DNA of 64,000 bases from an uncultured Arcobacter sp. (lineage in GTDB: Bacteria; Campylobacterota; Campylobacteria; Campylobacterales; Arcobacteraceae), in assembly GCA_965140705.1 (NCBI GenBank), contig OZ223300.1, positions 64,001 to 128,000 on the forward strand, given 5' to 3'. The position numbers were made by a program, and so were the translations under genes. Shown here in pieces: positions 1-64,000 of the stretch (positions are counted from its first letter, which is position 1; the number at the start of each line of letters is the position of its first letter). The notes below the pieces were generated by a model. It had not been told where the DNA came from and made no database searches. It was given only the letters and a program-made list of their open reading frames with translations.

Positions 1-303
1 AAAGTTTGGATTACAGGACTAAGAGCTGCACAAAGCGTTACAAGAGTTGAAATGCCATTAGTTGAGTGGGATGAAAACTTTCAAGTAATAAAAGTAAATC
101 CTCTTATATCTTGGAGTGAAGAAGATGTATGGAAATATATAAAAGAAAATAAAGTTCCATACAATAAACTTCATGACCTTGGGTTTCCAAGTATTGGATG
201 TGCACCCTGTACAAGGGCTGTAAAAGAAGGTGAAGATATTAGAAGTGGAAGATGGTGGTGGGAAAACCCAGAACATAAAGAGTGTGGATTACACGCAAAA
301 TAG
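1..303 (+). CDS. cysH: APS/PAPS reductase, 3' part (5' end outside window)
   Basis: Frame open from base 1 (KVWITGLRAAQS...); contains SIGCAPCT and C-terminal ECGLH; lies upstream of cysDN. Confidence 0.93.
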   Translation, partial: KVWITGLRAAQSVTRVEMPLVEWDENFQVIKVNPLISWSEEDVWKYIKENKVPYNKLHDLGFPSIGCAPCTRAVKEGEDIRSGRWWWENPEHKECGLHAK

Positions 304-367
304 ATGAATCAAACTTTTAATTTGAAAGAATCTAAAAAAATATTTAAATACAATTAATGGAGAGATT

Positions 368-1279
368 ATGATAAGTAAGGAAAGACTTACCCATTTAAAA
401 CAGCTAGAAGCAGAATCAATACATATAATGAGAGAAGTAATAGCAGAATTCCAAAATCCTGCAATGCTCTACTCTGTAGGAAAAGATTCTTCTGTAATGT
501 TACACATATTACAAAAAGCTTTTTATCCAGCTCCTCCACCACTTCCATTAGTACATGTTGATACAACGTGGAAGTTTAAAGAGATGATAGAATTTCGTGA
601 TAAACGGGCAAAAGAGGTTGGAATGGAACTTATTGTTTATTCTAATCCAAAAGGTTTAGAGATGAATATTTCTCCTTTTACTCATGGAAGTGCTGTACAT
701 ACTGATATTATGAAAACAGAAGGTCTAAAACAAATGCTAGATATCCAAAAATTTGATGCAGTATTTGGTGGAGCTAGACGGGATGAAGAAAAATCTCGTG
801 CAAAAGAGAGAATCTATTCATTTAGAGATGAAAACCATAGATGGGATCCAAAGAATCAAAGACCAGAGTTATGGAATATTTATAATGGAAGACACACAAA
901 AGGTGAATCTATTAGAGTTTTTCCAATATCAAACTGGACAGAACTTGATGTTTGGCAATATATCTATTTAGAAGGAATTCCTATTCCTGATTTATACTTC
1001 TCAAAAGAGCGTGAAGTAGTAGAATATATGGGCACAAAAATCATGGTTGATGATGATAGAATGCCTGAAGAATTACGAAAGACTGCTAAAAAAGAGAAAG
1101 TGAGATTTAGAACACTTGGTTGTTATCCTTTAACTGGTGCAGTAAATAGTGAAGCTTCAACTCTACCTGAGATTATTCAAGAGATGTTGATTTGTACAAC
1201 TAGTGAGAGACAAGGAAGACTTATAGATAGTGATGGTGAAGCATCAATGGAGAAGAAAAAACAAGAGGGGTATTTTTAA
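368..1279 (+). CDS. cysD: Sulfate adenylyltransferase subunit 2
   Basis: SVGKDS PP-loop, [22 protein letters not shown], ends EGYF. Confidence 0.97.
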
Positions 1280-1280
1280 G

Positions 1281-2747
1281 ATGGCACACCAATCAGATTT
1301 GATAGCTGAAAATATTGAACAATATTTAAAAGAACATGAAAATAAAGAGATACTAAGATTTATAACATGTGGTTCAGTTGATGATGGGAAAAGTACTCTA
1401 ATTGGAAGATTACTTTATGATTCAAAAATGATTTTTGAAGACCAATTAGCTGCAATTGAAAAAGATAGTAAAAAAAGTGGAACTACTGGAGATAAAATTG
1501 ACTTAGCACTTTTAGTTGATGGATTAGCTAGTGAAAGAGAGCAAGGTATTACTATTGATGTAGCTTATAGATTTTTCTCAACTGAAAAAAGAAAATTTAT
1601 CATAGCAGATACTCCAGGACATGAACAATACACAAGAAATATGGCAACTGGTGCTAGTACAGCAGATGTAGCCATTATCTTAATTGATGCAAGGTCTGGC
1701 GTGTTGACACAAACAAAAAGACACTCCTTTATAGCTTCTCTTCTTGGGATTAAAAATCTTATTGTTGCTATAAATAAAATGGACTTAGTTGATTTTGACC
1801 AAGATAGATTTGAAGAAATTAAAAAAGATTATGAGATAATTATCCCTAATCTTCCACATAATGAAGATATCAATTTTGAGTATATTCCAATCTCTGCATT
1901 AGATGGAGATAATATCCTTACAAATTCACCAAAATCTACTTGGTATAAAGGTCTTCCATTGATGGAATTATTAGATACTATTGATATTCATAAAGCTGAG
2001 AATCATGATTTTAGATTACCAGTTCAGTATGTATCTCGTCCTCATTTGAACTTTAGAGGATTTTCTGGAACAATTGCAAGTGGGAAGATTAGTGTAGGTG
2101 ATGAGATTACAGTTTTACCATCAAGAAAAACTTCTGTTGTAAAATCTATTGTTTCAAATGAAATTAAAGATTTAAGACCAATAGGGAAAGATGAAACTGT
2201 TGAGACTATGGAGACAGCATTTGCTCCAATGGCTACAACAATTACATTAAAAGATGAGATTGATATTTCAAGGGGTGATATGATTGTAAAATCAAGCTCT
2301 ATTCCACAAGTATCGAATAAGCTTGAAGTGATGGTAGTTTGGATGGATGAGAAAAAGCTTGAACTTAATAGTAACTATATTATTAAAAGAGCGACTTCTG
2401 TTATAAATGGTGCCTTTAAATCAATAGAGTATAAAAAAGATATTAATACTTTTGATGAAGTTAAAGCGAAGCATTTAGAATTAAATGATATTGCAAAATG
2501 TACCCTAGCAATAGATAGACAAATTGCAGTTGATCCATATAATAAAAATAGATATACAGGAAGTTTTATTATCATCGATAGATATACAAATACAACAGTT
2601 GGTGCAGGAATGATTGTATCTTCAGTTATGAATGAATCTGTAGATAAAGAAGAACAAATAAGAGAATATACAAAAGCAGAAATTGAACTTAATGCTTATA
2701 TTAGAAATAATTACCCAGAATGGGGATGTAAAGAAGTTTTAGGATAA
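1281..2747 (+). CDS. cysN: Sulfate adenylyltransferase subunit 1 (GTPase), no fused APS kinase
   Basis: GSVDDGKST, GITIDVAY, DTPGH, NKMD; start taken as ATG 1281 (MAHQSD) directly after the cysD stop. Confidence 0.96.
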   Translation: MAHQSDLIAENIEQYLKEHENKEILRFITCGSVDDGKSTLIGRLLYDSKMIFEDQLAAIEKDSKKSGTTGDKIDLALLVDGLASEREQGITIDVAYRFFSTEKRKFIIADTPGHEQYTRNMATGASTADVAIILIDARSGVLTQTKRHSFIASLLGIKNLIVAINKMDLVDFDQDRFEEIKKDYEIIIPNLPHNEDINFEYIPISALDGDNILTNSPKSTWYKGLPLMELLDTIDIHKAENHDFRLPVQYVSRPHLNFRGFSGTIASGKISVGDEITVLPSRKTSVVKSIVSNEIKDLRPIGKDETVETMETAFAPMATTITLKDEIDISRGDMIVKSSSIPQVSNKLEVMVVWMDEKKLELNSNYIIKRATSVINGAFKSIEYKKDINTFDEVKAKHLELNDIAKCTLAIDRQIAVDPYNKNRYTGSFIIIDRYTNTTVGAGMIVSSVMNESVDKEEQIREYTKAEIELNAYIRNNYPEWGCKEVLG

Positions 2748-2753
2748 ATATTT

Positions 2754-2777
2754 GGTCCCTTCTAAAATGGGACATTT
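2754..2777. repeat. Short palindromic REP-like element, copy 1 (GGTCCC-N-GGGACATTT)
   Basis: ggtcccttctaaaatgggacattt; near-identical copy at 40351-40373. Confidence 0.55.
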
Positions 2778-2792
2778 TTCAAGGATTAGATA

Positions 2793-4382
2793 ATGGCAAA
2801 AGAGAGTGCAGCTCAAAGAGTAGAGCGAATAAAAAAAGAGAAGAACGGTTTAGATGTATTAAAAGATATATATGTCTACGCTGTTTTAGGTGAAGAAGTA
2901 GACCCAGAAGATATTGATAGATTTAAGTGGTATGGACTTTACACTCAAAATAGAAATCTTCAAGCAGAAGATGACCCAACTTTATATTTTATGTTAAGAA
3001 TAAAATTAGAACATGGTGCTATGAATTTAGAACAACTAAGAGAAGTATCTGCAATATCTAAAGATTATGCAAGGGGAACTGCTGATTTTACAACTAGACA
3101 GGATATTCAACTGCACTATATCCAAGTAAAAGATTTACCTGAAATATTTAGAAGACTAAATGAAGTTGGCTTGTCAACAATTTTTGCAGCGGGAGATGTT
3201 CCAAGAAACGTTATAACTTGTCCCGTTTCAGGAATAGATCATGATGAATTATATGATGTTCGACCAATAGTTGATAAGGTGAATAATTATCTAAGAGGAA
3301 ATAAAAACTTATCAAACTTACCAAGAAAATATAAAATTGGTATTAGTGCATGTCATAAACACTGTATAGGGCATGAGATTCAGGACTTATCTTTTACAGC
3401 AGTTCCTTGTGATTGTAGTGACAAAGTACTTTTTGATGTAAGTGTTGGAGGAGGATTGGCTTCTGCTATGGGAATTGCACATCACATTGGATTTGTTACC
3501 CCTTCTCAAATTTTACCAATAGTAAAAGCTGTTAGTACTATATATAGAGACCATGGATTAAGGGAAAATAGAAGAAAAGCAAGACTTAGTCACTTAATCA
3601 ATGAATGGGGAATTGAAAAGTTTAAAGAAAAAGTAATTGCTAAGTCAAAAGTTGCTATAAAAGAAGAGAAAATAATGGAGTATACTCCTTATGCAAAAAG
3701 AGAGCATTTTGGAATTCATGATTCTAAAGAAAAAGCAAAATCATATATAGGTTGTGCTATAAATGGTGGACATATTGGTTCACAAGGGCTAGAAGACTTA
3801 GCTGTTATTTTAGAAAAACATGGTGCAACAACAATTAAAACTACAATTACTCAAAATTTTGTAGTAAAAGATGTACCAACTAAAAATGCAGAAGATTTAG
3901 CAGAAGAGTTAAAAACAATTGGAATAGAGGCTTTTCCTAGCCCTTTTAAAGCAAGAACTCTTTCATGTACTGGATTAAATTTTTGTAAATTTGCTATTTC
4001 AGAGACTAAAGACAAGGCAATTTCTCTTGCAGAACATTTAGAGAAAAAATTTCCTAACTTCAAAGAGACCGTCTCTATATCTGTAAATGGTTGTCCAAAC
4101 TCTTGTGCTCATCCACATGTGGTTGACATAGGTTTACTTGGATTAAAAATGAAAAATGACGAGGGTGTTACTGTTCCAGGATTTGAACTTATTTTAGGTG
4201 GAAATCTAGAGGGAAGTAAATCTAACTTTGGTAAAAAAGTTAAACTCAAATTTTTACCAGAAAAAGCTGAAGGTATTTTAGAAAATATCATCCAAAAATA
4301 TATCGATAGTGGTGAAAATAGTTTAAATAAATTTTTAAAAGAGAGAATAAATGACGAAGAATTTGTTTCGTCCCTTCATTAA
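2793..4382 (+). CDS. Siroheme sulfite/nitrite reductase (CysI/Sir-like)
   Basis: TTRQDIQ, CTGLNFC and NGCPNSC siroheme/[4Fe-4S] ligands; within the cys operon. Confidence 0.9.
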   Translation: MAKESAAQRVERIKKEKNGLDVLKDIYVYAVLGEEVDPEDIDRFKWYGLYTQNRNLQAEDDPTLYFMLRIKLEHGAMNLEQLREVSAISKDYARGTADFTTRQDIQLHYIQVKDLPEIFRRLNEVGLSTIFAAGDVPRNVITCPVSGIDHDELYDVRPIVDKVNNYLRGNKNLSNLPRKYKIGISACHKHCIGHEIQDLSFTAVPCDCSDKVLFDVSVGGGLASAMGIAHHIGFVTPSQILPIVKAVSTIYRDHGLRENRRKARLSHLINEWGIEKFKEKVIAKSKVAIKEEKIMEYTPYAKREHFGIHDSKEKAKSYIGCAINGGHIGSQGLEDLAVILEKHGATTIKTTITQNFVVKDVPTKNAEDLAEELKTIGIEAFPSPFKARTLSCTGLNFCKFAISETKDKAISLAEHLEKKFPNFKETVSISVNGCPNSCAHPHVVDIGLLGLKMKNDEGVTVPGFELILGGNLEGSKSNFGKKVKLKFLPEKAEGILENIIQKYIDSGENSLNKFLKERINDEEFVSSLH

Positions 4383-5655
4383 TCAACATACTGACAAACT
4401 TCAATACTTAAAGTATGGAACAATAGGTAAGCACAAAAGTGCTTACTTTGACTATACAGCTTCAGGATTAGCATTTAGGCCTATTGAAAATCGTATTTAT
4501 GATATGCTAACAACATATGCAAATACACACTCAAAAGAGTCAGGTATGGCCAATCAAACAAATAGTTATTATGAAGAAGCATTAACTAATTTAAAAAAAT
4601 CTTTAGATTTAAATGATGAATTTGAAATAATCCCAAGTGGTTGTGGATCAACTGCTGCAATTAAAAGATTTCAAGAGTTATTAGGACTTTATATTCCCCC
4701 AGCTACTAAAAAAAGATTGAATATTAATATTGACAAATCAAAACTTCCCCTTGTAATAGTAGGTCCATATGAACATCACTCAAATGAGATAAGCTATAGG
4801 GAAGCTATGTGCGAAACTGCTAGAATAGGACTTACAAGTGAGGGATTAGTAGACTTAGAAGAGCTTGAAAAAGTCTTAGAAAAGAATCAACACAGAGAAC
4901 TCATAGGTTCATTTTGCATAGCTTCAAATGTTACTGGAATAGTAACTTGTTATAAAGATATTTCTAAAATACTTAGACGATACAATGCCCTTGTATGTCT
5001 AGATGCAGCAGCTTCTTCTTCATATATGAATATTGATTGTAATTATTATGATGTGATGTATGTCTCTCCTCACAAACTTTTAGGGGGACCAGGTTCTTGT
5101 GGACTTCTTATAATAAAAAAAGATTTAATAGACCCTAGCTTATCACCTACTTTTGCAGGTGGAGGAACAGTTACTTATGTAAATAAATCTACTGTTGAGT
5201 ATGAAAAAGATTTAAGAGCAAGGGAAACAGCAGGAACTCCTGGAATAATACAAGTAATAAAAGCAAGTCTTGCTTATCAACTAAGAAATGAGATAGGTTT
5301 TGATTTTATACAAAAAAGAAAAAATGAATTGTTGAAGTATTTTTTAAAAGAAGCACAAAATATACCAAATATAATCATCTATGGCAATCAAAAATCATAC
5401 AATATTGGTATTGTTTCCTTTAATATAAAAGATTTCGACCCATATACAATATGTGAAAAAATTTCAACAAAAGATGGAATCCAAACTAGAGCTGGATGTT
5501 CATGTGCTGGACCATATGGTCATGACTTATTACACTTTGATAATAAAGATGAATTAGATAAAAAACCAGGTTGGATAAGAGTCTCTATTCATTTTACTCA
5601 AACAAAAGAAGAGATAGATGAGCTAATAAAAGCTCTTAAAAAAGCTATCATATAG
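4351..5655 (+). CDS. Class V aminotransferase / cysteine desulfurase-like PLP enzyme
   Basis: YFDYTASG, EHHSN, SPHK (PLP Lys), RAGCSCAG; overlaps the upstream gene by 32 bp. Confidence 0.85.
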   Translation: MTKNLFRPFINQHTDKLQYLKYGTIGKHKSAYFDYTASGLAFRPIENRIYDMLTTYANTHSKESGMANQTNSYYEEALTNLKKSLDLNDEFEIIPSGCGSTAAIKRFQELLGLYIPPATKKRLNINIDKSKLPLVIVGPYEHHSNEISYREAMCETARIGLTSEGLVDLEELEKVLEKNQHRELIGSFCIASNVTGIVTCYKDISKILRRYNALVCLDAAASSSYMNIDCNYYDVMYVSPHKLLGGPGSCGLLIIKKDLIDPSLSPTFAGGGTVTYVNKSTVEYEKDLRARETAGTPGIIQVIKASLAYQLRNEIGFDFIQKRKNELLKYFLKEAQNIPNIIIYGNQKSYNIGIVSFNIKDFDPYTICEKISTKDGIQTRAGCSCAGPYGHDLLHFDNKDELDKKPGWIRVSIHFTQTKEEIDELIKALKKAII

Positions 5656-5678
5656 AAATAATCACAAAATACAATTAA

Positions 5679-5712
5679 TTGTAATTGCTTTGTAACTTTA
5701 AACATATAAAAT
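5679..5712 (+). promoter_or_regulatory. TTGTAA direct repeat (11-bp period) followed by -10 TAAAAT upstream of phoX
   Basis: ttgtaa-ttgct-ttgtaa 5679-5695; taaaat 5707-5712. Confidence 0.4.
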
Positions 5713-5744
5713 CCTGAATATTGATTCAAATTTAGGAGTAAGAT

Positions 5745-7559
5745 ATGAAAAACAAAGTAATTACAGCTTCAGTTATTGCAGCATCTGTTCTATTTTCAGC
5801 ATGTGCAACAAAATCAACAATGGCAAATAATGCAACAATGCATGATATTAAATTCAGTGGTGTTGCAGTTCCAACAACTGATAGTGAAAAAAGAAAAATT
5901 TTCGCTTCAAATCAAATCGAAGTTGATGGGAAAAAAACAAAAATTGGATATAACACAATTTTAAGAAGTGGAGATAAAGTAGGTAATGGTGTTTTTGGTT
6001 TAGTATATGACAAAAATGGAAATCCTATAAGAGAAAAAGATGGTTCTTTTAAAATCTCAAACTCAAATGACTTCTCTTCACTTTTACCTGTTGGTAAAAA
6101 ACTTTTTATGGTTTCACACTTTGAAACTAGACCAGCTGCTGTATATGTTACTGAGTTAAAACAATCTAAAGATGGTAAATTGACAGCTGTAAATACAAAA
6201 AACGTTGACTTCTCAAATATGAATGGATTATGGGTTCCTTGTGCAGGTAGTGTAACTCCATGGAATACTCACTTAGGAAGTGAAGAGTATGAACCAGATG
6301 CAAGAGCAGTTAAAGAAAATGGTTCTATTAATGCTTATTATGATGCAATGGCATCTTATTTTGATGGAGATTTAAAAGCACTAAATCCTTATGATTATGG
6401 ATGGACTACTGAAATAAAAGTTCTTAATGAAAAAGGTGATGTAAAAGCTGAAAAACATTATGCAATGGGTAGATTTGCACATGAATTAGCATATGTTATG
6501 CCTGATGAAAAAACAGTTTATTTATCAGATGATGGTACAAATGTAGCTTTATATATGTTTATTGCTGATAAAGCAAAAGATTTAAGTTCTGGTACTTTAT
6601 ATGCTGCAAAATGGGATCAAACAAGTGATTTAGGGGCTGGAAGTGCAAATATAAAATGGGTAAATTTAGGTCACTCTTCTGATGATTATATTAAAGCTGG
6701 ATTAGACCAAAGATTGACTTTTAATGATTTATTTGAAACATCTAAATTTCCAAAATTAGGATTCACTTCAATAAATACAACAATGGGTCAAGAATATTTA
6801 AAAATCAAACCAGGTATGGAAAAATTAGCTTCAAGAATGGAAGCTAGAAGATATGCAGCAATAAAAGGTGCTACTACTGAATTTAGAAAAATGGAAGGTA
6901 TTACTTACAATCCAAATGATAACAAAATATATTTATCTATCTCTGAAATCTCAAAAGGGATGGAAAATCGTATGAAAAAAGGTAAAGCAAACAACAAATA
7001 TGACACTGGTGGAAACAACGACATTAGAGTGGATTACAACAAATGTGGTGCTGTATATGAGTTAAACTTAGCTTATGCTGACGATATCCAATCAGCTACA
7101 GATGGTTCTTATATTAATTCTAATTATATAGTAAAATCTATGGATGGATTAATTGCAGGTAGACTTAACAAAGGAACAGGAGAATTAGCTAAAGCAAATA
7201 AATGTTCTCTTGATGGCTTAGCAAATCCTGATAATATAACTTTTATTCCAAATACAAATACTTTAATTATAGGTGAAGATACAGGTTCTGGACACCAAAA
7301 TGACTTTATTTGGTCTTATAATATAAAACAAAAAAAATTAACAAGAATATTAACATCTCCTTATGGTTCAGAAACAACTTCTGCATATTACTATAACAAT
7401 ATTGGTGGACATGGATATCTTATGGCAGTTATTCAACATCCATATGGGGAAGGTGATGCAATTACAAAAGAAGAAGATATGCCTTCAAATGCAAAATCAG
7501 TTGGTGATATGAAAGCTTATACAGGCTATGTAGGACCACTTCCTGTAATTACTAAATAA
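5745..7559 (+). CDS. phoX: PhoX-family (DUF839) alkaline phosphatase, lipoprotein
   Basis: CAGSVTPWNTHLGSEEYE, GRFAHE, EG, NPDNI, IGED, IQHP motifs; lipobox LFSAC. Confidence 0.85.
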   Translation: MKNKVITASVIAASVLFSACATKSTMANNATMHDIKFSGVAVPTTDSEKRKIFASNQIEVDGKKTKIGYNTILRSGDKVGNGVFGLVYDKNGNPIREKDGSFKISNSNDFSSLLPVGKKLFMVSHFETRPAAVYVTELKQSKDGKLTAVNTKNVDFSNMNGLWVPCAGSVTPWNTHLGSEEYEPDARAVKENGSINAYYDAMASYFDGDLKALNPYDYGWTTEIKVLNEKGDVKAEKHYAMGRFAHELAYVMPDEKTVYLSDDGTNVALYMFIADKAKDLSSGTLYAAKWDQTSDLGAGSANIKWVNLGHSSDDYIKAGLDQRLTFNDLFETSKFPKLGFTSINTTMGQEYLKIKPGMEKLASRMEARRYAAIKGATTEFRKMEGITYNPNDNKIYLSISEISKGMENRMKKGKANNKYDTGGNNDIRVDYNKCGAVYELNLAYADDIQSATDGSYINSNYIVKSMDGLIAGRLNKGTGELAKANKCSLDGLANPDNITFIPNTNTLIIGEDTGSGHQNDFIWSYNIKQKKLTRILTSPYGSETTSAYYYNNIGGHGYLMAVIQHPYGEGDAITKEEDMPSNAKSVGDMKAYTGYVGPLPVITK

Positions 7560-7564
7560 ATTCA

Positions 7565-9241
7565 ATGATGCAAAAATTTACATTTATAATTACAGTGCTT
7601 TTAAGCACTGTAATACTTCAAGCAAATAAAGTTGACTTAACAAACTCTTTTATTAATAACCCAACAGCTTATATTCCAAGTCAATGTTATACAAAAACAG
7701 CATATGGAAAAGATAATCAAATTTTGAGCAATCCATGTTTTTCTTGTCACAATACAAATAAAACACCTAACTTTATCACTTCCGATGAGGATTTACAAGA
7801 GAGTTATGACTTCCCAGAACCTGGATTAAAAAATCATTGGACAAACCTTTTTAAAGATAGAACAAAAGAAGTAAATAATATTTCAGATGAAGAGATTTTA
7901 AAATATATAAGAGAAGATAACTATAAAGATAAAAGTCACAATCTCATCCTTGCTCAAAAATTAGAAAATATTCCAAAAGATTGGGATTCAAATCAAAATG
8001 GAAAATGGGATGGATATATTCCTGATTGTTATTTTAACTTTGATAAAGAAGGTTTTGATAGAAAGCCAAATGGCAATATTACTGGATGGAGAGCCTTTGC
8101 TTATTATCCTTTCTTAGGAACTTTTTGGCCAACAAATGGAAGTACAGATGATGTGCTTATTCGTTTACCTGAAATCTTTTGGAAAGATATAAATGGTAAA
8201 TTTGATTTGAATATTTATAAAATAAACCTCTCTATTGTTGAAAGTCTATTAAAACAAAAAACAATCTCGACAGAAAAAATAGATGAAAAAAAATATGGAG
8301 TGGATTTAAATCAAGATGGGAAATTAACTACTGCAGAAAAAATAGTATTTAAATGGACTATTCCCAATTATGATATTTCAACAAATAAACTAACAAATTT
8401 TTCAATGACTTATGTGGGTTTAGCAAAAGATGCTTTATTGAAAAATGAGATTCATATTGCACCTGGTCTTTATCCAAAAGGTACAGAATTTCTACACTCT
8501 GTTAGATATTTAGATATAAAAGACTCTTCTATAAAAATGTCTTCAAGAATGAAAGAACTTCGTTATGCTAAAAAAAGATATTGGGTAAGTTATTCAAAAA
8601 TGAAAGATATAGTAGGTGAAGAGGTAAAAGAAGAACATGACTTTCCAGATAGAGTAGAAGAGTATACTGGAAATATTGAAATAGGATTAAACAACAAAAA
8701 AGGCTGGTTTTATCAAGGTTTTATTGAAGATGAAAAAGGTAATCTAAGACCACAAAGTCAAGAAGAGACTCTTTCTTGTATGGGTTGTCATACTGGCTTA
8801 GCAGTTACAGCTGATTCAACTTTTGTTTTCCAAAGAAAATTTGAAAATGACCCATTTGCAAATGGTTGGTATCATTGGAGTGAAAAAGGATTAAAAAATG
8901 TCCCTGATAAAAAACTAAGTAATGGAGAGACTGAATATGCTAGATATTTAAGGGAAAATAAAGCGGGTGATGAATTTAGAGCAAATGAAGAGGTTATGAA
9001 TAAATTCTTTTACAAAGACCTAAAGCTTAAAAAATCTGCCATAAATAGACTTAAAAAAGATATTACTTACTTAATTATCCCAAGCAAAAGAAGAGCTCTA
9101 AATCTTAACAAAGCCTATAAAGTTATTGTAGATGAGCAAAGTTTTATTTATGGGAAAGCTGCCCATGTAAAACCTTTAAAAAATGTTCATAAAAAAGTAA
9201 CTCAAGGAGAAACTACTCACCTTAAAGAAATTACAAATTGA
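7565..9241 (+). CDS. Exported protein with two CxxCH motifs (putative dihaem c-type cytochrome)
   Basis: Signal peptide; CFSCH and CMGCH; starts 5 bp after phoX. Confidence 0.65.
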   Translation: MMQKFTFIITVLLSTVILQANKVDLTNSFINNPTAYIPSQCYTKTAYGKDNQILSNPCFSCHNTNKTPNFITSDEDLQESYDFPEPGLKNHWTNLFKDRTKEVNNISDEEILKYIREDNYKDKSHNLILAQKLENIPKDWDSNQNGKWDGYIPDCYFNFDKEGFDRKPNGNITGWRAFAYYPFLGTFWPTNGSTDDVLIRLPEIFWKDINGKFDLNIYKINLSIVESLLKQKTISTEKIDEKKYGVDLNQDGKLTTAEKIVFKWTIPNYDISTNKLTNFSMTYVGLAKDALLKNEIHIAPGLYPKGTEFLHSVRYLDIKDSSIKMSSRMKELRYAKKRYWVSYSKMKDIVGEEVKEEHDFPDRVEEYTGNIEIGLNNKKGWFYQGFIEDEKGNLRPQSQEETLSCMGCHTGLAVTADSTFVFQRKFENDPFANGWYHWSEKGLKNVPDKKLSNGETEYARYLRENKAGDEFRANEEVMNKFFYKDLKLKKSAINRLKKDITYLIIPSKRRALNLNKAYKVIVDEQSFIYGKAAHVKPLKNVHKKVTQGETTHLKEITN

Positions 9242-9260
9242 TTTACTCAATTTGTAATTT
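9228..9260 (+). terminator. 14-bp perfect inverted repeat at the end of the phoX operon
   Basis: aaattacaaattga-tttac-tcaatttgtaattt. Confidence 0.55.
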
Positions 9261-9294
9261 AAGATTAATTAATCTTTACTAGTTATAATCCTAC

Positions 9295-10410
9295 ATGAGA
9301 TTTATAATATTTGCCACAATTTTTTTATTAGTAATGGGATTATTAAGTCTTTTTATTTCAAAAAGATTTATTAATAAATTAGATATTCCCAAAAAATCAA
9401 AACTATTTTTAAATATATTTTTGCTGATTAATTTTTTAGGTGTCATTGCTTACATGTGCACTAGATACTTATTCTCAGTACCAAATGACTTATACTTTTT
9501 ACTTTCACTTCCTATTGGTGTTATTTTTTTACTTTTTTGTACAACCTTGATGTATGAAGTTCTTTCCCATCTTCCAAAAATTAGAAAAGATGAAAAAAGA
9601 AGAGCTTTTATGAAAAAGTCAATTGACTTTGGTTCACTTGCTTTTGCCACATCTATTACTGCAAAAGCCATATATAATGCAAAACAATCTTATATTGAAA
9701 ATGTAAATGTAAAAATCCCTAACTTAAAAAAACCATATAATGTAGTTCAATTAAGTGATGTGCATATTGGAGGATTGATAGACCAAAATTTTATTAAAAA
9801 TATTGTTTATAAAGTAAATAAACTAAATCCTGATGCAATTTTTATAACAGGGGATTTAGTAGATACAGATATCAACTTTGCAAAAAAGGCAGTTGATGAA
9901 CTTGAAAATCTAAAATCAAAATATGGTACATACTATATAGTTGGAAATCATGAATATTTTCATGGTGTAGAAGAGATAATGGCATACTTAAAATCTATAA
10001 ACATTAAAGTTTTAGAAAATGAGAATATCTATATCGGCGAAGAAAATCAGGGCTTTAATTTAGCAGGTGTTTATGATGTATTTGGATATAGAACAAATAA
10101 GTTTGCACCAGATATTAAAAAAGCTTTAGAAAATGTAAAAGATTCTCCCACAATTTTATTAGCTCACCAACCTAAATATATCAAAGAACTTGATAAACAG
10201 AATATTGATTTAGTCTTAAGTGGACATACTCATGGAGGACAAATTGTTCCTTTTAATTTACTAGTTAGACTTGCTCAACCATACATAAAAGGTCTACATC
10301 AACATAATTCTAAAACTCAAATATATGTAAGTAAAGGAACAGGCTTTTGGGGACCACCTATGAGACTAGGTGCTAGTTCTGAAATCACACATTTAAAACT
10401 CACTTCTTAA
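9295..10410 (+). CDS. Membrane-anchored metallophosphoesterase (YkuE-like)
   Basis: SDVH, GDLVD, GNHE, AHQP, GHTHGGQ; N-terminal TM helices. Confidence 0.9.
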   Translation: MRFIIFATIFLLVMGLLSLFISKRFINKLDIPKKSKLFLNIFLLINFLGVIAYMCTRYLFSVPNDLYFLLSLPIGVIFLLFCTTLMYEVLSHLPKIRKDEKRRAFMKKSIDFGSLAFATSITAKAIYNAKQSYIENVNVKIPNLKKPYNVVQLSDVHIGGLIDQNFIKNIVYKVNKLNPDAIFITGDLVDTDINFAKKAVDELENLKSKYGTYYIVGNHEYFHGVEEIMAYLKSINIKVLENENIYIGEENQGFNLAGVYDVFGYRTNKFAPDIKKALENVKDSPTILLAHQPKYIKELDKQNIDLVLSGHTHGGQIVPFNLLVRLAQPYIKGLHQHNSKTQIYVSKGTGFWGPPMRLGASSEITHLKLTS

Positions 10411-10580
10411 TTTCAATTAATTACATTTTTGCTTTTAATTTCCAATTAATAATAAATTCATTATTATAATAATAAACTTAATTAACTGTTGTCTTAAATT
10501 ATATTATTACTTATTGCTATTTATTTGCAACTAAAATATATTATAATAATCTTAAATACAAATTTCTAAAAGGATTACAC

Positions 10581-10967
10581 ATGGCTAATAAAGAAATTTT
10601 ATTGGATTCAACCTCATTTATTGTTTCAGAAACTGATGAAAAAGGCATTATTAGATATGCTAATGATGAATTTTGTGAAGTGAGTAATTACTCTTTAGAA
10701 GAACTTATTGGGAAACCCCATAAGTTACTAAGACATAAAGATATGCCAAAAGAGGCATTTGAAGATTTATGGAAAACAATTCAAAATGGTAATATATGGA
10801 AAGGCTTTGTAAAAAATAGAACGAAAAATGATGATTATTATTGGGTATATGCCACAGTATATCCACTTACTTTAAGTGATGGAAGTAAAGGATATATGTC
10901 ATGTAGAAAAGTTGCATCAAGAGATGAAATTGAAAAAGCTATAAAACTTTATAGTACTATGAAATAA
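10581..10967 (+). CDS. Stand-alone PAS protein (Aer/CetB-like)
   Basis: [32 protein letters not shown]. Confidence 0.88.
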
Positions 10968-10977
10968 GGATATCCCA

Positions 10978-13209
10978 ATGAATATTATAGAAAATGCCTC
11001 AATTAAAAAAAGACTTTTTTTAATCTTTATTATTCCCCTTTTAGCAATTATTTTATTATCCTCTTTAGTTATTTATGATCATTATCAAGATTATAAAAAT
11101 TATAAAAAACTAGAAATAATGATGAATCTTAATTCTGATATATCACAACTTCTTCATGAATTGCAAAAAGAGAGAGGGGCAAGTGCTGGATATATAGGAA
11201 GTAAGGGAGCAAAGTTTTCCGATATATTAAAAAAACAAAGAGTATCTACTGATACAAAAATTAAAAACTTGAAAAACTATATAGAAAAAAAAGAGATTAA
11301 TAAAATAATTGATAAAGAAGGAATAAATGACATAAATAATATTTTTCAAGAATTGAGTAAACTTAGTTCTACCAGAACAAATATTGATGATTTTAAAATA
11401 GCTTTAAACGATGCTGTTGCTTATTATTCTAATATAAATTCATCTTTACTTCATTTGACAACATTTTCTTTTAAAGATTCTAAAGATGCACAACTTTCAA
11501 CTCAAGCAATGGCATATTATGAGTTTTTAGAAGCAAAAGAATTAGCAGGATTAGAAAGAGCAATTGGTTCTGCGATATTTGGCTCAAAAGAGATAGATAT
11601 TGACCTAAAAAGTAAATTTATTTCATTAATTGCTATGCAAAAAACATATTTTAATGAATTCCATAATTTTGCCAATAAAAAACTACTAAGCATTGAAAAA
11701 GAGACTATAGACAAAAACATTTTAGCTGAAGTAAATAAAATGCGAGAAATAATTACTTCAAACATAACTGGTAGTCATACTGAAGTTGAACCAACTTATT
11801 GGTTTCAAACTATAACGAAAAAAATAAATCTTCTTAAACAAACTGATGATTTACTCTCAAAAGAGATACTAAAAGAGACTATAGAAAAAAAATCTAGCGT
11901 CTTAAATACCTTTATTTTATATGTTGCAGTTGTCTTAATTATTGTTTTAATCACCACTTTTTTAGGTATTTATATTAGTAAAACAATTAAAGATGCTGTT
12001 TTAAAAATAAGAGAAGGAATTAAAGAATTTTTTGATTTTATGAATAGAAAAATAAATATAGTAAATAAAATTGATATAAAATCAAAAAGTGAATTTGGAG
12101 AAATTGCTTCTTTTATAAATGCAAGTATTAAATCTTTGCAAAAAGAGTTAGATGCTGATACAAAATGTGCAGGTGAAGCAATTTTAGTTTTACACAAATT
12201 ACAAGAGGGATATTTAAATTATCAAATTCTTTCAACTCCAACAAATCCACAAATAAGAACTTTTGCATTGACCGTCAATAGAATGCTAGTTAATCAGCAA
12301 AAAGTCATGAGCAATATTTTAGAGGAATTAGAGAAATATACAAACTATAATTATCTATCAAAATTATCAGACCAAAATATGAGTGGAGAGATGAAACAGC
12401 TAATTGATGGCATAAACTCCTTAGGTGATTCTATTACTAAAATGTTACAAGATAATAAAAGAAATGGGGATATTCTTACAAATAGTTCGGAAACATTATC
12501 TTCAAATGTCTCTCATCTTAATACATCTGCTCTTTCTCAAACTGCCTCTATTGAAGAAACAGCTGCTGCAATTGAAGAAACAACATCATCAATTAATGAA
12601 ATTTCTCAACAAGCTGCTCAAATGCAAGAATTATCAAAAGATACATTATCTTTTGCAACAGAAGGTTTAAATTTAGCTAATAAAACACAAAGTTCTATGG
12701 ATGAAATAAATAGTGCCACACAAGAGATACTTGAAGCGACCTCTATCATTGATCAAATAGCATTTCAGACAAATATCTTATCTCTAAATGCAGCTGTAGA
12801 AGCAGCTACTGCTGGAGAAGCAGGAAAAGGGTTTGCAGTAGTTGCAGGAGAAGTGCGAAACCTTGCAACGAGAAGTGCAGAAGCTGCAAAAGAGATAAAA
12901 GAACTAGTAGAAAAAGCGAATACAAAAGCTAGTGAAGGAAAACTTAGCTCAGAAAAAATGATAGAAGGATATTCTAAATTAAATGAGAAAATAAATGACT
13001 CAAGTAAAATTATATCTAATGTTGCAAATGCTACTATAGAACAAAGTAAAGGTATTTCTCAAATTAATGAAGCTGTTAGTGCTATAGATAAACTAACTCA
13101 AGAAAATGCAAAAATTACAGGTGAAACACAAGAAATTGCTAAAAAAACAAATGAAATCGCTAAGAATATTATAAAAGATACAGACTCTAAAGAGTTTAAA
13201 AAAGAGTAA
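10978..13209 (+). CDS. Methyl-accepting chemotaxis protein with periplasmic NIT domain
   Basis: [10 protein letters not shown] and [11 protein letters not shown] motifs between two TMs; [17 protein letters not shown] signalling tip. Confidence 0.9.
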
Positions 13210-13240
13210 AAATAATTCTTTAGAAATCATTTTTTACCAT

Positions 13241-13275
13241 AAAAAAAAGGGGGAAAGTAAACCTTTCCCCCTTTT
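13241..13275 (-). terminator. Intrinsic terminator (probably bidirectional)
   Basis: aaaagggggaaag-taaac-ctttccccctttt, with an A-tract giving a minus-strand U tail. Confidence 0.85.
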
Positions 13276-13372
13276 AACTCAAAAAATTCGTGCTTTAAAA
13301 TTAAATATTAATTATTAAAAATTCTAGCACCTCCTAAAATTTCTTATATTCCATTATATTTCATATCAAATT

Positions 13373-13480
13373 TTACTGAGCAATATATACTATTGTTGAT
13401 AATACTGAGATAATATAAATTCCCAAAGTTATCAAATAATCTTTTTTATTCGTTTTTAATACTGCTATAAATTTGTTCAT
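13373..13480 (-). CDS. Small membrane protein A, 35 aa (not in ORF track): MNKFIAVLKTNKKDYLITLGIYIISVLSTIVYIAQ
   Basis: Translated by hand; starts 8 bp after the hsp20 stop behind a GAGAG purine tract; one hydrophobic segment; paralog at 17160-17255. Confidence 0.7.
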   Translation of the reverse strand: MNKFIAVLKTNKKDYLITLGIYIISVLSTIVYIAQ

Positions 13481-13488
13481 CTTCTCTC

Positions 13489-13902
13489 TTATTTAATCTT
13501 TATTACTTTTTTATGTTTTTCTTCACTTAATTTTGGGATAACTACTTCTAACACTCCATTTTCCCCAGATGCTTCCACATTTTCAATATCTGCATTATCT
13601 GGAAGAGTAAAACTTCTTGAAAACTTACCAAAAGATGTTTCTACTTTATAATAATCTTCTTCTTTAACTTCTTCTTTTGTTTTTCGCTCACCTGAGATTG
13701 TTAATACCCCTTTGTGAATATCAACTTTTATATCATCTTTATTAACACCTGGTAAGTCAACATCAATATGATATGCAAATTCACCCTCTCTTGTGTTAAC
13801 TACTGGTACAAAACCACTAACTCCTTCATTTGAAGGATATTTATAAAAATCCTTTTCTAAATCTCTAAATTGTTTAAAAGGGTCAAATCTAGTTAATAAC
13901 AT
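13489..13902 (-). CDS. Small heat-shock protein Hsp20/alpha-crystallin
   Basis: DLPGV, LTISGER, FGKFSRSFTLP, NGVLEVVIPK, terminal IKI; AAGGAG RBS. Confidence 0.95.
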   Translation of the reverse strand: MLLTRFDPFKQFRDLEKDFYKYPSNEGVSGFVPVVNTREGEFAYHIDVDLPGVNKDDIKVDIHKGVLTISGERKTKEEVKEEDYYKVETSFGKFSRSFTLPDNADIENVEASGENGVLEVVIPKLSEEKHKKVIKIK

Positions 13903-13925
13903 GCTAAACTCCTTAAAAAATATTT

Positions 13926-13946
13926 CTTGATAGCTTTCCTATCAAG
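13926..13946. promoter_or_regulatory. HAIR-like inverted repeat (HspR operator candidate)
   Basis: CTTGATA-N7-TATCAAG versus consensus CTTGAGT-N7-ACTCAAG; upstream of hsp20. Confidence 0.6.
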
Positions 13947-13969
13947 TTAATGAAATAATAACATATTTT

Positions 13970-14028
13970 TTAGCACTTGTCAATATATAGTGCTAATATT
14001 TTTAGCAAATTATTTTATAGAGTGCTAA
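13970..14028. promoter_or_regulatory. Two tandem CIRCE elements (HrcA operators)
   Basis: TTAGCACTT-N9-TAGTGCTAA (13970-13996) and TTAGCAAAT-N9-GAGTGCTAA (14002-14028) versus TTAGCACTC-N9-GAGTGCTAA. Confidence 0.88.
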
Positions 14029-14092
14029 TTAAACTTTTTTATACTTATTTGTTTTTTATGAATATTTAAATAGAAATTTTATGAAATAAACG

Positions 14093-16138
14093 CTAAAGTG
14101 GGATTTTTATAGTAAATGTAGTACCCTTATTCTCTTCACTATGACAATCAATTTTCCCTCCTAAATTAATTGTCACTAGATTATAGACAATATTTAAGCC
14201 TAATCCAATTGAACCATTTTTTCTATTAGTTGTAAAAAAAGGCTCATATATTTTTGATAAATTTTCTTGTAAGATTCCCTTTCCATAATCTTGATATTCA
14301 AAAATAAAATCTTTTCCCTCAATTCTAGCACTTAAAGAAATGACTCCTTTTTCATCATCCTTATATGAATGTTGTAAAGAATTTAAAATCAAATGATGAA
14401 GAATTTGTGCAAAAAATCCTGGAAATGAGTTAATTCCTAAAACACCATCGCACTCTATCTTAAATTCAATATCTCGTTTATTTAATAAGTTATCCATACT
14501 TATTAAAATACCTTTAATATACTCTTTAACATTAAAAACTCTTTTTATTTCACCAGTTTGATCAACAGCAAGTTGTTTGAAGTCTTTTATAATATTTTCT
14601 ATTTTATTCAAATTTGTTACTATAATATTAATCAATTCATTTGAATTTTGCAAAAGGGTTTTCAAATCTTCAGGAGAAATTGAATTACTCTCATATTTTG
14701 AACTTATCTCTTCACAAATATACTCTAAATGTGATGCCCCTGTAACTCCAAGACCAATTGGGCTACTAATTTCATTTGCAACACCTGAAACCAAACTACC
14801 AAGTCCAGCTAGTTTTTCAGACTCTACAAGTTTATTTTGAGTTATTATCAGATTTTCCATAGAAGCTTCAAGTTCATCATTTGATTCTTGCAAATCAAGA
14901 TTTTTATTTTCTAGTTCTATTTCTAACATCTTTTTATCTTGAATATCTCTCCAAAGTCCATGTATTACCACTTCTTCATTTATAACTATCTTTGTTAGTA
15001 CAATTTCACACCAAAACTCTTTCCCTGATCTTTTTTTAAGAAGCCACTCAAATCGTATACTATCTTTTTCTAAACATTTATTAATATACTCTTTTCCTAA
15101 GGTGCTAGAAGATACACCATTTGGTTGAATTTCGGGGGATATCTTATCTGGATCTAAATTTAAAAATTCTTCTTTGTCATTAATTCCAAATAATTTCAAT
15201 AGTGCGGGATTACAATCAATAAATTTCTCATCTTTTAATAAACTTATTCCATCAGAAGAGTCATTAAAAAGTGTTTCAAAAACTTTCTTTTCTTCTTCTA
15301 ACTCTTTTGTTCTAAGTCTCACATCTTCTTGAAGCTTAGAATTAAATGCTTTTATTTTTTCTTCCTGCTCTTTTAACTGCTCAATATCTTCAACAATTTT
15401 ATCTCTCATCTTTTCAAAATTTGTTGATAATATTTTTAATTCTTTTACCCCTGATACATTTATCTCTGCGTTAAAATCTCCGGAGGCAATCTTTTTTGAA
15501 ACATTTGATAACATATCAATAGGTTTTAATACTTTTCCTACAATTACTATAACTATTAATGAAATTGCAAGAATAATTATTAAGGAAATGACTAAAAACA
15601 TATCTCTAAATGTATATAATTCTTGATATTTAATATTTATATCAACTCTATAGCCAATAATCCAATCCCAAGGTTCAAAATGTTTAAAGATAATCCATTT
15701 ACCACCATCTTTTATAACAATTTCAAAATTGCCATTTTTTTCTTTCAATATTCTTTTGTATTCTGCTTTATCTTTATATAAATTTTTATCTTGTTCATTA
15801 TAAATTCTATGCAATAATAAAAATCCCTTTTCATTTATTATAAAAGGAAAAATACCTTTAGTATTTTTATTAAAAACATTTTTTATAATATTTAAAGTTC
15901 CCTTTTTAAATGATTCTTCGTAAGACTTTTCCATTTGTGTTTTTAAAAGTGTTTGGTATTTTTGGTTTATAAGATAGATAATATTGTCAATTTTTTCATT
16001 GTATATTTTCTCTTGTGATATATCTATTTCTTTTTTTAAATAATTATAAGAAAAATAAAAAATAGTACCTATTCCAAGTATTATTACTAAAAGGATTGAA
16101 ATTAGAAGTTCCGTTTTTAAAGAGCTATTTTTTATCAT
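14093..16138 (-). CDS. Cache-HAMP-PAS sensor kinase-like protein with H-box His replaced by Asn
   Basis: 2 TM, HAMP, PAS; EKLAGLGSLVSGVANEISSP; DYGKG, EPFFTT and GLGL ATPase motifs. Confidence 0.85.
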   Translation of the reverse strand: MIKNSSLKTELLISILLVIILGIGTIFYFSYNYLKKEIDISQEKIYNEKIDNIIYLINQKYQTLLKTQMEKSYEESFKKGTLNIIKNVFNKNTKGIFPFIINEKGFLLLHRIYNEQDKNLYKDKAEYKRILKEKNGNFEIVIKDGGKWIIFKHFEPWDWIIGYRVDINIKYQELYTFRDMFLVISLIIILAISLIVIVIVGKVLKPIDMLSNVSKKIASGDFNAEINVSGVKELKILSTNFEKMRDKIVEDIEQLKEQEEKIKAFNSKLQEDVRLRTKELEEEKKVFETLFNDSSDGISLLKDEKFIDCNPALLKLFGINDKEEFLNLDPDKISPEIQPNGVSSSTLGKEYINKCLEKDSIRFEWLLKKRSGKEFWCEIVLTKIVINEEVVIHGLWRDIQDKKMLEIELENKNLDLQESNDELEASMENLIITQNKLVESEKLAGLGSLVSGVANEISSPIGLGVTGASHLEYICEEISSKYESNSISPEDLKTLLQNSNELINIIVTNLNKIENIIKDFKQLAVDQTGEIKRVFNVKEYIKGILISMDNLLNKRDIEFKIECDGVLGINSFPGFFAQILHHLILNSLQHSYKDDEKGVISLSARIEGKDFIFEYQDYGKGILQENLSKIYEPFFTTNRKNGSIGLGLNIVYNLVTINLGGKIDCHSEENKGTTFTIKIPL

Positions 16139-17103
16139 TTTACTAACACCGCATTATCAATTAATTCAAAAGGGAAAACTATATTAAGCTTTTTTGCTAA
16201 AGTTGTATTTATATAAATATTTGCTTTTTTATTTACAACTATTGGTATATTTTTTATGTTTTCACCCTTTAGAACTCTAAGGGCTGTTTTCGCTACCCAC
16301 TTACCTTGCTCTTCAGGCTTATTAGCAAAAATTAACAAAGCAAAATTATTTAGAGTAATATCCCAAGCAGCAGATGGTATTTTAGTCTCTTTTTCGACAA
16401 AATCTTTTAACTGGTCTTTATTCTTATCCCAATTTACTAAAGCCCCACTATTTCCAAGTAATAAAATATCTACATTATTTTGTAAATATATAAAATTCTT
16501 TTTCCATTCTTCTATTGTTGTTGCATACCTTTTAGTAATTTTTTGATTTAACTGTTTTTCAAAAAACTGGTTCTGTATTTTGACACTGAAAGAATCATCA
16601 TCTAAACTACCTATTCTCTTCCCCTTTGCATATTTTTTTAAAGTATCAATTAGTTGGGGGATAAGCTGAACTTCTTCCATTCCAGTTATATTATTAGGTA
16701 GTTGTTCATACTTCTTTATGGTGCCATTTATACCACAAAAAATAATTGGAATAGTTGAGTTTTTAAAATAGGGTAAAATAACATATTTAAAGGCATTATC
16801 ATCAGAAGCAATAATCACATCAGGTTTAAAGTTTTCAATTTGATTTTTGATTTTTTTGGCTATTTTTATTTTGTAAGACTCATCATTATTTATTTTAGAG
16901 TCCATTTCGACTCTTTTAAACTCAATGGGCAGTTTAGAGTTAAAAAGTACTTTTTTTAGGCTTTTCTCAATCCCATCACTCCAATAAAGACCAGAATGAT
17001 AAGAATTGATATAAAAAACTCTTTTTTTGGCAATAAGATTTTCTGCTTTAATAAAGCTAAAGAACAAGACTAATGAAAAGAGAATAGTAAAAATCTTTTT
17101 CAT
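16135..17103 (-). CDS. Periplasmic ABC-substrate-binding-like protein coupled to the kinase
   Basis: Signal peptide; INSYH, PDVIIASDDNA, PIIFCGIN, EQG, INTTLAKKLNI; 4-bp overlap with the kinase gene. Confidence 0.8.
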   Translation of the reverse strand: MKKIFTILFSLVLFFSFIKAENLIAKKRVFYINSYHSGLYWSDGIEKSLKKVLFNSKLPIEFKRVEMDSKINNDESYKIKIAKKIKNQIENFKPDVIIASDDNAFKYVILPYFKNSTIPIIFCGINGTIKKYEQLPNNITGMEEVQLIPQLIDTLKKYAKGKRIGSLDDDSFSVKIQNQFFEKQLNQKITKRYATTIEEWKKNFIYLQNNVDILLLGNSGALVNWDKNKDQLKDFVEKETKIPSAAWDITLNNFALLIFANKPEEQGKWVAKTALRVLKGENIKNIPIVVNKKANIYINTTLAKKLNIVFPFELIDNAVLVK

Positions 17104-17159
17104 AATAAGTACTTTTCATTTATTATAACATAACTTACACATAATTGATATGACATATA

Positions 17160-17255
17160 TTAATTAGTGATTATTGCATAAGTTGTAATAATAGTTATGA
17201 TATATATTCCTATTACAATTAAATAATCATTTATATTAGTATTTATATTATCCAT
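17160..17255 (-). CDS. Small membrane protein B, 31 aa (not in ORF track): MDNINTNINDYLIVIGIYIITIITTYAIITN
   Basis: Translated by hand; AAGGAG 6 nt before ATG; paralog of 13373-13480. Confidence 0.7.
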   Translation of the reverse strand: MDNINTNINDYLIVIGIYIITIITTYAIITN

Positions 17256-17371
17256 TTTTTTCTCCTTTTTATAGGAGAAAAAATTCTCCTATTTATTTTG
17301 TTTTATTAATTATCTTGCGCCTCATATGAAACTTCAAGTTCTTCCTTTTTTTGATTTGCTTTTTTAGACAT

Positions 17372-17404
17372 AAAAAAAGGGAAGAGCTAAAAAGCCCTTC
17401 CCTT
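17372..17404 (-). terminator. Intrinsic terminator of typA
   Basis: aagggaag...cttccctt stem followed by a U tract on the minus strand. Confidence 0.8.
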
Positions 17405-17427
17405 CGTAAAATTTAGTATTCTAAATT

Positions 17428-19242
17428 TTATTCGAATTTTGTCTTTTTAGCTGTTCTTTTTCTAACTGTTGGGTCAAGTTCTCTTTTTCTAACTCTTACT
17501 GACTTAGGAGTAACTTCAACTAATTCATCTTCTTCAATCCACTCTAATGCATTTTCTAAAGACATCACTCTTGGTGGGACTAACTTAATAGCTTCATCAG
17601 CACCTGAAGATCTTACGTTCGATTGTTGTTTCCCTTTTGTAGGATTAACATCTAAATCATTCCCTTTTGCATGCTCACCAATAACCATACCGTTGTAAAC
17701 TTTATCTTGAGGCTTAATAAACATAACCCCTCTATCTTGTAAGTTAAAAATTGAATACCCTAAAGCTTCTCCATTTTCCATAGAAACTAAAGCTCCGTAT
17801 TTTCTTGATTCAACATTTCCTGAATATGCTCTAAACTCTAAGAATGAGTGGTTCATAACACCCTCACCTTTTGTCTCAGTTAAAAACTCTGTTCTAATAC
17901 CAATCAATCCTCTTGCTGGGATTTCAAATTCAAGTCTTGTATAACCAGATCCCATTGGTACCATATTAGTCATATTAGCTTTTCTTTTTCCAAGTTTTTC
18001 AATAATTGCACCACTATATTCATCTGGAGTATCAATAACTAAATGCTCAAATGGCTCCATTTTTATACCATCTTCGATTTTAGTAATAACTTCAGGTCTT
18101 CCAATACAGAACTCAAAACCTTCTCTTCTCATATTTTCTGCTAAGATACAAATTTGAAGTTCACCTCTTCCGTTAACTTTAAATTTACCTTCACCATATT
18201 GCTCATAATTCATAGCAATATTAGTATTCATTTCAGCTCTTAGTCTCTCATCAATTTTATTTGAAGTTACATATTTACCTTCAGTTCCAGCTAATGGAGA
18301 ATCATTAACCGCAAATGTTACAGATAATGTTGGCTCTTCAATATGCATAGGATCAAGAGGCATAGGATCTGTTGGATCACAAAGAGAATCACCTACGTCA
18401 ATTGTTTCAAAACCAGCAACGGCAACAATATCACCAGTACCAGCTGTTTTGATATCGAATCTATCCATACCTTTAAATCCAATAAGTTTAGAAACTCTAC
18501 CTCTAACTTTTTCTCCATCTGCTTTACATAATAAAACTGTCTCACCCATAGAGATTGTTCCATTAAATATTCTTGCAATACCAATTTTTCCAATAAAGTT
18601 ATCATAATCAAGTGTAAATACTTGAAGTTGAAGACCATTTGAATCATCACCAACTGGTTTAGGAACTTCTGTTAAAATTGTTTCAAATAGTGGAGTTAAA
18701 TTTTCATTTGCATCTTCTAAAGCAAGTTTTGCATAACCATCTCTGGCTGCTGCATATACAACTGGAAACTCTAGTTGTGATTCACTTGCACCCATTTGGT
18801 CAAAAAGGTCAAATACTTCATCAACAACTCTATCTGGATCTCCACCTGGTTTATCAATTTTGTTAATAACAACAATTGGTCTATGACCTAAAGAAAGTGC
18901 TTTTTTTACAACAAACTTAGTTTGTGGCATAACACCCTCTTGTGCATCAACAAGTAATAAAACAGAATCAACCATTTTTAAAACCCTCTCAACTTCACCA
19001 CCAAAATCGGCGTGTCCCGGAGTGTCAATAATGTTAATTCTTACATCCTTATAGTCAATAGCCGTATTTTTAGAAAGGATTGTAATACCTCTTTCTTTCT
19101 CAATAGCATTACTATCCATAACTCTTTCATCCACATGCGTATGGGCTGCGAAAGTTCCTGATTGCTTCAACAGCTCATCAACTAATGTTGTTTTACCGTG
19201 GTCAACGTGTGCGATTACGGCAATATTTCTTATGTCTCTCAT
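17428..19242 (-). CDS. typA: Translational GTPase TypA/BipA
   Basis: [44 protein letters not shown]. Confidence 0.98.
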
Positions 19243-19525
19243 ATATTCTCTTTAGATATTAATTTTCGCGATTATACTAAAAAAATGCTTAAGTTTTATC
19301 ATTTATGATAATAATAAAAGAATTTACTATTATCATTTTTTAAAAAGGTAAAATTTATTTTACCGTATTACATAAAAATAAGATTCTTTTTGATAAGATA
19401 CTTCTCAGATTTGTGGCACAAATAGATATGTTTTTTCTCGTTCATATCACTCTTCAATAACTTAATTCTTTTAATCTTTAAAAGAAACTTTCAAAATAAA
19501 ATATATTGTTAAGGAGAATACTTGC

Positions 19526-20731
19526 ATGGATTATTTCAAGCAATTTAAACAAAAATATATGGTAGCTTTCTGGCGTCCATTACCAGCTGTAATAGCTTTA
19601 GGAGTTTTAGCAGCTTATTATTTCGGTATTACAGGCACTTATTGGGCGGTTACTGGTGAATTTACAAGATGGGGTGGACACATCTTGCAACTTTTTGGTG
19701 TAGACCTTAGTTCTTGGGGTTATTATAAAATTATGGGTATGCAAGGAAATAGCTTCACCCGTGTTGATGGTGTTATGATAATAGGAATGTTTGCAGGTTG
19801 TATTGCAGCAGCATTTTGGGGTAATAATGTAAAACTTAGAATGCCTGCAAGTAAAGTTAGAATCTTTCAAGCCCTTTTTGGTGGTATTATTGCAGGATTT
19901 GGAGCAAGACTTGGTATGGGTTGTAACCTAGCAAGCCTTTTTACTGGTATTCCACAATTTTCACTACATGCTTGGTTATTTACTCTTGCTATGATTGTAG
20001 GTGTTTATATAGGTGCTAGAGTAACTTTATTACCTTTTTTTCAATCTAAAATGAAATTGCAAAAAGTCTCTTGTTCTACTACTTTAAATACCGATACTAA
20101 AAATGTAAAATCACTTTTTACAATTGGTACTCTTGTTTTTATTGCTATGATTATCTGGGCATTATATTTAATTTTTATTCAACAAACTACTAAATTAGGT
20201 ATTGCGATGTTATTTGGTGCTGGATTTGGTCTTTTAATTGCAAAAGCTCAAATTTGTTTTACATCTGCTTTTAGAGATATTTTTACAACAGGAAGAAGCC
20301 AAATGGCAGTTGCTATTATTATTGGGATGGCAGTATCTACTATTGGGGTATTTAGTTATATTATGATTGGTGTTCCACCAAAAATTATGTGGGCAGGACC
20401 AAATGCACTTATAGGTGGATTACTTTTTGGATTTGGAATTGTACTAGCAGGTGGTTGTGAGTGTGGTTGGATGTATAGAGCTGTTGAAGGTCAAGTACAT
20501 TTTTGGATAGTTGGAATTGGTAATGTTATTGGATCAACTCTACTTGCATATATGTGGGACAGTTTCTCTTTATCTTTAGCAACAAGCTGGCCAAAAATCA
20601 ATTTACTTCAATCTTTTGGAAATTATGGTGGATTATTTATGAACTATATTTTCCTATTTTTACTATTTCTATTAGTCTTAAAATTAGAAAGAAACTATAG
20701 AACAACATTAAAAGAAAAGGTAACAAAATGA
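19526..20731 (+). CDS. yedE: YedE/YeeE-family sulfur/selenium transport membrane protein (FdhT-like)
   Basis: WAVTGEFTRWGG, GMGCN, QICF, GGCECG; multiple TMs. Confidence 0.9.
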   Translation: MDYFKQFKQKYMVAFWRPLPAVIALGVLAAYYFGITGTYWAVTGEFTRWGGHILQLFGVDLSSWGYYKIMGMQGNSFTRVDGVMIIGMFAGCIAAAFWGNNVKLRMPASKVRIFQALFGGIIAGFGARLGMGCNLASLFTGIPQFSLHAWLFTLAMIVGVYIGARVTLLPFFQSKMKLQKVSCSTTLNTDTKNVKSLFTIGTLVFIAMIIWALYLIFIQQTTKLGIAMLFGAGFGLLIAKAQICFTSAFRDIFTTGRSQMAVAIIIGMAVSTIGVFSYIMIGVPPKIMWAGPNALIGGLLFGFGIVLAGGCECGWMYRAVEGQVHFWIVGIGNVIGSTLLAYMWDSFSLSLATSWPKINLLQSFGNYGGLFMNYIFLFLLFLLVLKLERNYRTTLKEKVTK

Positions 20732-20967
20732 TAAAAAAAGATATTATTCCAGACTATCGAATTGATATGCAAGGTGAACCTTGCCCTTATCCTGCTGTTA
20801 AGACTCTTGAAGCAATGAAAGAATTGAAAGAAGGGGAAATTTTGGAGATAATAAGTGATTGTCCTCAAAGTATTCATAATATTCCCCAAGATGCAAAAAA
20901 TCATGGATATAAAGTTTTAAGTGTAGATAGTAGTGGACCTACTATTCAATATATCATTCAAAAATAA
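20728..20967 (+). CDS. yedF: TusA/SirA-family sulfur carrier YedF (FdhU-like)
   Basis: GEPCPYP, SDCPQS; overlaps the yedE stop. Confidence 0.92.
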   Translation: MIKKDIIPDYRIDMQGEPCPYPAVKTLEAMKELKEGEILEIISDCPQSIHNIPQDAKNHGYKVLSVDSSGPTIQYIIQK

Positions 20968-20990
20968 TTTAATAAACTTAAACTTCTTAT

Positions 20991-21027
20991 TTATAATATT
21001 ACGTGTAATAGGCACGTAATATTATAA
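20991..21027 (+). terminator. 15-bp perfect inverted repeat after yedF
   Basis: ttataatattacgtg-taatagg-cacgtaatattataa. Confidence 0.6.
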
Positions 21028-21096
21028 TTCAATGAACTCTACCTACTTTTTATACTCTTTTCTTAGCTATAATTATAAAAAAGATAAAGAGAAAAG

Positions 21097-22014
21097 ATGG
21101 ATTTTAATACTATTTTACAAGAGATTCAAGAAGAGATTCAAAAGTACTTTACAAAAGGGAAATTAGCAAATTACATTCCTATGTTAGCCCAAGCCAATGA
21201 GAGTGATTTTGCTATGAGTATAATAACCCTTGATAATGAAGAGTATCATATTGGGTGTAGTGATAAAAAGTTCTCTATTCAAAGTATCTCAAAAGTTTTT
21301 ACTTTTACCCTAGCCTTAGAGTACTATAGCAAAGAGTTATATAAAAGAGTTGGACATGAACCATCTGGAAATCCTTTTAATTCATTAGTTCAGTTGGAAT
21401 ACGAAAGTGGAACTCCACGAAATCCTTTTATAAATGCAGGTGCAATTGTCACAACTGATTGTTTGACCTCAATTTACAAAAATAATGCCTTTGATGAAAT
21501 TTTAGCTTTTATGAAAAAAGTTTCACACGAAGAAAATATCACTTATGATGAAGATATTTTTATCTCTGAATTAGGACATGGTTTTCATAACTTTGCACTT
21601 ATAAATCTAATGAAAAGTTATCAAAATATCAAAAATCCCATAGATGATGTGATTCAAACATATTTTAAACAATGTTCAATAATGATGAATACAAAACAAC
21701 TTGCCCACTCTATGTTATTTTTAGCAAACCATGGGAAAGATCCCTTTACAAAAGAGCAAATTATAAATGAATCAAAAGCAAAAAGAATAAACTCACTAAT
21801 GCTAACTTGTGGACACTATGATGCAAGTGGTGATTTTGCATACAGAGTTGGACTTCCTGGTAAAAGTGGTGTAGGAGGAGGAATAGTTGCAGTCGTTCCA
21901 AAGAAGATGGCAATATGCGTTTACTCACCAAAACTAAATGTACATGGAAACTCACTAATTGGCACAAAAGCTTTAGAACTTTTTACTACTAAAACGGGGC
22001 TTTCAATCTTTTAG
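21097..22014 (+). CDS. glsA: Glutaminase
   Basis: SIQSISK catalytic motif, EPSGNPFN, NPFINAGA, GKSGVGGG. Confidence 0.95.
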   Translation: MDFNTILQEIQEEIQKYFTKGKLANYIPMLAQANESDFAMSIITLDNEEYHIGCSDKKFSIQSISKVFTFTLALEYYSKELYKRVGHEPSGNPFNSLVQLEYESGTPRNPFINAGAIVTTDCLTSIYKNNAFDEILAFMKKVSHEENITYDEDIFISELGHGFHNFALINLMKSYQNIKNPIDDVIQTYFKQCSIMMNTKQLAHSMLFLANHGKDPFTKEQIINESKAKRINSLMLTCGHYDASGDFAYRVGLPGKSGVGGGIVAVVPKKMAICVYSPKLNVHGNSLIGTKALELFTTKTGLSIF

Positions 22015-23840
22015 AAAACTATTTTAAAACACAAGCCTTCGTTTTTATTTTCTGCTGTTATTTGACCATTTAACTTTTTAGAAACTATCTCTTTAGCTAA
22101 ATATAACCCAATACCAGTGGAAGAACTTTTTGAAAAATCTTTTTCGAAAATTTTTTCTTTATGTTTAATATTTATTCCTCCTGCATTATCTTCAAAACAT
22201 ACTTCAATTTTATTTTCAATCTCTTTTATAAATAGCTTTATCTTCGGTTGTTTTACTTTATTTCTTTCAAATGCTTTTAAAGAGTTCTCAAATAAAATCA
22301 TAAGTAAATTAAAAAAATAGTTTTTCTCTATTTCAATTTTTAAATTATCTTTACAATTAACTTCTATTAATATTGATTTTTTTATAAATTCCCTATTAAT
22401 TAGATTTATAATATAATCTATCTCCTTTTTTAAATCAATTTTTTCAATATTTTTCTCTTCTTTATAAAAGTTTAACTGACTAAGTGCAGTATCCCTTAAA
22501 TATAGAGTTATATCTTTTATATTCTTTAAATTTTTATCAATAATTTTATCAATATTTTTATCGTTGAATTCCCTTGCTACATCAATATGATTAATGCTAT
22601 TATATATATTATTTATAGGGCTTTTCCATTGGTGAGAAATATTAATCATAGTTTGTCCTATAAAAGTTAGTTTTGAATACTCATTTAAAAGTTGAGCATT
22701 TTTTTCATGTTCTTTTTTTATTAAATAAGTTGCATGAACAAGGGCAAAAGCTAAGAATAAATCTTGACCTATTGATCCAAAAGCTAAAGAATAATAATAA
22801 AATTCATTATTTGAAATTACACCTACTAAACCTAAAATAAAATAAGTAATAGCAAAAAAAAGTATCAAATTGGCTATAAGATAAAACCCTGAACCTTGTT
22901 TTTTCTCTTTATAAACTTTAAGTGATAAAAGCAAAAGCATTAACATTGTTAAAATATTTATTATATTTGTAATACTATTATCATAAAGCAAACTGTCTAT
23001 AATTGGATAAAATAAATTTATCATAGCAATAACAAAAACTATTCCAAGTAATGCTTTTAATATTTTCTTTATTACTTTATATTCATCTTTTTTAATGTTA
23101 AAAAAACTAAAAGGAAACATCCCTAAGAGAATCAATGCTATTAGGGGAACAACATAATTAGAAATAGTGACCAAATAAATAGGAAATTCAAATTCATAAA
23201 AAAATCCAGCAACTGCAAATTGATAAGTAGTACTACATATAGTAAAAAGAGAATAAGTTAAATAATGTTTTTTTCTAAAAACTAAAAAAAATCCAAAACT
23301 TGTTACTGTGACAACTATTAAAATACCAAATATAATAAAATATACCATTTCTTGTTTATTATAATAATTATTAAAAGCATCAATTTTAATAGCTTGCCAA
23401 TTTGTTTCCATAGAACCAAAACTTTTTTGTTTTATATAAATATCAAGTTTTTCAAAACCTTCTAACTCAAGATCAAAATATGAAACTCTAAAAATATTAT
23501 CTCTATTTTTATAATCTTTCATATCACCTAAAGAGTATTTTTCAATTAAGTTATCATCTTTAAGAATATAGACATCAACATAATCTAAACCAGCTCTTTT
23601 ATTATAAAATCTTTTTATCTGCTTTTTTTTTGAGTTATTAGTCACTAATATATGAATCCATAAATTATGTCGTACTATCCCAAAATTTGATTTAGTAATT
23701 GGGCTAAACTTTTCTTTTTTTTGTAAGATTTCTTTTAATGTCATATTATTATTGATATCAATTAAATATTTTTTTTCAATATTAAGTTGATTGGCAAAAA
23801 GAAAATTTAGCAAAAGGGTGAGTAAAAATATATGTTTCAT
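22011..23840 (-). CDS. 7TM-DISM sensor histidine kinase, paralog 1
   Basis: Signal peptide + DISMED2-like domain, 7 TMs, ISHQWKSP H-box, EDNAGG, TGIGLY. Confidence 0.88.
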   Translation of the reverse strand: MKHIFLLTLLLNFLFANQLNIEKKYLIDINNNMTLKEILQKKEKFSPITKSNFGIVRHNLWIHILVTNNSKKKQIKRFYNKRAGLDYVDVYILKDDNLIEKYSLGDMKDYKNRDNIFRVSYFDLELEGFEKLDIYIKQKSFGSMETNWQAIKIDAFNNYYNKQEMVYFIIFGILIVVTVTSFGFFLVFRKKHYLTYSLFTICSTTYQFAVAGFFYEFEFPIYLVTISNYVVPLIALILLGMFPFSFFNIKKDEYKVIKKILKALLGIVFVIAMINLFYPIIDSLLYDNSITNIINILTMLMLLLLSLKVYKEKKQGSGFYLIANLILFFAITYFILGLVGVISNNEFYYYSLAFGSIGQDLFLAFALVHATYLIKKEHEKNAQLLNEYSKLTFIGQTMINISHQWKSPINNIYNSINHIDVAREFNDKNIDKIIDKNLKNIKDITLYLRDTALSQLNFYKEEKNIEKIDLKKEIDYIINLINREFIKKSILIEVNCKDNLKIEIEKNYFFNLLMILFENSLKAFERNKVKQPKIKLFIKEIENKIEVCFEDNAGGINIKHKEKIFEKDFSKSSSTGIGLYLAKEIVSKKLNGQITAENKNEGLCFKIVF

Positions 23841-23841
23841 A

Positions 23842-24516
23842 TTATTTTTTTATTATATAACCAATATCTTTTATATTTTCTATAAGTTTTATAGGTAATT
23901 TTTTATTTATTTTATAAATTAAAGATATCAATGATTTTTGGTTTTGAGAATCTAAAATATTCAATATTTCATCATAATTGACAATTTGATTTTCTCTTTT
24001 AAAAAGATACTCTATAATTTTTATCTCATAAGAGGTAAATTTATATTCATTTCCATCATAAAAAACTATCTTTTTTGTTCTATCATAATAACAAATTTGA
24101 GAAATTTGATATTTTAATAAACTCTTTTTTTCAATATTTTTTACAAATTTATATAAAACATTTTTTAAAACATCTAACTCATAGGGTTTTACAATATAAT
24201 CTAATAAATTCAGAGAAATAGCATTTTTGAGTTTAATTTTGTCATCATATGAACTCATTATAAATGCAGATACTTCATCATCAGTCTCTCTTATTTTTGA
24301 TAGGAATTCATATCCATTCATAATAGGCATATCATAATCTACTATTAGTAAATGACATTCATTTTTATAATAAACCTCTAAAGCCTCTTTTCCATTATTT
24401 GCTATAAATACATTTTTGAAATAGTATTGCAATATTTTTTTTAGGCTTTCACAAGCTTTTATATCGTCATCAACATATAAAACATTTAATTCTTTTAAAA
24501 TACTTAAATCATTCAT
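23842..24516 (-). CDS. OmpR-type response regulator, paralog 1
   Basis: VDDD, VDYDMP, KP receiver motifs; C-terminal winged helix ending GY. Confidence 0.9.
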   Translation of the reverse strand: MNDLSILKELNVLYVDDDIKACESLKKILQYYFKNVFIANNGKEALEVYYKNECHLLIVDYDMPIMNGYEFLSKIRETDDEVSAFIMSSYDDKIKLKNAISLNLLDYIVKPYELDVLKNVLYKFVKNIEKKSLLKYQISQICYYDRTKKIVFYDGNEYKFTSYEIKIIEYLFKRENQIVNYDEILNILDSQNQKSLISLIYKINKKLPIKLIENIKDIGYIIKK

Positions 24517-24578
24517 TATAAAATTTTACCATGTTGAAACTAATTTTAATCCAATAAAAGAATTTTAAACTTTTTTAT

Positions 24579-24609
24579 TGATTTTGTGTTGATTTTACTA
24601 TGATAAAGT
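24579..24609 (+). promoter_or_regulatory. TGATTTT-N4-TGATTTT-N4-TGn(-10) promoter of tpsA
   Basis: tgatttt gtgt tgatttt acta tg a taaagt; same architecture at 32252-32282. Confidence 0.7.
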
Positions 24610-24637
24610 AGTAAAAATATTTTATCAAGGAAAATAG

Positions 24638-27600
24638 ATGAAAAGATTATTAGACTTTAGCTCAAGGTTTAGAATCCTAAAAGGGGGAAAGATAAGTATG
24701 GTAGTATCAGCCCTATTAGCTGGAGTTACTATCTCTTATGCTGCTCCTAGTGGCGGAGTAGTTACAAGTGGAACTGCAAATATTTCCCAAAATGGAAATA
24801 CCACAAATATAAACCAATCCACCCAAAAGGCAACTATCAATTGGCAAAAGTTTGGTATTAAAGCTAATGAAACAGTAAACTTCAAACAACCAAATAGCTC
24901 TTCTATTACACTAAATAGAGTAATAGGAAATGAAAGAAGTGTTATCAATGGAGCACTTAATGCCAATGGTCAAGTTTGGATTTTAAACTCAAATGGGGTT
25001 TTATTTGGTAAAAATGCTAGTATTAATACAGCTGGTCTTTTAGCAACTACAGCAAAACTCTCTGATAATGATTTTAATATAGGAAACTATAACTTTAAAA
25101 ACTCTTCTTCAAACTCTATTATAAACTTAGGAACAATAAATATCTCAAATGAAGCCTATGCAGTTTTAGCTGGAAAAGAAGTAACAAATGAAGGAAGTAT
25201 AAAAGCTGTAAAAGGAAAGATACATTTAGTAGGAGCAGATGAATACTCTATAAACCTAAATGGTAATTCTTTATTAAACCTAACAGTAAAAAAAGGAATC
25301 TTAGATTCTATTGTAAAAAATAGTGGTTCAATAAAAGCAGATGGTGGAGAAATATACCTTACAACAAATGCAGTAGATGAATTACTAAAAGGGGTAGTTA
25401 ATAATACAGGTGTTATTGAAGCTGATTCTTTAGATGGACTTACTGGTAAGGTTGAACTCTTTGCCCATGGTGGTGAAGCTCAAGTTGGCGGTACCATTTC
25501 TGCTACTGATGGGTTTGTGGAGACTTCTGGGAAAGATTTTACTTTCAATGGTGCAAATATAATTACAAGTAATTGGCTTATTGATCCTGTTAACATTACT
25601 ATTGATTCCTCACTTGCAAGTGCAATACAAAGTGCTTTAGATACAGCAGATGTAACGATAACTACTGATGGAAGCAATACTCCTGATACAAGTTCTGGTG
25701 AAAGTGCAGGAGATGGAGATATTAATATAAATTCTAATATCACAACAAATGCATTAACTTCTGATAAAACATTAACATTACTAGCAGATAATAATATTGT
25801 TTTTGCAGATGGTGTTTCTATTGATGCTAGTCAAAATTCAAATGCAAATAAATTAAATGTTGTTTTAACAGCTGACAAAGATAATAATGGCGATGGACAA
25901 ATTATATTAAATGGAGCAACAGGAAATACTATTATTACAAAGAATGGAGACCTAACTATCAATAATCAAGTTGACAGTAATGTTGATGGAGAAACACCTC
26001 TTACACTAGATGCAGGAACAGGTAAAATAACATTATATGATGATTTAGGGGAAAATAAAAAGTTGAAATCATTAAATATAAGTGCAGGTAATTTAGATTT
26101 AGGAACAAAATTACACTATATAAATACCTTAAATGAACAAGTTTATAATGCAACTATAAACTTACTTGCAACAGATCAATTTGCAAATGCAGGTTTTGAA
26201 GAAGGTGATACATCAGGTTGGACAGTTGATACAACACATACAATATATTTAAATGGTGGATCTACTATAGCGGGAGTTAAGACTCCAAATGATGATTCTT
26301 TACCAAACAAAGTTCCATCACAACCAAGTGCAAATAATAGTGGAGCATATGATGATTATACATCAACAGGAACATATACTTCACAAATCTCTACAGATAC
26401 AGATTCTGATGGAGGAAGTTACTCTTTACAGTTAACATATTCTGGAGGAAATGTAAGTGAAGGTTATGGTGTTGTTCATGGACCATCTGTTGCAAGTAAT
26501 GATTCTGTATCATTAGGTAAGGGGGATGAAGTATCATTTAAATGGAAAGCATCAGGTGGAAGCGATGCATATGATGTATTTGGATATATTTTAAATGTAG
26601 ACACAGGAGAAACGCAAGCAATACTAAATGAAACAGGTGCAAATGGAAGTGCTTCTACTAACTGGGCAACAGCATCTGTTACGGCAAATAAAGCAGGTAA
26701 CTATAAATTTATTTTTATCGGTGGCTCTTGGGATGCTAGTGGAGGAAGAGCTTTAGGAGCGAACCTTTATATTGATGGTATATCAACTAATAGTAAGAAA
26801 ACTTTTTCAGGCTCTGCTGTTACATTTAATAATCCTTTAACTGCACATACAAATTCCGTAGAAATTATTGCGGATAAAGTTGCTCTTAATGATAAAATAT
26901 CAGGAAGTAATACATTAACTATAAAACAAAAAACAAATGGAAATAATATCGAAATTGGAGGGACATCAACGGCTGATAATAATATATTAGATGTAACAAG
27001 TTCTGATTTAGCTAATATTCAAACAGGATTTTCAAAAGTTATTTTTGGTGATAATGAAACTGCAAAAATCACTACAAAAGGTCCTATAGTCGCTGATTAT
27101 GACTTGACTTTAATTGGAAAAACTGCAGGTGTTGAAATAACTAATGAATTAAATATTGGAACAAAAACATTAACAATTGAAAGTAACAGTGATGTTAATG
27201 ATTCAGGACAAGGACATATTATTGCAAAAAACCTAAATATAAAAGGAACTGGAGACTTTACTTTAGATAGTAACAATAACGATGTAGATGTACTTGCAGC
27301 AGGTACATCAAGTTCACCAATTGGAAAACTAGTCTATAGAGATGCCGATGATATTACAATAGGAAAAGTTAATGACTCAAAAGGACTAAACTCAACAGAT
27401 AATATTAAAGTAAGTACAGTAAAAGATGCCATTAAAGTCCTTGAAAATGTAACTACTTCTAAACAAGGTAGTGATGTTATTAATTTAAATGGAGAAGAAA
27501 ATGTATCAAAAGGACGTTCATATGATGCTCCTGAAAAAGCCACAACACCAGAAACAGTAAAAGATAATAGACCAGATGAAATTAAAAAAGTAATTACAAC

Positions 27601-27958
27601 AATCGCAAATAATACAACAACAAATGTTGTATTACCAAAAGTAATCAATACTCCAAAAGTAAAAGTGTCACAAAATCAAATACCTCAAACAAATGCAAAC
27701 CTAGGAATTAATAAGGGAAATGTATCTATTGTCTCAAAAACAATTAATGGAGAAAGTGCAAATAAAGTAGTAACTTTAAGTGAAATAAAAACTGCAATGA
27801 ATAAAAATACTACACAAAATACAGATGTATCAAATACTCAAGATGATATAAGAGTACCTTTATCATCTGATTCAGTAATAGATTTAGTAAATGGTGGAGT
27901 AAACCTACCAGAAGGTGTAGATCAATTATTTTATGTAGTAAAAGACAATGAGAGATAA
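24638..27958 (+). CDS. TpsA / filamentous haemagglutinin-family exoprotein
   Basis: Extended signal peptide, INWQKF, NSNGVLFG TPS domain, WLIDP, N/T/G-rich beta-helix; adjacent to tpsB. Confidence 0.92.
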   Translation: MKRLLDFSSRFRILKGGKISMVVSALLAGVTISYAAPSGGVVTSGTANISQNGNTTNINQSTQKATINWQKFGIKANETVNFKQPNSSSITLNRVIGNERSVINGALNANGQVWILNSNGVLFGKNASINTAGLLATTAKLSDNDFNIGNYNFKNSSSNSIINLGTINISNEAYAVLAGKEVTNEGSIKAVKGKIHLVGADEYSINLNGNSLLNLTVKKGILDSIVKNSGSIKADGGEIYLTTNAVDELLKGVVNNTGVIEADSLDGLTGKVELFAHGGEAQVGGTISATDGFVETSGKDFTFNGANIITSNWLIDPVNITIDSSLASAIQSALDTADVTITTDGSNTPDTSSGESAGDGDININSNITTNALTSDKTLTLLADNNIVFADGVSIDASQNSNANKLNVVLTADKDNNGDGQIILNGATGNTIITKNGDLTINNQVDSNVDGETPLTLDAGTGKITLYDDLGENKKLKSLNISAGNLDLGTKLHYINTLNEQVYNATINLLATDQFANAGFEEGDTSGWTVDTTHTIYLNGGSTIAGVKTPNDDSLPNKVPSQPSANNSGAYDDYTSTGTYTSQISTDTDSDGGSYSLQLTYSGGNVSEGYGVVHGPSVASNDSVSLGKGDEVSFKWKASGGSDAYDVFGYILNVDTGETQAILNETGANGSASTNWATASVTANKAGNYKFIFIGGSWDASGGRALGANLYIDGISTNSKKTFSGSAVTFNNPLTAHTNSVEIIADKVALNDKISGSNTLTIKQKTNGNNIEIGGTSTADNNILDVTSSDLANIQTGFSKVIFGDNETAKITTKGPIVADYDLTLIGKTAGVEITNELNIGTKTLTIESNSDVNDSGQGHIIAKNLNIKGTGDFTLDSNNNDVDVLAAGTSSSPIGKLVYRDADDITIGKVNDSKGLNSTDNIKVSTVKDAIKVLENVTTSKQGSDVINLNGEENVSKGRSYDAPEKATTPETVKDNRPDEIKKVITTIANNTTTNVVLPKVINTPKVKVSQNQIPQTNANLGINKGNVSIVSKTINGESANKVVTLSEIKTAMNKNTTQNTDVSNTQDDIRVPLSSDSVIDLVNGGVNLPEGVDQLFYVVKDNER

Positions 27959-27966
27959 GGAATAAA

Positions 27967-29652
27967 ATGAGAAGAATAACTAAACCAATAATATTATCAC
28001 TAATAACATCAAGTTCATTATTAGCAGCAACACCAAATATAGGTGATGCAATAAAACAAATAAAAGTTCCAAAAGAAGTAAAACAAAAAAAGACTCCTTT
28101 AGTAGAAATTGGTGGAGTTAAAAAATATGCTCCTGTTATGAAAGATGATAAAAGTGGTAAAACTATATTTGTAAAGGGTTTTAAAATAGAAGGTGCTATT
28201 CATATAAATGAAACTACCCTACAAAATCTAATCTCTTCATATACAAAAAAAGATTTAACCTTTAAACAACTACAAGAAGTAACAAGCATAATCACAAAAT
28301 ATTATAGAAGTAAAAATTACTTTGTAGCACGTGCATATTTACCTGTACAAGATATAAATAAAAATAATGGAGTAATTACTATTACTATTATTGAAGGTAA
28401 TTATGGAAAGTTTAATTTAAAAAACAACTCTTTAGTTAAAGATAGTATTGTTCAGGGTATGTTAGATGATGCCAAAAGGGATAATATAGTTTCTACTAAT
28501 ACTTTAGAGCGAGCAATGTTAATCATTAATGACACACCAGGTGTAAAAGTAACTAGTGCTGATGTTATGCCAGGAGCTGATGTAGGAACTTCTGATTTTT
28601 CTATTACAACAGAAGAGACAAAAAGATTTGATGGGTATATTTTAGCTGATAATTATGGAAGTAGATATACAGGTAAAAATAGAGTTATGGCTGGGGTTAA
28701 TATTAACTCTCCTTTTAAAATAGGAGATAAAATCTCATTAAGTGGTCTATTAAGTAATAAGACTGATTTAAAAAATGGTAGATTAGCATATTCAGCTCCT
28801 TTAATGTCAAATGGATTAAGAGGAGAACTAAGTTATTCTAAAACAACTTATGCCTTAGGAGATAAATATTCAAATCTTGATGCAAAGGGTAACTCTACAG
28901 CTTTAGATGCTAAATTAACTTATCCAATTATACGAACAAGAATGGAGAATTTAAAAGCTTCATTAGATATTGATAAAAAGAGTTTAAAAGATGAAATTAA
29001 TTCTCAAGATGATACAACAAAAAAAGATGTTAAATCTTTAAGCTTAGGATTAGACTATGATAAGAGTTATTTAGCCTTTAATCTTCCATCAACTTCTAAA
29101 GTTAGTTTTAATTATACCTATGGAAAGTTAAGCTTTGATGATGCTGCTAAAAGAGCAGATGATGAAAATGGAGCTAATACAAATGGTAATTATTCTAAAG
29201 TTAATTTGGATTTATCACATAGTATAAACTTTACTTCTAAAATCTCATTAGATACTTCATTAAACTTACAGTATGCCCTAGCACATAAAAACCTAGATGG
29301 AAGTGAAGATTTATCTATTGGTGGAGCTTATGGGGTTAAGTTATATCCTACTAGTGAAGTTAGTGCTGAAAATGGGTATATATTTAATATAGAAGGAAAA
29401 TATAGATTGCCTGATATAAACTCTTTATCAAATAGTGTTGGAATCTTTTATGATAGAGGAAGAGCATTTATGGCAAATAACAATGTAGGCTTTGAAGCTA
29501 AATCTTTACAAGATGTTGGTGTTGGATATTATGCTTCATATAAAGACTTCTTTGGTCAAGTTCAAGTTGCTTGGAATGCTAATAGTGCTCCTGTTACTAG
29601 TGAACCTAATAGAAACAGTAGAGTTCTTTTTCAAGGTGGGTGGGTCTTTTAA
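27967..29652 (+). CDS. TpsB (ShlB/FhaC/HecB) outer-membrane translocator
   Basis: POTRA region (YYRSKNYFVARAYLPVQ), DNYGSRYTG, IGGAYGVKLY loop, terminal Phe. Confidence 0.92.
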   Translation: MRRITKPIILSLITSSSLLAATPNIGDAIKQIKVPKEVKQKKTPLVEIGGVKKYAPVMKDDKSGKTIFVKGFKIEGAIHINETTLQNLISSYTKKDLTFKQLQEVTSIITKYYRSKNYFVARAYLPVQDINKNNGVITITIIEGNYGKFNLKNNSLVKDSIVQGMLDDAKRDNIVSTNTLERAMLIINDTPGVKVTSADVMPGADVGTSDFSITTEETKRFDGYILADNYGSRYTGKNRVMAGVNINSPFKIGDKISLSGLLSNKTDLKNGRLAYSAPLMSNGLRGELSYSKTTYALGDKYSNLDAKGNSTALDAKLTYPIIRTRMENLKASLDIDKKSLKDEINSQDDTTKKDVKSLSLGLDYDKSYLAFNLPSTSKVSFNYTYGKLSFDDAAKRADDENGANTNGNYSKVNLDLSHSINFTSKISLDTSLNLQYALAHKNLDGSEDLSIGGAYGVKLYPTSEVSAENGYIFNIEGKYRLPDINSLSNSVGIFYDRGRAFMANNNVGFEAKSLQDVGVGYYASYKDFFGQVQVAWNANSAPVTSEPNRNSRVLFQGGWVF

Positions 29653-29678
29653 ACCCCTTCCTTTGCTTAGAAGAGGTT

Positions 29679-31508
29679 TTAAATAACTATTTTAAAAGAT
29701 AAGCCCTCATTTTTATTTTCTGCTGTTATTTGACCATTTAGCTTTTGAGAAACTATCTCTTTTGCTAAATATAAACCTATTCCCGTAGAAGAGCTCTCAG
29801 AAAAATCTTTTTCAAATATCTTTTCTATAAAATCTATACTTACTCCACCTGCATTATCTTCAAAAATAATTTCAAGTTTTTTCTCTATTTCTTTTACTAA
29901 AATTCTTATTTTAGGATTTTTTATCTTTCGTCGTTCAAAAGCTTTTAGGGAGTTTTCAAATAAAATCATTAACACATTTAAAAAATAGTTTTTTTCTATT
30001 TTTATTTTTATCTTATCATTACAATCAAAACTTATCTTAATATCTTTTTTTATAAACTCCTTTTCCATAAGTCTTATTACATACCTTATCTCTTCACAAA
30101 ACTCAACTTCTTCAATATTTTTTTCTTCTTTATAAAAATGCAGCTGCCCAAGGGCTGTCTCTTTTAGATAAGAAGTTGTCTCTTTTATAATTTCAAGATT
30201 ATTATCAATAATTGTATCTATATTTTTATCTTTAAATTCACGGGCAGCTTCTATATAAGTGATACTGCTATAAATATTATTTATAGGTTCTTTCCACTGG
30301 TGGGAAATATTTACCATGGTTTGTCCTATAAAACTAAGTTTTGAATATTCACCTAAAAGTTCAATGTTTTTCTCATTTCTTTCTCTCATTACATATACAG
30401 AATAAATTAACCCAATGGCTAAAACCATATCTTGCCCAATGGCTCCTATTGAAATGAAGTAATATAAAAAACCTTCATATTTTAAAATACCAAAAGCGAC
30501 CAATATATACAAGCCTGCAAAAAAGAAATAAACAATATTTGCCAATAAATAAAAAATAGAACCATCTTTTTTTAAAAGAAACATTCGAATTGAAAATATC
30601 AAAATAGTAAGCATAAGTATAAAGATAATATAAACATAAAATTTACTAAAATAAAGCACATCAGGATAAATGCGATAAAAGAACTGTGTAAAAGCAAAAA
30701 TAGTAAGTAAAACAATAGATATTTTTATAATAGTTTGTGTAATTTTAAATTCATTTTTTTGGATATTGAAAAAATATAAGGGAAACAAACCAAATAAAAT
30801 CATTGCAAAAGCAGGAATAAAAAAGATAAAAAATTTATTTAAATCAAGTGGAATACCCAATTGATATAAAAATCCAGCTACAGAAAGTTGAAAAATCCCA
30901 ACAGATAAGGTAAATAAAGAATAAATTAAAAAATGCTTCTTTTTAAAAATAGAATAAAGAGTAAAACCAAGAACAATCATCACAAGTAAAATACCGGCAA
31001 AAAATGCGTATATCAATCCTTGAAAGAAATAATAAGTTTCAAAATCTTTGATATTAATTATATTCCACCTTATTTCCATAGTGCCATAAGTTTTTTGTTT
31101 TATAAATATCTCTACTTTTTGCAAAGGTTGAAGTTCAATATCAAAGTAAGAAATCCTAAAATCATTCTCTCTTTTATTATGTTCTCTTAGATTTCCTAGT
31201 TTGTAAGTTTTTGTTATTTGATTATCTTTTACTAAAAAAACATCAATTAAATTTATTCCTGCCATTTTATTATTTATTCTTTTTTTTAAATTGTGTTTTG
31301 TGTTATTTTTTAAATCGATTTTTATCCAGACAGAACTTTTTGTTATCCCTAAATTGTATTTTTTTATAGGAATAAAATCATCTTTGTGCTTCATTATCTC
31401 TTGTATATTTAAAGAGTTATTCGTATCTACAAAATACTTTTCTACAACATCTAAATCATGGGCAAAAAGTGAGGTAATAAAAATAAAAAATAAAATAAAT
31501 AACTTCAT
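29679..31508 (-). CDS. 7TM-DISM sensor histidine kinase, paralog 2
   Basis: Same length (609 aa) and motifs as 22011-23840; ISHQWKEP. Confidence 0.88.
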   Translation of the reverse strand: MKLFILFFIFITSLFAHDLDVVEKYFVDTNNSLNIQEIMKHKDDFIPIKKYNLGITKSSVWIKIDLKNNTKHNLKKRINNKMAGINLIDVFLVKDNQITKTYKLGNLREHNKRENDFRISYFDIELQPLQKVEIFIKQKTYGTMEIRWNIINIKDFETYYFFQGLIYAFFAGILLVMIVLGFTLYSIFKKKHFLIYSLFTLSVGIFQLSVAGFLYQLGIPLDLNKFFIFFIPAFAMILFGLFPLYFFNIQKNEFKITQTIIKISIVLLTIFAFTQFFYRIYPDVLYFSKFYVYIIFILMLTILIFSIRMFLLKKDGSIFYLLANIVYFFFAGLYILVAFGILKYEGFLYYFISIGAIGQDMVLAIGLIYSVYVMRERNEKNIELLGEYSKLSFIGQTMVNISHQWKEPINNIYSSITYIEAAREFKDKNIDTIIDNNLEIIKETTSYLKETALGQLHFYKEEKNIEEVEFCEEIRYVIRLMEKEFIKKDIKISFDCNDKIKIKIEKNYFLNVLMILFENSLKAFERRKIKNPKIRILVKEIEKKLEIIFEDNAGGVSIDFIEKIFEKDFSESSSTGIGLYLAKEIVSQKLNGQITAENKNEGLSFKIVI

Positions 31509-31509
31509 A

Positions 31510-32184
31510 CTATCTTTTCAACCAATATCCCATATCTTTTACATTTTCTATAAGTTTGATATTTAGTTTTTTGTTTATATTATAAACTGAATTTATCAAA
31601 GATTTTTGATTACTTGATTCTAAAATATATAAAAGCTCATCATATTTAATAACTTGATTTTTATATCTAAAAAGATATTCGATAAGTTTTATTTCATAAG
31701 AGGTAAATTTATACTCTTTTGAGTCATCAATGAAAGTCTTTTTTAATCTATCGTAAAAAAGAGTCTCAGTAACATAGTATCTTATTAATTCCTTTTTTTC
31801 TAAACTTTTCACAAATTTATTTAGAACATCTTTTAACTCATCCAAGCCATAAGGTTTGACAATATATTCCAAAAGATTTAAGCCAATTGCATTTTTGAGT
31901 TTAACTTTATCATCATAAGAACTTATAATCATAGCAGATATCTCATCATCTTTTTCTCTTATTATTTGCAAAAATTCATAACCATTCATAATAGGCATAT
32001 CATAATCTACTATTAAAAGATGACACTCTTTTGTATTATATATCTCTAATGCTTCTTCTCCATTATGAGCTATAAATACATTCTTAAAATAATATTCCAA
32101 AGTCTTTTTGATATTTTCACAAGCTTGAATATTATCATCTACATGTAATACATTTAATTCTTTTAATATATCTAAATTATTCAT
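31510..32184 (-). CDS. OmpR-type response regulator, paralog 2
   Basis: 224 aa like paralog 1; shared ECHLLIVDYDMPIMNGYEFL and YKFTSYEIK. Confidence 0.9.
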   Translation of the reverse strand: MNNLDILKELNVLHVDDNIQACENIKKTLEYYFKNVFIAHNGEEALEIYNTKECHLLIVDYDMPIMNGYEFLQIIREKDDEISAMIISSYDDKVKLKNAIGLNLLEYIVKPYGLDELKDVLNKFVKSLEKKELIRYYVTETLFYDRLKKTFIDDSKEYKFTSYEIKLIEYLFRYKNQVIKYDELLYILESSNQKSLINSVYNINKKLNIKLIENVKDMGYWLKR

Positions 32185-32251
32185 GGAAAAGATTATATCA
32201 TTAATAAAAATAAAAATAGATTCTAAAATTTACAAGTCTTTTACTTTCTAA

Positions 32252-32282
32252 TGATTTTGCAATGATTTTGAGTTGCTAATAT
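32252..32282 (+). promoter_or_regulatory. TGATTTT-N4-TGATTTT-N4-TGn(-10) promoter of the Slam-like operon
   Basis: tgatttt gcaa tgatttt gagt tg c taatat. Confidence 0.7.
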
Positions 32283-32323
32283 TTAGCTATTAAAAATTAT
32301 TTAACAAAAAAGAAGTTTACTAA

Positions 32324-33640
32324 ATGACAAAAAGAATATTATTTTTAACACTTTTTATAACATCACTACTGTTTTCAAAAGAAACTCTAACCTCATATGA
32401 CCAAGCAGTAAAACTATTTAATGAAAAAGATTATGAAAAAGCTTACGAAATATTTCTTTCTTTATCAAAAAATGATTTGGAAAACCAAAATCTAAACTTC
32501 TATCTTGGAAGATGTGAATATGAACAAGGAAAATATGATATAGCAATAAGTTATTATGAGAGAATACTTTTTGCTCAACGAAATAATTTAAGAGCTCAAA
32601 TAGAAATAGCCCAAAGTAATTTGATGCTTAAAAACTATACTCAAGCAATAAAAGACTTTAATGCTGTTTTAGTAAATGCAGATACTCCAGCTGATGTAAA
32701 AAAAAGCATTGAAGAAAGACTTGCATACATAAAACAAACTATGCAAAAAAACTTTATAAGTGGTGCTTTAGTATTTGATTTAAGTTATGATTCAAATGTA
32801 AATAACTCAGCAACAGCAGGTAAATACTCAGTCTTTGTACCCCAATTGGGAACTGATTTAACTTTAAATAATGATGGAAAAGAAGAATCAGATTACTATT
32901 ATGATGCCATTGCTGTTATAAATCATGTATATAAATATAATGAAAACTTCTCTTTAAATAATAGCCTTGTAGCTTATACCCAAGATTATGATACTAAAAA
33001 AGATAGTAATATTGATGTTATCTCATTTACTTCTACTCCTACTTTTTATGAAGGGGCAAATAAATATGGCACTGGATTTGGAATTGATTATGTTAGATAC
33101 AATGATAAAGACTATTTAAAAAACTATAATCTAATATTTTCAAACTCTCATATTTTTGCACAAACAACTTTAAATGATATTACTTTTAAACTAAGTAAAA
33201 AACTCTATGACCAAGAAGAAGATAAACAAAAAAGTGCCTATGTATTTGATTTAACAAATAGCTTAAAATATAAAACAGAAGACTTTGGACTTTTTACTTT
33301 AGATACTTCATATAGTAAAGAAATAGAAATATATGAACAAAGAACAGATGTAAGTAAAGAATCATTTGAAGTAGGCTTAGAAAATAGTTTAGCTTTACCA
33401 TATAAATTTAATCTAAACACAAATATAAATAGTAAAAAAGTAATCTATAGGGATACAGATGTTAACTTTCTATCTAGAAGAGTTGATAAGATAAATAGTG
33501 TCTCACTTGGAATAAGTAGACCATTAAGAAAAAACTTAATCTTTGCCTTAAAAGGAACAGCTACAAACAATATGTCAAATCAAGCACCCTTTGATTATAG
33601 AAAACAAGTTATTAAATCTTCATTGATTTATACATTTTAA
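32324..33640 (+). CDS. TPR + outer-membrane beta-barrel protein (Slam/DUF560, T11SS-like)
   Basis: Signal peptide, TPR helices, YDSNVN barrel start, amphipathic strands, terminal YTF. Confidence 0.72.
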   Translation: MTKRILFLTLFITSLLFSKETLTSYDQAVKLFNEKDYEKAYEIFLSLSKNDLENQNLNFYLGRCEYEQGKYDIAISYYERILFAQRNNLRAQIEIAQSNLMLKNYTQAIKDFNAVLVNADTPADVKKSIEERLAYIKQTMQKNFISGALVFDLSYDSNVNNSATAGKYSVFVPQLGTDLTLNNDGKEESDYYYDAIAVINHVYKYNENFSLNNSLVAYTQDYDTKKDSNIDVISFTSTPTFYEGANKYGTGFGIDYVRYNDKDYLKNYNLIFSNSHIFAQTTLNDITFKLSKKLYDQEEDKQKSAYVFDLTNSLKYKTEDFGLFTLDTSYSKEIEIYEQRTDVSKESFEVGLENSLALPYKFNLNTNINSKKVIYRDTDVNFLSRRVDKINSVSLGISRPLRKNLIFALKGTATNNMSNQAPFDYRKQVIKSSLIYTF

Positions 33641-35202
33641 GGATTTAACATGAAAAAGATACTTTTATTACTTTTTATACTTATTAGTTTTTCATTTGCT
33701 AGTATTGGACAAATAACAGCTTTAGTTGGTGATGTTAAGATATCTAGGGATTCTAATACTATCCTAGCTAAACTTGGAGAAAAATTAGAAAAGAATGATG
33801 TTATAAATTCTTCAAAAGGTTCTAAAGCTCAAATTACCATGAATGATAATACTATTATTACCATTGGGCAAAATTCTACGTTAAATATCTTTGATTATGT
33901 TTATGATGAGAGTAAACCAAAAGATTCTAAGGCTAGCTTTGGGTTTATGAAAGGCTCTTTTAAATCTATTACTGGAGCAATAGGTAAAATCAATAAAAAA
34001 AGATTTAAACTTAGAACTAAAAGTGCAACTATTGGTATTAGAGGAACTACTATTATTGGAAATCAACAAATTATTATTTGTACTGATGGTGCTATTAGTG
34101 TTACTGCAAATAATTTTACTGTTAATGTTGATAAGCAAGAGTTTACAAGACTTCCACAAGGTAAAGCTCCAACTCCTCCTGAACCTTTAAAACAAGATAC
34201 CTTAGATAGTGTTCAAAAAGGATTAAATGCTGAATCTAGTGATAGTAATACTACAGAGTCTAAAGAAACTAAAGAGAGCACTACTTCTACTAAAAAAGAA
34301 GAAAAAGCAAGTTCTAAGGATGATGAAGGTGGAACTCTTACACCTAGTGGTAATGATGACGGAACTACTCCTAAAAAAAAGGTTACACCTCCTAAAGAAA
34401 ATATTACTACACCTCCTACAGTTTTAGAAGATACACCTCCTGTTAATCCTGAGAAGCCTGATATCCCTTTATCTGGCTTTTCAACACTTGGGTATGTAAT
34501 TGCAGCAAAGTTTGATGGAAATTCTTATTCTCTTCAAACTGGAGAAATAGAGAAAAATGAAAATAACTCTCTGATAATTATAAATAACCAAAATATTACT
34601 GATGCTACCTTTGGTGAACCAAATAAAGGGGACGTCGTAGAATTTGGAGAGTGGTCTTCAAAACAAAATCCTTATGATCAAACATTTTATATTGCAGGTA
34701 TTAAAACTGATACAAGTTATATAAGCAGTTTAATAAATAATACTTCAAAAACTACAAAATCATTTGATAACGCAGGTAATTTAATAACTGGATATATAGT
34801 TGATAATAATACTTTATACAACATTGATATTTTCTTTTCATCTTTTAACTTTTCATTTAATTTTGGTGCAGGGATAAACTCTTTTACAGGGGATATGAAC
34901 ATAAAATATTTTAATAGTAATGATAATACTGATAAGGGGGAATATGCCATAAAGTTTGCTAATGGCAAAATAAACAGTTCAGATTTTTCATCATCAGAAT
35001 TAACTCATGGAAATACCCCTATAAATGGAAGCTTACATGGTTCTTTTTATGGAAGTGGAGCAAACAAAATTGAAGGAAACGTTAACTTTAATGATGAAGT
35101 AAATAATATACAAGGGGCTGTGATATTTGGAGCTGAAGCTAACTAAAAGGAGCTAAAGGTATAAAAAAATACCATCGCCACTTTATCATAAACTGGGAAA
35201 GT
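33562..35202 (+). repeat. Tandem duplication unit 1 (1641 bp)
   Basis: Starts with the last ~79 nt of the Slam-like gene plus RBS; recurs at offset +1641. Confidence 0.9.
33650..35146 (+). CDS. FecR-domain protein with linker and TbpB-like C-terminal barrel, copy 1
   Basis: ITIGQNS, TKSATIGIRGT (FecR); T/E/K/P linker; C-terminal GSFYGSGANKIEG...IFGAE. Confidence 0.75.
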   Translation: MKKILLLLFILISFSFASIGQITALVGDVKISRDSNTILAKLGEKLEKNDVINSSKGSKAQITMNDNTIITIGQNSTLNIFDYVYDESKPKDSKASFGFMKGSFKSITGAIGKINKKRFKLRTKSATIGIRGTTIIGNQQIIICTDGAISVTANNFTVNVDKQEFTRLPQGKAPTPPEPLKQDTLDSVQKGLNAESSDSNTTESKETKESTTSTKKEEKASSKDDEGGTLTPSGNDDGTTPKKKVTPPKENITTPPTVLEDTPPVNPEKPDIPLSGFSTLGYVIAAKFDGNSYSLQTGEIEKNENNSLIIINNQNITDATFGEPNKGDVVEFGEWSSKQNPYDQTFYIAGIKTDTSYISSLINNTSKTTKSFDNAGNLITGYIVDNNTLYNIDIFFSSFNFSFNFGAGINSFTGDMNIKYFNSNDNTDKGEYAIKFANGKINSSDFSSSELTHGNTPINGSLHGSFYGSGANKIEGNVNFNDEVNNIQGAVIFGAEAN

Positions 35203-36872
35203 TACAAACAATATTTCAAATCAAGCACCCTTTGATTATAGAAAACAAGTTATTAAATCTTCATTGATTTATACATTTTAAGGATTTAACATGAAAAAGA
35301 TACTTTTATTACTTTTTATACTTATTAGTTTTTCATTTGCTAGTATTGGACAAATAACAGCTTTAGTTGGTGATGTTAAGATATCTAGGGATTCTAATAC
35401 TATCCTAGCTAAACTTGGAGAAAAATTAGAAAAGAATGATGTTATAAATTCTTCAAAAGGTTCTAAAGCTCAAATTACCATGAATGATAATACTATTATT
35501 ACCATTGGGCAAAATTCTACGTTAAATATCTTTGATTATGTTTATGATGAGAGTAAACCAAAAGATTCTAAGGCTAGTTTTGGCTTTATGAAAGGCTCTT
35601 TTAAATCTATTACTGGAGCAATAGGTAAAATCAATAAAGAGAGATTTAAACTTAGAACTAAAAGTGCAACTATTGGTATTAGAGGAACTACTATTATTGG
35701 AAATCAACAAATTATTATTTGTACTGATGGTGCTATTAGTGTTACTGCTAATAATTTTACTGTTAATGTTGACAAGCAAGAGTTTACAAGACTTCCACAA
35801 GGTAAAGCTCCAACTCCTCCTGAGCCTTTAAAACAAGACACCTTAGATAATGTTCAAAAAGGATTAAATGCTGAGTCTAGTGATAGTAATACTACAGAAT
35901 CAACAGAAACTAAAGAGAACACTACTTCTACTGAAGAAGAAAAAGCAGGAGCTAAGGATGATAAAGATGGAACTCTTAAACCTAGTGATAAAAATGATGG
36001 AACTACTCCTAAAGAAAATGTTACTACTCCTTCAGAAAATATTACACCTCCTAAAATTTTAGAAGATACACCTCTTCTTAATCCTGATAAACCTGAGATT
36101 AATCCTGATATCCCTACAGAGCATACTAGTTTTTCTGGTTTTTCAACACTCGGATATGTTTCTTTTCTAGCACGCTCTAATGGAACTTTTAGTTCTGCTC
36201 AAACTGCAGAAATAGGGTTTAAGGAAAATAATAGCGTTAATAACTACCTGGTGATTGCAAATAACAAAAATATTACTTTTCCGATTCTCTTTTATACAGG
36301 AGATTTTTACTCTGACTCAGAAGAAGAGAATTTTTTAGGCTTGGGAGAATGGCAACATAATGAGGCTATTCCTCAGTATGATAAAGGATATTGGGTTAAA
36401 GGTCTTAAAACTGATACAAGTTATATAAGCAGTTTAATGAATAATGCTTCAAAGACTACCAAATCATTTACTGGTAGTGGTGGCAAGATTAAAGGAACAA
36501 TATTGGAGAATAATAATTCATACGACATTGCTAGTAATTCATTTATGAACTTTAAATTTGATTTTGGTGCAGGGATAAACTCTTTTACAGGGAGTATGAA
36601 ATTATACTATGGCAATAATCAAGACTATACCATAGGGTTTGCTGATGGCAAAATAAATAGTTCAGGTTATTCATCAAAATTAACTCATGGAGGGGAATCT
36701 ATAAATGGAAGCTTACATGGTTCTTTTTTTGGAAGTGGAATAAAAGGATTTGGAGGAAATGTTAACTTTGATGATGGAGAGATACAAGGGACTGCAGTAT
36801 TTATAGGTGAATTTCAATAAAAGAAGCTAAAGCTCAAAGACCATCGCCACTTCATCACAAACTGGGGAAGCT
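35203..36872 (+). repeat. Tandem duplication unit 2
   Basis: Near-identical to unit 1 up to ~35895, then diverged; conserved 3' element. Confidence 0.88.
35291..36820 (+). CDS. FecR-domain protein with TbpB-like C-terminal barrel, copy 2
   Basis: First ~200 aa almost identical to copy 1; C-terminal half diverged. Confidence 0.75.
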   Translation: MKKILLLLFILISFSFASIGQITALVGDVKISRDSNTILAKLGEKLEKNDVINSSKGSKAQITMNDNTIITIGQNSTLNIFDYVYDESKPKDSKASFGFMKGSFKSITGAIGKINKERFKLRTKSATIGIRGTTIIGNQQIIICTDGAISVTANNFTVNVDKQEFTRLPQGKAPTPPEPLKQDTLDNVQKGLNAESSDSNTTESTETKENTTSTEEEKAGAKDDKDGTLKPSDKNDGTTPKENVTTPSENITPPKILEDTPLLNPDKPEINPDIPTEHTSFSGFSTLGYVSFLARSNGTFSSAQTAEIGFKENNSVNNYLVIANNKNITFPILFYTGDFYSDSEEENFLGLGEWQHNEAIPQYDKGYWVKGLKTDTSYISSLMNNASKTTKSFTGSGGKIKGTILENNNSYDIASNSFMNFKFDFGAGINSFTGSMKLYYGNNQDYTIGFADGKINSSGYSSKLTHGGESINGSLHGSFFGSGIKGFGGNVNFDDGEIQGTAVFIGEFQ

Positions 36873-36965
36873 ATACATCGTATATAAGCAAACCAGATTT
36901 TGTGTTCAGGTATTTTCTCTTTTAATAGAAATATAGTTTTATCTAAAAATCAATATGAATTTTTT

Positions 36966-37006
36966 TTCATATTCTATTCATAAAGGCGTCATGTAAAAAC
37001 TATACT
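36966..37006 (+). promoter_or_regulatory. Triple (T/G)TCAT repeat at 11-bp period followed by -10 TATACT
   Basis: ttcat 36966, ttcat 36977, gtcat 36988; tatact 37001-37006. Confidence 0.6.
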
Positions 37007-37032
37007 ATTTCCTAAAATAAAAAAGGAAATAT

Positions 37033-38115
37033 GTGTTAAGTATGTCTCTAAAAGCTTTAAAAGCCAATCCTCTAAAAACAACTTTAATATATATAAGTCT
37101 AATATTTTCAATAACATCTATTTTTCTTATTAGCTCTATTTCAAATGGAGTTATCTCTATGTACTCAAATATGCTAAAAAGTGATGGAGATATTATTATC
37201 ACTCAAGCAAAAATCTCTGATACATTTTTTTCAAATGTAAATATAAAACTAATAAAAGAAATCGAAAAATTAAAAGGTGTACAAAAAACTTCAGCGATAA
37301 TTGTAGGAGCTAGTCCAGTTGAAGAGTTACCAATCGTTGCTGTTTATGGAGTCACTCAAAATAGATTTGATAATTACAAATTAACACAAGGTTCTTATCC
37401 AAAACCAAATGAAGTACTTGTGGGAAAATCTATTTATAACTCACTTTCAAATAAAAAAACTGTACAAATAGCCGATAAAAAGTTCCAAGTATCAGGGGTC
37501 TATAAAAGTAAGATTGGCTTTGAAAATGGAGGAGTTGTTTTAAATATATCTGATGCAAGTGCCATTTTTAATAAAAGTGCTTCAATGCTAATGGTAAATA
37601 GTAAAATTAATACAAATATCAAAGACCTTATCTCAAAAATACAAGCACTAAGTTCTGATATAGAAGTAAAATCAACTCAAAACTTTGTAGATAATTATAA
37701 TCAATTTAAAATCATAAAAACCTCATCAAATCTTATAGGTCTTATCTCATTTTGTATGGGATTACTTGGAATCATTAGTATCATGAGTATAACTATAAAT
37801 CAAAGAAAAACAGAGTTTGGTATCAAAAGAGCCATAGGAATTTCAACTAAAAAAATAATCTTGCAAATCATGAGTGAAAGTACTATTTTAGGAGTTTTTA
37901 GTTTTATAAGTGCCTTTTTTATCTCTTGGATTGCCTTATATTTTATAAGAACCTCATCACTATTTCATGGGTATGTAAATGGTGAGATTTCATCTACATT
38001 GGCTGTTTATTTATTTGGCTGTTCTCTTTCAATGGCAATTTTAGGTTCAATCATTCCAGCATTAAATGCTTCAAAAATCGACCCAATCATTTTAATGCAA
38101 GGAGATAAAATATGA
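37033..38115 (+). CDS. MacB/FtsX-family ABC permease
   Basis: N-terminal TM, periplasmic domain, QRKTEFGIKRAIG, PALNASKIDPI. Confidence 0.9.
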   Translation: MLSMSLKALKANPLKTTLIYISLIFSITSIFLISSISNGVISMYSNMLKSDGDIIITQAKISDTFFSNVNIKLIKEIEKLKGVQKTSAIIVGASPVEELPIVAVYGVTQNRFDNYKLTQGSYPKPNEVLVGKSIYNSLSNKKTVQIADKKFQVSGVYKSKIGFENGGVVLNISDASAIFNKSASMLMVNSKINTNIKDLISKIQALSSDIEVKSTQNFVDNYNQFKIIKTSSNLIGLISFCMGLLGIISIMSITINQRKTEFGIKRAIGISTKKIILQIMSESTILGVFSFISAFFISWIALYFIRTSSLFHGYVNGEISSTLAVYLFGCSLSMAILGSIIPALNASKIDPIILMQGDKI

Positions 38116-38738
38116 TTATCCAAGCTTCAAATATAAACCATGATTATAATGGAGATATTGCATTAAAGAATATTCATTTACAAATAAAAAAAGGTGAATT
38201 TATCTCTTTGATTGGAGAAAGTGGAAGTGGAAAGACAACACTTCTTTCGATATTGTCAACACTTCTTAAACCTAGAAGTGGAGAATTAAACTTTGAAGAG
38301 AGTAATTATGCTGATATTACAAATATAGATAAATTTAGACAAAAAAATATCGGTTTTATTTTTCAATTTCATTATTTGATAAATTATCTAAACAACTTTG
38401 AAAATATAAAATTAGCAAATGAAGCTGCCTCAAATCATGAGATAGAGTATCTTTTAGATTTACTTGATATAAAAAATCTAGCTAAAAAATTTCCAAATGA
38501 GATATCAGGAGGTCAGCGACAAAGAGTAGCTATCGCAAGAGCACTTATAAATACTCCTAAAGTACTTTTTGCTGATGAACCAACAGGAAACTTAGATTCT
38601 AAAAATGCAAAAAAAGTTTTTGAGCTTTTTAGAAAACTATCAAAGGAAGGCATGACGATAGTTGTAGCAACACATAATAAAGAGTTAGCAGAAACTGCTG
38701 ATAGAATTTATGAAGTAAAGGATGGACAACTTGCTTAA
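38112..38738 (+). CDS. LolD/MacB-type ABC ATPase
   Basis: GESGSGKT, ISGGQRQR, ADEPTGNLD, ATH. Confidence 0.95.
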   Translation: MIIQASNINHDYNGDIALKNIHLQIKKGEFISLIGESGSGKTTLLSILSTLLKPRSGELNFEESNYADITNIDKFRQKNIGFIFQFHYLINYLNNFENIKLANEAASNHEIEYLLDLLDIKNLAKKFPNEISGGQRQRVAIARALINTPKVLFADEPTGNLDSKNAKKVFELFRKLSKEGMTIVVATHNKELAETADRIYEVKDGQLA

Positions 38739-40293
38739 TTTTAACACTTTTGTAAATAGACAATTTAAAATATCACTTATATTTTTATTTTTGGCACTAT
38801 TTTTTGGAATTTTGTATTCTATAAATTTACTTGGGTACTCTATAAACTCAACTACTTTATTACCATCAAATATACGTTCATTACATATTAGTCTTATCCT
38901 TTATGGTTTTGTTCCCTTGATGCTTTCATATTTGCCTTTTTTGATTATAAATAAAGATGGGGTACAAAGTGAAAAAGGCTTACATTACTTAAATCTATAT
39001 ACTATTTTTTGGTATATCTTTTTAGTCTTTATGATTAGTTCACTTCTTTTTGGAAATACAAGGGGTTTGGCTTTTTATGATTTTCCTTATGAATTAAACT
39101 TTATACTTGCTATTGCTGGAATTTTTTATATTATTGCTTTATACAAATATATAAAAGCCTATGAGATTATTCCTTTATGGATAAAGGTGTGTTTATGGGT
39201 AGTAGTTATTGCTCCCTTTGCCCTTTTGATTTTGATGAATCCTGTTATTGGGCAAGTTGAAAGTACAATTTCTGGACCACATGGAGATAATACTTTAGGT
39301 ATGAGTTTAGCCTTGATACCTATATATTATCTTATCATCAAACTTCTAAATGTAGGTACGTTTAAAGCTAGATGGAATATTTTGTGGATTATTCCTACAA
39401 TCTTTTATTTTAGTTCTGTTTTATATAGAACTTTTGTAGGACACTTAACATATGACCAAGAGTGGTTTTTCCAATGGCTAACTTTTCTTTATATCCCTAT
39501 TTTATACAGATGGTACAAAGATGCCCAAATTGAAACTTTTGCTAAAAAGGCTCTTCTTATTTCTATACTTGCATTTTTATTTGTAGATGTTGAGGGAAAT
39601 ATTTTATTTATTCCTGAGTTTAGATGGCTTTTTCATAGAAATGATTTAATCGTAGCACACGCTCATGTTGCTATGGGAATTGGGGTATTTTTCATGGTAA
39701 TTGCTATGTTTGTATCATATGTAAAAGAGCTTAAAAAACTCTCTTTTTATATTTTATACTTAGCTGGTCTTTTGGGTATTTTTACAGTTTTAAGTATCTC
39801 TGGATTTATTGAGGCAAATATTATTCATGGAAATATTGATTTTCTATGGGCTCTTAGAAGTATGTTTGGAGTACTTACTTTTTCATCTTTGTTTACTTTT
39901 ATTTCTTGTAAATTTGAACTTACAAATTTACAAAAGTACAATCTTTTTGGAGTATTAGCAGATGGTCTTGGTGGTGTTTTTTTAATACTACTTGCTAGTT
40001 TTATCTATCCACTTTTAGGATTTTCATTTACAGGAACTTATGAATATGTTGTTTTTGCTTTTGTGAGTACCACAGGGATTATTCACTATTTTGCTCTTAG
40101 ATACAAAGAGCATGAGCAAATACTTACAAAAATAACAGTTATAACAAGAGTAATAATAAGTTCAGTCTTTTTTGCTCTTTTTTATAACAAAACACTAGGA
40201 ATAGAAGCACTTATGATTTCTCTATTTGATGTCACTTTTGCCTCTATTTTTTTACTATTTTTTTTAGAAAGAAGAACTCGTTCTTCTCTTTAG
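38722..40293 (+). CDS. Polytopic membrane protein resembling haem-copper oxidase subunit I (CcoN/NorB-like), degenerate
   Basis: RSLH in TM2, GxTRGLAFYDFP loop, FHRNDLIVAHAHVAMG; no HH pair. Confidence 0.6.
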   Translation: MDNLLNFNTFVNRQFKISLIFLFLALFFGILYSINLLGYSINSTTLLPSNIRSLHISLILYGFVPLMLSYLPFLIINKDGVQSEKGLHYLNLYTIFWYIFLVFMISSLLFGNTRGLAFYDFPYELNFILAIAGIFYIIALYKYIKAYEIIPLWIKVCLWVVVIAPFALLILMNPVIGQVESTISGPHGDNTLGMSLALIPIYYLIIKLLNVGTFKARWNILWIIPTIFYFSSVLYRTFVGHLTYDQEWFFQWLTFLYIPILYRWYKDAQIETFAKKALLISILAFLFVDVEGNILFIPEFRWLFHRNDLIVAHAHVAMGIGVFFMVIAMFVSYVKELKKLSFYILYLAGLLGIFTVLSISGFIEANIIHGNIDFLWALRSMFGVLTFSSLFTFISCKFELTNLQKYNLFGVLADGLGGVFLILLASFIYPLLGFSFTGTYEYVVFAFVSTTGIIHYFALRYKEHEQILTKITVITRVIISSVFFALFYNKTLGIEALMISLFDVTFASIFLLFFLERRTRSSL

Positions 40294-40350
40294 AATTTGT
40301 TTCTTTAGTTGGAATTTATTTCCAACGATAAAAGAAAACCATAATATTAA

Positions 40351-40373
40351 GGTCCCTTTTAAATGGGACATTT
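40351..40373. repeat. REP-like palindromic element, copy 2
   Basis: ggtcccttttaaatgggacattt directly upstream of an AAAGGAG RBS. Confidence 0.55.
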
Positions 40374-40386
40374 AAAAGGAGAACCT

Positions 40387-41364
40387 ATGCCAAAAATAGC
40401 ACTTACACTTTTCATAGCATTTGAACTTTGTTATTACTTGCTTATTGCACAAACAGGTATTGTTGAGTATTTTTCATCAAATATCTTTTTAATAGCTTTT
40501 TTACCTATGGGGGGAGTTATTGGTTCACTATTAAGTTATTATATAAAAATATCAAATCAACAAAAGATAACTATCTTTTTATGTATGCAGTTGATTTTGA
40601 CATTTTTTTATCCAGACTTTTCAAGTTTTGAACTCTTTTTATTAGGAATTAGTGTTGGAGCTTTGGCACCATTACTTATAAATGAACTAAAAAAAGCAAG
40701 CATTATTGAATTAGGATTTGCTTTATCTATCTCATATGGAGTTGGAACTTTATTATTTAACTATGATGTTTCAAAAAGAGAGTTTATTGGAGTGGCTTTT
40801 ACTTTAATAGCCCTACTTTGTTCAACACAACTTCCAAAATTAAAAGAGATAAAAACAAATAATTCTATTGAATCATACTCTTTGTTTATCATGGTTTTAT
40901 GGATATTTTTAGATTCTGCACTTTTTGAAACCCTATCAAGGGATGTAAGTATTCCTATTTGGAGAGGTGGATATACTTTTGAAATAGTTATATTCCATAT
41001 TTTAGGTGTAATTGCAGCTTTAAAATTCAATATACAAAAACTTGAAAAAGAGTTATTTATAGTGATACTTTTTGCACTTTCTTATCTATTTTATTTCTTG
41101 CAAGAGCCACTTTTATTATCTATTGTTTATCCTTTTGTAATCTCTTATTATAATGTGACTATTTTACAATCACTTCTAAAAAAAGATTTAAAAGTACTAG
41201 CAATTTATATGGTTTTTATAGGATGGATAGCATCTGGAGCTGGCTTATTTATAGCCTTAGAAAATATTATTCTTTTTGTTCCAATTATATTTTTAATCTC
41301 ACTAATAAAAGTTTTAAATTCACAAGATACAATTCAATCAAAGGAGAAAGAATGTTTAAATTAG
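40387..41364 (+). CDS. Polytopic membrane protein, possibly MFS-like
   Basis: Roughly 11-12 hydrophobic segments; start at ATG 40387 after AAAGGAG. Confidence 0.6.
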   Translation: MPKIALTLFIAFELCYYLLIAQTGIVEYFSSNIFLIAFLPMGGVIGSLLSYYIKISNQQKITIFLCMQLILTFFYPDFSSFELFLLGISVGALAPLLINELKKASIIELGFALSISYGVGTLLFNYDVSKREFIGVAFTLIALLCSTQLPKLKEIKTNNSIESYSLFIMVLWIFLDSALFETLSRDVSIPIWRGGYTFEIVIFHILGVIAALKFNIQKLEKELFIVILFALSYLFYFLQEPLLLSIVYPFVISYYNVTILQSLLKKDLKVLAIYMVFIGWIASGAGLFIALENIILFVPIIFLISLIKVLNSQDTIQSKEKECLN

Positions 41365-41876
41365 TTTTAGTTTTATTGTTTGCATTAATTGCAAATGCCA
41401 ATGAGTTGAAGTTGCTTGATGGCCAAATTCAAGCCCACACAGAAGTTTTTGGAGATAGTACTATTGATCCACAAACAAAAGATATAATAACAAAGGTACA
41501 AAAAGGTGATTCAATAGAATCAATAAGTGGAGAATTTATTATCAACTCTTCTACTCTTACAAGTGATAATAAAGACAGAGATAAACACATGTATGAAGTT
41601 TTGAAATCTTCTGTTAGTCCAAAAATTTCATTTACTATAATAGCAATTGAAAAAGCAGGAGACAAATATAAAATAACAGGTAATTTGAAAATGAATAAAA
41701 TGACCCATCAAATTACAACATTGGCAACTATAACTCAAAATGATAAAATAAACATAAATGGAGATTTTTCAATAAATCTTACAGATTTTGACTTAGAGCC
41801 ACCAACAATGTTTTTTCTAACAGTTAGAAATAAGATAGATATAAAATATAATTTTGACTTTGACAAAGGAATGTAG
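41352..41876 (+). CDS. YceI-family periplasmic lipid/polyisoprenoid-binding protein
   Basis: AAGGAG + ATG 41352; signal peptide; SDNKDRDKHM, ITGNL, INLTDF. Confidence 0.85.
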   Translation: MFKLVLVLLFALIANANELKLLDGQIQAHTEVFGDSTIDPQTKDIITKVQKGDSIESISGEFIINSSTLTSDNKDRDKHMYEVLKSSVSPKISFTIIAIEKAGDKYKITGNLKMNKMTHQITTLATITQNDKININGDFSINLTDFDLEPPTMFFLTVRNKIDIKYNFDFDKGM

Positions 41877-42329
41877 ATGTTAAAAAAACTTTTATTTTTA
41901 CCCCTATTTGCTATTATTTTATATGCAAATAGTTTTGAGGTAAATCAGAACATAGGAACTTTTTCATTACCAAATCAATTTGATAAAAAACAGACAATAG
42001 ATAGTTCTATTACTACTATTTTAGTATCTTTTGAAAAGGGAACAGGAAAAGATGTAAATCAATTCTTAGCTAGTAAAGACAAAGATTTTTTAAAAAATCA
42101 CCATGCAGTTTTTATTGCAAATATTTCAGGAATGCCCTCAATTATAACAAGAATGTTCGCCTTACCTAAGATGAGAGATTATAAACATAGTGTTTTACTA
42201 ATTTATGATGATGACGACAAAAGATTTGTAAGCCAAGAGGGTAAAACAACCCTTTACAAGCTAAAAGATGGTGTGATAAAATCTATTTCTTTTATCACAA
42301 AAGATGATTTGGAAAAAGTATTTCAATGA
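41877..42329 (+). CDS. Exported hypothetical protein (possible redoxin-like fold without Cys)
   Basis: Signal peptide; LPNQFD and ISGMP...FALPKMR. Confidence 0.55.
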   Translation: MLKKLLFLPLFAIILYANSFEVNQNIGTFSLPNQFDKKQTIDSSITTILVSFEKGTGKDVNQFLASKDKDFLKNHHAVFIANISGMPSIITRMFALPKMRDYKHSVLLIYDDDDKRFVSQEGKTTLYKLKDGVIKSISFITKDDLEKVFQ

Positions 42330-43057
42330 AACTACCCTCACTAAAGGAAATTGAAGTATTTGTAAAAGCCCATGAATTAGAGGGCTTAAAAATACTTCAC
42401 CTTAGTGATATTCATATTAATAAAAAAACTTCCCTAAAAAATATTCAAGATTTAGTAACTCTTTGTAATCTTTGTGAAGCTGATTTTATAGTTATCACAG
42501 GGGATATTATTGATTGTAAAGTTATATATATACTTGATAAACTAAAAGTATTAAATAGTATAGAAAAAAAAGTTTTTTATATAAGTGGAAATCATGATTT
42601 ATTTTATGGTTTTGAGGAGTTAAAACCTTTACTAGAAAATTTTATACTCTTGGATAATGAGACTTACTTTTTAGAATATAAAAATACAAAAATAGCCCTA
42701 GCAGGCTTGAGTGATAGATTCTCAAAATTTTTTAAAATCAAAAGAGAAGAAAACAAAGTTATAAACTTTTTAAGTGCTTATAAAAACTCTATTTTTATAG
42801 CCCACCAACCAAAAGATTATAAGTTTGCTTTAAAAGCCAATGCCAAACTCTTTTTATGTGGACATACACATGGCGGTCAAATTTACCCCTTTCACTATGT
42901 TGTTAGACTCTTTCAACCTTTTTTAGCAGGGCTTTTTTATATAAAACAAACAGCTATTTATGTAAATAAGGGCTTAGGATATTGGGGTATAGATTTTAGA
43001 TATAAAGCAAATAGTGAAATTACTTTATTAAAATTAACATCAAAAAGTGTAGAATAA
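42326..43057 (+). CDS. Soluble metallophosphoesterase
   Basis: SDIH, GDIID, GNHD, AHQP, GHTHGGQ. Confidence 0.9.
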   Translation: MKLPSLKEIEVFVKAHELEGLKILHLSDIHINKKTSLKNIQDLVTLCNLCEADFIVITGDIIDCKVIYILDKLKVLNSIEKKVFYISGNHDLFYGFEELKPLLENFILLDNETYFLEYKNTKIALAGLSDRFSKFFKIKREENKVINFLSAYKNSIFIAHQPKDYKFALKANAKLFLCGHTHGGQIYPFHYVVRLFQPFLAGLFYIKQTAIYVNKGLGYWGIDFRYKANSEITLLKLTSKSVE

Positions 43058-43061
43058 TCAA

Positions 43062-43730
43062 ATGAAAATTTTAATAATCGAAGATGATGTAAAAATCGTA
43101 AATTTTTTAAAAAAAGGCTTAGAAGAAGAGTCTTATAGTATAGATTATTCACACAATGGTGAAGAGGGATTATATTTAGCAAGTGTCAATAGCTATGATT
43201 TGATTTTGCTTGATATTATGCTTCCATTACTTGATGGAATAGAAGTGTGCAAAAAATTGAGAGCTGAAAAAATACATACTCCCATTATAATGCTAACAGC
43301 AAAGGATAGTATTGAAGATACTATAAAAGGCTTAGATATTGGGGCAAATGATTATTTACCTAAACCTTTCTCTTTTTCTGAACTATTAGCAAGAATAAGA
43401 GTGCAATTAAGGGCAAAAGATTCAACTCAAACCACTCTAAAAATAGCAGATTTGGAGCTTGACCTCCTTGCAAAAACAGCAAAAAGAGCGGGTGAAGATA
43501 TAACTTTAACGGCAAAAGAGTTTTCACTTTTAGAATATTTAATCAAAAACCAAAATAAAGTATTATCAGAAACAGTATTAGCTTCAATGCTTAATAATAT
43601 GGATGAATCAAATATTAGTAATCTTGTAAATGTCTATATTTATAGACTAAGAAATAAAATAGATAAACCTTATGAAAAAAAACTCATAAAAACAATTAGA
43701 GGATTAGGATTTAAAATAGATGCTCAATAA
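43062..43730 (+). CDS. OmpR-family response regulator (CusR/CzcR-like)
   Basis: IEDD, LDIMLP, LTAKD, KPF, VYIYRLRNKID. Confidence 0.93.
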   Translation: MKILIIEDDVKIVNFLKKGLEEESYSIDYSHNGEEGLYLASVNSYDLILLDIMLPLLDGIEVCKKLRAEKIHTPIIMLTAKDSIEDTIKGLDIGANDYLPKPFSFSELLARIRVQLRAKDSTQTTLKIADLELDLLAKTAKRAGEDITLTAKEFSLLEYLIKNQNKVLSETVLASMLNNMDESNISNLVNVYIYRLRNKIDKPYEKKLIKTIRGLGFKIDAQ

Positions 43731-45090
43731 GCTATCAATCAAACGAAAACTACTTATTTATAATGTTTTAATACAAGGCTTTATTTTAATAATTCTATCT
43801 TTTTCTATTTATAAAACTTTGCAAGTTTCAACTATAGATAAAATAGAGAGTTCCTTAAAAGTAATTATTTTAGATATTACAGATGATATTATTGATCACA
43901 AAAATGAACTTTCCGATTTGAGTTTTAATGAAGAGAATGAGTACAAATTTAAACCTTTGTATATAAGATTATTGGATGTAAATAAAGAACCAAAAGTGAT
44001 AAGTCCTTCATATTTTCCAAGTTCAATACCCTTTACATTTAATCATATACAAAATAATACTATTCACTTTGTAGAACACGAGAATTATATACTTGGCGAA
44101 ATAAAATTTAAGATGAAAGGTGAAACTTATATCTTACAAGTTGCTACTGATTATAAAGTATTAAATCATACTATGGAAAATCTATTTTATATCTTATTAT
44201 TCATTGTTCCTATTATTTTGATTTTTTCTATTATTGGTGGATATTTTTTGATTTACAAATCTTTTGCACCCATTGAAAAGATACTTTTTGATTTGAAAAA
44301 AATAAATGCCACGACCTTAAGTGAGCGATTAAAAAGTTCAAATACTAAAGATGAAATTTCACAACTTTCAAATGAAATCAATAGTCTACTTCAAAGACTT
44401 GAAATATCCTTTGACAAAATAAATCAATTCTCAAGTGATGCCTCCCATGAACTTAAAACTCCTCTTACAATTATTAGGGGTGAAATAGAAATAGCCCTTA
44501 GAAAAGATAGAGATTCTAAAGAGTACAAAGAGACATTAAATGTCTGTTTAGATGAAGTTTTGATGATACAAAACACTATCGATGATTTACTTTTTTTAGC
44601 CAAAAATGAAAATAACAAAGATGTTTATAAAGAAGATGCATATATAGATGAGATAACAACTGATGCAATAAAAGAGTTAAGCCCCTATGCAAAATTAAAA
44701 AATATAAATATCCAATCCCAAATAAAAGATATTTTTCAAATAAAAGGGCATCCAAAACTTCTAAAAATAGCTATTAAAAATATTCTTAAAAATGCTATCT
44801 CTTTTAGTCATGAAAATTCTGATGTAATCATAAAAAACTATATAAAAGATGACAAATTTATTGTTAGTATTGAAGATAAAGGAATAGGAATAGCACAAGA
44901 AGAACAAACTAAAATATTTGAAAAGTTTTATAGAACAGATAAAAGTAGAAATAAAGAATCTGGTGGGACAGGATTAGGAATGGCAATAGTTGAAAAAATC
45001 ATCTCAAGCCATAATGGGAAAATTGATTTAAAAAGTAGTGAAAACAAAGGTACAACTGTAAAGCTAATCTTTACAAAAAACAGGTTCTAA
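43720..45090 (+). CDS. Sensor histidine kinase (CusS/CzcS-like)
   Basis: 2 TM, HAMP, DASHELKTPL, DKGIGI, GGTGLG. Confidence 0.93.
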   Translation: MLNKLSIKRKLLIYNVLIQGFILIILSFSIYKTLQVSTIDKIESSLKVIILDITDDIIDHKNELSDLSFNEENEYKFKPLYIRLLDVNKEPKVISPSYFPSSIPFTFNHIQNNTIHFVEHENYILGEIKFKMKGETYILQVATDYKVLNHTMENLFYILLFIVPIILIFSIIGGYFLIYKSFAPIEKILFDLKKINATTLSERLKSSNTKDEISQLSNEINSLLQRLEISFDKINQFSSDASHELKTPLTIIRGEIEIALRKDRDSKEYKETLNVCLDEVLMIQNTIDDLLFLAKNENNKDVYKEDAYIDEITTDAIKELSPYAKLKNINIQSQIKDIFQIKGHPKLLKIAIKNILKNAISFSHENSDVIIKNYIKDDKFIVSIEDKGIGIAQEEQTKIFEKFYRTDKSRNKESGGTGLGMAIVEKIISSHNGKIDLKSSENKGTTVKLIFTKNRF

Positions 45091-45225
45091 ATCCCATTTA
45101 TTTTGTGATTTTGAACTTTTTGGCTACAATTCCACCAAAAGATACTCTTATTGGGGAATTTCCCTCAAAACTTAAGAAAACAATCAAATTTATAAATTTT
45201 AGATTTTAAAAATAGTGGAGAACAG

Positions 45226-46722
45226 ATGGTAAAAAAATATTTTAAAAGGGATGAGTGGTTCAGCAATATCAGAGGAGATACTCTCTCTGGGCTTGTTGTT
45301 GCATTAGCTTTAATTCCTGAAGCAATAGCCTTTTCAATTATTGCAGGAGTTGATCCTAAAATTGGACTTTATGCTTCATTTTGTATAGCTGTTGTAATCT
45401 CATTTGTGGGTGGTCGTCCAGGAATGATAAGTGCTGCAACTGGAGCTATGGCACTTGTAATGGTGAGCTTAGTAAAAGATTATGGTTTGCAGTATTTATT
45501 GGCAGCTACTCTTTTAACAGGTATATTTCAAATAATCGCCGGATACTTAAAACTTGGAAGATTTATGAGTTTTGTTCCAAGAGCTGTTGTAATTGGTTTT
45601 GTAAATGCTTTGGCCATTTTAATTTTTATGGCCCAATTACCTGAACTTACAAATGTAACTTGGCATGTTTATGCTCTTACAGCCCTTGGACTTGCAATTA
45701 TCTATTTATTTCCTTATGTTCCAAAAATCGGGAAAATCATTCCTTCGCCACTTGTTACAATTATTACTTTAACACTTATTGTACTTTTTTTAGGAATTGA
45801 TGTAAGAACTGTTGGAGATATGGGAGAACTTCCTGATACTTTACCTATATTTTTATTTCCAGATATTCCATTAAATCTCAATACTTTACTTATCATCCTT
45901 CCTTACTCTGTTTCACTAGCAGTTGTTGGTCTTTTAGAATCACTTATGACATCAACTATAGTTGATGAATTAACAGATACTAAAAGTGAGAAAAATAGAG
46001 AATGTACAGGTCAAGGTATTGCAAATATTGCCTCTGGACTTTTAGGAGGAATGGCTGGATGTGCTATGATTGGGCAATCAGTTATCAATATAAAATCAGG
46101 TGGACGAACAAGGTTATCAACTTTTTTAGCTGGAGTATTTTTACTTATTATGGTTGTATTTTTAAGTGGCATAATCTCAGTAATTCCAATGGCTGCTTTA
46201 GTTTCTGTTATGATTATGGTTTCAATTGGAACCTTTGATTGGGGTTCATTTAGAAATTTAAAAACTCTACCCCTATCAACAAACTTAGTAATGCTTACAA
46301 CCGTTTGTGTAACAGTTTATACCCATAACTTAGCCCATGGTGTTTTCTCAGGTGTACTATTAGCTTCACTATTTTTTGCTAATAAAATCTCTCACTTTAT
46401 GTATAATGAAACTTCATACAATGAAGATAATACAATTAAAACTTACAAATTTGTAGGTCAAGTATTTTTTAATAGTGCTGATAAGTTTTATGCAGCCTTT
46501 GATTTTAAAGAGGTTTTGGATAAAGTTATTATTGACTTAACTCGTGCACATTTTTGGGATATTTCAGCTGTAAATGCACTTGATAAAGCAGTTATAAAAT
46601 TAAGACGAGAAGGTGCAGAAGTTGAAATAATCGGTCAAAATGAAGCTAGTAAAACTATTATTGATAGATTTGGAATTCATGATGATCCAGAGGAAATTGA
46701 AAAAGTAATGGGAGGACACTAA
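45226..46722 (+). CDS. SulP-family anion transporter with STAS domain
   Basis: [31 protein letters not shown]-terminal STAS. Confidence 0.93.
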
Positions 46723-46723
46723 A

Positions 46724-47557
46724 ATGAGTTCAAAAAAAGTTTTAGTATGTATTGATGATTCTTCATATTGTAAAGCAGCTTGTGAATATGGAGTCTATAT
46801 CGCTAAGCTTCACAATTTACCACTTGTCTTATTAAATGTAGTAGATCATTTACATGTTTCGAAAAAAGTTGATTTATCAGGAAATATTGGATTTGGGTCA
46901 AAGGAGACTTTACTTGAAGAACTTAGTCTTGAAGAGCAAGAAGAGAGTAAAAAACTTATAAGTAAAGGACGAACTCTTTTAAAAAATTTTAGTGACTATG
47001 CGAAGGAGCAAGGAATTGAAAATCTTTTTTCACTTCAAAGACATGGGAATTTTGAAGAGAATCTTGAAGATTTAGAAAAAGAGACTTTTATTGCAATCAT
47101 TGGTTTTGATAAAAATAGTAAAAACCTTGAAGACATCATTAGAGCGCTTACTCTTCCAATACTAATAGTAAACTCTGAATTTTTTCCTATTAATTCGATT
47201 TTAATGGCATATGATGGCTCTGATTATGCAAATAAAGCTATCTATGAGGCTACAAAAGAGCCAATATTTCCAAATATCACAAGACATATAGTAAATATAA
47301 ACAAAGATACACAAAACTCACAAAAGTTATTAAGTGAAGCTAAAAATCTTTTTGCTAAAGCAGATTTTGAAATACAAACTTCTTCATTGGAAGGGAATAA
47401 TAAGGTTGAAGAGATATTAAATTATCAAAGAAACAATAAGCTAGATATTATAGCTATGGGTGCCTATAGTCACAATAGATTAAAAAGTGTTTTATTTGGT
47501 AGTTTCACTTCAAAAATGTTAGAAAAAGTAGAAAGACCCCTACTTCTTTTTAGATAA
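46724..47557 (+). CDS. Tandem-domain universal stress protein
   Basis: VCIDDS, AYDGS, MGAYSH...FGSFT; follows sulP. Confidence 0.9.
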   Translation: MSSKKVLVCIDDSSYCKAACEYGVYIAKLHNLPLVLLNVVDHLHVSKKVDLSGNIGFGSKETLLEELSLEEQEESKKLISKGRTLLKNFSDYAKEQGIENLFSLQRHGNFEENLEDLEKETFIAIIGFDKNSKNLEDIIRALTLPILIVNSEFFPINSILMAYDGSDYANKAIYEATKEPIFPNITRHIVNINKDTQNSQKLLSEAKNLFAKADFEIQTSSLEGNNKVEEILNYQRNNKLDIIAMGAYSHNRLKSVLFGSFTSKMLEKVERPLLLFR

Positions 47558-47646
47558 TATTCTAAAAAGAAGTTAATTAACTATACGTTAACTACTTATT
47601 AATTTAACTTAAATAAAATTCTATTAACATTAATATGAGGAATAAA

Positions 47647-49245
47647 ATGAAAAATCTTACACAATACAAATTAATACTTTTTGTAGCTATATTTTTAACT
47701 ACATTCTTTAATCTCTCTTTTTTTAAGAGTATTTTGGAAGTATATACCTTCTCTGGATCAAATATCATATACATAATATCTATTGCCTTTGTTTTTTTGG
47801 CTTTAATTGTATTTTTATTTTCACTAGTAGCAACTAAATATACTACCAAACCTATTTTAATAATTGTACTGATTGTATCATCCTTTACTGCATATTTTAT
47901 GGATACATATCATGTTGTAATTGATACAGAGATGATAAGAAACACACTACAAACTAACTTAAGTGAATCAAGTGATTTATTTAGTTTTCAACTTGTACTT
48001 TATGTGTTATTTTTAGGGCTTATACCTTCAATTCTTATTTATAAATTAAATATTAATTATAGACCATTAAAAACTGAAATCTTTGCAAAACTTAAAACTC
48101 TAATTATTTCATTATTAGTAATTGTCATAATAATTCTTAGTTTTAGTAAATTTTATACTTCATTTTTTAGAGAACATAAACCTTTAAGATACCATGCTAA
48201 CCCTATATTTTGGATATATAGTATTGGTAATTATATAAATAAAACTATAAATAGTGGTCCATTAGTTTTAGAAATAATTGGTAAGGATGCAAAATTTTCA
48301 CCAGAAGAGTATAAAAGTCCAAAGAAAGAACTTCTTATTATGGTGGTGGGAGAAGCTGCAAGAGCTAATAGATTCTCTTTAAATGGTTATAAAAGAGAAA
48401 CTAATCCTCTATTAAAAAAAGAAGACATAATAAACTTCCCAAATATGTATTCATGTGGTACTTCAACAGCAGTTTCTGTTCCATGTATGTTTTCTGTATA
48501 TCCAAGAAGTGAATACACTTATAAAAAAGGTATCTCAACTGAAAATGTAATTGATATTTTAAATAATACAAAAAAAGTAAATATACTTTGGAGAGATAAT
48601 AATTCTGATTCAAAGGGTGTGGCACTTAGAGTTAACTATCAAAACTTTAAAGACCCTAAAGTAAATACAATATGCGGAGATGGAGAGTGTAGAGATGAGG
48701 GTATGCTTGTAGGTCTTGATAAATTTATTGAAAAGCATAAAAATGAAGATATACTTATTGTTCTTCACCAAATGGGAAATCATGGACCAGCATATTACAA
48801 AAGATATCCAAAAGAGTTTGAAAAATTTAAACCAGTTTGTAAAACTAATCAATTGGAAAAATGTACACAAGAAGAAGTTGGTAATGCTTACGATAATGCA
48901 ATACTTTATACTGATTATTTTTTATCAAAAACAATAAACTTTTTAAAACCTTATTCAAATGATTATCATACAGGTCTAATTTATATGAGTGACCATGGAG
49001 AAAGCTTAGGAGAAAATGGCTTATATTTACATGGAATGCCTTATCTTATTGCACCAGATGAACAAAGACATATAGGTGCTCTAATGTGGTTTGGAGATGA
49101 TGATATAAATACTCAAAAACTAAAGACATATTCTGATAAAAGATTTTCACAAGATAATCTTTTTCATACACTTTTAGGTTTTTTTGAACTTGAAACAAAT
49201 GTTTATAAAAAAAATATGGATATATTAGCAAATGCAAGAAAGTAA
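47647..49245 (+). CDS. eptA: Lipid A phosphoethanolamine transferase (EptA/EptC family)
   Basis: 5 TMs, VVGEAARA, SCGTSTAVSVPCMFS, HQMGNHGP, SDHGESLGE; ATG 47647 after GAGG. Confidence 0.92.
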   Translation: MKNLTQYKLILFVAIFLTTFFNLSFFKSILEVYTFSGSNIIYIISIAFVFLALIVFLFSLVATKYTTKPILIIVLIVSSFTAYFMDTYHVVIDTEMIRNTLQTNLSESSDLFSFQLVLYVLFLGLIPSILIYKLNINYRPLKTEIFAKLKTLIISLLVIVIIILSFSKFYTSFFREHKPLRYHANPIFWIYSIGNYINKTINSGPLVLEIIGKDAKFSPEEYKSPKKELLIMVVGEAARANRFSLNGYKRETNPLLKKEDIINFPNMYSCGTSTAVSVPCMFSVYPRSEYTYKKGISTENVIDILNNTKKVNILWRDNNSDSKGVALRVNYQNFKDPKVNTICGDGECRDEGMLVGLDKFIEKHKNEDILIVLHQMGNHGPAYYKRYPKEFEKFKPVCKTNQLEKCTQEEVGNAYDNAILYTDYFLSKTINFLKPYSNDYHTGLIYMSDHGESLGENGLYLHGMPYLIAPDEQRHIGALMWFGDDDINTQKLKTYSDKRFSQDNLFHTLLGFFELETNVYKKNMDILANARK

Positions 49246-49927
49246 TAAATATATATTATTTACAATTATTTGTTTAGTATTAACTATTGCTCTTTTTCAA
49301 TATACTTCTTTGGATATCTATGTACAAAATTACTTTTTTCAAATAGATACCCATAGTTGGATATTAAATAGAGATGAACCTATATTAAGACTTTTGTTAT
49401 ACACTGGAATGAAAAAAGTTCTTATTACTTTTGCACTTTCTGTACTTTTAGTTTTTATTCTTTTTAGAAAAAAAGAACTTATAAAAAGATACAGAAATGG
49501 CATTATCATTTTTATTCTTAGTTCTATATTTGTGCCCTTAGTTGCTGCTACATTAAAAGATATTACAAATACTCCTTGTCCAAAAAATTTAGAGCACTAT
49601 GGCGGAAGATATCCAGATATAAAGATTTTAGATTCTTATCCAAAAGATTTTGTTCAAGAAAGAAGAATCAAATGTTGGCCAGCAGGACATGCAAGTGGTG
49701 GCTTTGCTCTTATGGCACTATTTTTTCTTTTTAAAAAAAGAAAAAATAAAATAATTGCTTTAGGATTTGGTCTTTTTATTGGTTGGAGTATGGGACTTTA
49801 TAAAATGCTTATAGGCGATCACTTTTTAAGTCATACTATAGTTACCATGCTTTTAGCTTGGCTTATAATTTTAATAATTGCAAAAATAGTACAAAGGAAA
49901 GAACTTGAGAAACCAACCCAAATATAA
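49232..49927 (+). CDS. PAP2-family membrane phosphatase
   Basis: LKxxxxxxCP, PAGHAS, GDHFLSH. Confidence 0.88.
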   Translation: MQESNKYILFTIICLVLTIALFQYTSLDIYVQNYFFQIDTHSWILNRDEPILRLLLYTGMKKVLITFALSVLLVFILFRKKELIKRYRNGIIIFILSSIFVPLVAATLKDITNTPCPKNLEHYGGRYPDIKILDSYPKDFVQERRIKCWPAGHASGGFALMALFFLFKKRKNKIIALGFGLFIGWSMGLYKMLIGDHFLSHTIVTMLLAWLIILIIAKIVQRKELEKPTQI

Positions 49928-50264
49928 CTTTTTTAAAAATACCTCTTATGCGTTAAAAGGCTTACTTGATTTAATAAAGACAGAAACCTCTTTTAAAATA
50001 GAACTTATTATTACTATCATTTTATTACCGACCCTATTTTTTATAGATACAACACTTACCAATAAACTTTTGATGTTTATTACTTTGATGGGTATGATTT
50101 TAGCAGAGACTACAAATAGTGCCATTGAAAGAGTTGTTGATCTTGTAACCTTAGACCATCATAAGATGGCAGGACGAGCAAAAGATGTTGGAAGTGCTAT
50201 TGTATTTATTAGTATCTTTATTTTTATTGTGACTTGGAGTTGTATATTACTTTCTAAATTGTAA
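49905..50264 (+). CDS. dgkA: Diacylglycerol kinase
   Basis: ETTNSAIERVVD, AKDVGSA; TTG start. Confidence 0.92.
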   Translation: MRNQPKYNFFKNTSYALKGLLDLIKTETSFKIELIITIILLPTLFFIDTTLTNKLLMFITLMGMILAETTNSAIERVVDLVTLDHHKMAGRAKDVGSAIVFISIFIFIVTWSCILLSKL

Positions 50265-50343
50265 AGAAAGTGTCAAGAAAACCTTCTACTACCCTTTAAG
50301 CTTTTATTTTATACTTACAATATAAAAATATAAAGGCTTAAAG

Positions 50344-50751
50344 ATGAAACTACTAATTCTTCTAGGATTAATTCTAAATCTAACTTATGCTTCTGTTGTT
50401 GATGATTATTTAAATGATCTCAAAGTAGAAGTTCAAAAATCAGATCCAAACTTCAAAGAATTTGATATAAAAAGAGGTGAAGAGATTTTCACATCAAAAC
50501 ATATGGGGAAAAAAGGTAAAGAGATAGCATGTACTTCTTGCCATGGTATTGACTTAACAAAATCAGGTAAAAACTTTTTCACTGGAAAAGTAATAGAACC
50601 ACTATCTCCACTAGCCAATCCAAAAAGATTTACTAAAGTCAAAAATATAGAAAAATGGTTAAGAAGAAATTTCAATGATGTTTATAAAAGAGTTGGCACA
50701 GCACAAGAAAAAGGTGATGTTGTAACTTATATATTGTCAAAGGATAAATAA
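50344..50751 (+). CDS. SHP-like monohaem cytochrome c (DUF1924)
   Basis: Signal peptide, CTSCH, IEPLSP, EKWLRRN, EKGD. Confidence 0.8.
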   Translation: MKLLILLGLILNLTYASVVDDYLNDLKVEVQKSDPNFKEFDIKRGEEIFTSKHMGKKGKEIACTSCHGIDLTKSGKNFFTGKVIEPLSPLANPKRFTKVKNIEKWLRRNFNDVYKRVGTAQEKGDVVTYILSKDK

Positions 50752-51266
50752 TGAAAGCTTTAATAATATTGACTTTACTAAGTTCACTAATTTTTGCAGA
50801 AAATCATTATTCTAATGGAAAACCTGGAGTAAAACCTGTAGATAATAAAATCTATAAACTAGAGTGTAGTGCTTGTCACTTTGCATATCAACCAGGTCTT
50901 TTACCAGCAGCTTCTTGGAATAAGATGATGAATAATTTAGAAAATCACTTTGACACTGATGCAAGCCTTGCAAAAGAAGATTTTAAAATCATAAAAGAGT
51001 ATTTAAATAAAAATAGTGCTGAAAAGGCTATGGAATACAGAAGAAGTAATAAAATTGTAAGAAGTATAAGAAGTGGAGATATTCCAGAATCTATTTCTAA
51101 AGTACCATATATCATCAGAAAACATGATGAAATTAGACACTCACTAATATCTCAAAAAGAGGTAAAAGGCTTATTTAACTGTGTAGCTTGTCATACCACA
51201 GCCGAAAGAGGAATATACAGTGAAAGAGATATAAAAATTCCAAACTATGGAAGATGGGATGATTAG
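50751..51266 (+). CDS. Dihaem cytochrome c (DHC)
   Basis: CSACHFAYQPGLLP..SW, HFDTDASL, CVACH. Confidence 0.88.
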   Translation: MKALIILTLLSSLIFAENHYSNGKPGVKPVDNKIYKLECSACHFAYQPGLLPAASWNKMMNNLENHFDTDASLAKEDFKIIKEYLNKNSAEKAMEYRRSNKIVRSIRSGDIPESISKVPYIIRKHDEIRHSLISQKEVKGLFNCVACHTTAERGIYSERDIKIPNYGRWDD

Positions 51267-51274
51267 GAGATAAG

Positions 51275-52394
51275 ATGCAAAAGATATATATTTGGTCACT
51301 ACCAACAAGAGTATTTCACTTTTTATTTGCTTTTTTTATTTTATTAGTATTTATTTCAAGTGAAGAAGATAGATGGTTATCATACCATGCAATAATTGGA
51401 TATGCAATATTTATACTTTTGTTATTTAGATTAGCATGGGGAATTTTTGGTCCAAAACACTCAAAATTTAAAGACTTCCCAATGGGCAAAAAAAATATAA
51501 AAGAGTTTTTAAATAATATCTTTGAAGATAAACAAAAATACATAGGTCACAACCCAATAGCTTCTTATGTCATGATAAGCATGCTTGTTGTTTGCTTTTT
51601 TGCAGTTATAACTGGAGTTTTAGCATATGGTATACAAGAGGGTAAAGGAATATTTGCATATTTAAATAGCTCTTTTTTTGAAGATATGAAATTATTTAAA
51701 CATATTCATGAATTTTTATCAACTCTATTTTTGGTACTTTTAGCTTCACATATACTAGGAGTAATAAGTGATAGAATACTTCATAAAAAACATGAAACAC
51801 TAAACTCTATAGTAACAGGTTATAAAAAAAGTGAAAATGAGCAGGGAATAAAACTAAATATTTTTCAAAAATTTTTAGCTTTTATGTTTTTAGTTATTCT
51901 TGTTTCTTTTTTCATATTTAATATTGTAAAACCAGATAATGTATTAATAGCTTCAACTTTTAAAGCAGTAGATTATAAAAAAGAAAACCCTCTTTTTGTA
52001 AGCGAGTGTGCATCGTGCCATACTCTGTATCCCTCCAAATTTATTGCCTGAGAAATCATGGAGAATATTGATGGGAGATTTAAAGAATCATTTTGGAGAT
52101 GATGCAAGCTTAGATGCAAAAGATGAAAAAATTATCTTAGACTTTTTAGTAAAATATAGTGCTGAAAAATCTACAAAAAAAGCTAGTTTCAAAATTCTAA
52201 AGTCTATAGGAAATAAAGATATAATAGCCATGACTCAAACAACTTATTGGAAAAAGAAACATGAAGATATTCCAAAAAGTGTATTTTTAAATAAAGAAGT
52301 TAAAAGTAAAGCCAACTGTAAAGCTTGCCATAGTGATGTGGAGAAAGGATTAATTGAAAATGATAAAATTAAAAATATTAGCTCTTTTATGTAG
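51275..52394 (+). CDS. Cytochrome b fused to a DHC domain, split by a +1 frameshift at ~52031-52033
   Basis: TRVFH, GHNP, H ligands; CASCHTLYP then PNLLPEKSW...HFGDDASL...CKACH in the next frame. Confidence 0.82.
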
Positions 52395-52773
52395 CATTAT
52401 TTTCACTACTAATCTTTTTGCAGATAAATATGAACATCATGAAAGAGATGAAAAGGTTAAACATCATATTTATAAAAACTTAGATTATCTAAATCTTGAC
52501 AAAAACCAATTAGCCAAGCTAAAAGAGGTATTAAAAAAATATAAAATAGAATCTAAAAAATTTTATAAATTTGAAAGAAAAAAAGAGAAAGAATTAACTC
52601 AAATAATTGGGAAAAGAGATTTTGATGAAAAAGCCTATGAAAAAGTTTTAGATGAGATTAATCAAAAATCTAAAGAGATAGAGATAAAAAATCTAAAAAA
52701 GATTCATGATATTTTAAATGATGAACAAAAAGAGAAATTTTCTCACTTTTTAAAGGAGTGGAGAATTGAATAG
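52354..52773 (+). CDS. Spy/CpxP-like periplasmic protein
   Basis: Signal peptide, charged helical body, LNLDKNQ and ILNDEQ motifs; start may be ATG 52360. Confidence 0.72.
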   Translation: MKMIKLKILALLCSIIFTTNLFADKYEHHERDEKVKHHIYKNLDYLNLDKNQLAKLKEVLKKYKIESKKFYKFERKKEKELTQIIGKRDFDEKAYEKVLDEINQKSKEIEIKNLKKIHDILNDEQKEKFSHFLKEWRIE

Positions 52774-53431
52774 AAAAGTACTACTTATAGAAGATGATTT
52801 GCAAATGCAAAGTTTGATAAGTGATTATCTAAAAGATTATCACTTTGATTGTACATCATTTGCAAACCCAAAAGATGCCCTTGATGAATTTAGCAAAAAT
52901 CAAGATTTTTCTATTGCCATATTAGATTTAATGTTGCCAACAATGGATGGTTTTGATTTATTTAAAAAATTAAAACAGATAAAAGATATACCTATTATCA
53001 TTTCATCTGCCAGAGGTGATATTGGAAATAAAATACATGGCTTTGAGTTAGGGGTTGATGATTATTTAGCAAAACCTTACGAACCAAGGGAATTAGTACT
53101 TAGAATAGAGTATATTTTAAAAAAATACTCAAGTAAAAAAATAGAAATTGGTGCTTTTGAAATAAATAAAGAAAACAGAGAAGTAATAGTTGACAATTTT
53201 CCAGTTGAATTTACAAAAATAGAGTTTGAGATTTTTCTTTTTTTAATAGAGAACCTAAATAAAATCTCTTCAAGAGAACAAATACTTCATGCCACGTCAC
53301 TAGATCCAAATACAAAAAATAGAACAATAGATATGCACATATCAAATATAAGATATAAAATTGGTGATGACTCAAAAAACCCAAAATACATAAAGTCTGT
53401 TTGGGGTGTTGGTTATAAGTTTGTGAGTTAA
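52766..53431 (+). CDS. OmpR-family response regulator
   Basis: IEDD, LDLMLP, KPY, RTIDMHISNIR, VWGVGY. Confidence 0.93.
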   Translation: MNRKVLLIEDDLQMQSLISDYLKDYHFDCTSFANPKDALDEFSKNQDFSIAILDLMLPTMDGFDLFKKLKQIKDIPIIISSARGDIGNKIHGFELGVDDYLAKPYEPRELVLRIEYILKKYSSKKIEIGAFEINKENREVIVDNFPVEFTKIEFEIFLFLIENLNKISSREQILHATSLDPNTKNRTIDMHISNIRYKIGDDSKNPKYIKSVWGVGYKFVS

Positions 53432-53432
53432 G

Positions 53433-54626
53433 ATGAGTATAACAAAAAAGATCTCCATATTATTTATCATAAGCCTTATTCTTATGAGCATAATTGGATA
53501 TTGGATAGATAGTATAAATTCACAAAGAATAGATAGCCTAATAAAAGATAAATATTTAAAAATAGCAAATGAGATTTATCAAAATATAGATAATACAAGT
53601 TTAGTAAATCAAATAATCAAAGATTATAAATTAAAACCCATCAAAAAAAATGAAACAAAAGAAGAGAAGATTTTATACACTGAAGCTCACACTTTTGGCT
53701 CTATTTCTATATTTCAAAAGGGCTTTGATGATGAGCTTATTCTTCATATAAAATATCTTGAAGATGAATATATTTTAAAAACTCAAGATGAAAAAAATCT
53801 AAATGAAAAACTTACATTAAATATTTTGGTTTTTCTTGATGTTTTTGTTTTACTTCTTATTTTTTTATATATTATAAAACTACTCTCTCCACTTAAAAAA
53901 ATCACCAAAGAGATAGAGAGCTTTTCAAAGGGTGATTTAAGTGCAAGAATTAAAATCAAATCAAATGATGAGATTGGAAGATTAGCAAATACTTTTAATA
54001 AAATGGCAAATAATTTAGAAGAGTTAATTAAAACAAGAGAAGCCCTACTTAGAGATATTGGACATGAGTTAAGAACTCCAATTGCTAAGGGTAAATTTGC
54101 CATAGAAAAGATTGATAACTTTTCACAAAAAGAGCTTTTAAAAAAGATATTTTCTGATTTAGAAATTTTGACGAATGAGTTAATAGAACTTGAAAAACTA
54201 AACTCATCAAAACTAGATATTACAAAATTTAGTGCTGAGACTTTGATTTTAGAAGCATTAGATAAACTATATATAAATGATGAAACAAAAATAAATTTAA
54301 TAATAGAAGATGATTTTAAAATAGAAGGTGATTTAAATTATCTATGCATTACTTTAAAAAATTTAATTGATAATGCCCTTAAATATGCAACTTCATTACC
54401 TATAATCATAGAAGCTAAGAATCAAACTATCTTCATAGAAAACAAAGGTGAAAAGTTATCAAAAGAGTTAGAGTATTATTTAAAACCATTTACCCAAGAG
54501 TTAGTTCAAAGAAATGGTTTTGGATTGGGGCTTAGTATTGTTGATAAGATTTTAAATAGACACTTCTTAAAACTTGAATATGAACACAAAAATAAAAGCA
54601 ATATTTTTAAAATCAACTTCAAATAG
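53433..54626 (+). CDS. Sensor histidine kinase (ArsS-like)
   Basis: 2 TM, HAMP, GHELRTP, NALKY, GFGLGL. Confidence 0.92.
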   Translation: MSITKKISILFIISLILMSIIGYWIDSINSQRIDSLIKDKYLKIANEIYQNIDNTSLVNQIIKDYKLKPIKKNETKEEKILYTEAHTFGSISIFQKGFDDELILHIKYLEDEYILKTQDEKNLNEKLTLNILVFLDVFVLLLIFLYIIKLLSPLKKITKEIESFSKGDLSARIKIKSNDEIGRLANTFNKMANNLEELIKTREALLRDIGHELRTPIAKGKFAIEKIDNFSQKELLKKIFSDLEILTNELIELEKLNSSKLDITKFSAETLILEALDKLYINDETKINLIIEDDFKIEGDLNYLCITLKNLIDNALKYATSLPIIIEAKNQTIFIENKGEKLSKELEYYLKPFTQELVQRNGFGLGLSIVDKILNRHFLKLEYEHKNKSNIFKINFK

Positions 54627-54673
54627 AAAATTTAGTATAATCCATAAAAATAAAATAAAAGAGTTATTAAAAA

Positions 54674-55279
54674 ATGACAGCCCTACAAATTGCAGACATC
54701 ATAGGAATAATTTGCTTCGCAGCAAGTGGCTTTTTAATTGCTGTGCATTATAACTTAGATATTTTAGGAATAGTTATCTCATCTTTCTTAACTGCCCTTG
54801 GTGGAGGAATGATTAGAGATACAATTGCAAATAAAACTCCATATATCTTCATAGATACACTTCCTGTAACACTTGTAATAGGAACAGTTTTTTTATCTCT
54901 TGCTTTTAAACTTCATAAAATAGCAGATTTTGAAGGTAAAACAGCTTTTATAATTTCTGATGCTATAGGTTTAGTCTCTTTTGCCATAACTGGCTCTATT
55001 ATAGCTATTGAAAATGAGTTCAATTTTTTGGGTGTTTTAATTTTAGCCTTTCTAACAGCTGTTGGAGGAGGAACAATTAGAGATATTCTAATAAATAGAG
55101 TACCATCAATACTTGTAAGTGAATTCTATGGAACAGTTGCAATAATAGTTGGTTTAGGTATGTATATTTTACAATTATTTGATGAAAGAAATATTTTTAA
55201 TATTACAATACTATTTATTATTGGTGTTCTTTTAAGATTGATAGCTTATTATAAAAAGTGGTCTTTACCAAAGTTATAA
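54674..55279 (+). CDS. TRIC/UPF0126-family membrane protein
   Basis: Duplicated TAxGGGxIRD motifs. Confidence 0.9.
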   Translation: MTALQIADIIGIICFAASGFLIAVHYNLDILGIVISSFLTALGGGMIRDTIANKTPYIFIDTLPVTLVIGTVFLSLAFKLHKIADFEGKTAFIISDAIGLVSFAITGSIIAIENEFNFLGVLILAFLTAVGGGTIRDILINRVPSILVSEFYGTVAIIVGLGMYILQLFDERNIFNITILFIIGVLLRLIAYYKKWSLPKL

Positions 55280-56200
55280 ATCTACTATAACTTTATTTTT
55301 ACCACTCTCTTTTGCAGTATAAAGTGCTTTATCTGCTCTATTAATTGTTGATTCAATATCTTTATCAAGTTGAGCATCAAATTGGGCCACACCCAAACTA
55401 AGAGTAAAGTTAAACTTTTTAGCTTTTACTTCCACAAAAAAATCTTCAACATTTTGTCTAATATTCTCTGCTACACTTTGGGCAAAGGCTAAAGAAGTAT
55501 TATATAAAAGAATTACAAACTCTTCTCCACCGAATCTAGCTACAATATCACTTTTTCTACAATTATTTTCTAATATTCTTGAAAGGGAAACTATAACTTT
55601 ATCCCCAACAGAGTGACCATAAGTATCATTTATATTTTTAAAATTATCAACATCCAAAATAATAATTGAAATGTGATGATTATTTCTAATAGAAAGACTT
55701 TGCATCGTAGTAGCTGCTTCTGTAAAATATCTTCTATTATATAATTGAGTAAGTGGATCTTTACTAGAGAGTTCTTTTAACTCTTCGTTTAATTTTTTTA
55801 ATCGTTCACTTGACTCATGGAGTTTCGTATGGTCATAAATATATAAACAAACTAATCTTTTTTCCAAATCATAAGGTACTAAGGTAACATCTTGTCTCAT
55901 ATATTTAAAGACTTTCCCCATTATACTATTTGATTTAATTTTAATTAGATACTCATGTGGTTCTACACTAAAAAATGAGCTGCTTTTTGTTATAAGAACT
56001 GATTTTATTTTTCTTACTAATTTTTTTCTATCTATATAAGAAAATTTTTCGCAAATATCATGATCAACTATTTCACTTGCTTTTACACCTGTTTTAACTT
56101 CAAGCCACTTATTCCAAGCTTTTATATTTAGATTTTCATCTAAAATTATTATCCCATTATCAATTGTGTTAAAAATAATATTGTTATTTAAAAATTCCAT
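55274..56200 (-). CDS. PAS-GGDEF diguanylate cyclase
   Basis: DPLTQLYNRR, RKSD I-site, GGEEF. Confidence 0.92.
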   Translation of the reverse strand: MEFLNNNIIFNTIDNGIIILDENLNIKAWNKWLEVKTGVKASEIVDHDICEKFSYIDRKKLVRKIKSVLITKSSSFFSVEPHEYLIKIKSNSIMGKVFKYMRQDVTLVPYDLEKRLVCLYIYDHTKLHESSERLKKLNEELKELSSKDPLTQLYNRRYFTEAATTMQSLSIRNNHHISIIILDVDNFKNINDTYGHSVGDKVIVSLSRILENNCRKSDIVARFGGEEFVILLYNTSLAFAQSVAENIRQNVEDFFVEVKAKKFNFTLSLGVAQFDAQLDKDIESTINRADKALYTAKESGKNKVIVDL

Positions 56201-56818
56201 TTAAATCTCATCCATTATTTTATCTAATGCACTTTTCATAAATCCTATAGAATCATCTCTTAGCATCATAATTAATTCACTGTGTATATTTTGAACTTCA
56301 AATTCTATTAGAGTTGAGATAATTATTATATGATTATATTCTACATGATAATGTTCTTCTAAATTTTGGGCAGACTCTACTATTTTCACATCAGGTGGTG
56401 AAAATAAGATATCCGTCTCTATTAGTTCAGCTAGTTTACTAGAAGTAGTTGAAGAGATAATATTTGTAATTTCTAAAACTACATCTTTTAATTCATCTTC
56501 ATTTATATCTGATTCATTTAAATCAAATTCTAAAGCTAAATTTTTTAGTGAACTTTCATCAATTAAAAAAAGATTTTCCCCTGAAAGTTTTCCATCAATT
56601 AATTGACTAACTAAATAACAAGCAGGATAGTGTTCCACTTTTTCTTGGATATAATCCTTAAAGTCATTACTTGATAAAGTGACAATTTTAGGAATACTAA
56701 GGTTTGCAAATTTTCCAATAATATCTGCAATAGCTGCTGTTGCAGAACCATAAGATATATTCATCAACTCTTGTAAACAATCTTTTTGATCATCACTAAA
56801 ACAGTTGCTGTCGTTCAT
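56201..56818 (-). CDS. CheC-family phosphatase-like protein
   Basis: DCLQELMNI and EITNII (E-x2-N) motifs, FSPP. Confidence 0.85.
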   Translation of the reverse strand: MNDSNCFSDDQKDCLQELMNISYGSATAAIADIIGKFANLSIPKIVTLSSNDFKDYIQEKVEHYPACYLVSQLIDGKLSGENLFLIDESSLKNLALEFDLNESDINEDELKDVVLEITNIISSTTSSKLAELIETDILFSPPDVKIVESAQNLEEHYHVEYNHIIIISTLIEFEVQNIHSELIMMLRDDSIGFMKSALDKIMDEI

Positions 56819-57183
56819 TATAAAACCTTTAATTTTAAAAGAATTTGTTTAAGATTTTCTTCATTAATCGGTTTTTTAATAAACCCTAGTGCTCCATTTT
56901 CTTTTGCTTTTGCTTTTGATGCTTCTTGAATATCTGCACTCACTACAATTATTTTTGCATTTTTGTCAATTTTACATATTTTTTCTACTGCATCAAAACC
57001 ATTCATCTCAGGCATCGTTAAATCCATAAAAGTAATAATAGGAGATACCTCTTCATAGAGTTTTATAGCTTCTAAGCCATTAGTTGCTTCAAAAACTTCT
57101 ATTTCGTCACCAACTAAATTTTTTAAATCCTTAATTAGCATTTTTCTTGCCATTTTAGAATCATCACAAACTAAATATTTCAT
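56818..57183 (-). CDS. Single-domain response regulator (CheY-like)
   Basis: CDDS, MDLTMP, SADIQ, KKP. Confidence 0.9.
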   Translation of the reverse strand: MKYLVCDDSKMARKMLIKDLKNLVGDEIEVFEATNGLEAIKLYEEVSPIITFMDLTMPEMNGFDAVEKICKIDKNAKIIVVSADIQEASKAKAKENGALGFIKKPINEENLKQILLKLKVL

Positions 57184-57238
57184 TATTTCTCCAAAACGAT
57201 TATTAATTTATTATAGGAAAAATAGTATTAAATACTAC

Positions 57239-57814
57239 TCAACTTAACAATTTTTTAAATGCTTTTATGATAGCTTTTTTCTCTAAATTTTTAATTTTTT
57301 CTTCTAAAGTTTCTATATTTTCATCATTTGATAAGGAAATTTTTTCTTGAATTATATATTTTCCTTCATCATAATTTTCATTTACAAAATGTATTGTACA
57401 ACCAGATTCTTTTTGTTTTTCTTTTATTACAGCTTCATGTACAAATCTTCCATACATTCCTTTACCACCGAACTTTGGTAATAATGCAGGATGAGAATTT
57501 ATGATTTTATTTGGGAAGTTTTTTAAAAGATTTTTTTCGATTTTTTTCATATAGCCTGATAAAAATATATAATCAACTTTGAACTCAAGCATTAGTTTAG
57601 TAATTTTTTCATCAAGGTTTTCATTTGGATATTTTTTTGCATTTACAACAAAATTTGGAATATAATTTTTTGATGCTTTTTGTAACACTTTTGCCTCTTG
57701 GTTATTAGATATCACTAATACCACTTGTGCATTTAAAGTTTTGTTTTCACAAGCTTCTAAAAGTGTATCAAAACCACTTCCATTGTGTGAAGAGAGTATT
57801 CCAATTCGTTTCAT
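57239..57814 (-). CDS. purN: Phosphoribosylglycinamide formyltransferase
   Basis: SHNGS, SGYMK, INSHPALLPKFGGKGMYG, YDEG. Confidence 0.92.
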   Translation of the reverse strand: MKRIGILSSHNGSGFDTLLEACENKTLNAQVVLVISNNQEAKVLQKASKNYIPNFVVNAKKYPNENLDEKITKLMLEFKVDYIFLSGYMKKIEKNLLKNFPNKIINSHPALLPKFGGKGMYGRFVHEAVIKEKQKESGCTIHFVNENYDEGKYIIQEKISLSNDENIETLEEKIKNLEKKAIIKAFKKLLS

Positions 57815-57870
57815 TTATTATCCTAATATTTCATAAAAGCGAATTATAACAACTTTACTTTAAACTAATC

Positions 57871-58752
57871 TCATGCTTTTTTTCCTTTATTTATTAAAAA
57901 TACTCCTAAAAATATAAATCCTGTAGCAATAATATCAATTAATTTAATATCTTCTCCCACAATAAATATTGCAATAATAAGTGCAACCACAGGAGGAATA
58001 TATGTAATTGAAGAAGCCTTTAGTGCTCCTAGTTTTTCAATCATATAATAATAAATAATATAAGCTAATCCCGTACCTAATAATCCTAAACCAATAACCA
58101 AACCAAGTGCACTATGTGTATCTTGCCAAATATTATTTATTCCATCAAAATCTGTAATAAATAGTAAAATCAAAACACCAAAACCTAATTGATAAGTAGT
58201 AAGTGCTTGGGCTTTTAGTTTTAAAGGCATAACGTACTTTTTAGCATAAATAAATGATGCTCCCACACTAAGTGATCCCAAAACCATATAAAGCATTCCT
58301 TCCATACTAGAAGCCATAATATTTTCATTAAATACATCACTTATTAGAATAACTCCTAAAAATCCTATAAAAACACCTAAAAAAGCCAATTTTGTAATTT
58401 TTTCTTCTTTTAGAAAAATTGCTGCTAATAAAAATGAAAAAAGAGGAATTGAGCCACTTAAAGCTCCTGCAACTCCAGATAAAAGTAAAGCACACCCTTT
58501 TACAAATCCAAAATAATAAACAACAGTTGCAAGTAAAGACATAACAATAAAATGAAAACTATATTTAAAATCTTTTAGTTTCAAACTTTTTGTATAAAGT
58601 GCATATAAAAATACTGGAATAAATCCAAATAAAACCCTGAAAAAAACAACTTGCATAGGGGAAATATAATCAGCTGCCATCTTCATATAAATAAAATTAC
58701 TTCCCCAAATAATTCCTAAAGCCCAAAAGGCAATAATTGCTAAATTTTTCAT
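57871..58752 (-). CDS. EamA/DMT transporter
   Basis: IWGSNF, ~10 TMs, GTGLAY, GE. Confidence 0.9.
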
Positions 58753-59222
58753 TTTAATCTTTGTGCATGAGTTAAGGCAATTGCAATTGCATCTGTGATA
58801 TCAAGAGGTTTTATCTCTTTTTTTATACCTAATAATCTTTTTACCATAAAAGCCACTTGTTCTTTTGCCGCTTTTCCATTTCCAGTAACTGCTTTTTTAA
58901 CTTGTAAAGGAGTGTATTCAGAAAAATTTCCAAATTTTTGTAAAATTTTTAAAGATATGGCACCTCTAAATTGAGCAAGTTTAATAACACTTTTTGGATT
59001 GAAAGCATAAAACATATCTTCTATTGCTACTTCACTTATTTCATGATTTGAAAAAATCAAATCTAAGCCTTCAACCATTTCAACTATTTGCTCTTGTAAA
59101 ATTTTACTTTTTATTTTTATTAATCCAGCTTCACAAAGTCTTAATTCTCTATTATTTTTTTCTATAACTGCATAACCACAATTTATAGTTCCTGGATCAA
59201 TTCCTAATATCTTTTTTTTCAA
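58749..59222 (-). CDS. ruvC: Holliday junction resolvase
   Basis: [31 protein letters not shown]. Confidence 0.96.
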
Positions 59223-59342
59223 CTGTTCACATATCCTTAAAAAATCTATTCACTTACTAAAAGAGTGATATAATGGTAAAAACTTTATAAATTTTCACTT
59301 AAATTGTAAAGTTATTCAAAAGTTATTCACTACTTATTCAAC
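59223..59342. other. oriC1 DnaA-box cluster
   Basis: ctgttcaca 59223, ctattcact 59246, ttattcaaa 59312, ttattcact 59323, ttattcaac 59334. Confidence 0.78.
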
Positions 59343-59421
59343 ATAATTTTTATTATATCTTAGTTTTTAAAATATTTTAGATATAATATCTACCAATCAA
59401 ATAAAAAAGAGTTTATATTTA

Positions 59422-60735
59422 ATGACAACAAAAGAGATTTTATCAGTTTTAAAAAATGAAACATCAAAATCAGACTATGACAGATACCTAAAACAACTTG
59501 TATACAAAAAAATTTCATCTGACGATAACATAGCTATTTTTGAAGTTCCAAACAAATACATTGCAAACTGGATAAAAAGTAAATATTCAAAAATCATTCA
59601 ACACTGTATTGAGACAATAGATGGTACTAAGCCAACTGTTGAGATAAAATTAACTGGTGAAAAAAAGACAAAAAAAGAGATATTAAAAGAACAAGTTGGA
59701 AAATCAGATGTGGAAAGTACTATTTTAAATCCATCATATACTTTTGATTCTTTTGTAGTTGGTTCATCAAATCAAATGGCTTTTAATGCTTCCCTTGCAG
59801 TTTCAAAAAAACCAGGTATTCAATACAATCCATTATTTATTTATGGTGGAACTGGTTTAGGTAAAACTCACTTGCTTCAAGCAATTGGAAATGATGCAAT
59901 AGAGCATGGTAGAACAATTATTTATGTTACAATTGAACAGTTCATGAATGACTTTACTTTTGCAATTAAAAACAAAAATATGGAACACTTTAGAAGTAAA
60001 TATAGAAAATGTGATGTTTTACTAATCGATGATATTCAATTTTTAAGTGGAAAAGAACAAACCCAAGAAGAGTTCTTCCACACTTTTAATGAACTTCATA
60101 ATGCTGAAAAACAAATTGTTATGACTTCAGATAGACTTCCATCTCAAATAGCTGGACTTGTGGATAGACTAAAATCAAGATTTGAATGGGGTCTAACAGC
60201 TGATGTTCAAATACCAGGATTAGAGACAAAAATAGCAATTATTGAAAAGAAATCTGAATTAAATGGTATTCATTTAGATAGGGAAATAGTAAATTATATT
60301 GCTACAAACCTTGATAACTCTATTAGAGAAATAGAGGGTGTACTAATTAGAATAAATGCTAGTGCAGCCTTACTTAACCAAGAGATTAACTTACCTATGG
60401 TACAAAATCTTTTAAAAGAGCAAATTAAAGAAACAAAAGAAAATATAAAACTTCCTGATATAATAACAATCGTTGCAATAGAACTTAATATTAAACCAAG
60501 TGATATTAAATCTAAAAAAAGAACAGCAATTGTTGCAAATGCAAGAAGAATAGTGATATATTTAGCAAGAGAGTTAACACACAACTCTATGCCAGATATT
60601 GCTAAGTTTTTAGGTATGAAAGATCATAGTTCAATTTCTCATAATATTAAAAAAGCAAATGAGTTAATTGAAAAAGATGAAAATTTCAAACTTATAATAG
60701 AAAATTTAAAAAATAAAATCATAAATAGAGGGTAG
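59422..60735 (+). CDS. dnaA: Chromosomal replication initiator
   Basis: YNPLFIYGGTGLGKTHL, DDIQF, QEEFFHTFN, KDHSS. Confidence 0.98.
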   Translation: MTTKEILSVLKNETSKSDYDRYLKQLVYKKISSDDNIAIFEVPNKYIANWIKSKYSKIIQHCIETIDGTKPTVEIKLTGEKKTKKEILKEQVGKSDVESTILNPSYTFDSFVVGSSNQMAFNASLAVSKKPGIQYNPLFIYGGTGLGKTHLLQAIGNDAIEHGRTIIYVTIEQFMNDFTFAIKNKNMEHFRSKYRKCDVLLIDDIQFLSGKEQTQEEFFHTFNELHNAEKQIVMTSDRLPSQIAGLVDRLKSRFEWGLTADVQIPGLETKIAIIEKKSELNGIHLDREIVNYIATNLDNSIREIEGVLIRINASAALLNQEINLPMVQNLLKEQIKETKENIKLPDIITIVAIELNIKPSDIKSKKRTAIVANARRIVIYLARELTHNSMPDIAKFLGMKDHSSISHNIKKANELIEKDENFKLIIENLKNKIINRG

Positions 60736-60759
60736 GTGTAGAAAAGTTTCAAAACGTTA

Positions 60760-60890
60760 TGTGAATAGGTGTGAATATCTTTAATCTTTTTATCACTCTT
60801 CCTAGAGCTGATATAATAGAGTTATTTCAAGAGTTTTCATCTATTCACATAGTCTACTACTACCACTAAATTAAAATAATAAATAAAGGG
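60760..60890. other. oriC2: DnaA boxes, DnaA-trios and AT-rich DUE
   Basis: tgtgaatag 60760, tgtgaatat 60770, ctattcaca 60841, then cta cta cta cca cta 60854-60868 and an AT tract. Confidence 0.82.
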
Positions 60891-60896
60891 GATAAC

Positions 60897-61967
60897 ATGA
60901 GATTTATCATTGCTAAAAATATCTTTGAAAATATAATCTCTTCAATGCAACCATTTTTAGAAAAAAAAGATTCTAGTTCTATTACTTCACATATATATTT
61001 AGAAGTAATAAATTCTAAATTAATATTAAAAGCTACAGATTATGAAATTGGATTAGAATCTTATGTTAATGATATTGAAGAATCAACAGATGGAAAAGGT
61101 ACAGTTAATGGAAGTAATTTATTAGGTATCATTAAAAGATTAAAAAATGACAAAATTATTGTTGAAACTATAGATAACAATTTAGTTATAAAACAAAATA
61201 GATCAACTTTTAAATTACCTATGTATGATGCAAATGAATATCCTAATTTAATTATGAATACTGAATTAAATATATTAAATATTTCAACAATTAGTTTAGT
61301 AAATAGTATAAGAAAAATTACACCTGCAATTGATAACAATAATCCAAAATTTGAATTAAATGGTGCTTTAATTGATATTAAAAATTCTAAAATAAATTTT
61401 GTAGCAACAGATACAAGAAGACTTGCTATTTCTCATTTACAAAATATTTCGAATAATGAATCACAATTTATTATTCCTAAAAAAGCAATCATAGAAATTC
61501 AAAAACTATTTTTAGATGATGCAAAAATATCTTATGATGATACAAATTTAGTAGTAGAAACTGATAATTCTAAATTTTTCACAAAATTAATAAACGGAAA
61601 ATTCCCAGATTATGAAAGAATTATTCCAAATAGTTTAAAATATAATTTAACATTACCAAAAGCTGTTTTAATAGATTCTATTAAATTAGTTACATCTTTA
61701 TTTTCAAATATCAAAATTACATTTTCTCCAAATTCTATGGTATTTGAATCTTTAGATGAAGATACAGAATCTAAAACTCAAATTGATATTGATTTAAATA
61801 TTAGTGAAAATTTTTATTTAGCAGTAAATGCTAAATATTTATTAGATTTTTTAAGTATGTCAAATAATGAAAATGTTGTAGTTGGATTCAATGAATCTAA
61901 TTTACCATTTTATTTAGAAGATGATAAATTTTTTACAATTGTAATGCCAATTGTGTTAGACAAATAA
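60897..61967 (+). CDS. dnaN: DNA polymerase III beta clamp
   Basis: ATDYEI, VATDTRRL, GKFPDYERIIP, VMPI; follows dnaA. Confidence 0.97.
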   Translation: MRFIIAKNIFENIISSMQPFLEKKDSSSITSHIYLEVINSKLILKATDYEIGLESYVNDIEESTDGKGTVNGSNLLGIIKRLKNDKIIVETIDNNLVIKQNRSTFKLPMYDANEYPNLIMNTELNILNISTISLVNSIRKITPAIDNNNPKFELNGALIDIKNSKINFVATDTRRLAISHLQNISNNESQFIIPKKAIIEIQKLFLDDAKISYDDTNLVVETDNSKFFTKLINGKFPDYERIIPNSLKYNLTLPKAVLIDSIKLVTSLFSNIKITFSPNSMVFESLDEDTESKTQIDIDLNISENFYLAVNAKYLLDFLSMSNNENVVVGFNESNLPFYLEDDKFFTIVMPIVLDK

Positions 61968-61980
61968 AAAAGGATAATTA

Positions 61981-64000
<2,020 letters not shown>

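Follow-up and report, generated by a model that had tools for sequence, protein, structure and literature searches.

The locus analyzed here raises the question of whether two minus-strand open reading frames (ORFs) of 35 and 31 codons, lying behind hsp20 and typA in a 64,000-nucleotide stretch of DNA from an uncultured Arcobacter sp. (hereafter, the window), are real genes and, if so, what their products might do and how their synthesis could be controlled.

Two paralogous micro-ORFs and their family

ORF A (13373..13480, minus strand; 35 aa) encodes a polar head, MNKFIAVLKTNKKD, followed by one transmembrane (TM) helix, and ORF B (17160..17255, minus strand; 31 aa) the head MDNINTNIND and one TM helix. 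Anchored at their ends and aligned without gaps, they share 13 identities over the last 26 residues, and the C-terminus of each lies 21 residues past a conserved Asp; the positions, identity count and common stop given by an earlier, sequence-only reading, made without database searches, were thus reproduced. None of 200,000 shuffles reached 13 identities, and among 38,387 stop-to-stop segments of 26-60 aa from the same genome at least 10 were reached only by the peptide itself and its paralogue. Plain pairwise BLASTP between A and B is weak (E 0.096), and in a six-frame search of the 3.1-Mb genome each matched only the other (E 1e-3 to 2e-3). A purine-rich ribosome-binding site had been proposed for both. 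This holds for B, in which AGGAGA (17266-17261) precedes the ATG by five bases, whereas A, starting 8 nt past the hsp20 stop, offers as a candidate only the purine run GAGAGAAG, which abuts its ATG.

The pooled dN/dS, obtained from Nei-Gojobori counts on non-overlapping pairs and uncorrected for the 28% G+C bias, was 0.26 for B (108 of 191 changes non-synonymous against 79% expected, p 1e-12, 11 pairs) and 0.30 for A (108 of 174 changes, p 4e-8, 7 pairs). The third codon position was the most variable in 22 of 31 and 22 of 35 columns, and a strong Shine-Dalgarno sequence (SD) at proper spacing stands before B in every locus. The argument that both ORFs are real by protein-level conservation is borne out by these dN/dS values and by the fact that each is the other's sole look-alike in the genome: as judged by comparison among relatives, A and B are real protein-coding genes under purifying selection.

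Of the 184 genomes from the same bacterial family, 88 (in 17 of 22 genera) contain a match to a profile built from 20 members and the other 96 contain none; elsewhere in the order matches are all but absent. None of the approximately 90 matches with E <1e-3 contains an internal stop; the ORFs are conserved in relatives. Members occur patchily, in one or two copies per genome; the family has frequently been lost and is therefore accessory. No family in Pfam or NCBIfam fits: for A the best result is Hol_Tox, whose 12 bits (E 0.2) fall short of the curated cut-off of 23.3, and B gives nothing. The best score in the ESM Atlas (0.83) is below a meaningful level. Where public sources name members at all, they call them "hypothetical protein", as with Arnit_3105, an orthologue of A. 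The exact sequence of A is in no public protein collection, whereas B is already in NCBI/UniRef, and the description of both as overlooked ORFs is correct for A only.

All 39 aligned members (27-39 aa, within the <60 aa of small hydrophobic single-TM peptides) contain a 19-residue window with a Kyte-Doolittle mean of at least 1.66, and 36 of them carry no charge in the 19 residues past the Asp. Together with the profile range and the dN/dS values, this agrees with the proposal that A and B are paralogues from an unrecognized single-TM micro-protein family, which by these searches is a previously undescribed one of 24-39 aa, confined to one bacterial family (Arcobacter-type). The AF2 model of A has helices at residues 2-10 and 12-34 with a mean pLDDT of 94. 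Conservation is periodic at 90-100 degrees and marks the helix face D-Y..I...I-Y/E..T, which runs from an invariant Asp at the interface through Tyr, Ile, Ile and a mid-membrane Tyr (sometimes Glu or Gln) to Thr/Ser. Least conserved is the head, of which some members keep no more than 'MK'. The short Lys/Asn-rich head is probably cytoplasmic, and the single helix would end at the far side of the membrane. Since conservation falls on one helix face, the peptides most likely act inside the membrane, either by associating with themselves or by docking onto a further membrane protein.

The hsp20 and typA loci

The gene before A, hsp20 (13489..13902, minus strand; Pfam HSP20, E 3.5e-25), encodes an alpha-crystallin small heat-shock protein. 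The observation that A directly follows it extends from the window to 17 of 17 A-type loci, and in genus g11 all 10 strong matches lie within ~150 nt of hsp20. The hsp20 control region (13955..14028, minus strand), which is kept in relatives, comprises the promoter TTGACA-17-TATTAT (13983-13955), a CIRCE-like inverted repeat (13970-13996) overlapping it and a second imperfect repeat (14002-14028). The motif TTAGCAC-N13-GTGCTAA overlaps the -35 box and has three copies in 3.1 Mb, before hsp20, groES (Cpn10) and htpG (HSP90) only. A shares the hsp20 transcript and, with it, this operator otherwise restricted to groES and htpG, in line with the stress connection suggested earlier for this copy. 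We regard the hsp20-A operon as carrying a predicted CIRCE-type (HrcA-type) heat-shock operator, under which A would be heat-induced. The same strand also carries a conserved hairpin, CTTGATAG-GAAAG-CTATCAAG, in the hsp20 5' leader (13926..13946) and, behind A, a 3' UTR (13245..13372; z -3.9) with a GGAGGUGC...GCAC hairpin and a terminator (13245-13275), both conserved within the genus only.

B orthologues follow typA in 26 of 26 B-type loci. In the window this constant upstream neighbour, a typA/BipA GTPase gene (17428..19242, minus strand; Pfam GTP_EFTU and BipA_C), is succeeded by a terminator with a 13-bp stem and a T-run (17376..17405, minus strand; kept in 12 of 12 relatives shown) and, directly downstream, by a short upstream ORF (uORF; 17293..17337, minus strand) with a TTG start and 14 codons, ending in MRRKIINKTK, whose stop abuts the base of the first hairpin described below. 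In 22 of 25 B loci (ATG starts) a script detected a uORF whose end lies 2-10 nt before the GGAG in the first arm of that hairpin; the remaining three, with TTG starts, and the TTG start of the window itself were read by eye. The conserved uORFs range from 10 to 21 codons.

A predicted bistable RNA cassette and its proposed function

Two alternative hairpins are predicted before B. In hairpin 1:2 (17271..17292, minus strand) an SD-like arm, AUAGGAGAA, is separated by a UUUU loop from an anti-SD arm, UUCUCCUAU. In the alternative hairpin 2:3 (17256..17283, minus strand) a U-run and the anti-SD arm pair with the true SD and the A-run leading to the start codon, and this is the minimum free energy structure of the B leader of the window (-12.2 kcal/mol). 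In helix 1:2, 95.6% of cells are paired across 21 B loci, with three AU-to-GC double changes and G.U wobbles; in helix 2:3, 93.4% of cells are paired, with three double changes. In a control with slid partner columns the figure was at most 77%. The double changes are confined to two pairs per helix; with a B cassette that hardly varies, covariation is thin. Judged by pairing, both alternative helices are kept across loci.

The cassette, which like the uORF was absent from the sequence-only reading, is present in 25 of 25 B loci and 10 of the 16 A loci folded, where the arms have other sequences (GAAGGA/UCCUUC) in the same layout; hairpin 2:3, and with it an SD sequestration of the kind described for type I toxin-antitoxin systems, is predicted in all 35. 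In the ancestral arrangement, a bistable RNA cassette stands before each copy. It is missing from the window's A and five other A loci, in which A starts 3-12 nt past the hsp20 stop, an arrangement that would couple A to hsp20 positively, not negatively. In the window's own genome the strict pattern stands before a small ORF only at B, with one other match before a 200-aa frame. A search of 185,579 species genomes gave 38 matches to the pattern, of which 25 have a family member behind them; these 25 all lie in Arcobacter-type records.

At 37 C, blocking arm 1 lowers the modelled accessibility of the SD to 0.05 from 0.41 in the B loci (n=25) and to 0.11 from 0.73 in the A loci (n=10). The two B folds are nearly isoenergetic and the modelled default differs by species, 12 loci being always open, 3 always closed and 10 crossing. 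Nearest-neighbour models, which are too coarse to judge whether the SD opens across physiological temperatures as in an RNA thermometer, raise mean B accessibility only from 0.30 at 20 C to 0.48 at 48 C and place the crossing at 35-80 C in nine loci.

We favor, at a probability of about 0.55, the reading that A and B are low-dose stress membrane peptides whose translation is gated by upstream ribosome traffic. The peptide genes ride 3' of two stress genes, A behind hsp20 and B behind typA/BipA, and a switch of three parts would lie before each: an SD-like decoy arm that begins where the upstream ORF (hsp20 for A, the short uORF for B) has its stop codon, an anti-SD arm able to pair with either the decoy or the true SD, and the true SD itself. 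Pairing of the first two arms would leave the SD open, whereas a ribosome terminating on the upstream ORF would cover the decoy, so that the anti-SD arm folds onto the SD and closes it, a direction suggested by the accessibility models. The likely outcome would be a stress transcript that yields a membrane-active peptide in small amounts only.

Known RNA devices share parts of this layout. The RNA thermometers fourU and ROSE mask the SD of small heat-shock genes. As in these, a U-run and pyrimidines pair here with the SD in a heat-shock context; in contrast to them, a second, competing hairpin holds the anti-SD, the masked gene is a micro-ORF rather than hsp20, and the modelled switch either flips at temperatures spread between 35 and 80 C or never does so. 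In translational attenuation by leader peptides and in coupling hairpins (ermC type), a short upstream ORF precedes alternative hairpins and the position of the ribosome decides the fold. A short upstream ORF likewise stands here beside alternative hairpins, one of which holds the downstream SD, but there are only three segments, the decoy arm is SD-like, the stem includes the upstream ORF's stop codon, and one device serves after a full-length gene (hsp20) as well as after a uORF.

Competing readings and significance

The main rival, which we hold to be unlikely, is that the peptides are type I toxins that depolarize the membrane, their mRNA being silenced by SD sequestration and a putative antisense RNA serving as antitoxin. 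Like the type I toxins of Campylobacterota and enterobacteria (AapA/IsoA of Helicobacter; TisB; Hok), they have about 30 aa and one TM helix. Some type I toxins are induced by stress, TisB for example by the SOS response, and translation of hok depends on the upstream mok reading frame, a dependence similar to the one proposed here. Passages of a 2025 review describe most type I toxins as having fewer than 60 aa, one TM helix and short extensions (PMC12648545), which A and B fit in size and shape, and the SD trapped by a nearby anti-SD hairpin, here a prediction, is also treated in parts of the literature (PMC6733600; PMC12648545), one passage naming an anti-SD a few nucleotides from the SD as a hallmark of type I loci (PMC6733600); here the distance is 4-9 nt upstream of the SD. 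Furthermore, an antisense RNA could start inside B and end on the plus strand at the hairpin 17271-17292, which with its T-rich tail scores terminator-like, and the patchy, often lost copies and the weak echo of Hol_Tox point the same way. Nevertheless, a promoter-box scan of 25 B and 16 A loci revealed no recognizable antisense RNA gene and no consistent antisense promoter, an antisense, -10-like TAnAAT box at a fixed position occurring in 10-12 of the B and at most 3 of the A loci. Besides, A and B have no sequence relation to Pfam toxin families and no toxin-family match above threshold in Pfam or NCBIfam, and 'Arcobacter' is absent from the main text of the T1TAdb paper. Their fixed place behind core stress genes, with strict synteny over 17 genera, is unlike that of typical mobile or multi-copy type I loci. 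Finally, at 6 of 16 A loci, that of the window among them, A starts 3-12 nt behind the hsp20 stop, in direct coupling and with no hairpin to sequester its SD, which is hard to reconcile with a potent toxin.

A bolder version of gating by ribosome traffic, to our minds quite unlikely, would make the peptides antitoxin-free, translation-sensing membrane effectors. Ribosome traffic on hsp20, or on the uORF behind the gene for the ribosome-stress GTPase TypA, would take the place of the antisense RNA of type I systems and press the anti-SD onto the SD. Once translation upstream slackened, the decoy hairpin would re-form and open the SD, and a membrane-active peptide with a buried Tyr/Glu would be made that lowers membrane energization or retunes a membrane complex.

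MgtS, MgtR and KdpF of E. coli and Salmonella are likewise single-TM peptides of about 30 aa, often stress-induced, but share no sequence similarity with A and B. Peptides of this type usually share their coding site or their regulation with the membrane protein they target. The constant neighbours of A and B, Hsp20 and TypA, are soluble proteins that indicate no target, the downstream genes vary, and no conserved membrane-protein neighbour at the B and A loci examined suggests a partner, so that a place beside a membrane-protein target is not seen here. According to passages in PMC12648545, such regulators act by binding larger membrane proteins. The conserved helix face found here is what such binding would need, should the peptides modulate a membrane protein as suggested earlier.

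Very improbable is the idea that A serves Hsp20 as a membrane tether or cofactor, with a cytoplasmic head that binds the chaperone and keeps it at the membrane during heat stress. It would account for the invariable position of A behind hsp20 on one transcript and for the translational coupling of the two in several lineages. In genus g11, however, 10 of the 11 hsp20-positive genomes without the peptide were examined and all 10 have a terminator or no family ORF after hsp20, which also disposes of A as an obligate Hsp20 partner. In addition, 20 of 26 B loci have no adjacent hsp20, and the head is the part that varies, down to 'MK', whereas the conserved face sits in the membrane.

Between B and hsp20 the window contains a lineage-specific insert (14093..17103, minus strand) encoding a binding protein of the ABC type (16135-17103) and a sensor kinase with Asn in place of the H-box His (14093-16138). 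The position of B just upstream of this pair had attracted attention, and by analogy with peptides that bind sensor kinases B might regulate it, a reading to which we give very little credence. The pair follows B within ~55 nt in only 8 of 26 loci, from two genera, and a different binding-protein/kinase pair is convergent to B in three more. The remaining 15 have no adjacent pair, the genes downstream of B being as diverse as those for an Ada-like regulator, a molybdopterin oxidoreductase, an ATP-grasp protein, a GGDEF-EAL protein and hsp20, while in two genomes lacking the insert (G005 and G007) B is directly followed by the hsp20 control region; nor does the paralogue A have a kinase neighbour. 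Lastly, it is hardly credible that the ORFs are untranslated and the conserved signal RNA or DNA, for although a genome of 28% G+C is full of short open frames in which I, N, K and Y are frequent, and the flanking RNA elements are themselves conserved, the excess of synonymous change, the variable third codon position, the frame and length kept without a stop in ~90 matches, the alpha-helix-like periodicity of conservation and the well-spaced SD of every B locus all speak against frames that are open only incidentally, through the A+T richness of the sequence.

Annotation still lacks most small membrane proteins, and to our knowledge few have been tied to a defined stress regulon outside the enterobacteria. 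The Arcobacter-type family, which includes food- and water-borne Arcobacter species, has a conserved peptide in what we predict to be an hsp20 heat-shock operon and a paralogue behind typA/BipA. The device before them, a stop codon inside an SD-like/anti-SD hairpin that competes with the true SD, is compact and conserved. If the peptides were translation-sensing effectors, they would represent a new logic coupling proteostasis and ribosome status to the membrane. The cassette would be a clean natural model for the control of an ORF's yield by ribosome traffic on the ORF before it, and it provides a simple sequence signature for finding more hidden micro-ORFs.

Paralogous micro-genes and the peptide family they define

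The two short ORFs that the sequence-only reading had singled out as paralogous membrane micro-proteins are both found on the minus strand in the ORF listing, A at 13373-13480 (35 aa, MNKFIAVLKTNKKDYLITLGIYIISVLSTIVYIAQ) and B at 17160-17255 (31 aa, MDNINTNINDYLIVIGIYIITIITTYAIITN), and an end-anchored ungapped comparison reproduced the 13 identities over 26 residues. The G+C content of the genome is 28%, and composition does not explain the likeness: among 38,387 stop-to-stop segments of 26-60 aa from the six frames of the 3.1-Mb genome, just the peptide itself and its paralogue reached at least 10 identities, and 13 identities were reached in none of 200,000 shuffles. In a six-frame search of their own genome A and B were each other's sole significant match (E 1e-3 to 2e-3). 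Plain pairwise BLASTP of A against B was weak (E 0.096), so that the case is carried by the family evidence.

Sequence searches recovered both ORFs in relatives. A profile built from 20 members had matches in 17 of the 22 genera of the same bacterial family (88 of 184 genomes), and there was no internal stop in the approximately 90 profile matches with E < 1e-3. Among 232 genomes of the rest of the order there was one weak match (E 3.7e-4), a 37-aa look-alike with the motif NKKDIFIVLSIE in another family (genome G200, locus L082, 647-760). Searching 1.84 billion representative proteins with a 39-member profile gave 37 clusters at E <=1e-3, all of 30-43 aa, whose usable public names read "hypothetical protein" (e.g. 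Arnit_3105 of Arcobacter nitrofigilis DSM 7299). The exact sequence of B is present in NCBI/UniRef and that of A was absent from every public protein collection searched; neither peptide had a Pfam or NCBIfam family (top match Hol_Tox, E 0.2), nor were there ESM Atlas look-alikes at >=0.9. The expectation that selection acts on the proteins was borne out by pooled Nei-Gojobori dN/dS ratios, uncorrected for A+T bias, of 0.26 for B (108 of 191 changes non-synonymous versus 79% expected, p 1.4e-12; 11 non-overlapping pairs covering 22 of 25 sequences, with G002, G003 and G185 omitted) and 0.30 for A (108 of 174 changes non-synonymous, p 4e-8; seven non-overlapping pairs covering 14 of 16 sequences, with G001 and G173 omitted), the values of single pairs being noisy (0.06 to 1.4). 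We are highly confident that A and B are real, conserved coding genes.

In the 39 aligned members an Asp (residue 14 of A) is invariant, Tyr15, Ile17, Ile21 and Tyr22 are each present in at least 90%, and Thr or Ser occupies positions 25, 28 and 29. Conservation follows an alpha-helical periodicity (peak at 90-100 degrees), which indicates that one face of a helix is conserved. Every member contains a 19-residue window with a Kyte-Doolittle mean of at least 1.66, the 19 residues past the Asp are uncharged in 36 of 39, and the C-terminal length after it is 20-24 residues. The AlphaFold2 model from this alignment predicts helices at 2-10 and 12-34 (mean pLDDT 94). The head is variable, Lys/Asn-rich and in some members merely "MK"; the shortest members have 24 aa and start MKDYII. 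Position 22 carries Glu or Gln for Tyr in three of the 39 aligned members, and in eight of the 25 members found behind species-wide matches to the upstream RNA pattern described below, so that a polar or ionisable group is retained mid-membrane. Such replacements (Glu within IEF, IEL or IEI, or Gln) were seen at loci L115, L125, L128, L134, L146, L150, L151, L069 and L073. These features suggest a cytoplasmic head, a single membrane pass and action via the conserved face.

Fixed positions behind typA and hsp20

With one exception, two positions account for the members whose surroundings were compared, typA (BipA) and hsp20 being identified by Pfam. All 26 B-type loci have typA on the same strand, 160-500 nt upstream of the member, and in all 17 A-type loci the member follows hsp20 at a distance of 3-45 nt. 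The exception is in G019, where a weaker 36-aa member (L074, 5703-5813) is located upstream of a 142-aa ORF that had no hsp20 match. Some genomes have typA, B, hsp20 and A arranged compactly in this order, and others have the same arrangement lacking A (G005, G007, G173; G020, G120, G175); in these loci the control region of hsp20 begins within about 20 nt of the B stop codon. The window and G001-G003 have a 3-kb pair of genes, for a binding protein and a sensor kinase, inserted between B and hsp20.

A special tie of B to this kinase pair, hinted at in the sequence-only reading, did not hold: another genus has the pair behind B in four genomes, which makes 8 of 26 B loci in total, and the downstream genes at the remaining loci are unrelated, so that it is not the conserved partner of B. 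The kinase itself (14093-16138, minus strand) has Asn in place of the phospho-accepting His, its GVANEISSPI aligning with GVAHEIRNPL of ZraS, and gave no HisKA Pfam match. The Asn is kept in seven of the eight orthologues beside B, and G129 has His; the protein is possibly a pseudokinase, or else a kinase that relies on a different residue.

The stress connection suggested for A is supported by the operon that it shares with hsp20. Upstream of hsp20 on the minus strand, an inverted repeat TTAGCACT-N11-AGTGCTAA (13970-13996) overlaps a TTGACA-17-TATTAT promoter, and a second, imperfect copy is found at 14002-14028. A relaxed form of the pattern occurs three times in the genome, before hsp20, Cpn10 (groES) and HSP90 (htpG), and we take the repeat to be a CIRCE-type operator of the HrcA regulons, i.e. 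a putative HrcA site. Between this promoter and the SD, the hsp20 leader contains a hairpin, CTTGATAG-GAAAG-CTATCAAG (13926-13946, minus strand), kept in relatives with some stems altered, which in our view resembles an HspR-type inverted repeat. No terminator was predicted between hsp20 and A; the one that closes the operon lies at 13245-13275 (minus strand). Before this terminator A has a 3' UTR of about 95 nt (13276-13372, minus strand), in which TTTGATA follows the stop codon and is succeeded by a perfect SD-like GGAGGUGC, by a GUGC/GCAC hairpin and by UUUUUUGAGU. All six genomes compared within the genus share this conserved 3' UTR, and it was unrecognisable behind the A copies of three other genera compared; it may act as a stability element or give rise to an sRNA.

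The distribution within genus g11, one of the Arcobacter-type family, shows which partner depends on the other. There, 21 of 44 genomes have hsp20 and all ten strong peptide matches adjoin it; of the 11 genomes with hsp20 and no peptide, the ten examined all have a terminator or no family ORF behind the gene. A thus needs the hsp20 transcript, and Hsp20 does not need A. In five of these ten genomes (loci L105, L109, L110, L111 and L112) the post-hsp20 terminator opens with TAAGAG just past the stop codon, like the first arm of the A-type RNA cassette described next, and cassette hairpin and terminator may be evolutionarily interconvertible.

A predicted bistable SD switch embedded at the upstream stop codon

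All 25 B loci that were folded have the same cassette in front of the gene: an SD-like arm 1, (U)AGGAGA; a U-rich loop and the anti-SD arm 2, UCUCCU(A); 4-9 nt; and the true SD (3), AGGAGA, with an A-run and the AUG. Two predicted hairpins are mutually exclusive, 1:2, which leaves the SD free, and 2:3, in which the U-run and anti-SD pair with the SD and A-run. They are nearly isoenergetic across loci in the models, and the minimum-energy fold of the window's B sequence is 2:3 (-12.2 kcal/mol). A joint MAFFT alignment of the A and B cassettes gave no structural register, so pairs were counted on B alone (21 of 25 loci; G002, G003, G109 and G173 omitted). The fraction of paired cells was 95.6% for 1:2 and 93.4% for 2:3, versus at most 77% with the partner columns slid. 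Each helix shows a few double changes and G.U wobbles, covariation being limited because the B cassette is almost invariant. At the A position the layout recurs in 10 of 16 loci with other arms (GAAGGA/UCCUUC), directly past the hsp20 stop; it is absent from the window, G001/G003, G008, G161 and G173, where A starts 3-12 nt past that stop.

At both positions the base of hairpin 1:2 adjoins or includes the stop codon of an upstream ORF, which in the case of A is hsp20. B has in its place a uORF of 9-21 codons, with its own SD and often beginning MSD(D), which a script found in 22 of 25 loci (ATG starts) and inspection by eye in the other three (TTG starts). The window uORF (17337-17293, minus strand) reads LKFHMRRKIINKTK and stop, and of the two overlapping frames between the typA terminator and B it is the sole one with counterparts in other genera. 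The other, a 21-aa ORF at 17306-17371 (minus strand), was rejected as the uORF in favour of this frame, whose end abuts the hairpin: it is confined to the genus, its frame being missing in other genera. A predicted B promoter at 17337-17309 was not relied on, as it overlaps the conserved start and SD of the uORF; B may be transcribed by read-through past the typA terminator or from a promoter that makes use of the T-run of that terminator. When the modelled RNA was blocked up to arm 1 at 37 C, mimicking a terminating ribosome, SD accessibility at B (n=25) dropped from 0.41 to 0.05, and that at A (n=10) from 0.73 to 0.11. The modelling does not support the cassette as a pure RNA thermometer, the predicted switching temperatures not clustering in a physiological range.

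In the genome studied, the strict cassette pattern precedes a small ORF at B only, one other match preceding a 200-aa frame. Across 185,579 species, represented by one genome each, it gave 38 matches. A family member comes next in 25 of them, and all of these are in records whose titles name Arcobacter, Halarcobacter, Poseidonibacter, Arcobacteraceae or Campylobacter-ales/-aceae; the remaining 13 are from unrelated phyla and have no family member behind them. An Rfam search with E up to 1 gave sub-threshold matches at the two terminators and none at the cassette.

Proposed mechanism and alternative explanations

Taken together, real and selected genes for a hydrophobic single-helix peptide lie at two fixed sites behind stress genes, the hsp20-A operon has a CIRCE-type operator, and the predicted bistable SD switch, which starts at the stop codon upstream, has retained its two alternative helices from locus to locus. 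A search for sequencing runs gave three runs from one study, none of them recorded as RNA. We propose that stress transcripts would yield small amounts of peptide: arm 1 would be melted by a ribosome that terminates at the end of hsp20 or of the uORF, whereupon the anti-SD would close the SD, and re-formation of 1:2 would open it again. The sign of this coupling is the least secure step. In the membrane, the peptide would work through the polar face that is conserved, either associating with itself or docking onto a membrane protein. Where a lineage has lost the cassette, as at A in the window, plain stop-start proximity is used instead.

The strongest competing explanation, still an unlikely one, is that A and B are type I toxins. 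Their size fits, the distribution of the family is patchy, a terminator-like hairpin is present on the opposite strand, and a nearby anti-SD is a hallmark of such toxins according to the available portion of PMC6733600. However, the A and B loci have no consistent antisense promoter, their synteny with core genes is strict and some copies are directly coupled to hsp20. That A tethers Hsp20 to the membrane seems improbable, as hsp20 genes exist without A and the conserved part of the peptide is the membrane segment, not the head. Regulation of the adjacent kinase by B is more doubtful still, in view of how few B loci the pair adjoins. Finally, the substitution pattern contradicts non-coding ORFs, an explanation that we regard as next to negligible.

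We assign a probability of roughly 55% to our overall reading, that of stress-linked membrane peptides behind an SD switch. In the literature searched, no small membrane protein was reported behind hsp20 or typA in Arcobacter, and neither the family nor the cassette was described. The available portions of PMC6429828, PMC6733600, PMC8594479, PMC12648545 and PMC13000454 describe neither family nor cassette; the words "heat shock" are absent from the main text, as available, of the 2025 review PMC12648545. The main text of Stav et al. (2019), where an Arcobacter genome was analysed, mentions neither hsp20 nor typA in the portion available, and its supplements may bear on RNA elements. By type, the family groups with type I-like toxins and with small membrane peptides linked to stress; new as variants are the family as such, the two fixed "rider" positions of its members and the decoy-SD switch embedded at a stop codon.

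Follow-up and report, generated by a model that had tools for sequence, protein, structure and literature searches.

Layout of the locus and proposed circuit

The 64,000-nucleotide stretch of uncultured Arcobacter sp. DNA analysed here (the window) contains two kinase-regulator pairs, each facing a different set of export genes, and raises the question of whether each pair governs the operon opposite it. In unit 1, HK1-RR1 is divergent from tpsA-tpsB; in unit 2, HK2-RR2 is divergent from a Slam-like barrel gene followed by two tandem FecR cargo genes (Table 1). This layout had been proposed in an earlier sequence-only reading, and the ORFs agree with it in position, while Pfam profiles assigned 7TMR-DISM domains, TPS, POTRA_2/ShlB and FecR to the expected ORFs. 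Taken as a whole, that interpretation is partly supported.

Our preferred answer, which we hold with a probability of roughly 0.7, is that each 7TMR-DISM kinase and its OmpR/PhoB-type regulator are wired to the facing export operon. In the periplasm, the kinase's DISMED2 domain would read an extracytoplasmic cue; the kinase would phosphorylate its regulator, which would then dimerise head to tail on a pair of 11-bp direct repeats, each made of TGATTTT and 4 variable bases. This pair would stand in for the -35 element immediately upstream of an extended -10, and binding would switch the adjacent operon on. Unit 1 would drive a TpsA exoprotein and a TpsB pore; unit 2 would drive a divergent Slam/type 11 secretion (T11SS) protein together with two tandemly duplicated non-lipidated cargo proteins, whose variable TbpB-like handle-barrel tail may be the export and ligand end, the FecR head being nearly invariant.

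Table 1. Features of the two units, with positions in the window
Feature	Position	Strand	Basis
HK1, 609-aa kinase	22011..23840	-	ORF; Pfam
RR1, 224-aa regulator	23842..24516	-	ORF; Pfam
Unit-1 candidate regulator box, TGATTTT-N4-TGATTTT (direct repeats at 11-bp spacing)	24579..24596	+	
Putative extended -10 TGnTAAAGT for tpsA, 4 nt past box	24601..24609	+	Sequence read
tpsA, 1106 aa	24638..27958	+	ORF; Pfam
tpsB, 561 aa	27967..29652	+	ORF; Pfam
HK2, 609-aa 7TMR-DISM histidine kinase	29679..31508	-	ORF; Pfam
RR2, 224-aa response regulator	31510..32184	-	ORF; Pfam
Unit-2 candidate regulator box, TGATTTT-N4-TGATTTT	32252..32269	+	Motif search
Putative extended -10 TGnTAATAT for Slam-like operon, 4 nt past box	32274..32282	+	Sequence read
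Slam/T11SS-like TPR/barrel outer-membrane protein, 438 aa	32324..33640	+	AF2; homology
Cargo A, FecR protein, 498 aa	33650..35146	+	Pfam; AF2
Tandem-duplication scar, decayed copy of last 37 codons of Slam-like gene	35162..35278	+	78% identity, 2 stops
Cargo B, FecR protein, 509 aa	35291..36820	+	Pfam; paralogue of cargo A

Two sister signalling modules

HK1 and HK2 each carry 7TMR-DISMED2, 7TMR-DISM_7TM and HATPase_c (Pfam), arranged in HK1 as signal peptide, DISMED2 sensor, 7TM, DHp with His403 in SHQWK, and HATPase_c. The two kinases align without gaps over 608 aa at 51% identity and the two regulators are 70% identical; other kinases of the 3.1-Mb genome reach at most 35% identity to HK1/HK2 and match the kinase core only. 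Judged by these comparisons, the HK-RR pairs of the two units are paralogous sister modules, as had been proposed, and the expected pattern of conserved cores and diverged sensors is also seen (sensor 41% and 7TM 37% identity versus DHp 65% and catalytic domain 74%). HK1 is hypervariable, with only 52-54% identity to the same-slot kinase of close relatives; orthologues of HK2 and RR2 are 88-98% and 93-100% conserved. Response_reg was found in both regulators (75 bits in RR1), and RR1 combines its receiver with a divergent OmpR/PhoB-type winged helix; Trans_reg_C stays just under the Pfam cut-off in both (24.4 bits in RR1, cut-off 26.2).

In a kinase tree of 30 rows, all T11SS-linked kinases fall into a single clade (100/100) that lies inside the TPS- and adhesin-linked ones, and therefore one cassette type was re-used, in line with the original suggestion. 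The cassette had been described as present twice; two units do stand here, but a third 7TMR-DISM kinase heads the other tpsA cluster of the genome, and all three of its tpsA genes lie in clusters headed by such a kinase. The DISMED2 plus 7TM sensor architecture is shared with RetS and LadS of Pseudomonas aeruginosa, which, in the partial accounts available, control surface and biofilm traits as hybrid kinases acting via GacS/Rsm, whereas here a cognate DNA-binding regulator is encoded next to the presumed target genes.

Regulator boxes in the divergent promoters

In the pho box of PhoB, the -35 element beside the -10 is replaced by a pair of 11-bp direct repeats, in each of which 7 bases are conserved and 4 vary. 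The candidate site found here has the same geometry; its sequence differs, and it abuts a putative extended -10. Both boxes in the window point at the export gene, 4 nt ahead of TGnTAnnnT. Exact matches number three in the 3.1-Mb genome, two of them in the divergent promoters of the window, and the pattern read backwards, used as a control, gave one. Allowing at most one mismatch, the window has four matches against 0.84 expected, a number reached in 0/100 shuffles.

The box is present in 12/12 regulator/export spacers of the two unit types (window two, L012, L013 two, L014 two, L015, L016, L048 two and L049), with the unit-1 box kept in L013, L014, L016 and L048 and the unit-2 box in L012, L013, L014, L015, L048 and L049. 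Across these seven 20-kb loci all 10 matches fall in the spacers and none outside them. In more distant modules, 12 of 13 spacers have the same 11-bp-spaced repeat or a clade-specific variant (GTGATTTT, GTGGTTTT, TGACTTT), three of the 12 (L055, L062, L068) matching only imperfectly, by eye. A generic sigma-70 scan returned 86 sites versus 99.7 expected and therefore lends the promoters no independent support. These DNA motifs point to control of the facing operons by RR1 and RR2, which would bind the boxes and probably activate rather than repress.

The same boxes bear on a somewhat unlikely alternative, in which the modules lack insulation: each regulator would bind both boxes, or the kinases would cross-phosphorylate, so that two sensors would converge on a joint surface-protein regulon. 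Both promoters have the same core half-site, TGATTTT, in the same geometry, the regulators and the DHp domains are as similar as noted above, and in L059 and L060 two box flavours, TT- or AA-prefixed, co-occur in single spacers faced by a single regulator, so that RR1 and RR2 may not be insulated from each other. However, each unit has its own box flanks and spacers, and these show strict conservation (TTGATTTTGTGT in 5/5 unit-1 spacers, AATGATTTTGCAA in 7/7 unit-2 spacers), and the putative recognition helices, read from an alignment, differ at four positions. Each unit also stands alone in some genomes with its own kinase-regulator pair (unit 1 in one, L016; unit 2 in three, L012, L015 and L049), and therefore the two units need not come as twins.

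Unit 1: a two-partner secretion pair

The tpsA product is a two-partner-secretion exoprotein, probably an adhesin; its TPS domain scores 116 bits against a Pfam cut-off of 33.5, and the gene also matches NCBIfam adhes_NPXG. Beyond residue ~290 its passenger has no Pfam family match, and G047 and the X3 and X8 contigs carry another passenger in its place. TpsB is an Omp85-type transporter with POTRA_2 and ShlB (Pfam).

In Bordetella, the fhaB promoter is under the control of BvgA, a regulator of NarL/FixJ type, and its sensor BvgS uses Venus-flytrap domains in the periplasm. According to the excerpted text of PMC2225982, bvgAS is transcribed divergently from the tpsA-type gene fhaB, and this bvgAS-fhaB/fhaC arrangement is a classic precedent for a two-component system that diverges from tpsA, as in unit 1. 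What differs here is the 7TMR-DISM sensor with an OmpR/PhoB-type regulator, and a module that is duplicated and also faces a non-TPS exporter.

Unit 2: a Slam-like barrel and FecR-headed cargo

The barrel protein is predicted to have a periplasmic TPR domain (residues 24-139) and a ~14-strand barrel (143-437; AF2, pLDDT 85.8). Queried in part against the ESM Atlas, it matched SlipAM clusters at 0.97, and phmmer recovered 212 relatives, with PF04575 in 45 of the 108 sequences scanned; the barrel protein itself had no direct PF04575 match in the Pfam scan. By transitive homology to PF04575 proteins, it is a divergent Slam/T11SS relative. A second Slam-like/FecR locus of the genome encodes a barrel protein 93% identical to that of the window, without a box or an adjacent two-component system.

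Cargo A comprises a signal peptide, a FecR domain (18-195), a Pro/Thr/Glu/Lys-rich linker (196-275) and a handle with an 8-strand barrel (276-498). Both cargo proteins carry FecR (Pfam), and their signal peptides have no lipobox, as in non-lipidated proteins. The C-terminal part of cargo A (AF2 pLDDT 75-92) has as top structural matches the TbpB C-lobe, NHBA, fHbp, HpuA and hemophilin (Foldseek, VIA-align); the cargo C-termini fold like TbpB, HpuA, NHBA and hemophilin with Z of 13-14, and the TbpB_B_D score of cargo A, 16.4 bits, is under the cut-off. Structure prediction and transitive homology thus bear out the assignment of unit 2 as a Slam/T11SS-type protein with TbpB-fold cargo. Cargo B is 70% identical to cargo A overall, with residues 17-196 near-identical (5 differences) and the C-terminal half diverged, and mean conservation is 94% in the FecR head versus 57% in the handle. 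At third-codon positions identity is 80-91%, which shows purifying selection. Besides the scar in Table 1, the tandem duplication is marked by a direct repeat, D1 (33554-33853 and 35195-35494, 99% identity).

In known Slam/T11SS systems (Slam1/2 with TbpB, LbpB, fHbp and HpuA; HrpB-HrpC; hemophilin secretors), a TPR plus barrel gene likewise adjoins a cargo gene whose product ends in a handle and 8-strand barrel, and soluble, non-lipidated cargo is described in the excerpted text of PMC12282271. In contrast to these systems, the barrel here has no direct Pfam SlipAM match, the host belongs to Campylobacterota, the head is the conserved part of the cargo and the tail the variable part, and a dedicated two-component system lies alongside. 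Section 15 of PMC12282271 lists roughly ten architectures, none of them with a FecR head; FecR is absent from the main text of that paper and of PMC8406197, and the supplement records PF04773 as co-occurring 201 times at an FDR of 0.24.

These features bring up a second alternative, which we regard as unlikely, that unit 2 signals across the envelope and is not a regulated secretion system: the barrel would surface the variable TbpB-like tail, the FecR head would stay in the periplasm and report to the DISMED2 domain of HK2, and RR2 would feed back on the operon. In its favour, the Slam-like/FecR-TbpBBD pair occurs phylum-wide (35/401 genomes sampled), with a FecR/TbpBBD-type neighbour at 25/28 Slam-like loci (BLAST), and interchangeable extracytoplasmic sensors adjoin the pair, namely CHASE2 cyclases at 16/28 loci (6 recognised with Pfam, 10 from the similarity of their tails) and 7TMR-DISM kinases at 2/28. 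The strongly conserved head under purifying selection, the missing lipobox and the Pro/Thr-rich linker of ~80 residues that parts head from tail would also fit. Related modules couple FecR proteins to inner-membrane CHASE2 sensors with a large extracytoplasmic domain: excerpts of PMC5192318 describe LysM-FecR proteins in operons with CHASE2 kinases and, in the Burkholderia 'BiofilmReg' operon, a secreted FecR-domain protein tied to such a sensor, and in Sinorhizobium meliloti NsrA-CyaD1/D2/K with SMc02177 ties a FecR protein and an outer-membrane barrel to one (PMC5498481, PMC13001267, in part), the CHASE2 cyclases sensing a protein signal via the barrel NsrA (PMC13001267). Those modules differ from unit 2, which has a 7TMR-DISM sensor, a TbpB-like tail on the FecR protein and a Slam-like barrel. 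Against a signalling device, the T11SS cargo known to date is either released or attached by a lipid anchor, and SMc02177, as the excerpted PMC5498481 has it, is a cAMP-pathway target dispensable for signal perception. In addition, the RR2 box in the unit-2 promoter makes at least part of the link between sensor and operon transcriptional.

Synteny in relatives

The 31 places of this kinase family adjoin TPS genes (13), T11SS-like genes (7), giant LamG/cadherin/NHL proteins (4), no adhesin-like neighbour (5) or a contig end (2), so that export or adhesin genes are found at 24/31, counts that are not independent since the surveyed genomes are kin. The twin layout is not conserved among relatives. 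That the pairs regulate genes elsewhere and are only carried along in a variable island of surface-protein genes is very improbable: the region is mosaic between near-identical genomes and the units move independently, but the pairing persists over at least 10 genera at 29-53% kinase identity, with repeat boxes conserved and pointing at the export genes.

Sensors as possible partners of the Slam-like/FecR pair

With regulation of the facing operon as the preferred reading, the phylum survey adds a hint about unit 2. In other Campylobacterota the Slam-like/FecR pair is encoded in the same operon as CHASE2 cyclases, enzymes unable to act directly on a promoter, and the tie between sensor and exporter in unit 2 may thus be more than transcriptional. 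The unit-2 sensor may work together with the Slam-like and FecR proteins and not only switch them on, in keeping with a Slam-like pore and its unusual FecR-headed cargo that are tied to membrane sensors throughout Campylobacterota.

Architecture of the two modules

The sequence-only reading had described a kinase and a regulator gene on the minus strand with export genes divergent on the plus strand, occurring twice, and the ORF map agrees exactly with its coordinates. Profile searches of the individual ORFs with Pfam bear out the domain content as well. HK1 (DISMED2 64.7, 7TM 92.4 and HATPase_c kinase core 45.4 bits) and HK2 (70.2, 73.3 and 45.4 bits) are 7TMR-DISM sensor histidine kinases; Pfam calls no HisKA domain in either, and an invariant His403 within SHQWK can be read from the sequence. 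The two kinases align without gaps at 51% identity and their regulators at 70%, while the 3.1-Mb genome holds no other kinase close to HK1 or HK2. Conserved kinase cores with diverged sensors, as had been proposed, are what the alignment gives, with 41% identity in the sensor, 37% in the 7TM region, 65% in the DHp domain and 74% in the catalytic domain. RR1 and RR2 have receiver domains (75 and 74 bits) and Trans_reg_C matches of 24.4 and 22.9 bits, below the 26.2 cut-off; their best NCBIfam alignments are to OmpR-family regulators, all well under cut-off. Extended –10-like elements on the minus strand, TGGTAAAAT at 24523-24531 and TGATATAAT at 32192-32200, end 6-7 nt upstream of the regulator ATGs, which together with the lack of a Shine-Dalgarno sequence suggests, from inspection of the bases, that the regulator transcripts are leaderless.

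Features of the two modules (positions in the window)
Feature	Position	Strand	Basis or remark
HK1, 609-aa kinase	22011-23840	minus	ORF map
RR1, 224-aa regulator	23842-24516	minus	ORF map
Box, TGATTTT-N4-TGATTTT	24579-24596	plus	unit-1 spacer
tpsA	24638-27958	plus	faced by HK1-RR1
tpsB	27967-29652	plus	faced by HK1-RR1
HK2, 609-aa kinase	29679-31508	minus	ORF map
RR2, 224-aa regulator	31510-32184	minus	ORF map
Box, TGATTTT-N4-TGATTTT	32252-32269	plus	unit-2 spacer
438-aa TPR/barrel protein (Slam-like)	32324-33640	plus	faced by HK2-RR2
FecR-domain cargo A	33650-35146	plus	Pfam FecR
Degenerate copy of the final 37 codons of the barrel gene	35162-35278		duplication scar
FecR-domain cargo B	35291-36820	plus	Pfam FecR

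The export genes of unit 1 form a two-partner secretion pair by domains and adjacency: TpsA has a TPS domain (116.1 bits, Pfam cut-off 33.5) and adhes_NPXG (78.3 bits, NCBIfam), TpsB has POTRA_2 (51.4 bits) and ShlB (99.8 bits), and the genes are 8 nt apart. The TpsA passenger, searched in three pieces, has no Pfam match at E≤1. In the ESM Atlas it yields only sub-threshold leads (0.79-0.83), with CBM_4_9 in 21% of the members of one cluster, and a carbohydrate-binding insert is at this point a guess.

A direct-repeat box in the regulator/export spacers

The box stands in both spacers and is followed 4 nt downstream by TGnTAnnnT, which we read as a putative extended –10 directed at the export gene. 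The whole genome has three exact copies of the box against one of a reversed-pattern control, and none of 100 shuffles reached the count in the window. Seven conserved and four variable bases, repeated twice beside a –10, is the geometry of activator sites of the OmpR/PhoB family, and the 11-bp direct repeat is compatible with an OmpR/PhoB-type binding mode of RR1 and RR2. Counting those of the window, 12/12 regulator/export spacers of the two unit types have the box; it is absent from the rest of seven 20-kb loci of relatives, and its flanks are unit-specific and strictly conserved. More distant modules with kinases of the same family have this 11-bp-spaced repeat, or a clade-specific variant of it, in 12 of 13 spacers (three imperfect and judged by eye); the one spacer without it belongs to the module that a third kinase heads in the window's own genome, with a different type of regulator. 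Many of the distant spacers have an extra inverted copy near the regulator gene, which the units of the window lack. Generic scans of the AT-rich window for promoters (86 sites versus 99.7 expected) and terminators (4 versus 3.9) were uninformative.

The third exact box (C1:729436; about 1501-1518 of locus L003, G000:C1:727936-730953) is upstream of a 96-aa secreted-looking ORF and has a fumarate-hydratase-like gene on its other side; an unrelated OmpR-type regulator and a kinase come after the ORF. This copy was treated as a chance occurrence or the site of another regulator.

A divergent Slam-like protein and its putative FecR-headed cargo

Unit 2 had been assigned to Slam/T11SS, and this holds by homology of its barrel protein to SlipAM proteins and by the cargo fold, though not by a direct match to the SlipAM profile. 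PF04575 (SlipAM) is absent from the whole 438-aa protein at E≤0.01 and from residues 140-438 at E≤10, TPR_Slam (PF24575) reaches 21.3 bits, under its 35.2 cut-off, and the other Pfam matches are to TPRs only; a genome-wide PF04575 search was silent everywhere, controls included, and hence uninformative. In the AF2 model (pLDDT 85.8) a TPR domain, helical over residues 24-139, precedes a barrel with 14 long strands; two short strands lie at 166-183. Foldseek returns generic outer-membrane barrels, with BcsC and FadL first by E-value, the 14-stranded CymA and OmpG best by TM-score (0.54-0.66) and no Slam structure among the matches listed, and a PDB sequence search returns only TPR designs and chaperones. 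With the barrel part as query, phmmer found 212 matches at E≤1e-3 among 1.84 billion representatives. In the 108 sequences scanned (the window's protein and 107 of the 150 listed matches), SlipAM is present in 45 and TPR_Slam in 58. Some SlipAM-bearing matches are near the query: 4 of the 15 top matches checked pass at E≤1e-7, and P0038, a listed homologue 37% identical to the window's barrel (E 3e-44), scores 37.9 bits against a cut-off of 22. An ESM Atlas search with part of the protein gives SlipAM clusters at 0.97, as a lead only. On the strength of these matches we take the 438-aa protein to be a divergent Slam-family relative that the family profile misses. It would be the exporter of the cargo.

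Both cargo proteins have an N-terminal FecR domain (PF04773, 42.5 and 42.4 bits for A and B, cut-off 24), and likeness of the FecR proteins to LapA-type retention modules is weak (28 bits, cut-off 50). The C-terminal half of the cargo (279-498) is modeled by AF2 at pLDDT 75-92, while the model of the FecR head, at pLDDT <50 over residues 5-277, is unreliable. Structural matches of the C-terminal half in Foldseek and VIA-align are almost exclusively known type 11 cargo. Foldseek places the TbpB C-lobe 5kkx first (E 2e-7), then TbpB, HpuA, NHBA, hemophilin, fHbp, LbpB and HphA; VIA-align gives Z 13.9 for NHBA-C (rmsd 2.3, 114 aligned), 13.7 for the TbpB C-lobe (rmsd 3.7, 182 aligned over cargo 278-498) and 13.0 for fHbp. 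The predicted tail is thus a TbpBBD-type handle followed by an eight-strand barrel. By profile, PF01298 (TbpB_B_D) gives 16.4 bits for cargo A (E 0.014), under the cut-off of 26, and no match for cargo B, and a homologue of the same architecture from another family (L111:3075-4622) has TbpB_B_D at 50.4 bits over profile positions 1-126 together with FecR. A PDB sequence search with the cargo, as single sequence and as profile A3, returned nothing relevant. Read from the sequence, the N-terminus has a hydrophobic stretch that ends in SFA ahead of SIGQ, and cysteine is missing both from the signal peptide and after it, so the cargo would be of the soluble type rather than a lipoprotein.

Cargo B arose by a recent 1641-bp tandem duplication. 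Mean pairwise identity among cargo copies is 94% in the FecR head, 57% in the handle and 70% in the barrel; since identity at third codon positions is 80-91%, the frozen head reflects selection. Gene conversion was rejected as its cause, the A/B duplicate of recent origin excepted, as the remaining copies differ at 9-20% of these positions. Elsewhere the genome has another Slam-like gene, 93% identical (L076, G000:C1:1856000-1875900; ORFs 8644-9960 and 9970-11475), next to a third FecR-TbpB-like cargo with a ~97% identical head and a diverged tail. This pair is preceded by an MCP, a PAS protein and a TolC-like gene, and has neither an adjacent two-component system nor the box.

Distribution and variation of the modules

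Synteny across Arcobacteraceae preserves the association of kinase and regulator with export genes and shows the twin layout not to be obligate. Both units stand together in Arcobacter iocasae (L013), Arcobacter sp. Pygsuia-1 (L014) and genome G047; unit 1 occurs without unit 2 at the same chromosomal site in L016, and unit 2 without unit 1 in L012, L015 and L049. Even where the units are found apart, each export operon is accompanied by the kinase and regulator of its unit, so their joint occurrence is incidental. Genes past unit 2 (37033-41364), for a MacB-like FtsX permease, an ABC ATPase, a 523-aa membrane-type protein with weak COX1 likeness and a 333-aa protein of no family, keep their position in relatives with unit 2 (L013, L014, L048) or without it (L016).

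Kinases of the HK1/HK2 type occur in 25 of 184 family genomes (E≤1e-60). Their 31 places adjoin TPS genes (13), Slam-like/FecR genes (7), giant Laminin_G/cadherin/NHL genes (4), nothing of the kind (5) or a contig end (2), counts that are descriptive because the genomes are kin. In the kinase tree, rooted by midpoint only, kinases linked to Slam-like genes group in a single tight clade (100/100) that branches from among those linked to TPS and adhesin genes. The earlier suggestion that one sensor cassette was reused is in keeping with this tree, which fits a cassette ancestrally beside adhesin genes and re-used once for the Slam-like pair. At three loci (L059, L060 and L061, from G100, G093 and G178) kinase-regulator pairs face open-ended ORFs of >1700-2600 aa with Laminin_G_3 and cadherin domains; the L059 and L060 spacers (371 and 241 nt) have two or three boxes and the 77-nt spacer of L061 has one.

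The genome encodes six 7TMR-DISM_7TM proteins, three of them beside export loci. A single same-strand cluster contains both of its remaining tpsA genes. At the head of this cluster is the third 7TMR-DISM kinase, whose core differs (HisKA_2) and which has a divergent regulator of the OmpR type. After this kinase (L077/L078, G000:C1:1966000-1999900) come tpsA, an autotransporter, a 275-aa ORF, an APS kinase, a DUF4915-TPR protein, tpsA and tpsB. DUF4915-TPR and APS kinase genes adjoin tpsA in L055 (G172) too, and their presence beside tpsA at both loci hints at exoprotein modification, possibly sulfation. The kinase/regulator spacer (L078, 6830-6919) has the direct repeat CGTTATAT twice, 12 bp apart, which may be the site of this regulator.

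Comparison of G047 with the window at the DNA level reveals a mosaic: flanks are 90-99% identical, identity falls abruptly to 64-79% where HK1 has its 3′ end and recovers through RR1, none is left in the tpsA passenger (25750-27750), and unit 2 stands at 95-100% before a second fall in the cargo tail. Kinases in the HK1 slot of L047/L048, L013, L014 and L016 are 52-54% identical while flanking proteins are at 94-100%, HK2 is conserved at 88-98% in relatives, and no family kinase exceeds 53% identity to HK1. By these comparisons HK1 is a hypervariable allele. Runs X3, X8 and X13 cover HK1 sparsely or not at all, and none of their contigs spans it; one contig in X3 and X8 bridges the tpsA passenger with unlike sequence, and this bridged swap is the only evidence taken from them.

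Across Campylobacterota, 35 of the 401 genomes sampled, from 17 of 64 genera, encode a relative of the barrel protein. At 25 of 28 loci inspected a neighbor has a BLAST match to the FecR head or the TbpB-like tail, and the tails of the FecR proteins at these phylum loci follow the same C-terminal pattern. The next gene encodes a CHASE2 protein at 16 of the 28 loci (6 called by Pfam, 2 of these with a cyclase domain in view, and 10 judged by near-identical tails), usually in the order FecR protein, barrel, CHASE2. At two loci of another family (G234 and G428) the neighbor is a 7TMR-DISM kinase that shares just 23% identity with HK2 and is accompanied by an OmpR-type regulator, and ten loci have no sensor within the 1.5 kb covered.

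Possible roles of the modules

We consider it probable (roughly 70%) that the kinase of each module reads an extracytoplasmic cue and that its regulator acts through the box to activate the facing export operon. In unit 2 the barrel and cargo could also feed the sensor, which is compatible with such activation and which we regard as unlikely, if worth keeping in view. The phylum-wide tie of the Slam-like/FecR pair to interchangeable sensors speaks for it, as do the frozen FecR head, the length of the linker and the absence of a lipid anchor. In Sinorhizobium meliloti, CHASE2 cyclases sense a protein through the outer-membrane barrel NsrA (available text of PMC13001267); against this, the S. 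meliloti FecR-domain protein SMc02177 is an output and dispensable for perception, according to the available text of PMC5498481. Somewhat less likely still is the fuller version, in which the Slam-like barrel and the FecR-headed, TbpB-tailed proteins are the outer arm of a surface-sensing relay not described before. In this version the linker, rich in Pro and Thr, would span the outer membrane, with the variable tail exposed on the outside and the invariant FecR head left in the periplasm. There the head would touch the extracytoplasmic domain of the inner-membrane sensor of each lineage, a 7TMR-DISM kinase here and CHASE2 cyclases elsewhere. If so, unit 2 would be a self-amplifying cell-surface signaling system, like FecA-FecR-FecI in logic but made of type 11 secretion parts. 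RR1 and RR2 may also cross-talk.

Two-component control of adhesins is of a known kind, a two-component system divergent from tpsA being a classic arrangement in Bordetella (available text of PMC2225982), and T11SS with soluble cargo is already known (available text of PMC12282271). What is new is a cassette of 7TMR-DISM kinase and OmpR-type regulator that has a definable box and serves genes for TPS, Slam-like proteins and giant adhesins, an FecR-headed class of T11SS cargo in Campylobacterota, and the coupling of the Slam-like/FecR pair to sensors. In the literature searched, which covered few subscription journals, we found no description of these three, and nothing on 7TMR-DISM with two-partner secretion or Slam with a two-component regulator; for 7TMR-DISM with adhesins, titles and the opening of abstracts gave nothing of apparent relevance.

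To our knowledge, the outputs of 7TMR-DISM sensors are mostly not known. This locus offers them a concrete, testable one, a dedicated regulator and a defined DNA box facing an export operon, in a pattern that repeats with three kinds of surface-protein export within one family. The natural variants (either unit by itself, the two together, one cargo gene or two, a swapped HK1 allele) lend themselves to comparison. For T11SS the locus brings in a host phylum other than the Proteobacteria covered by published surveys, cargo of a class headed by FecR and a systematic genetic tie to membrane sensors. Given that tie, signaling and not the capture of nutrients may be the role of some Slam-type systems.
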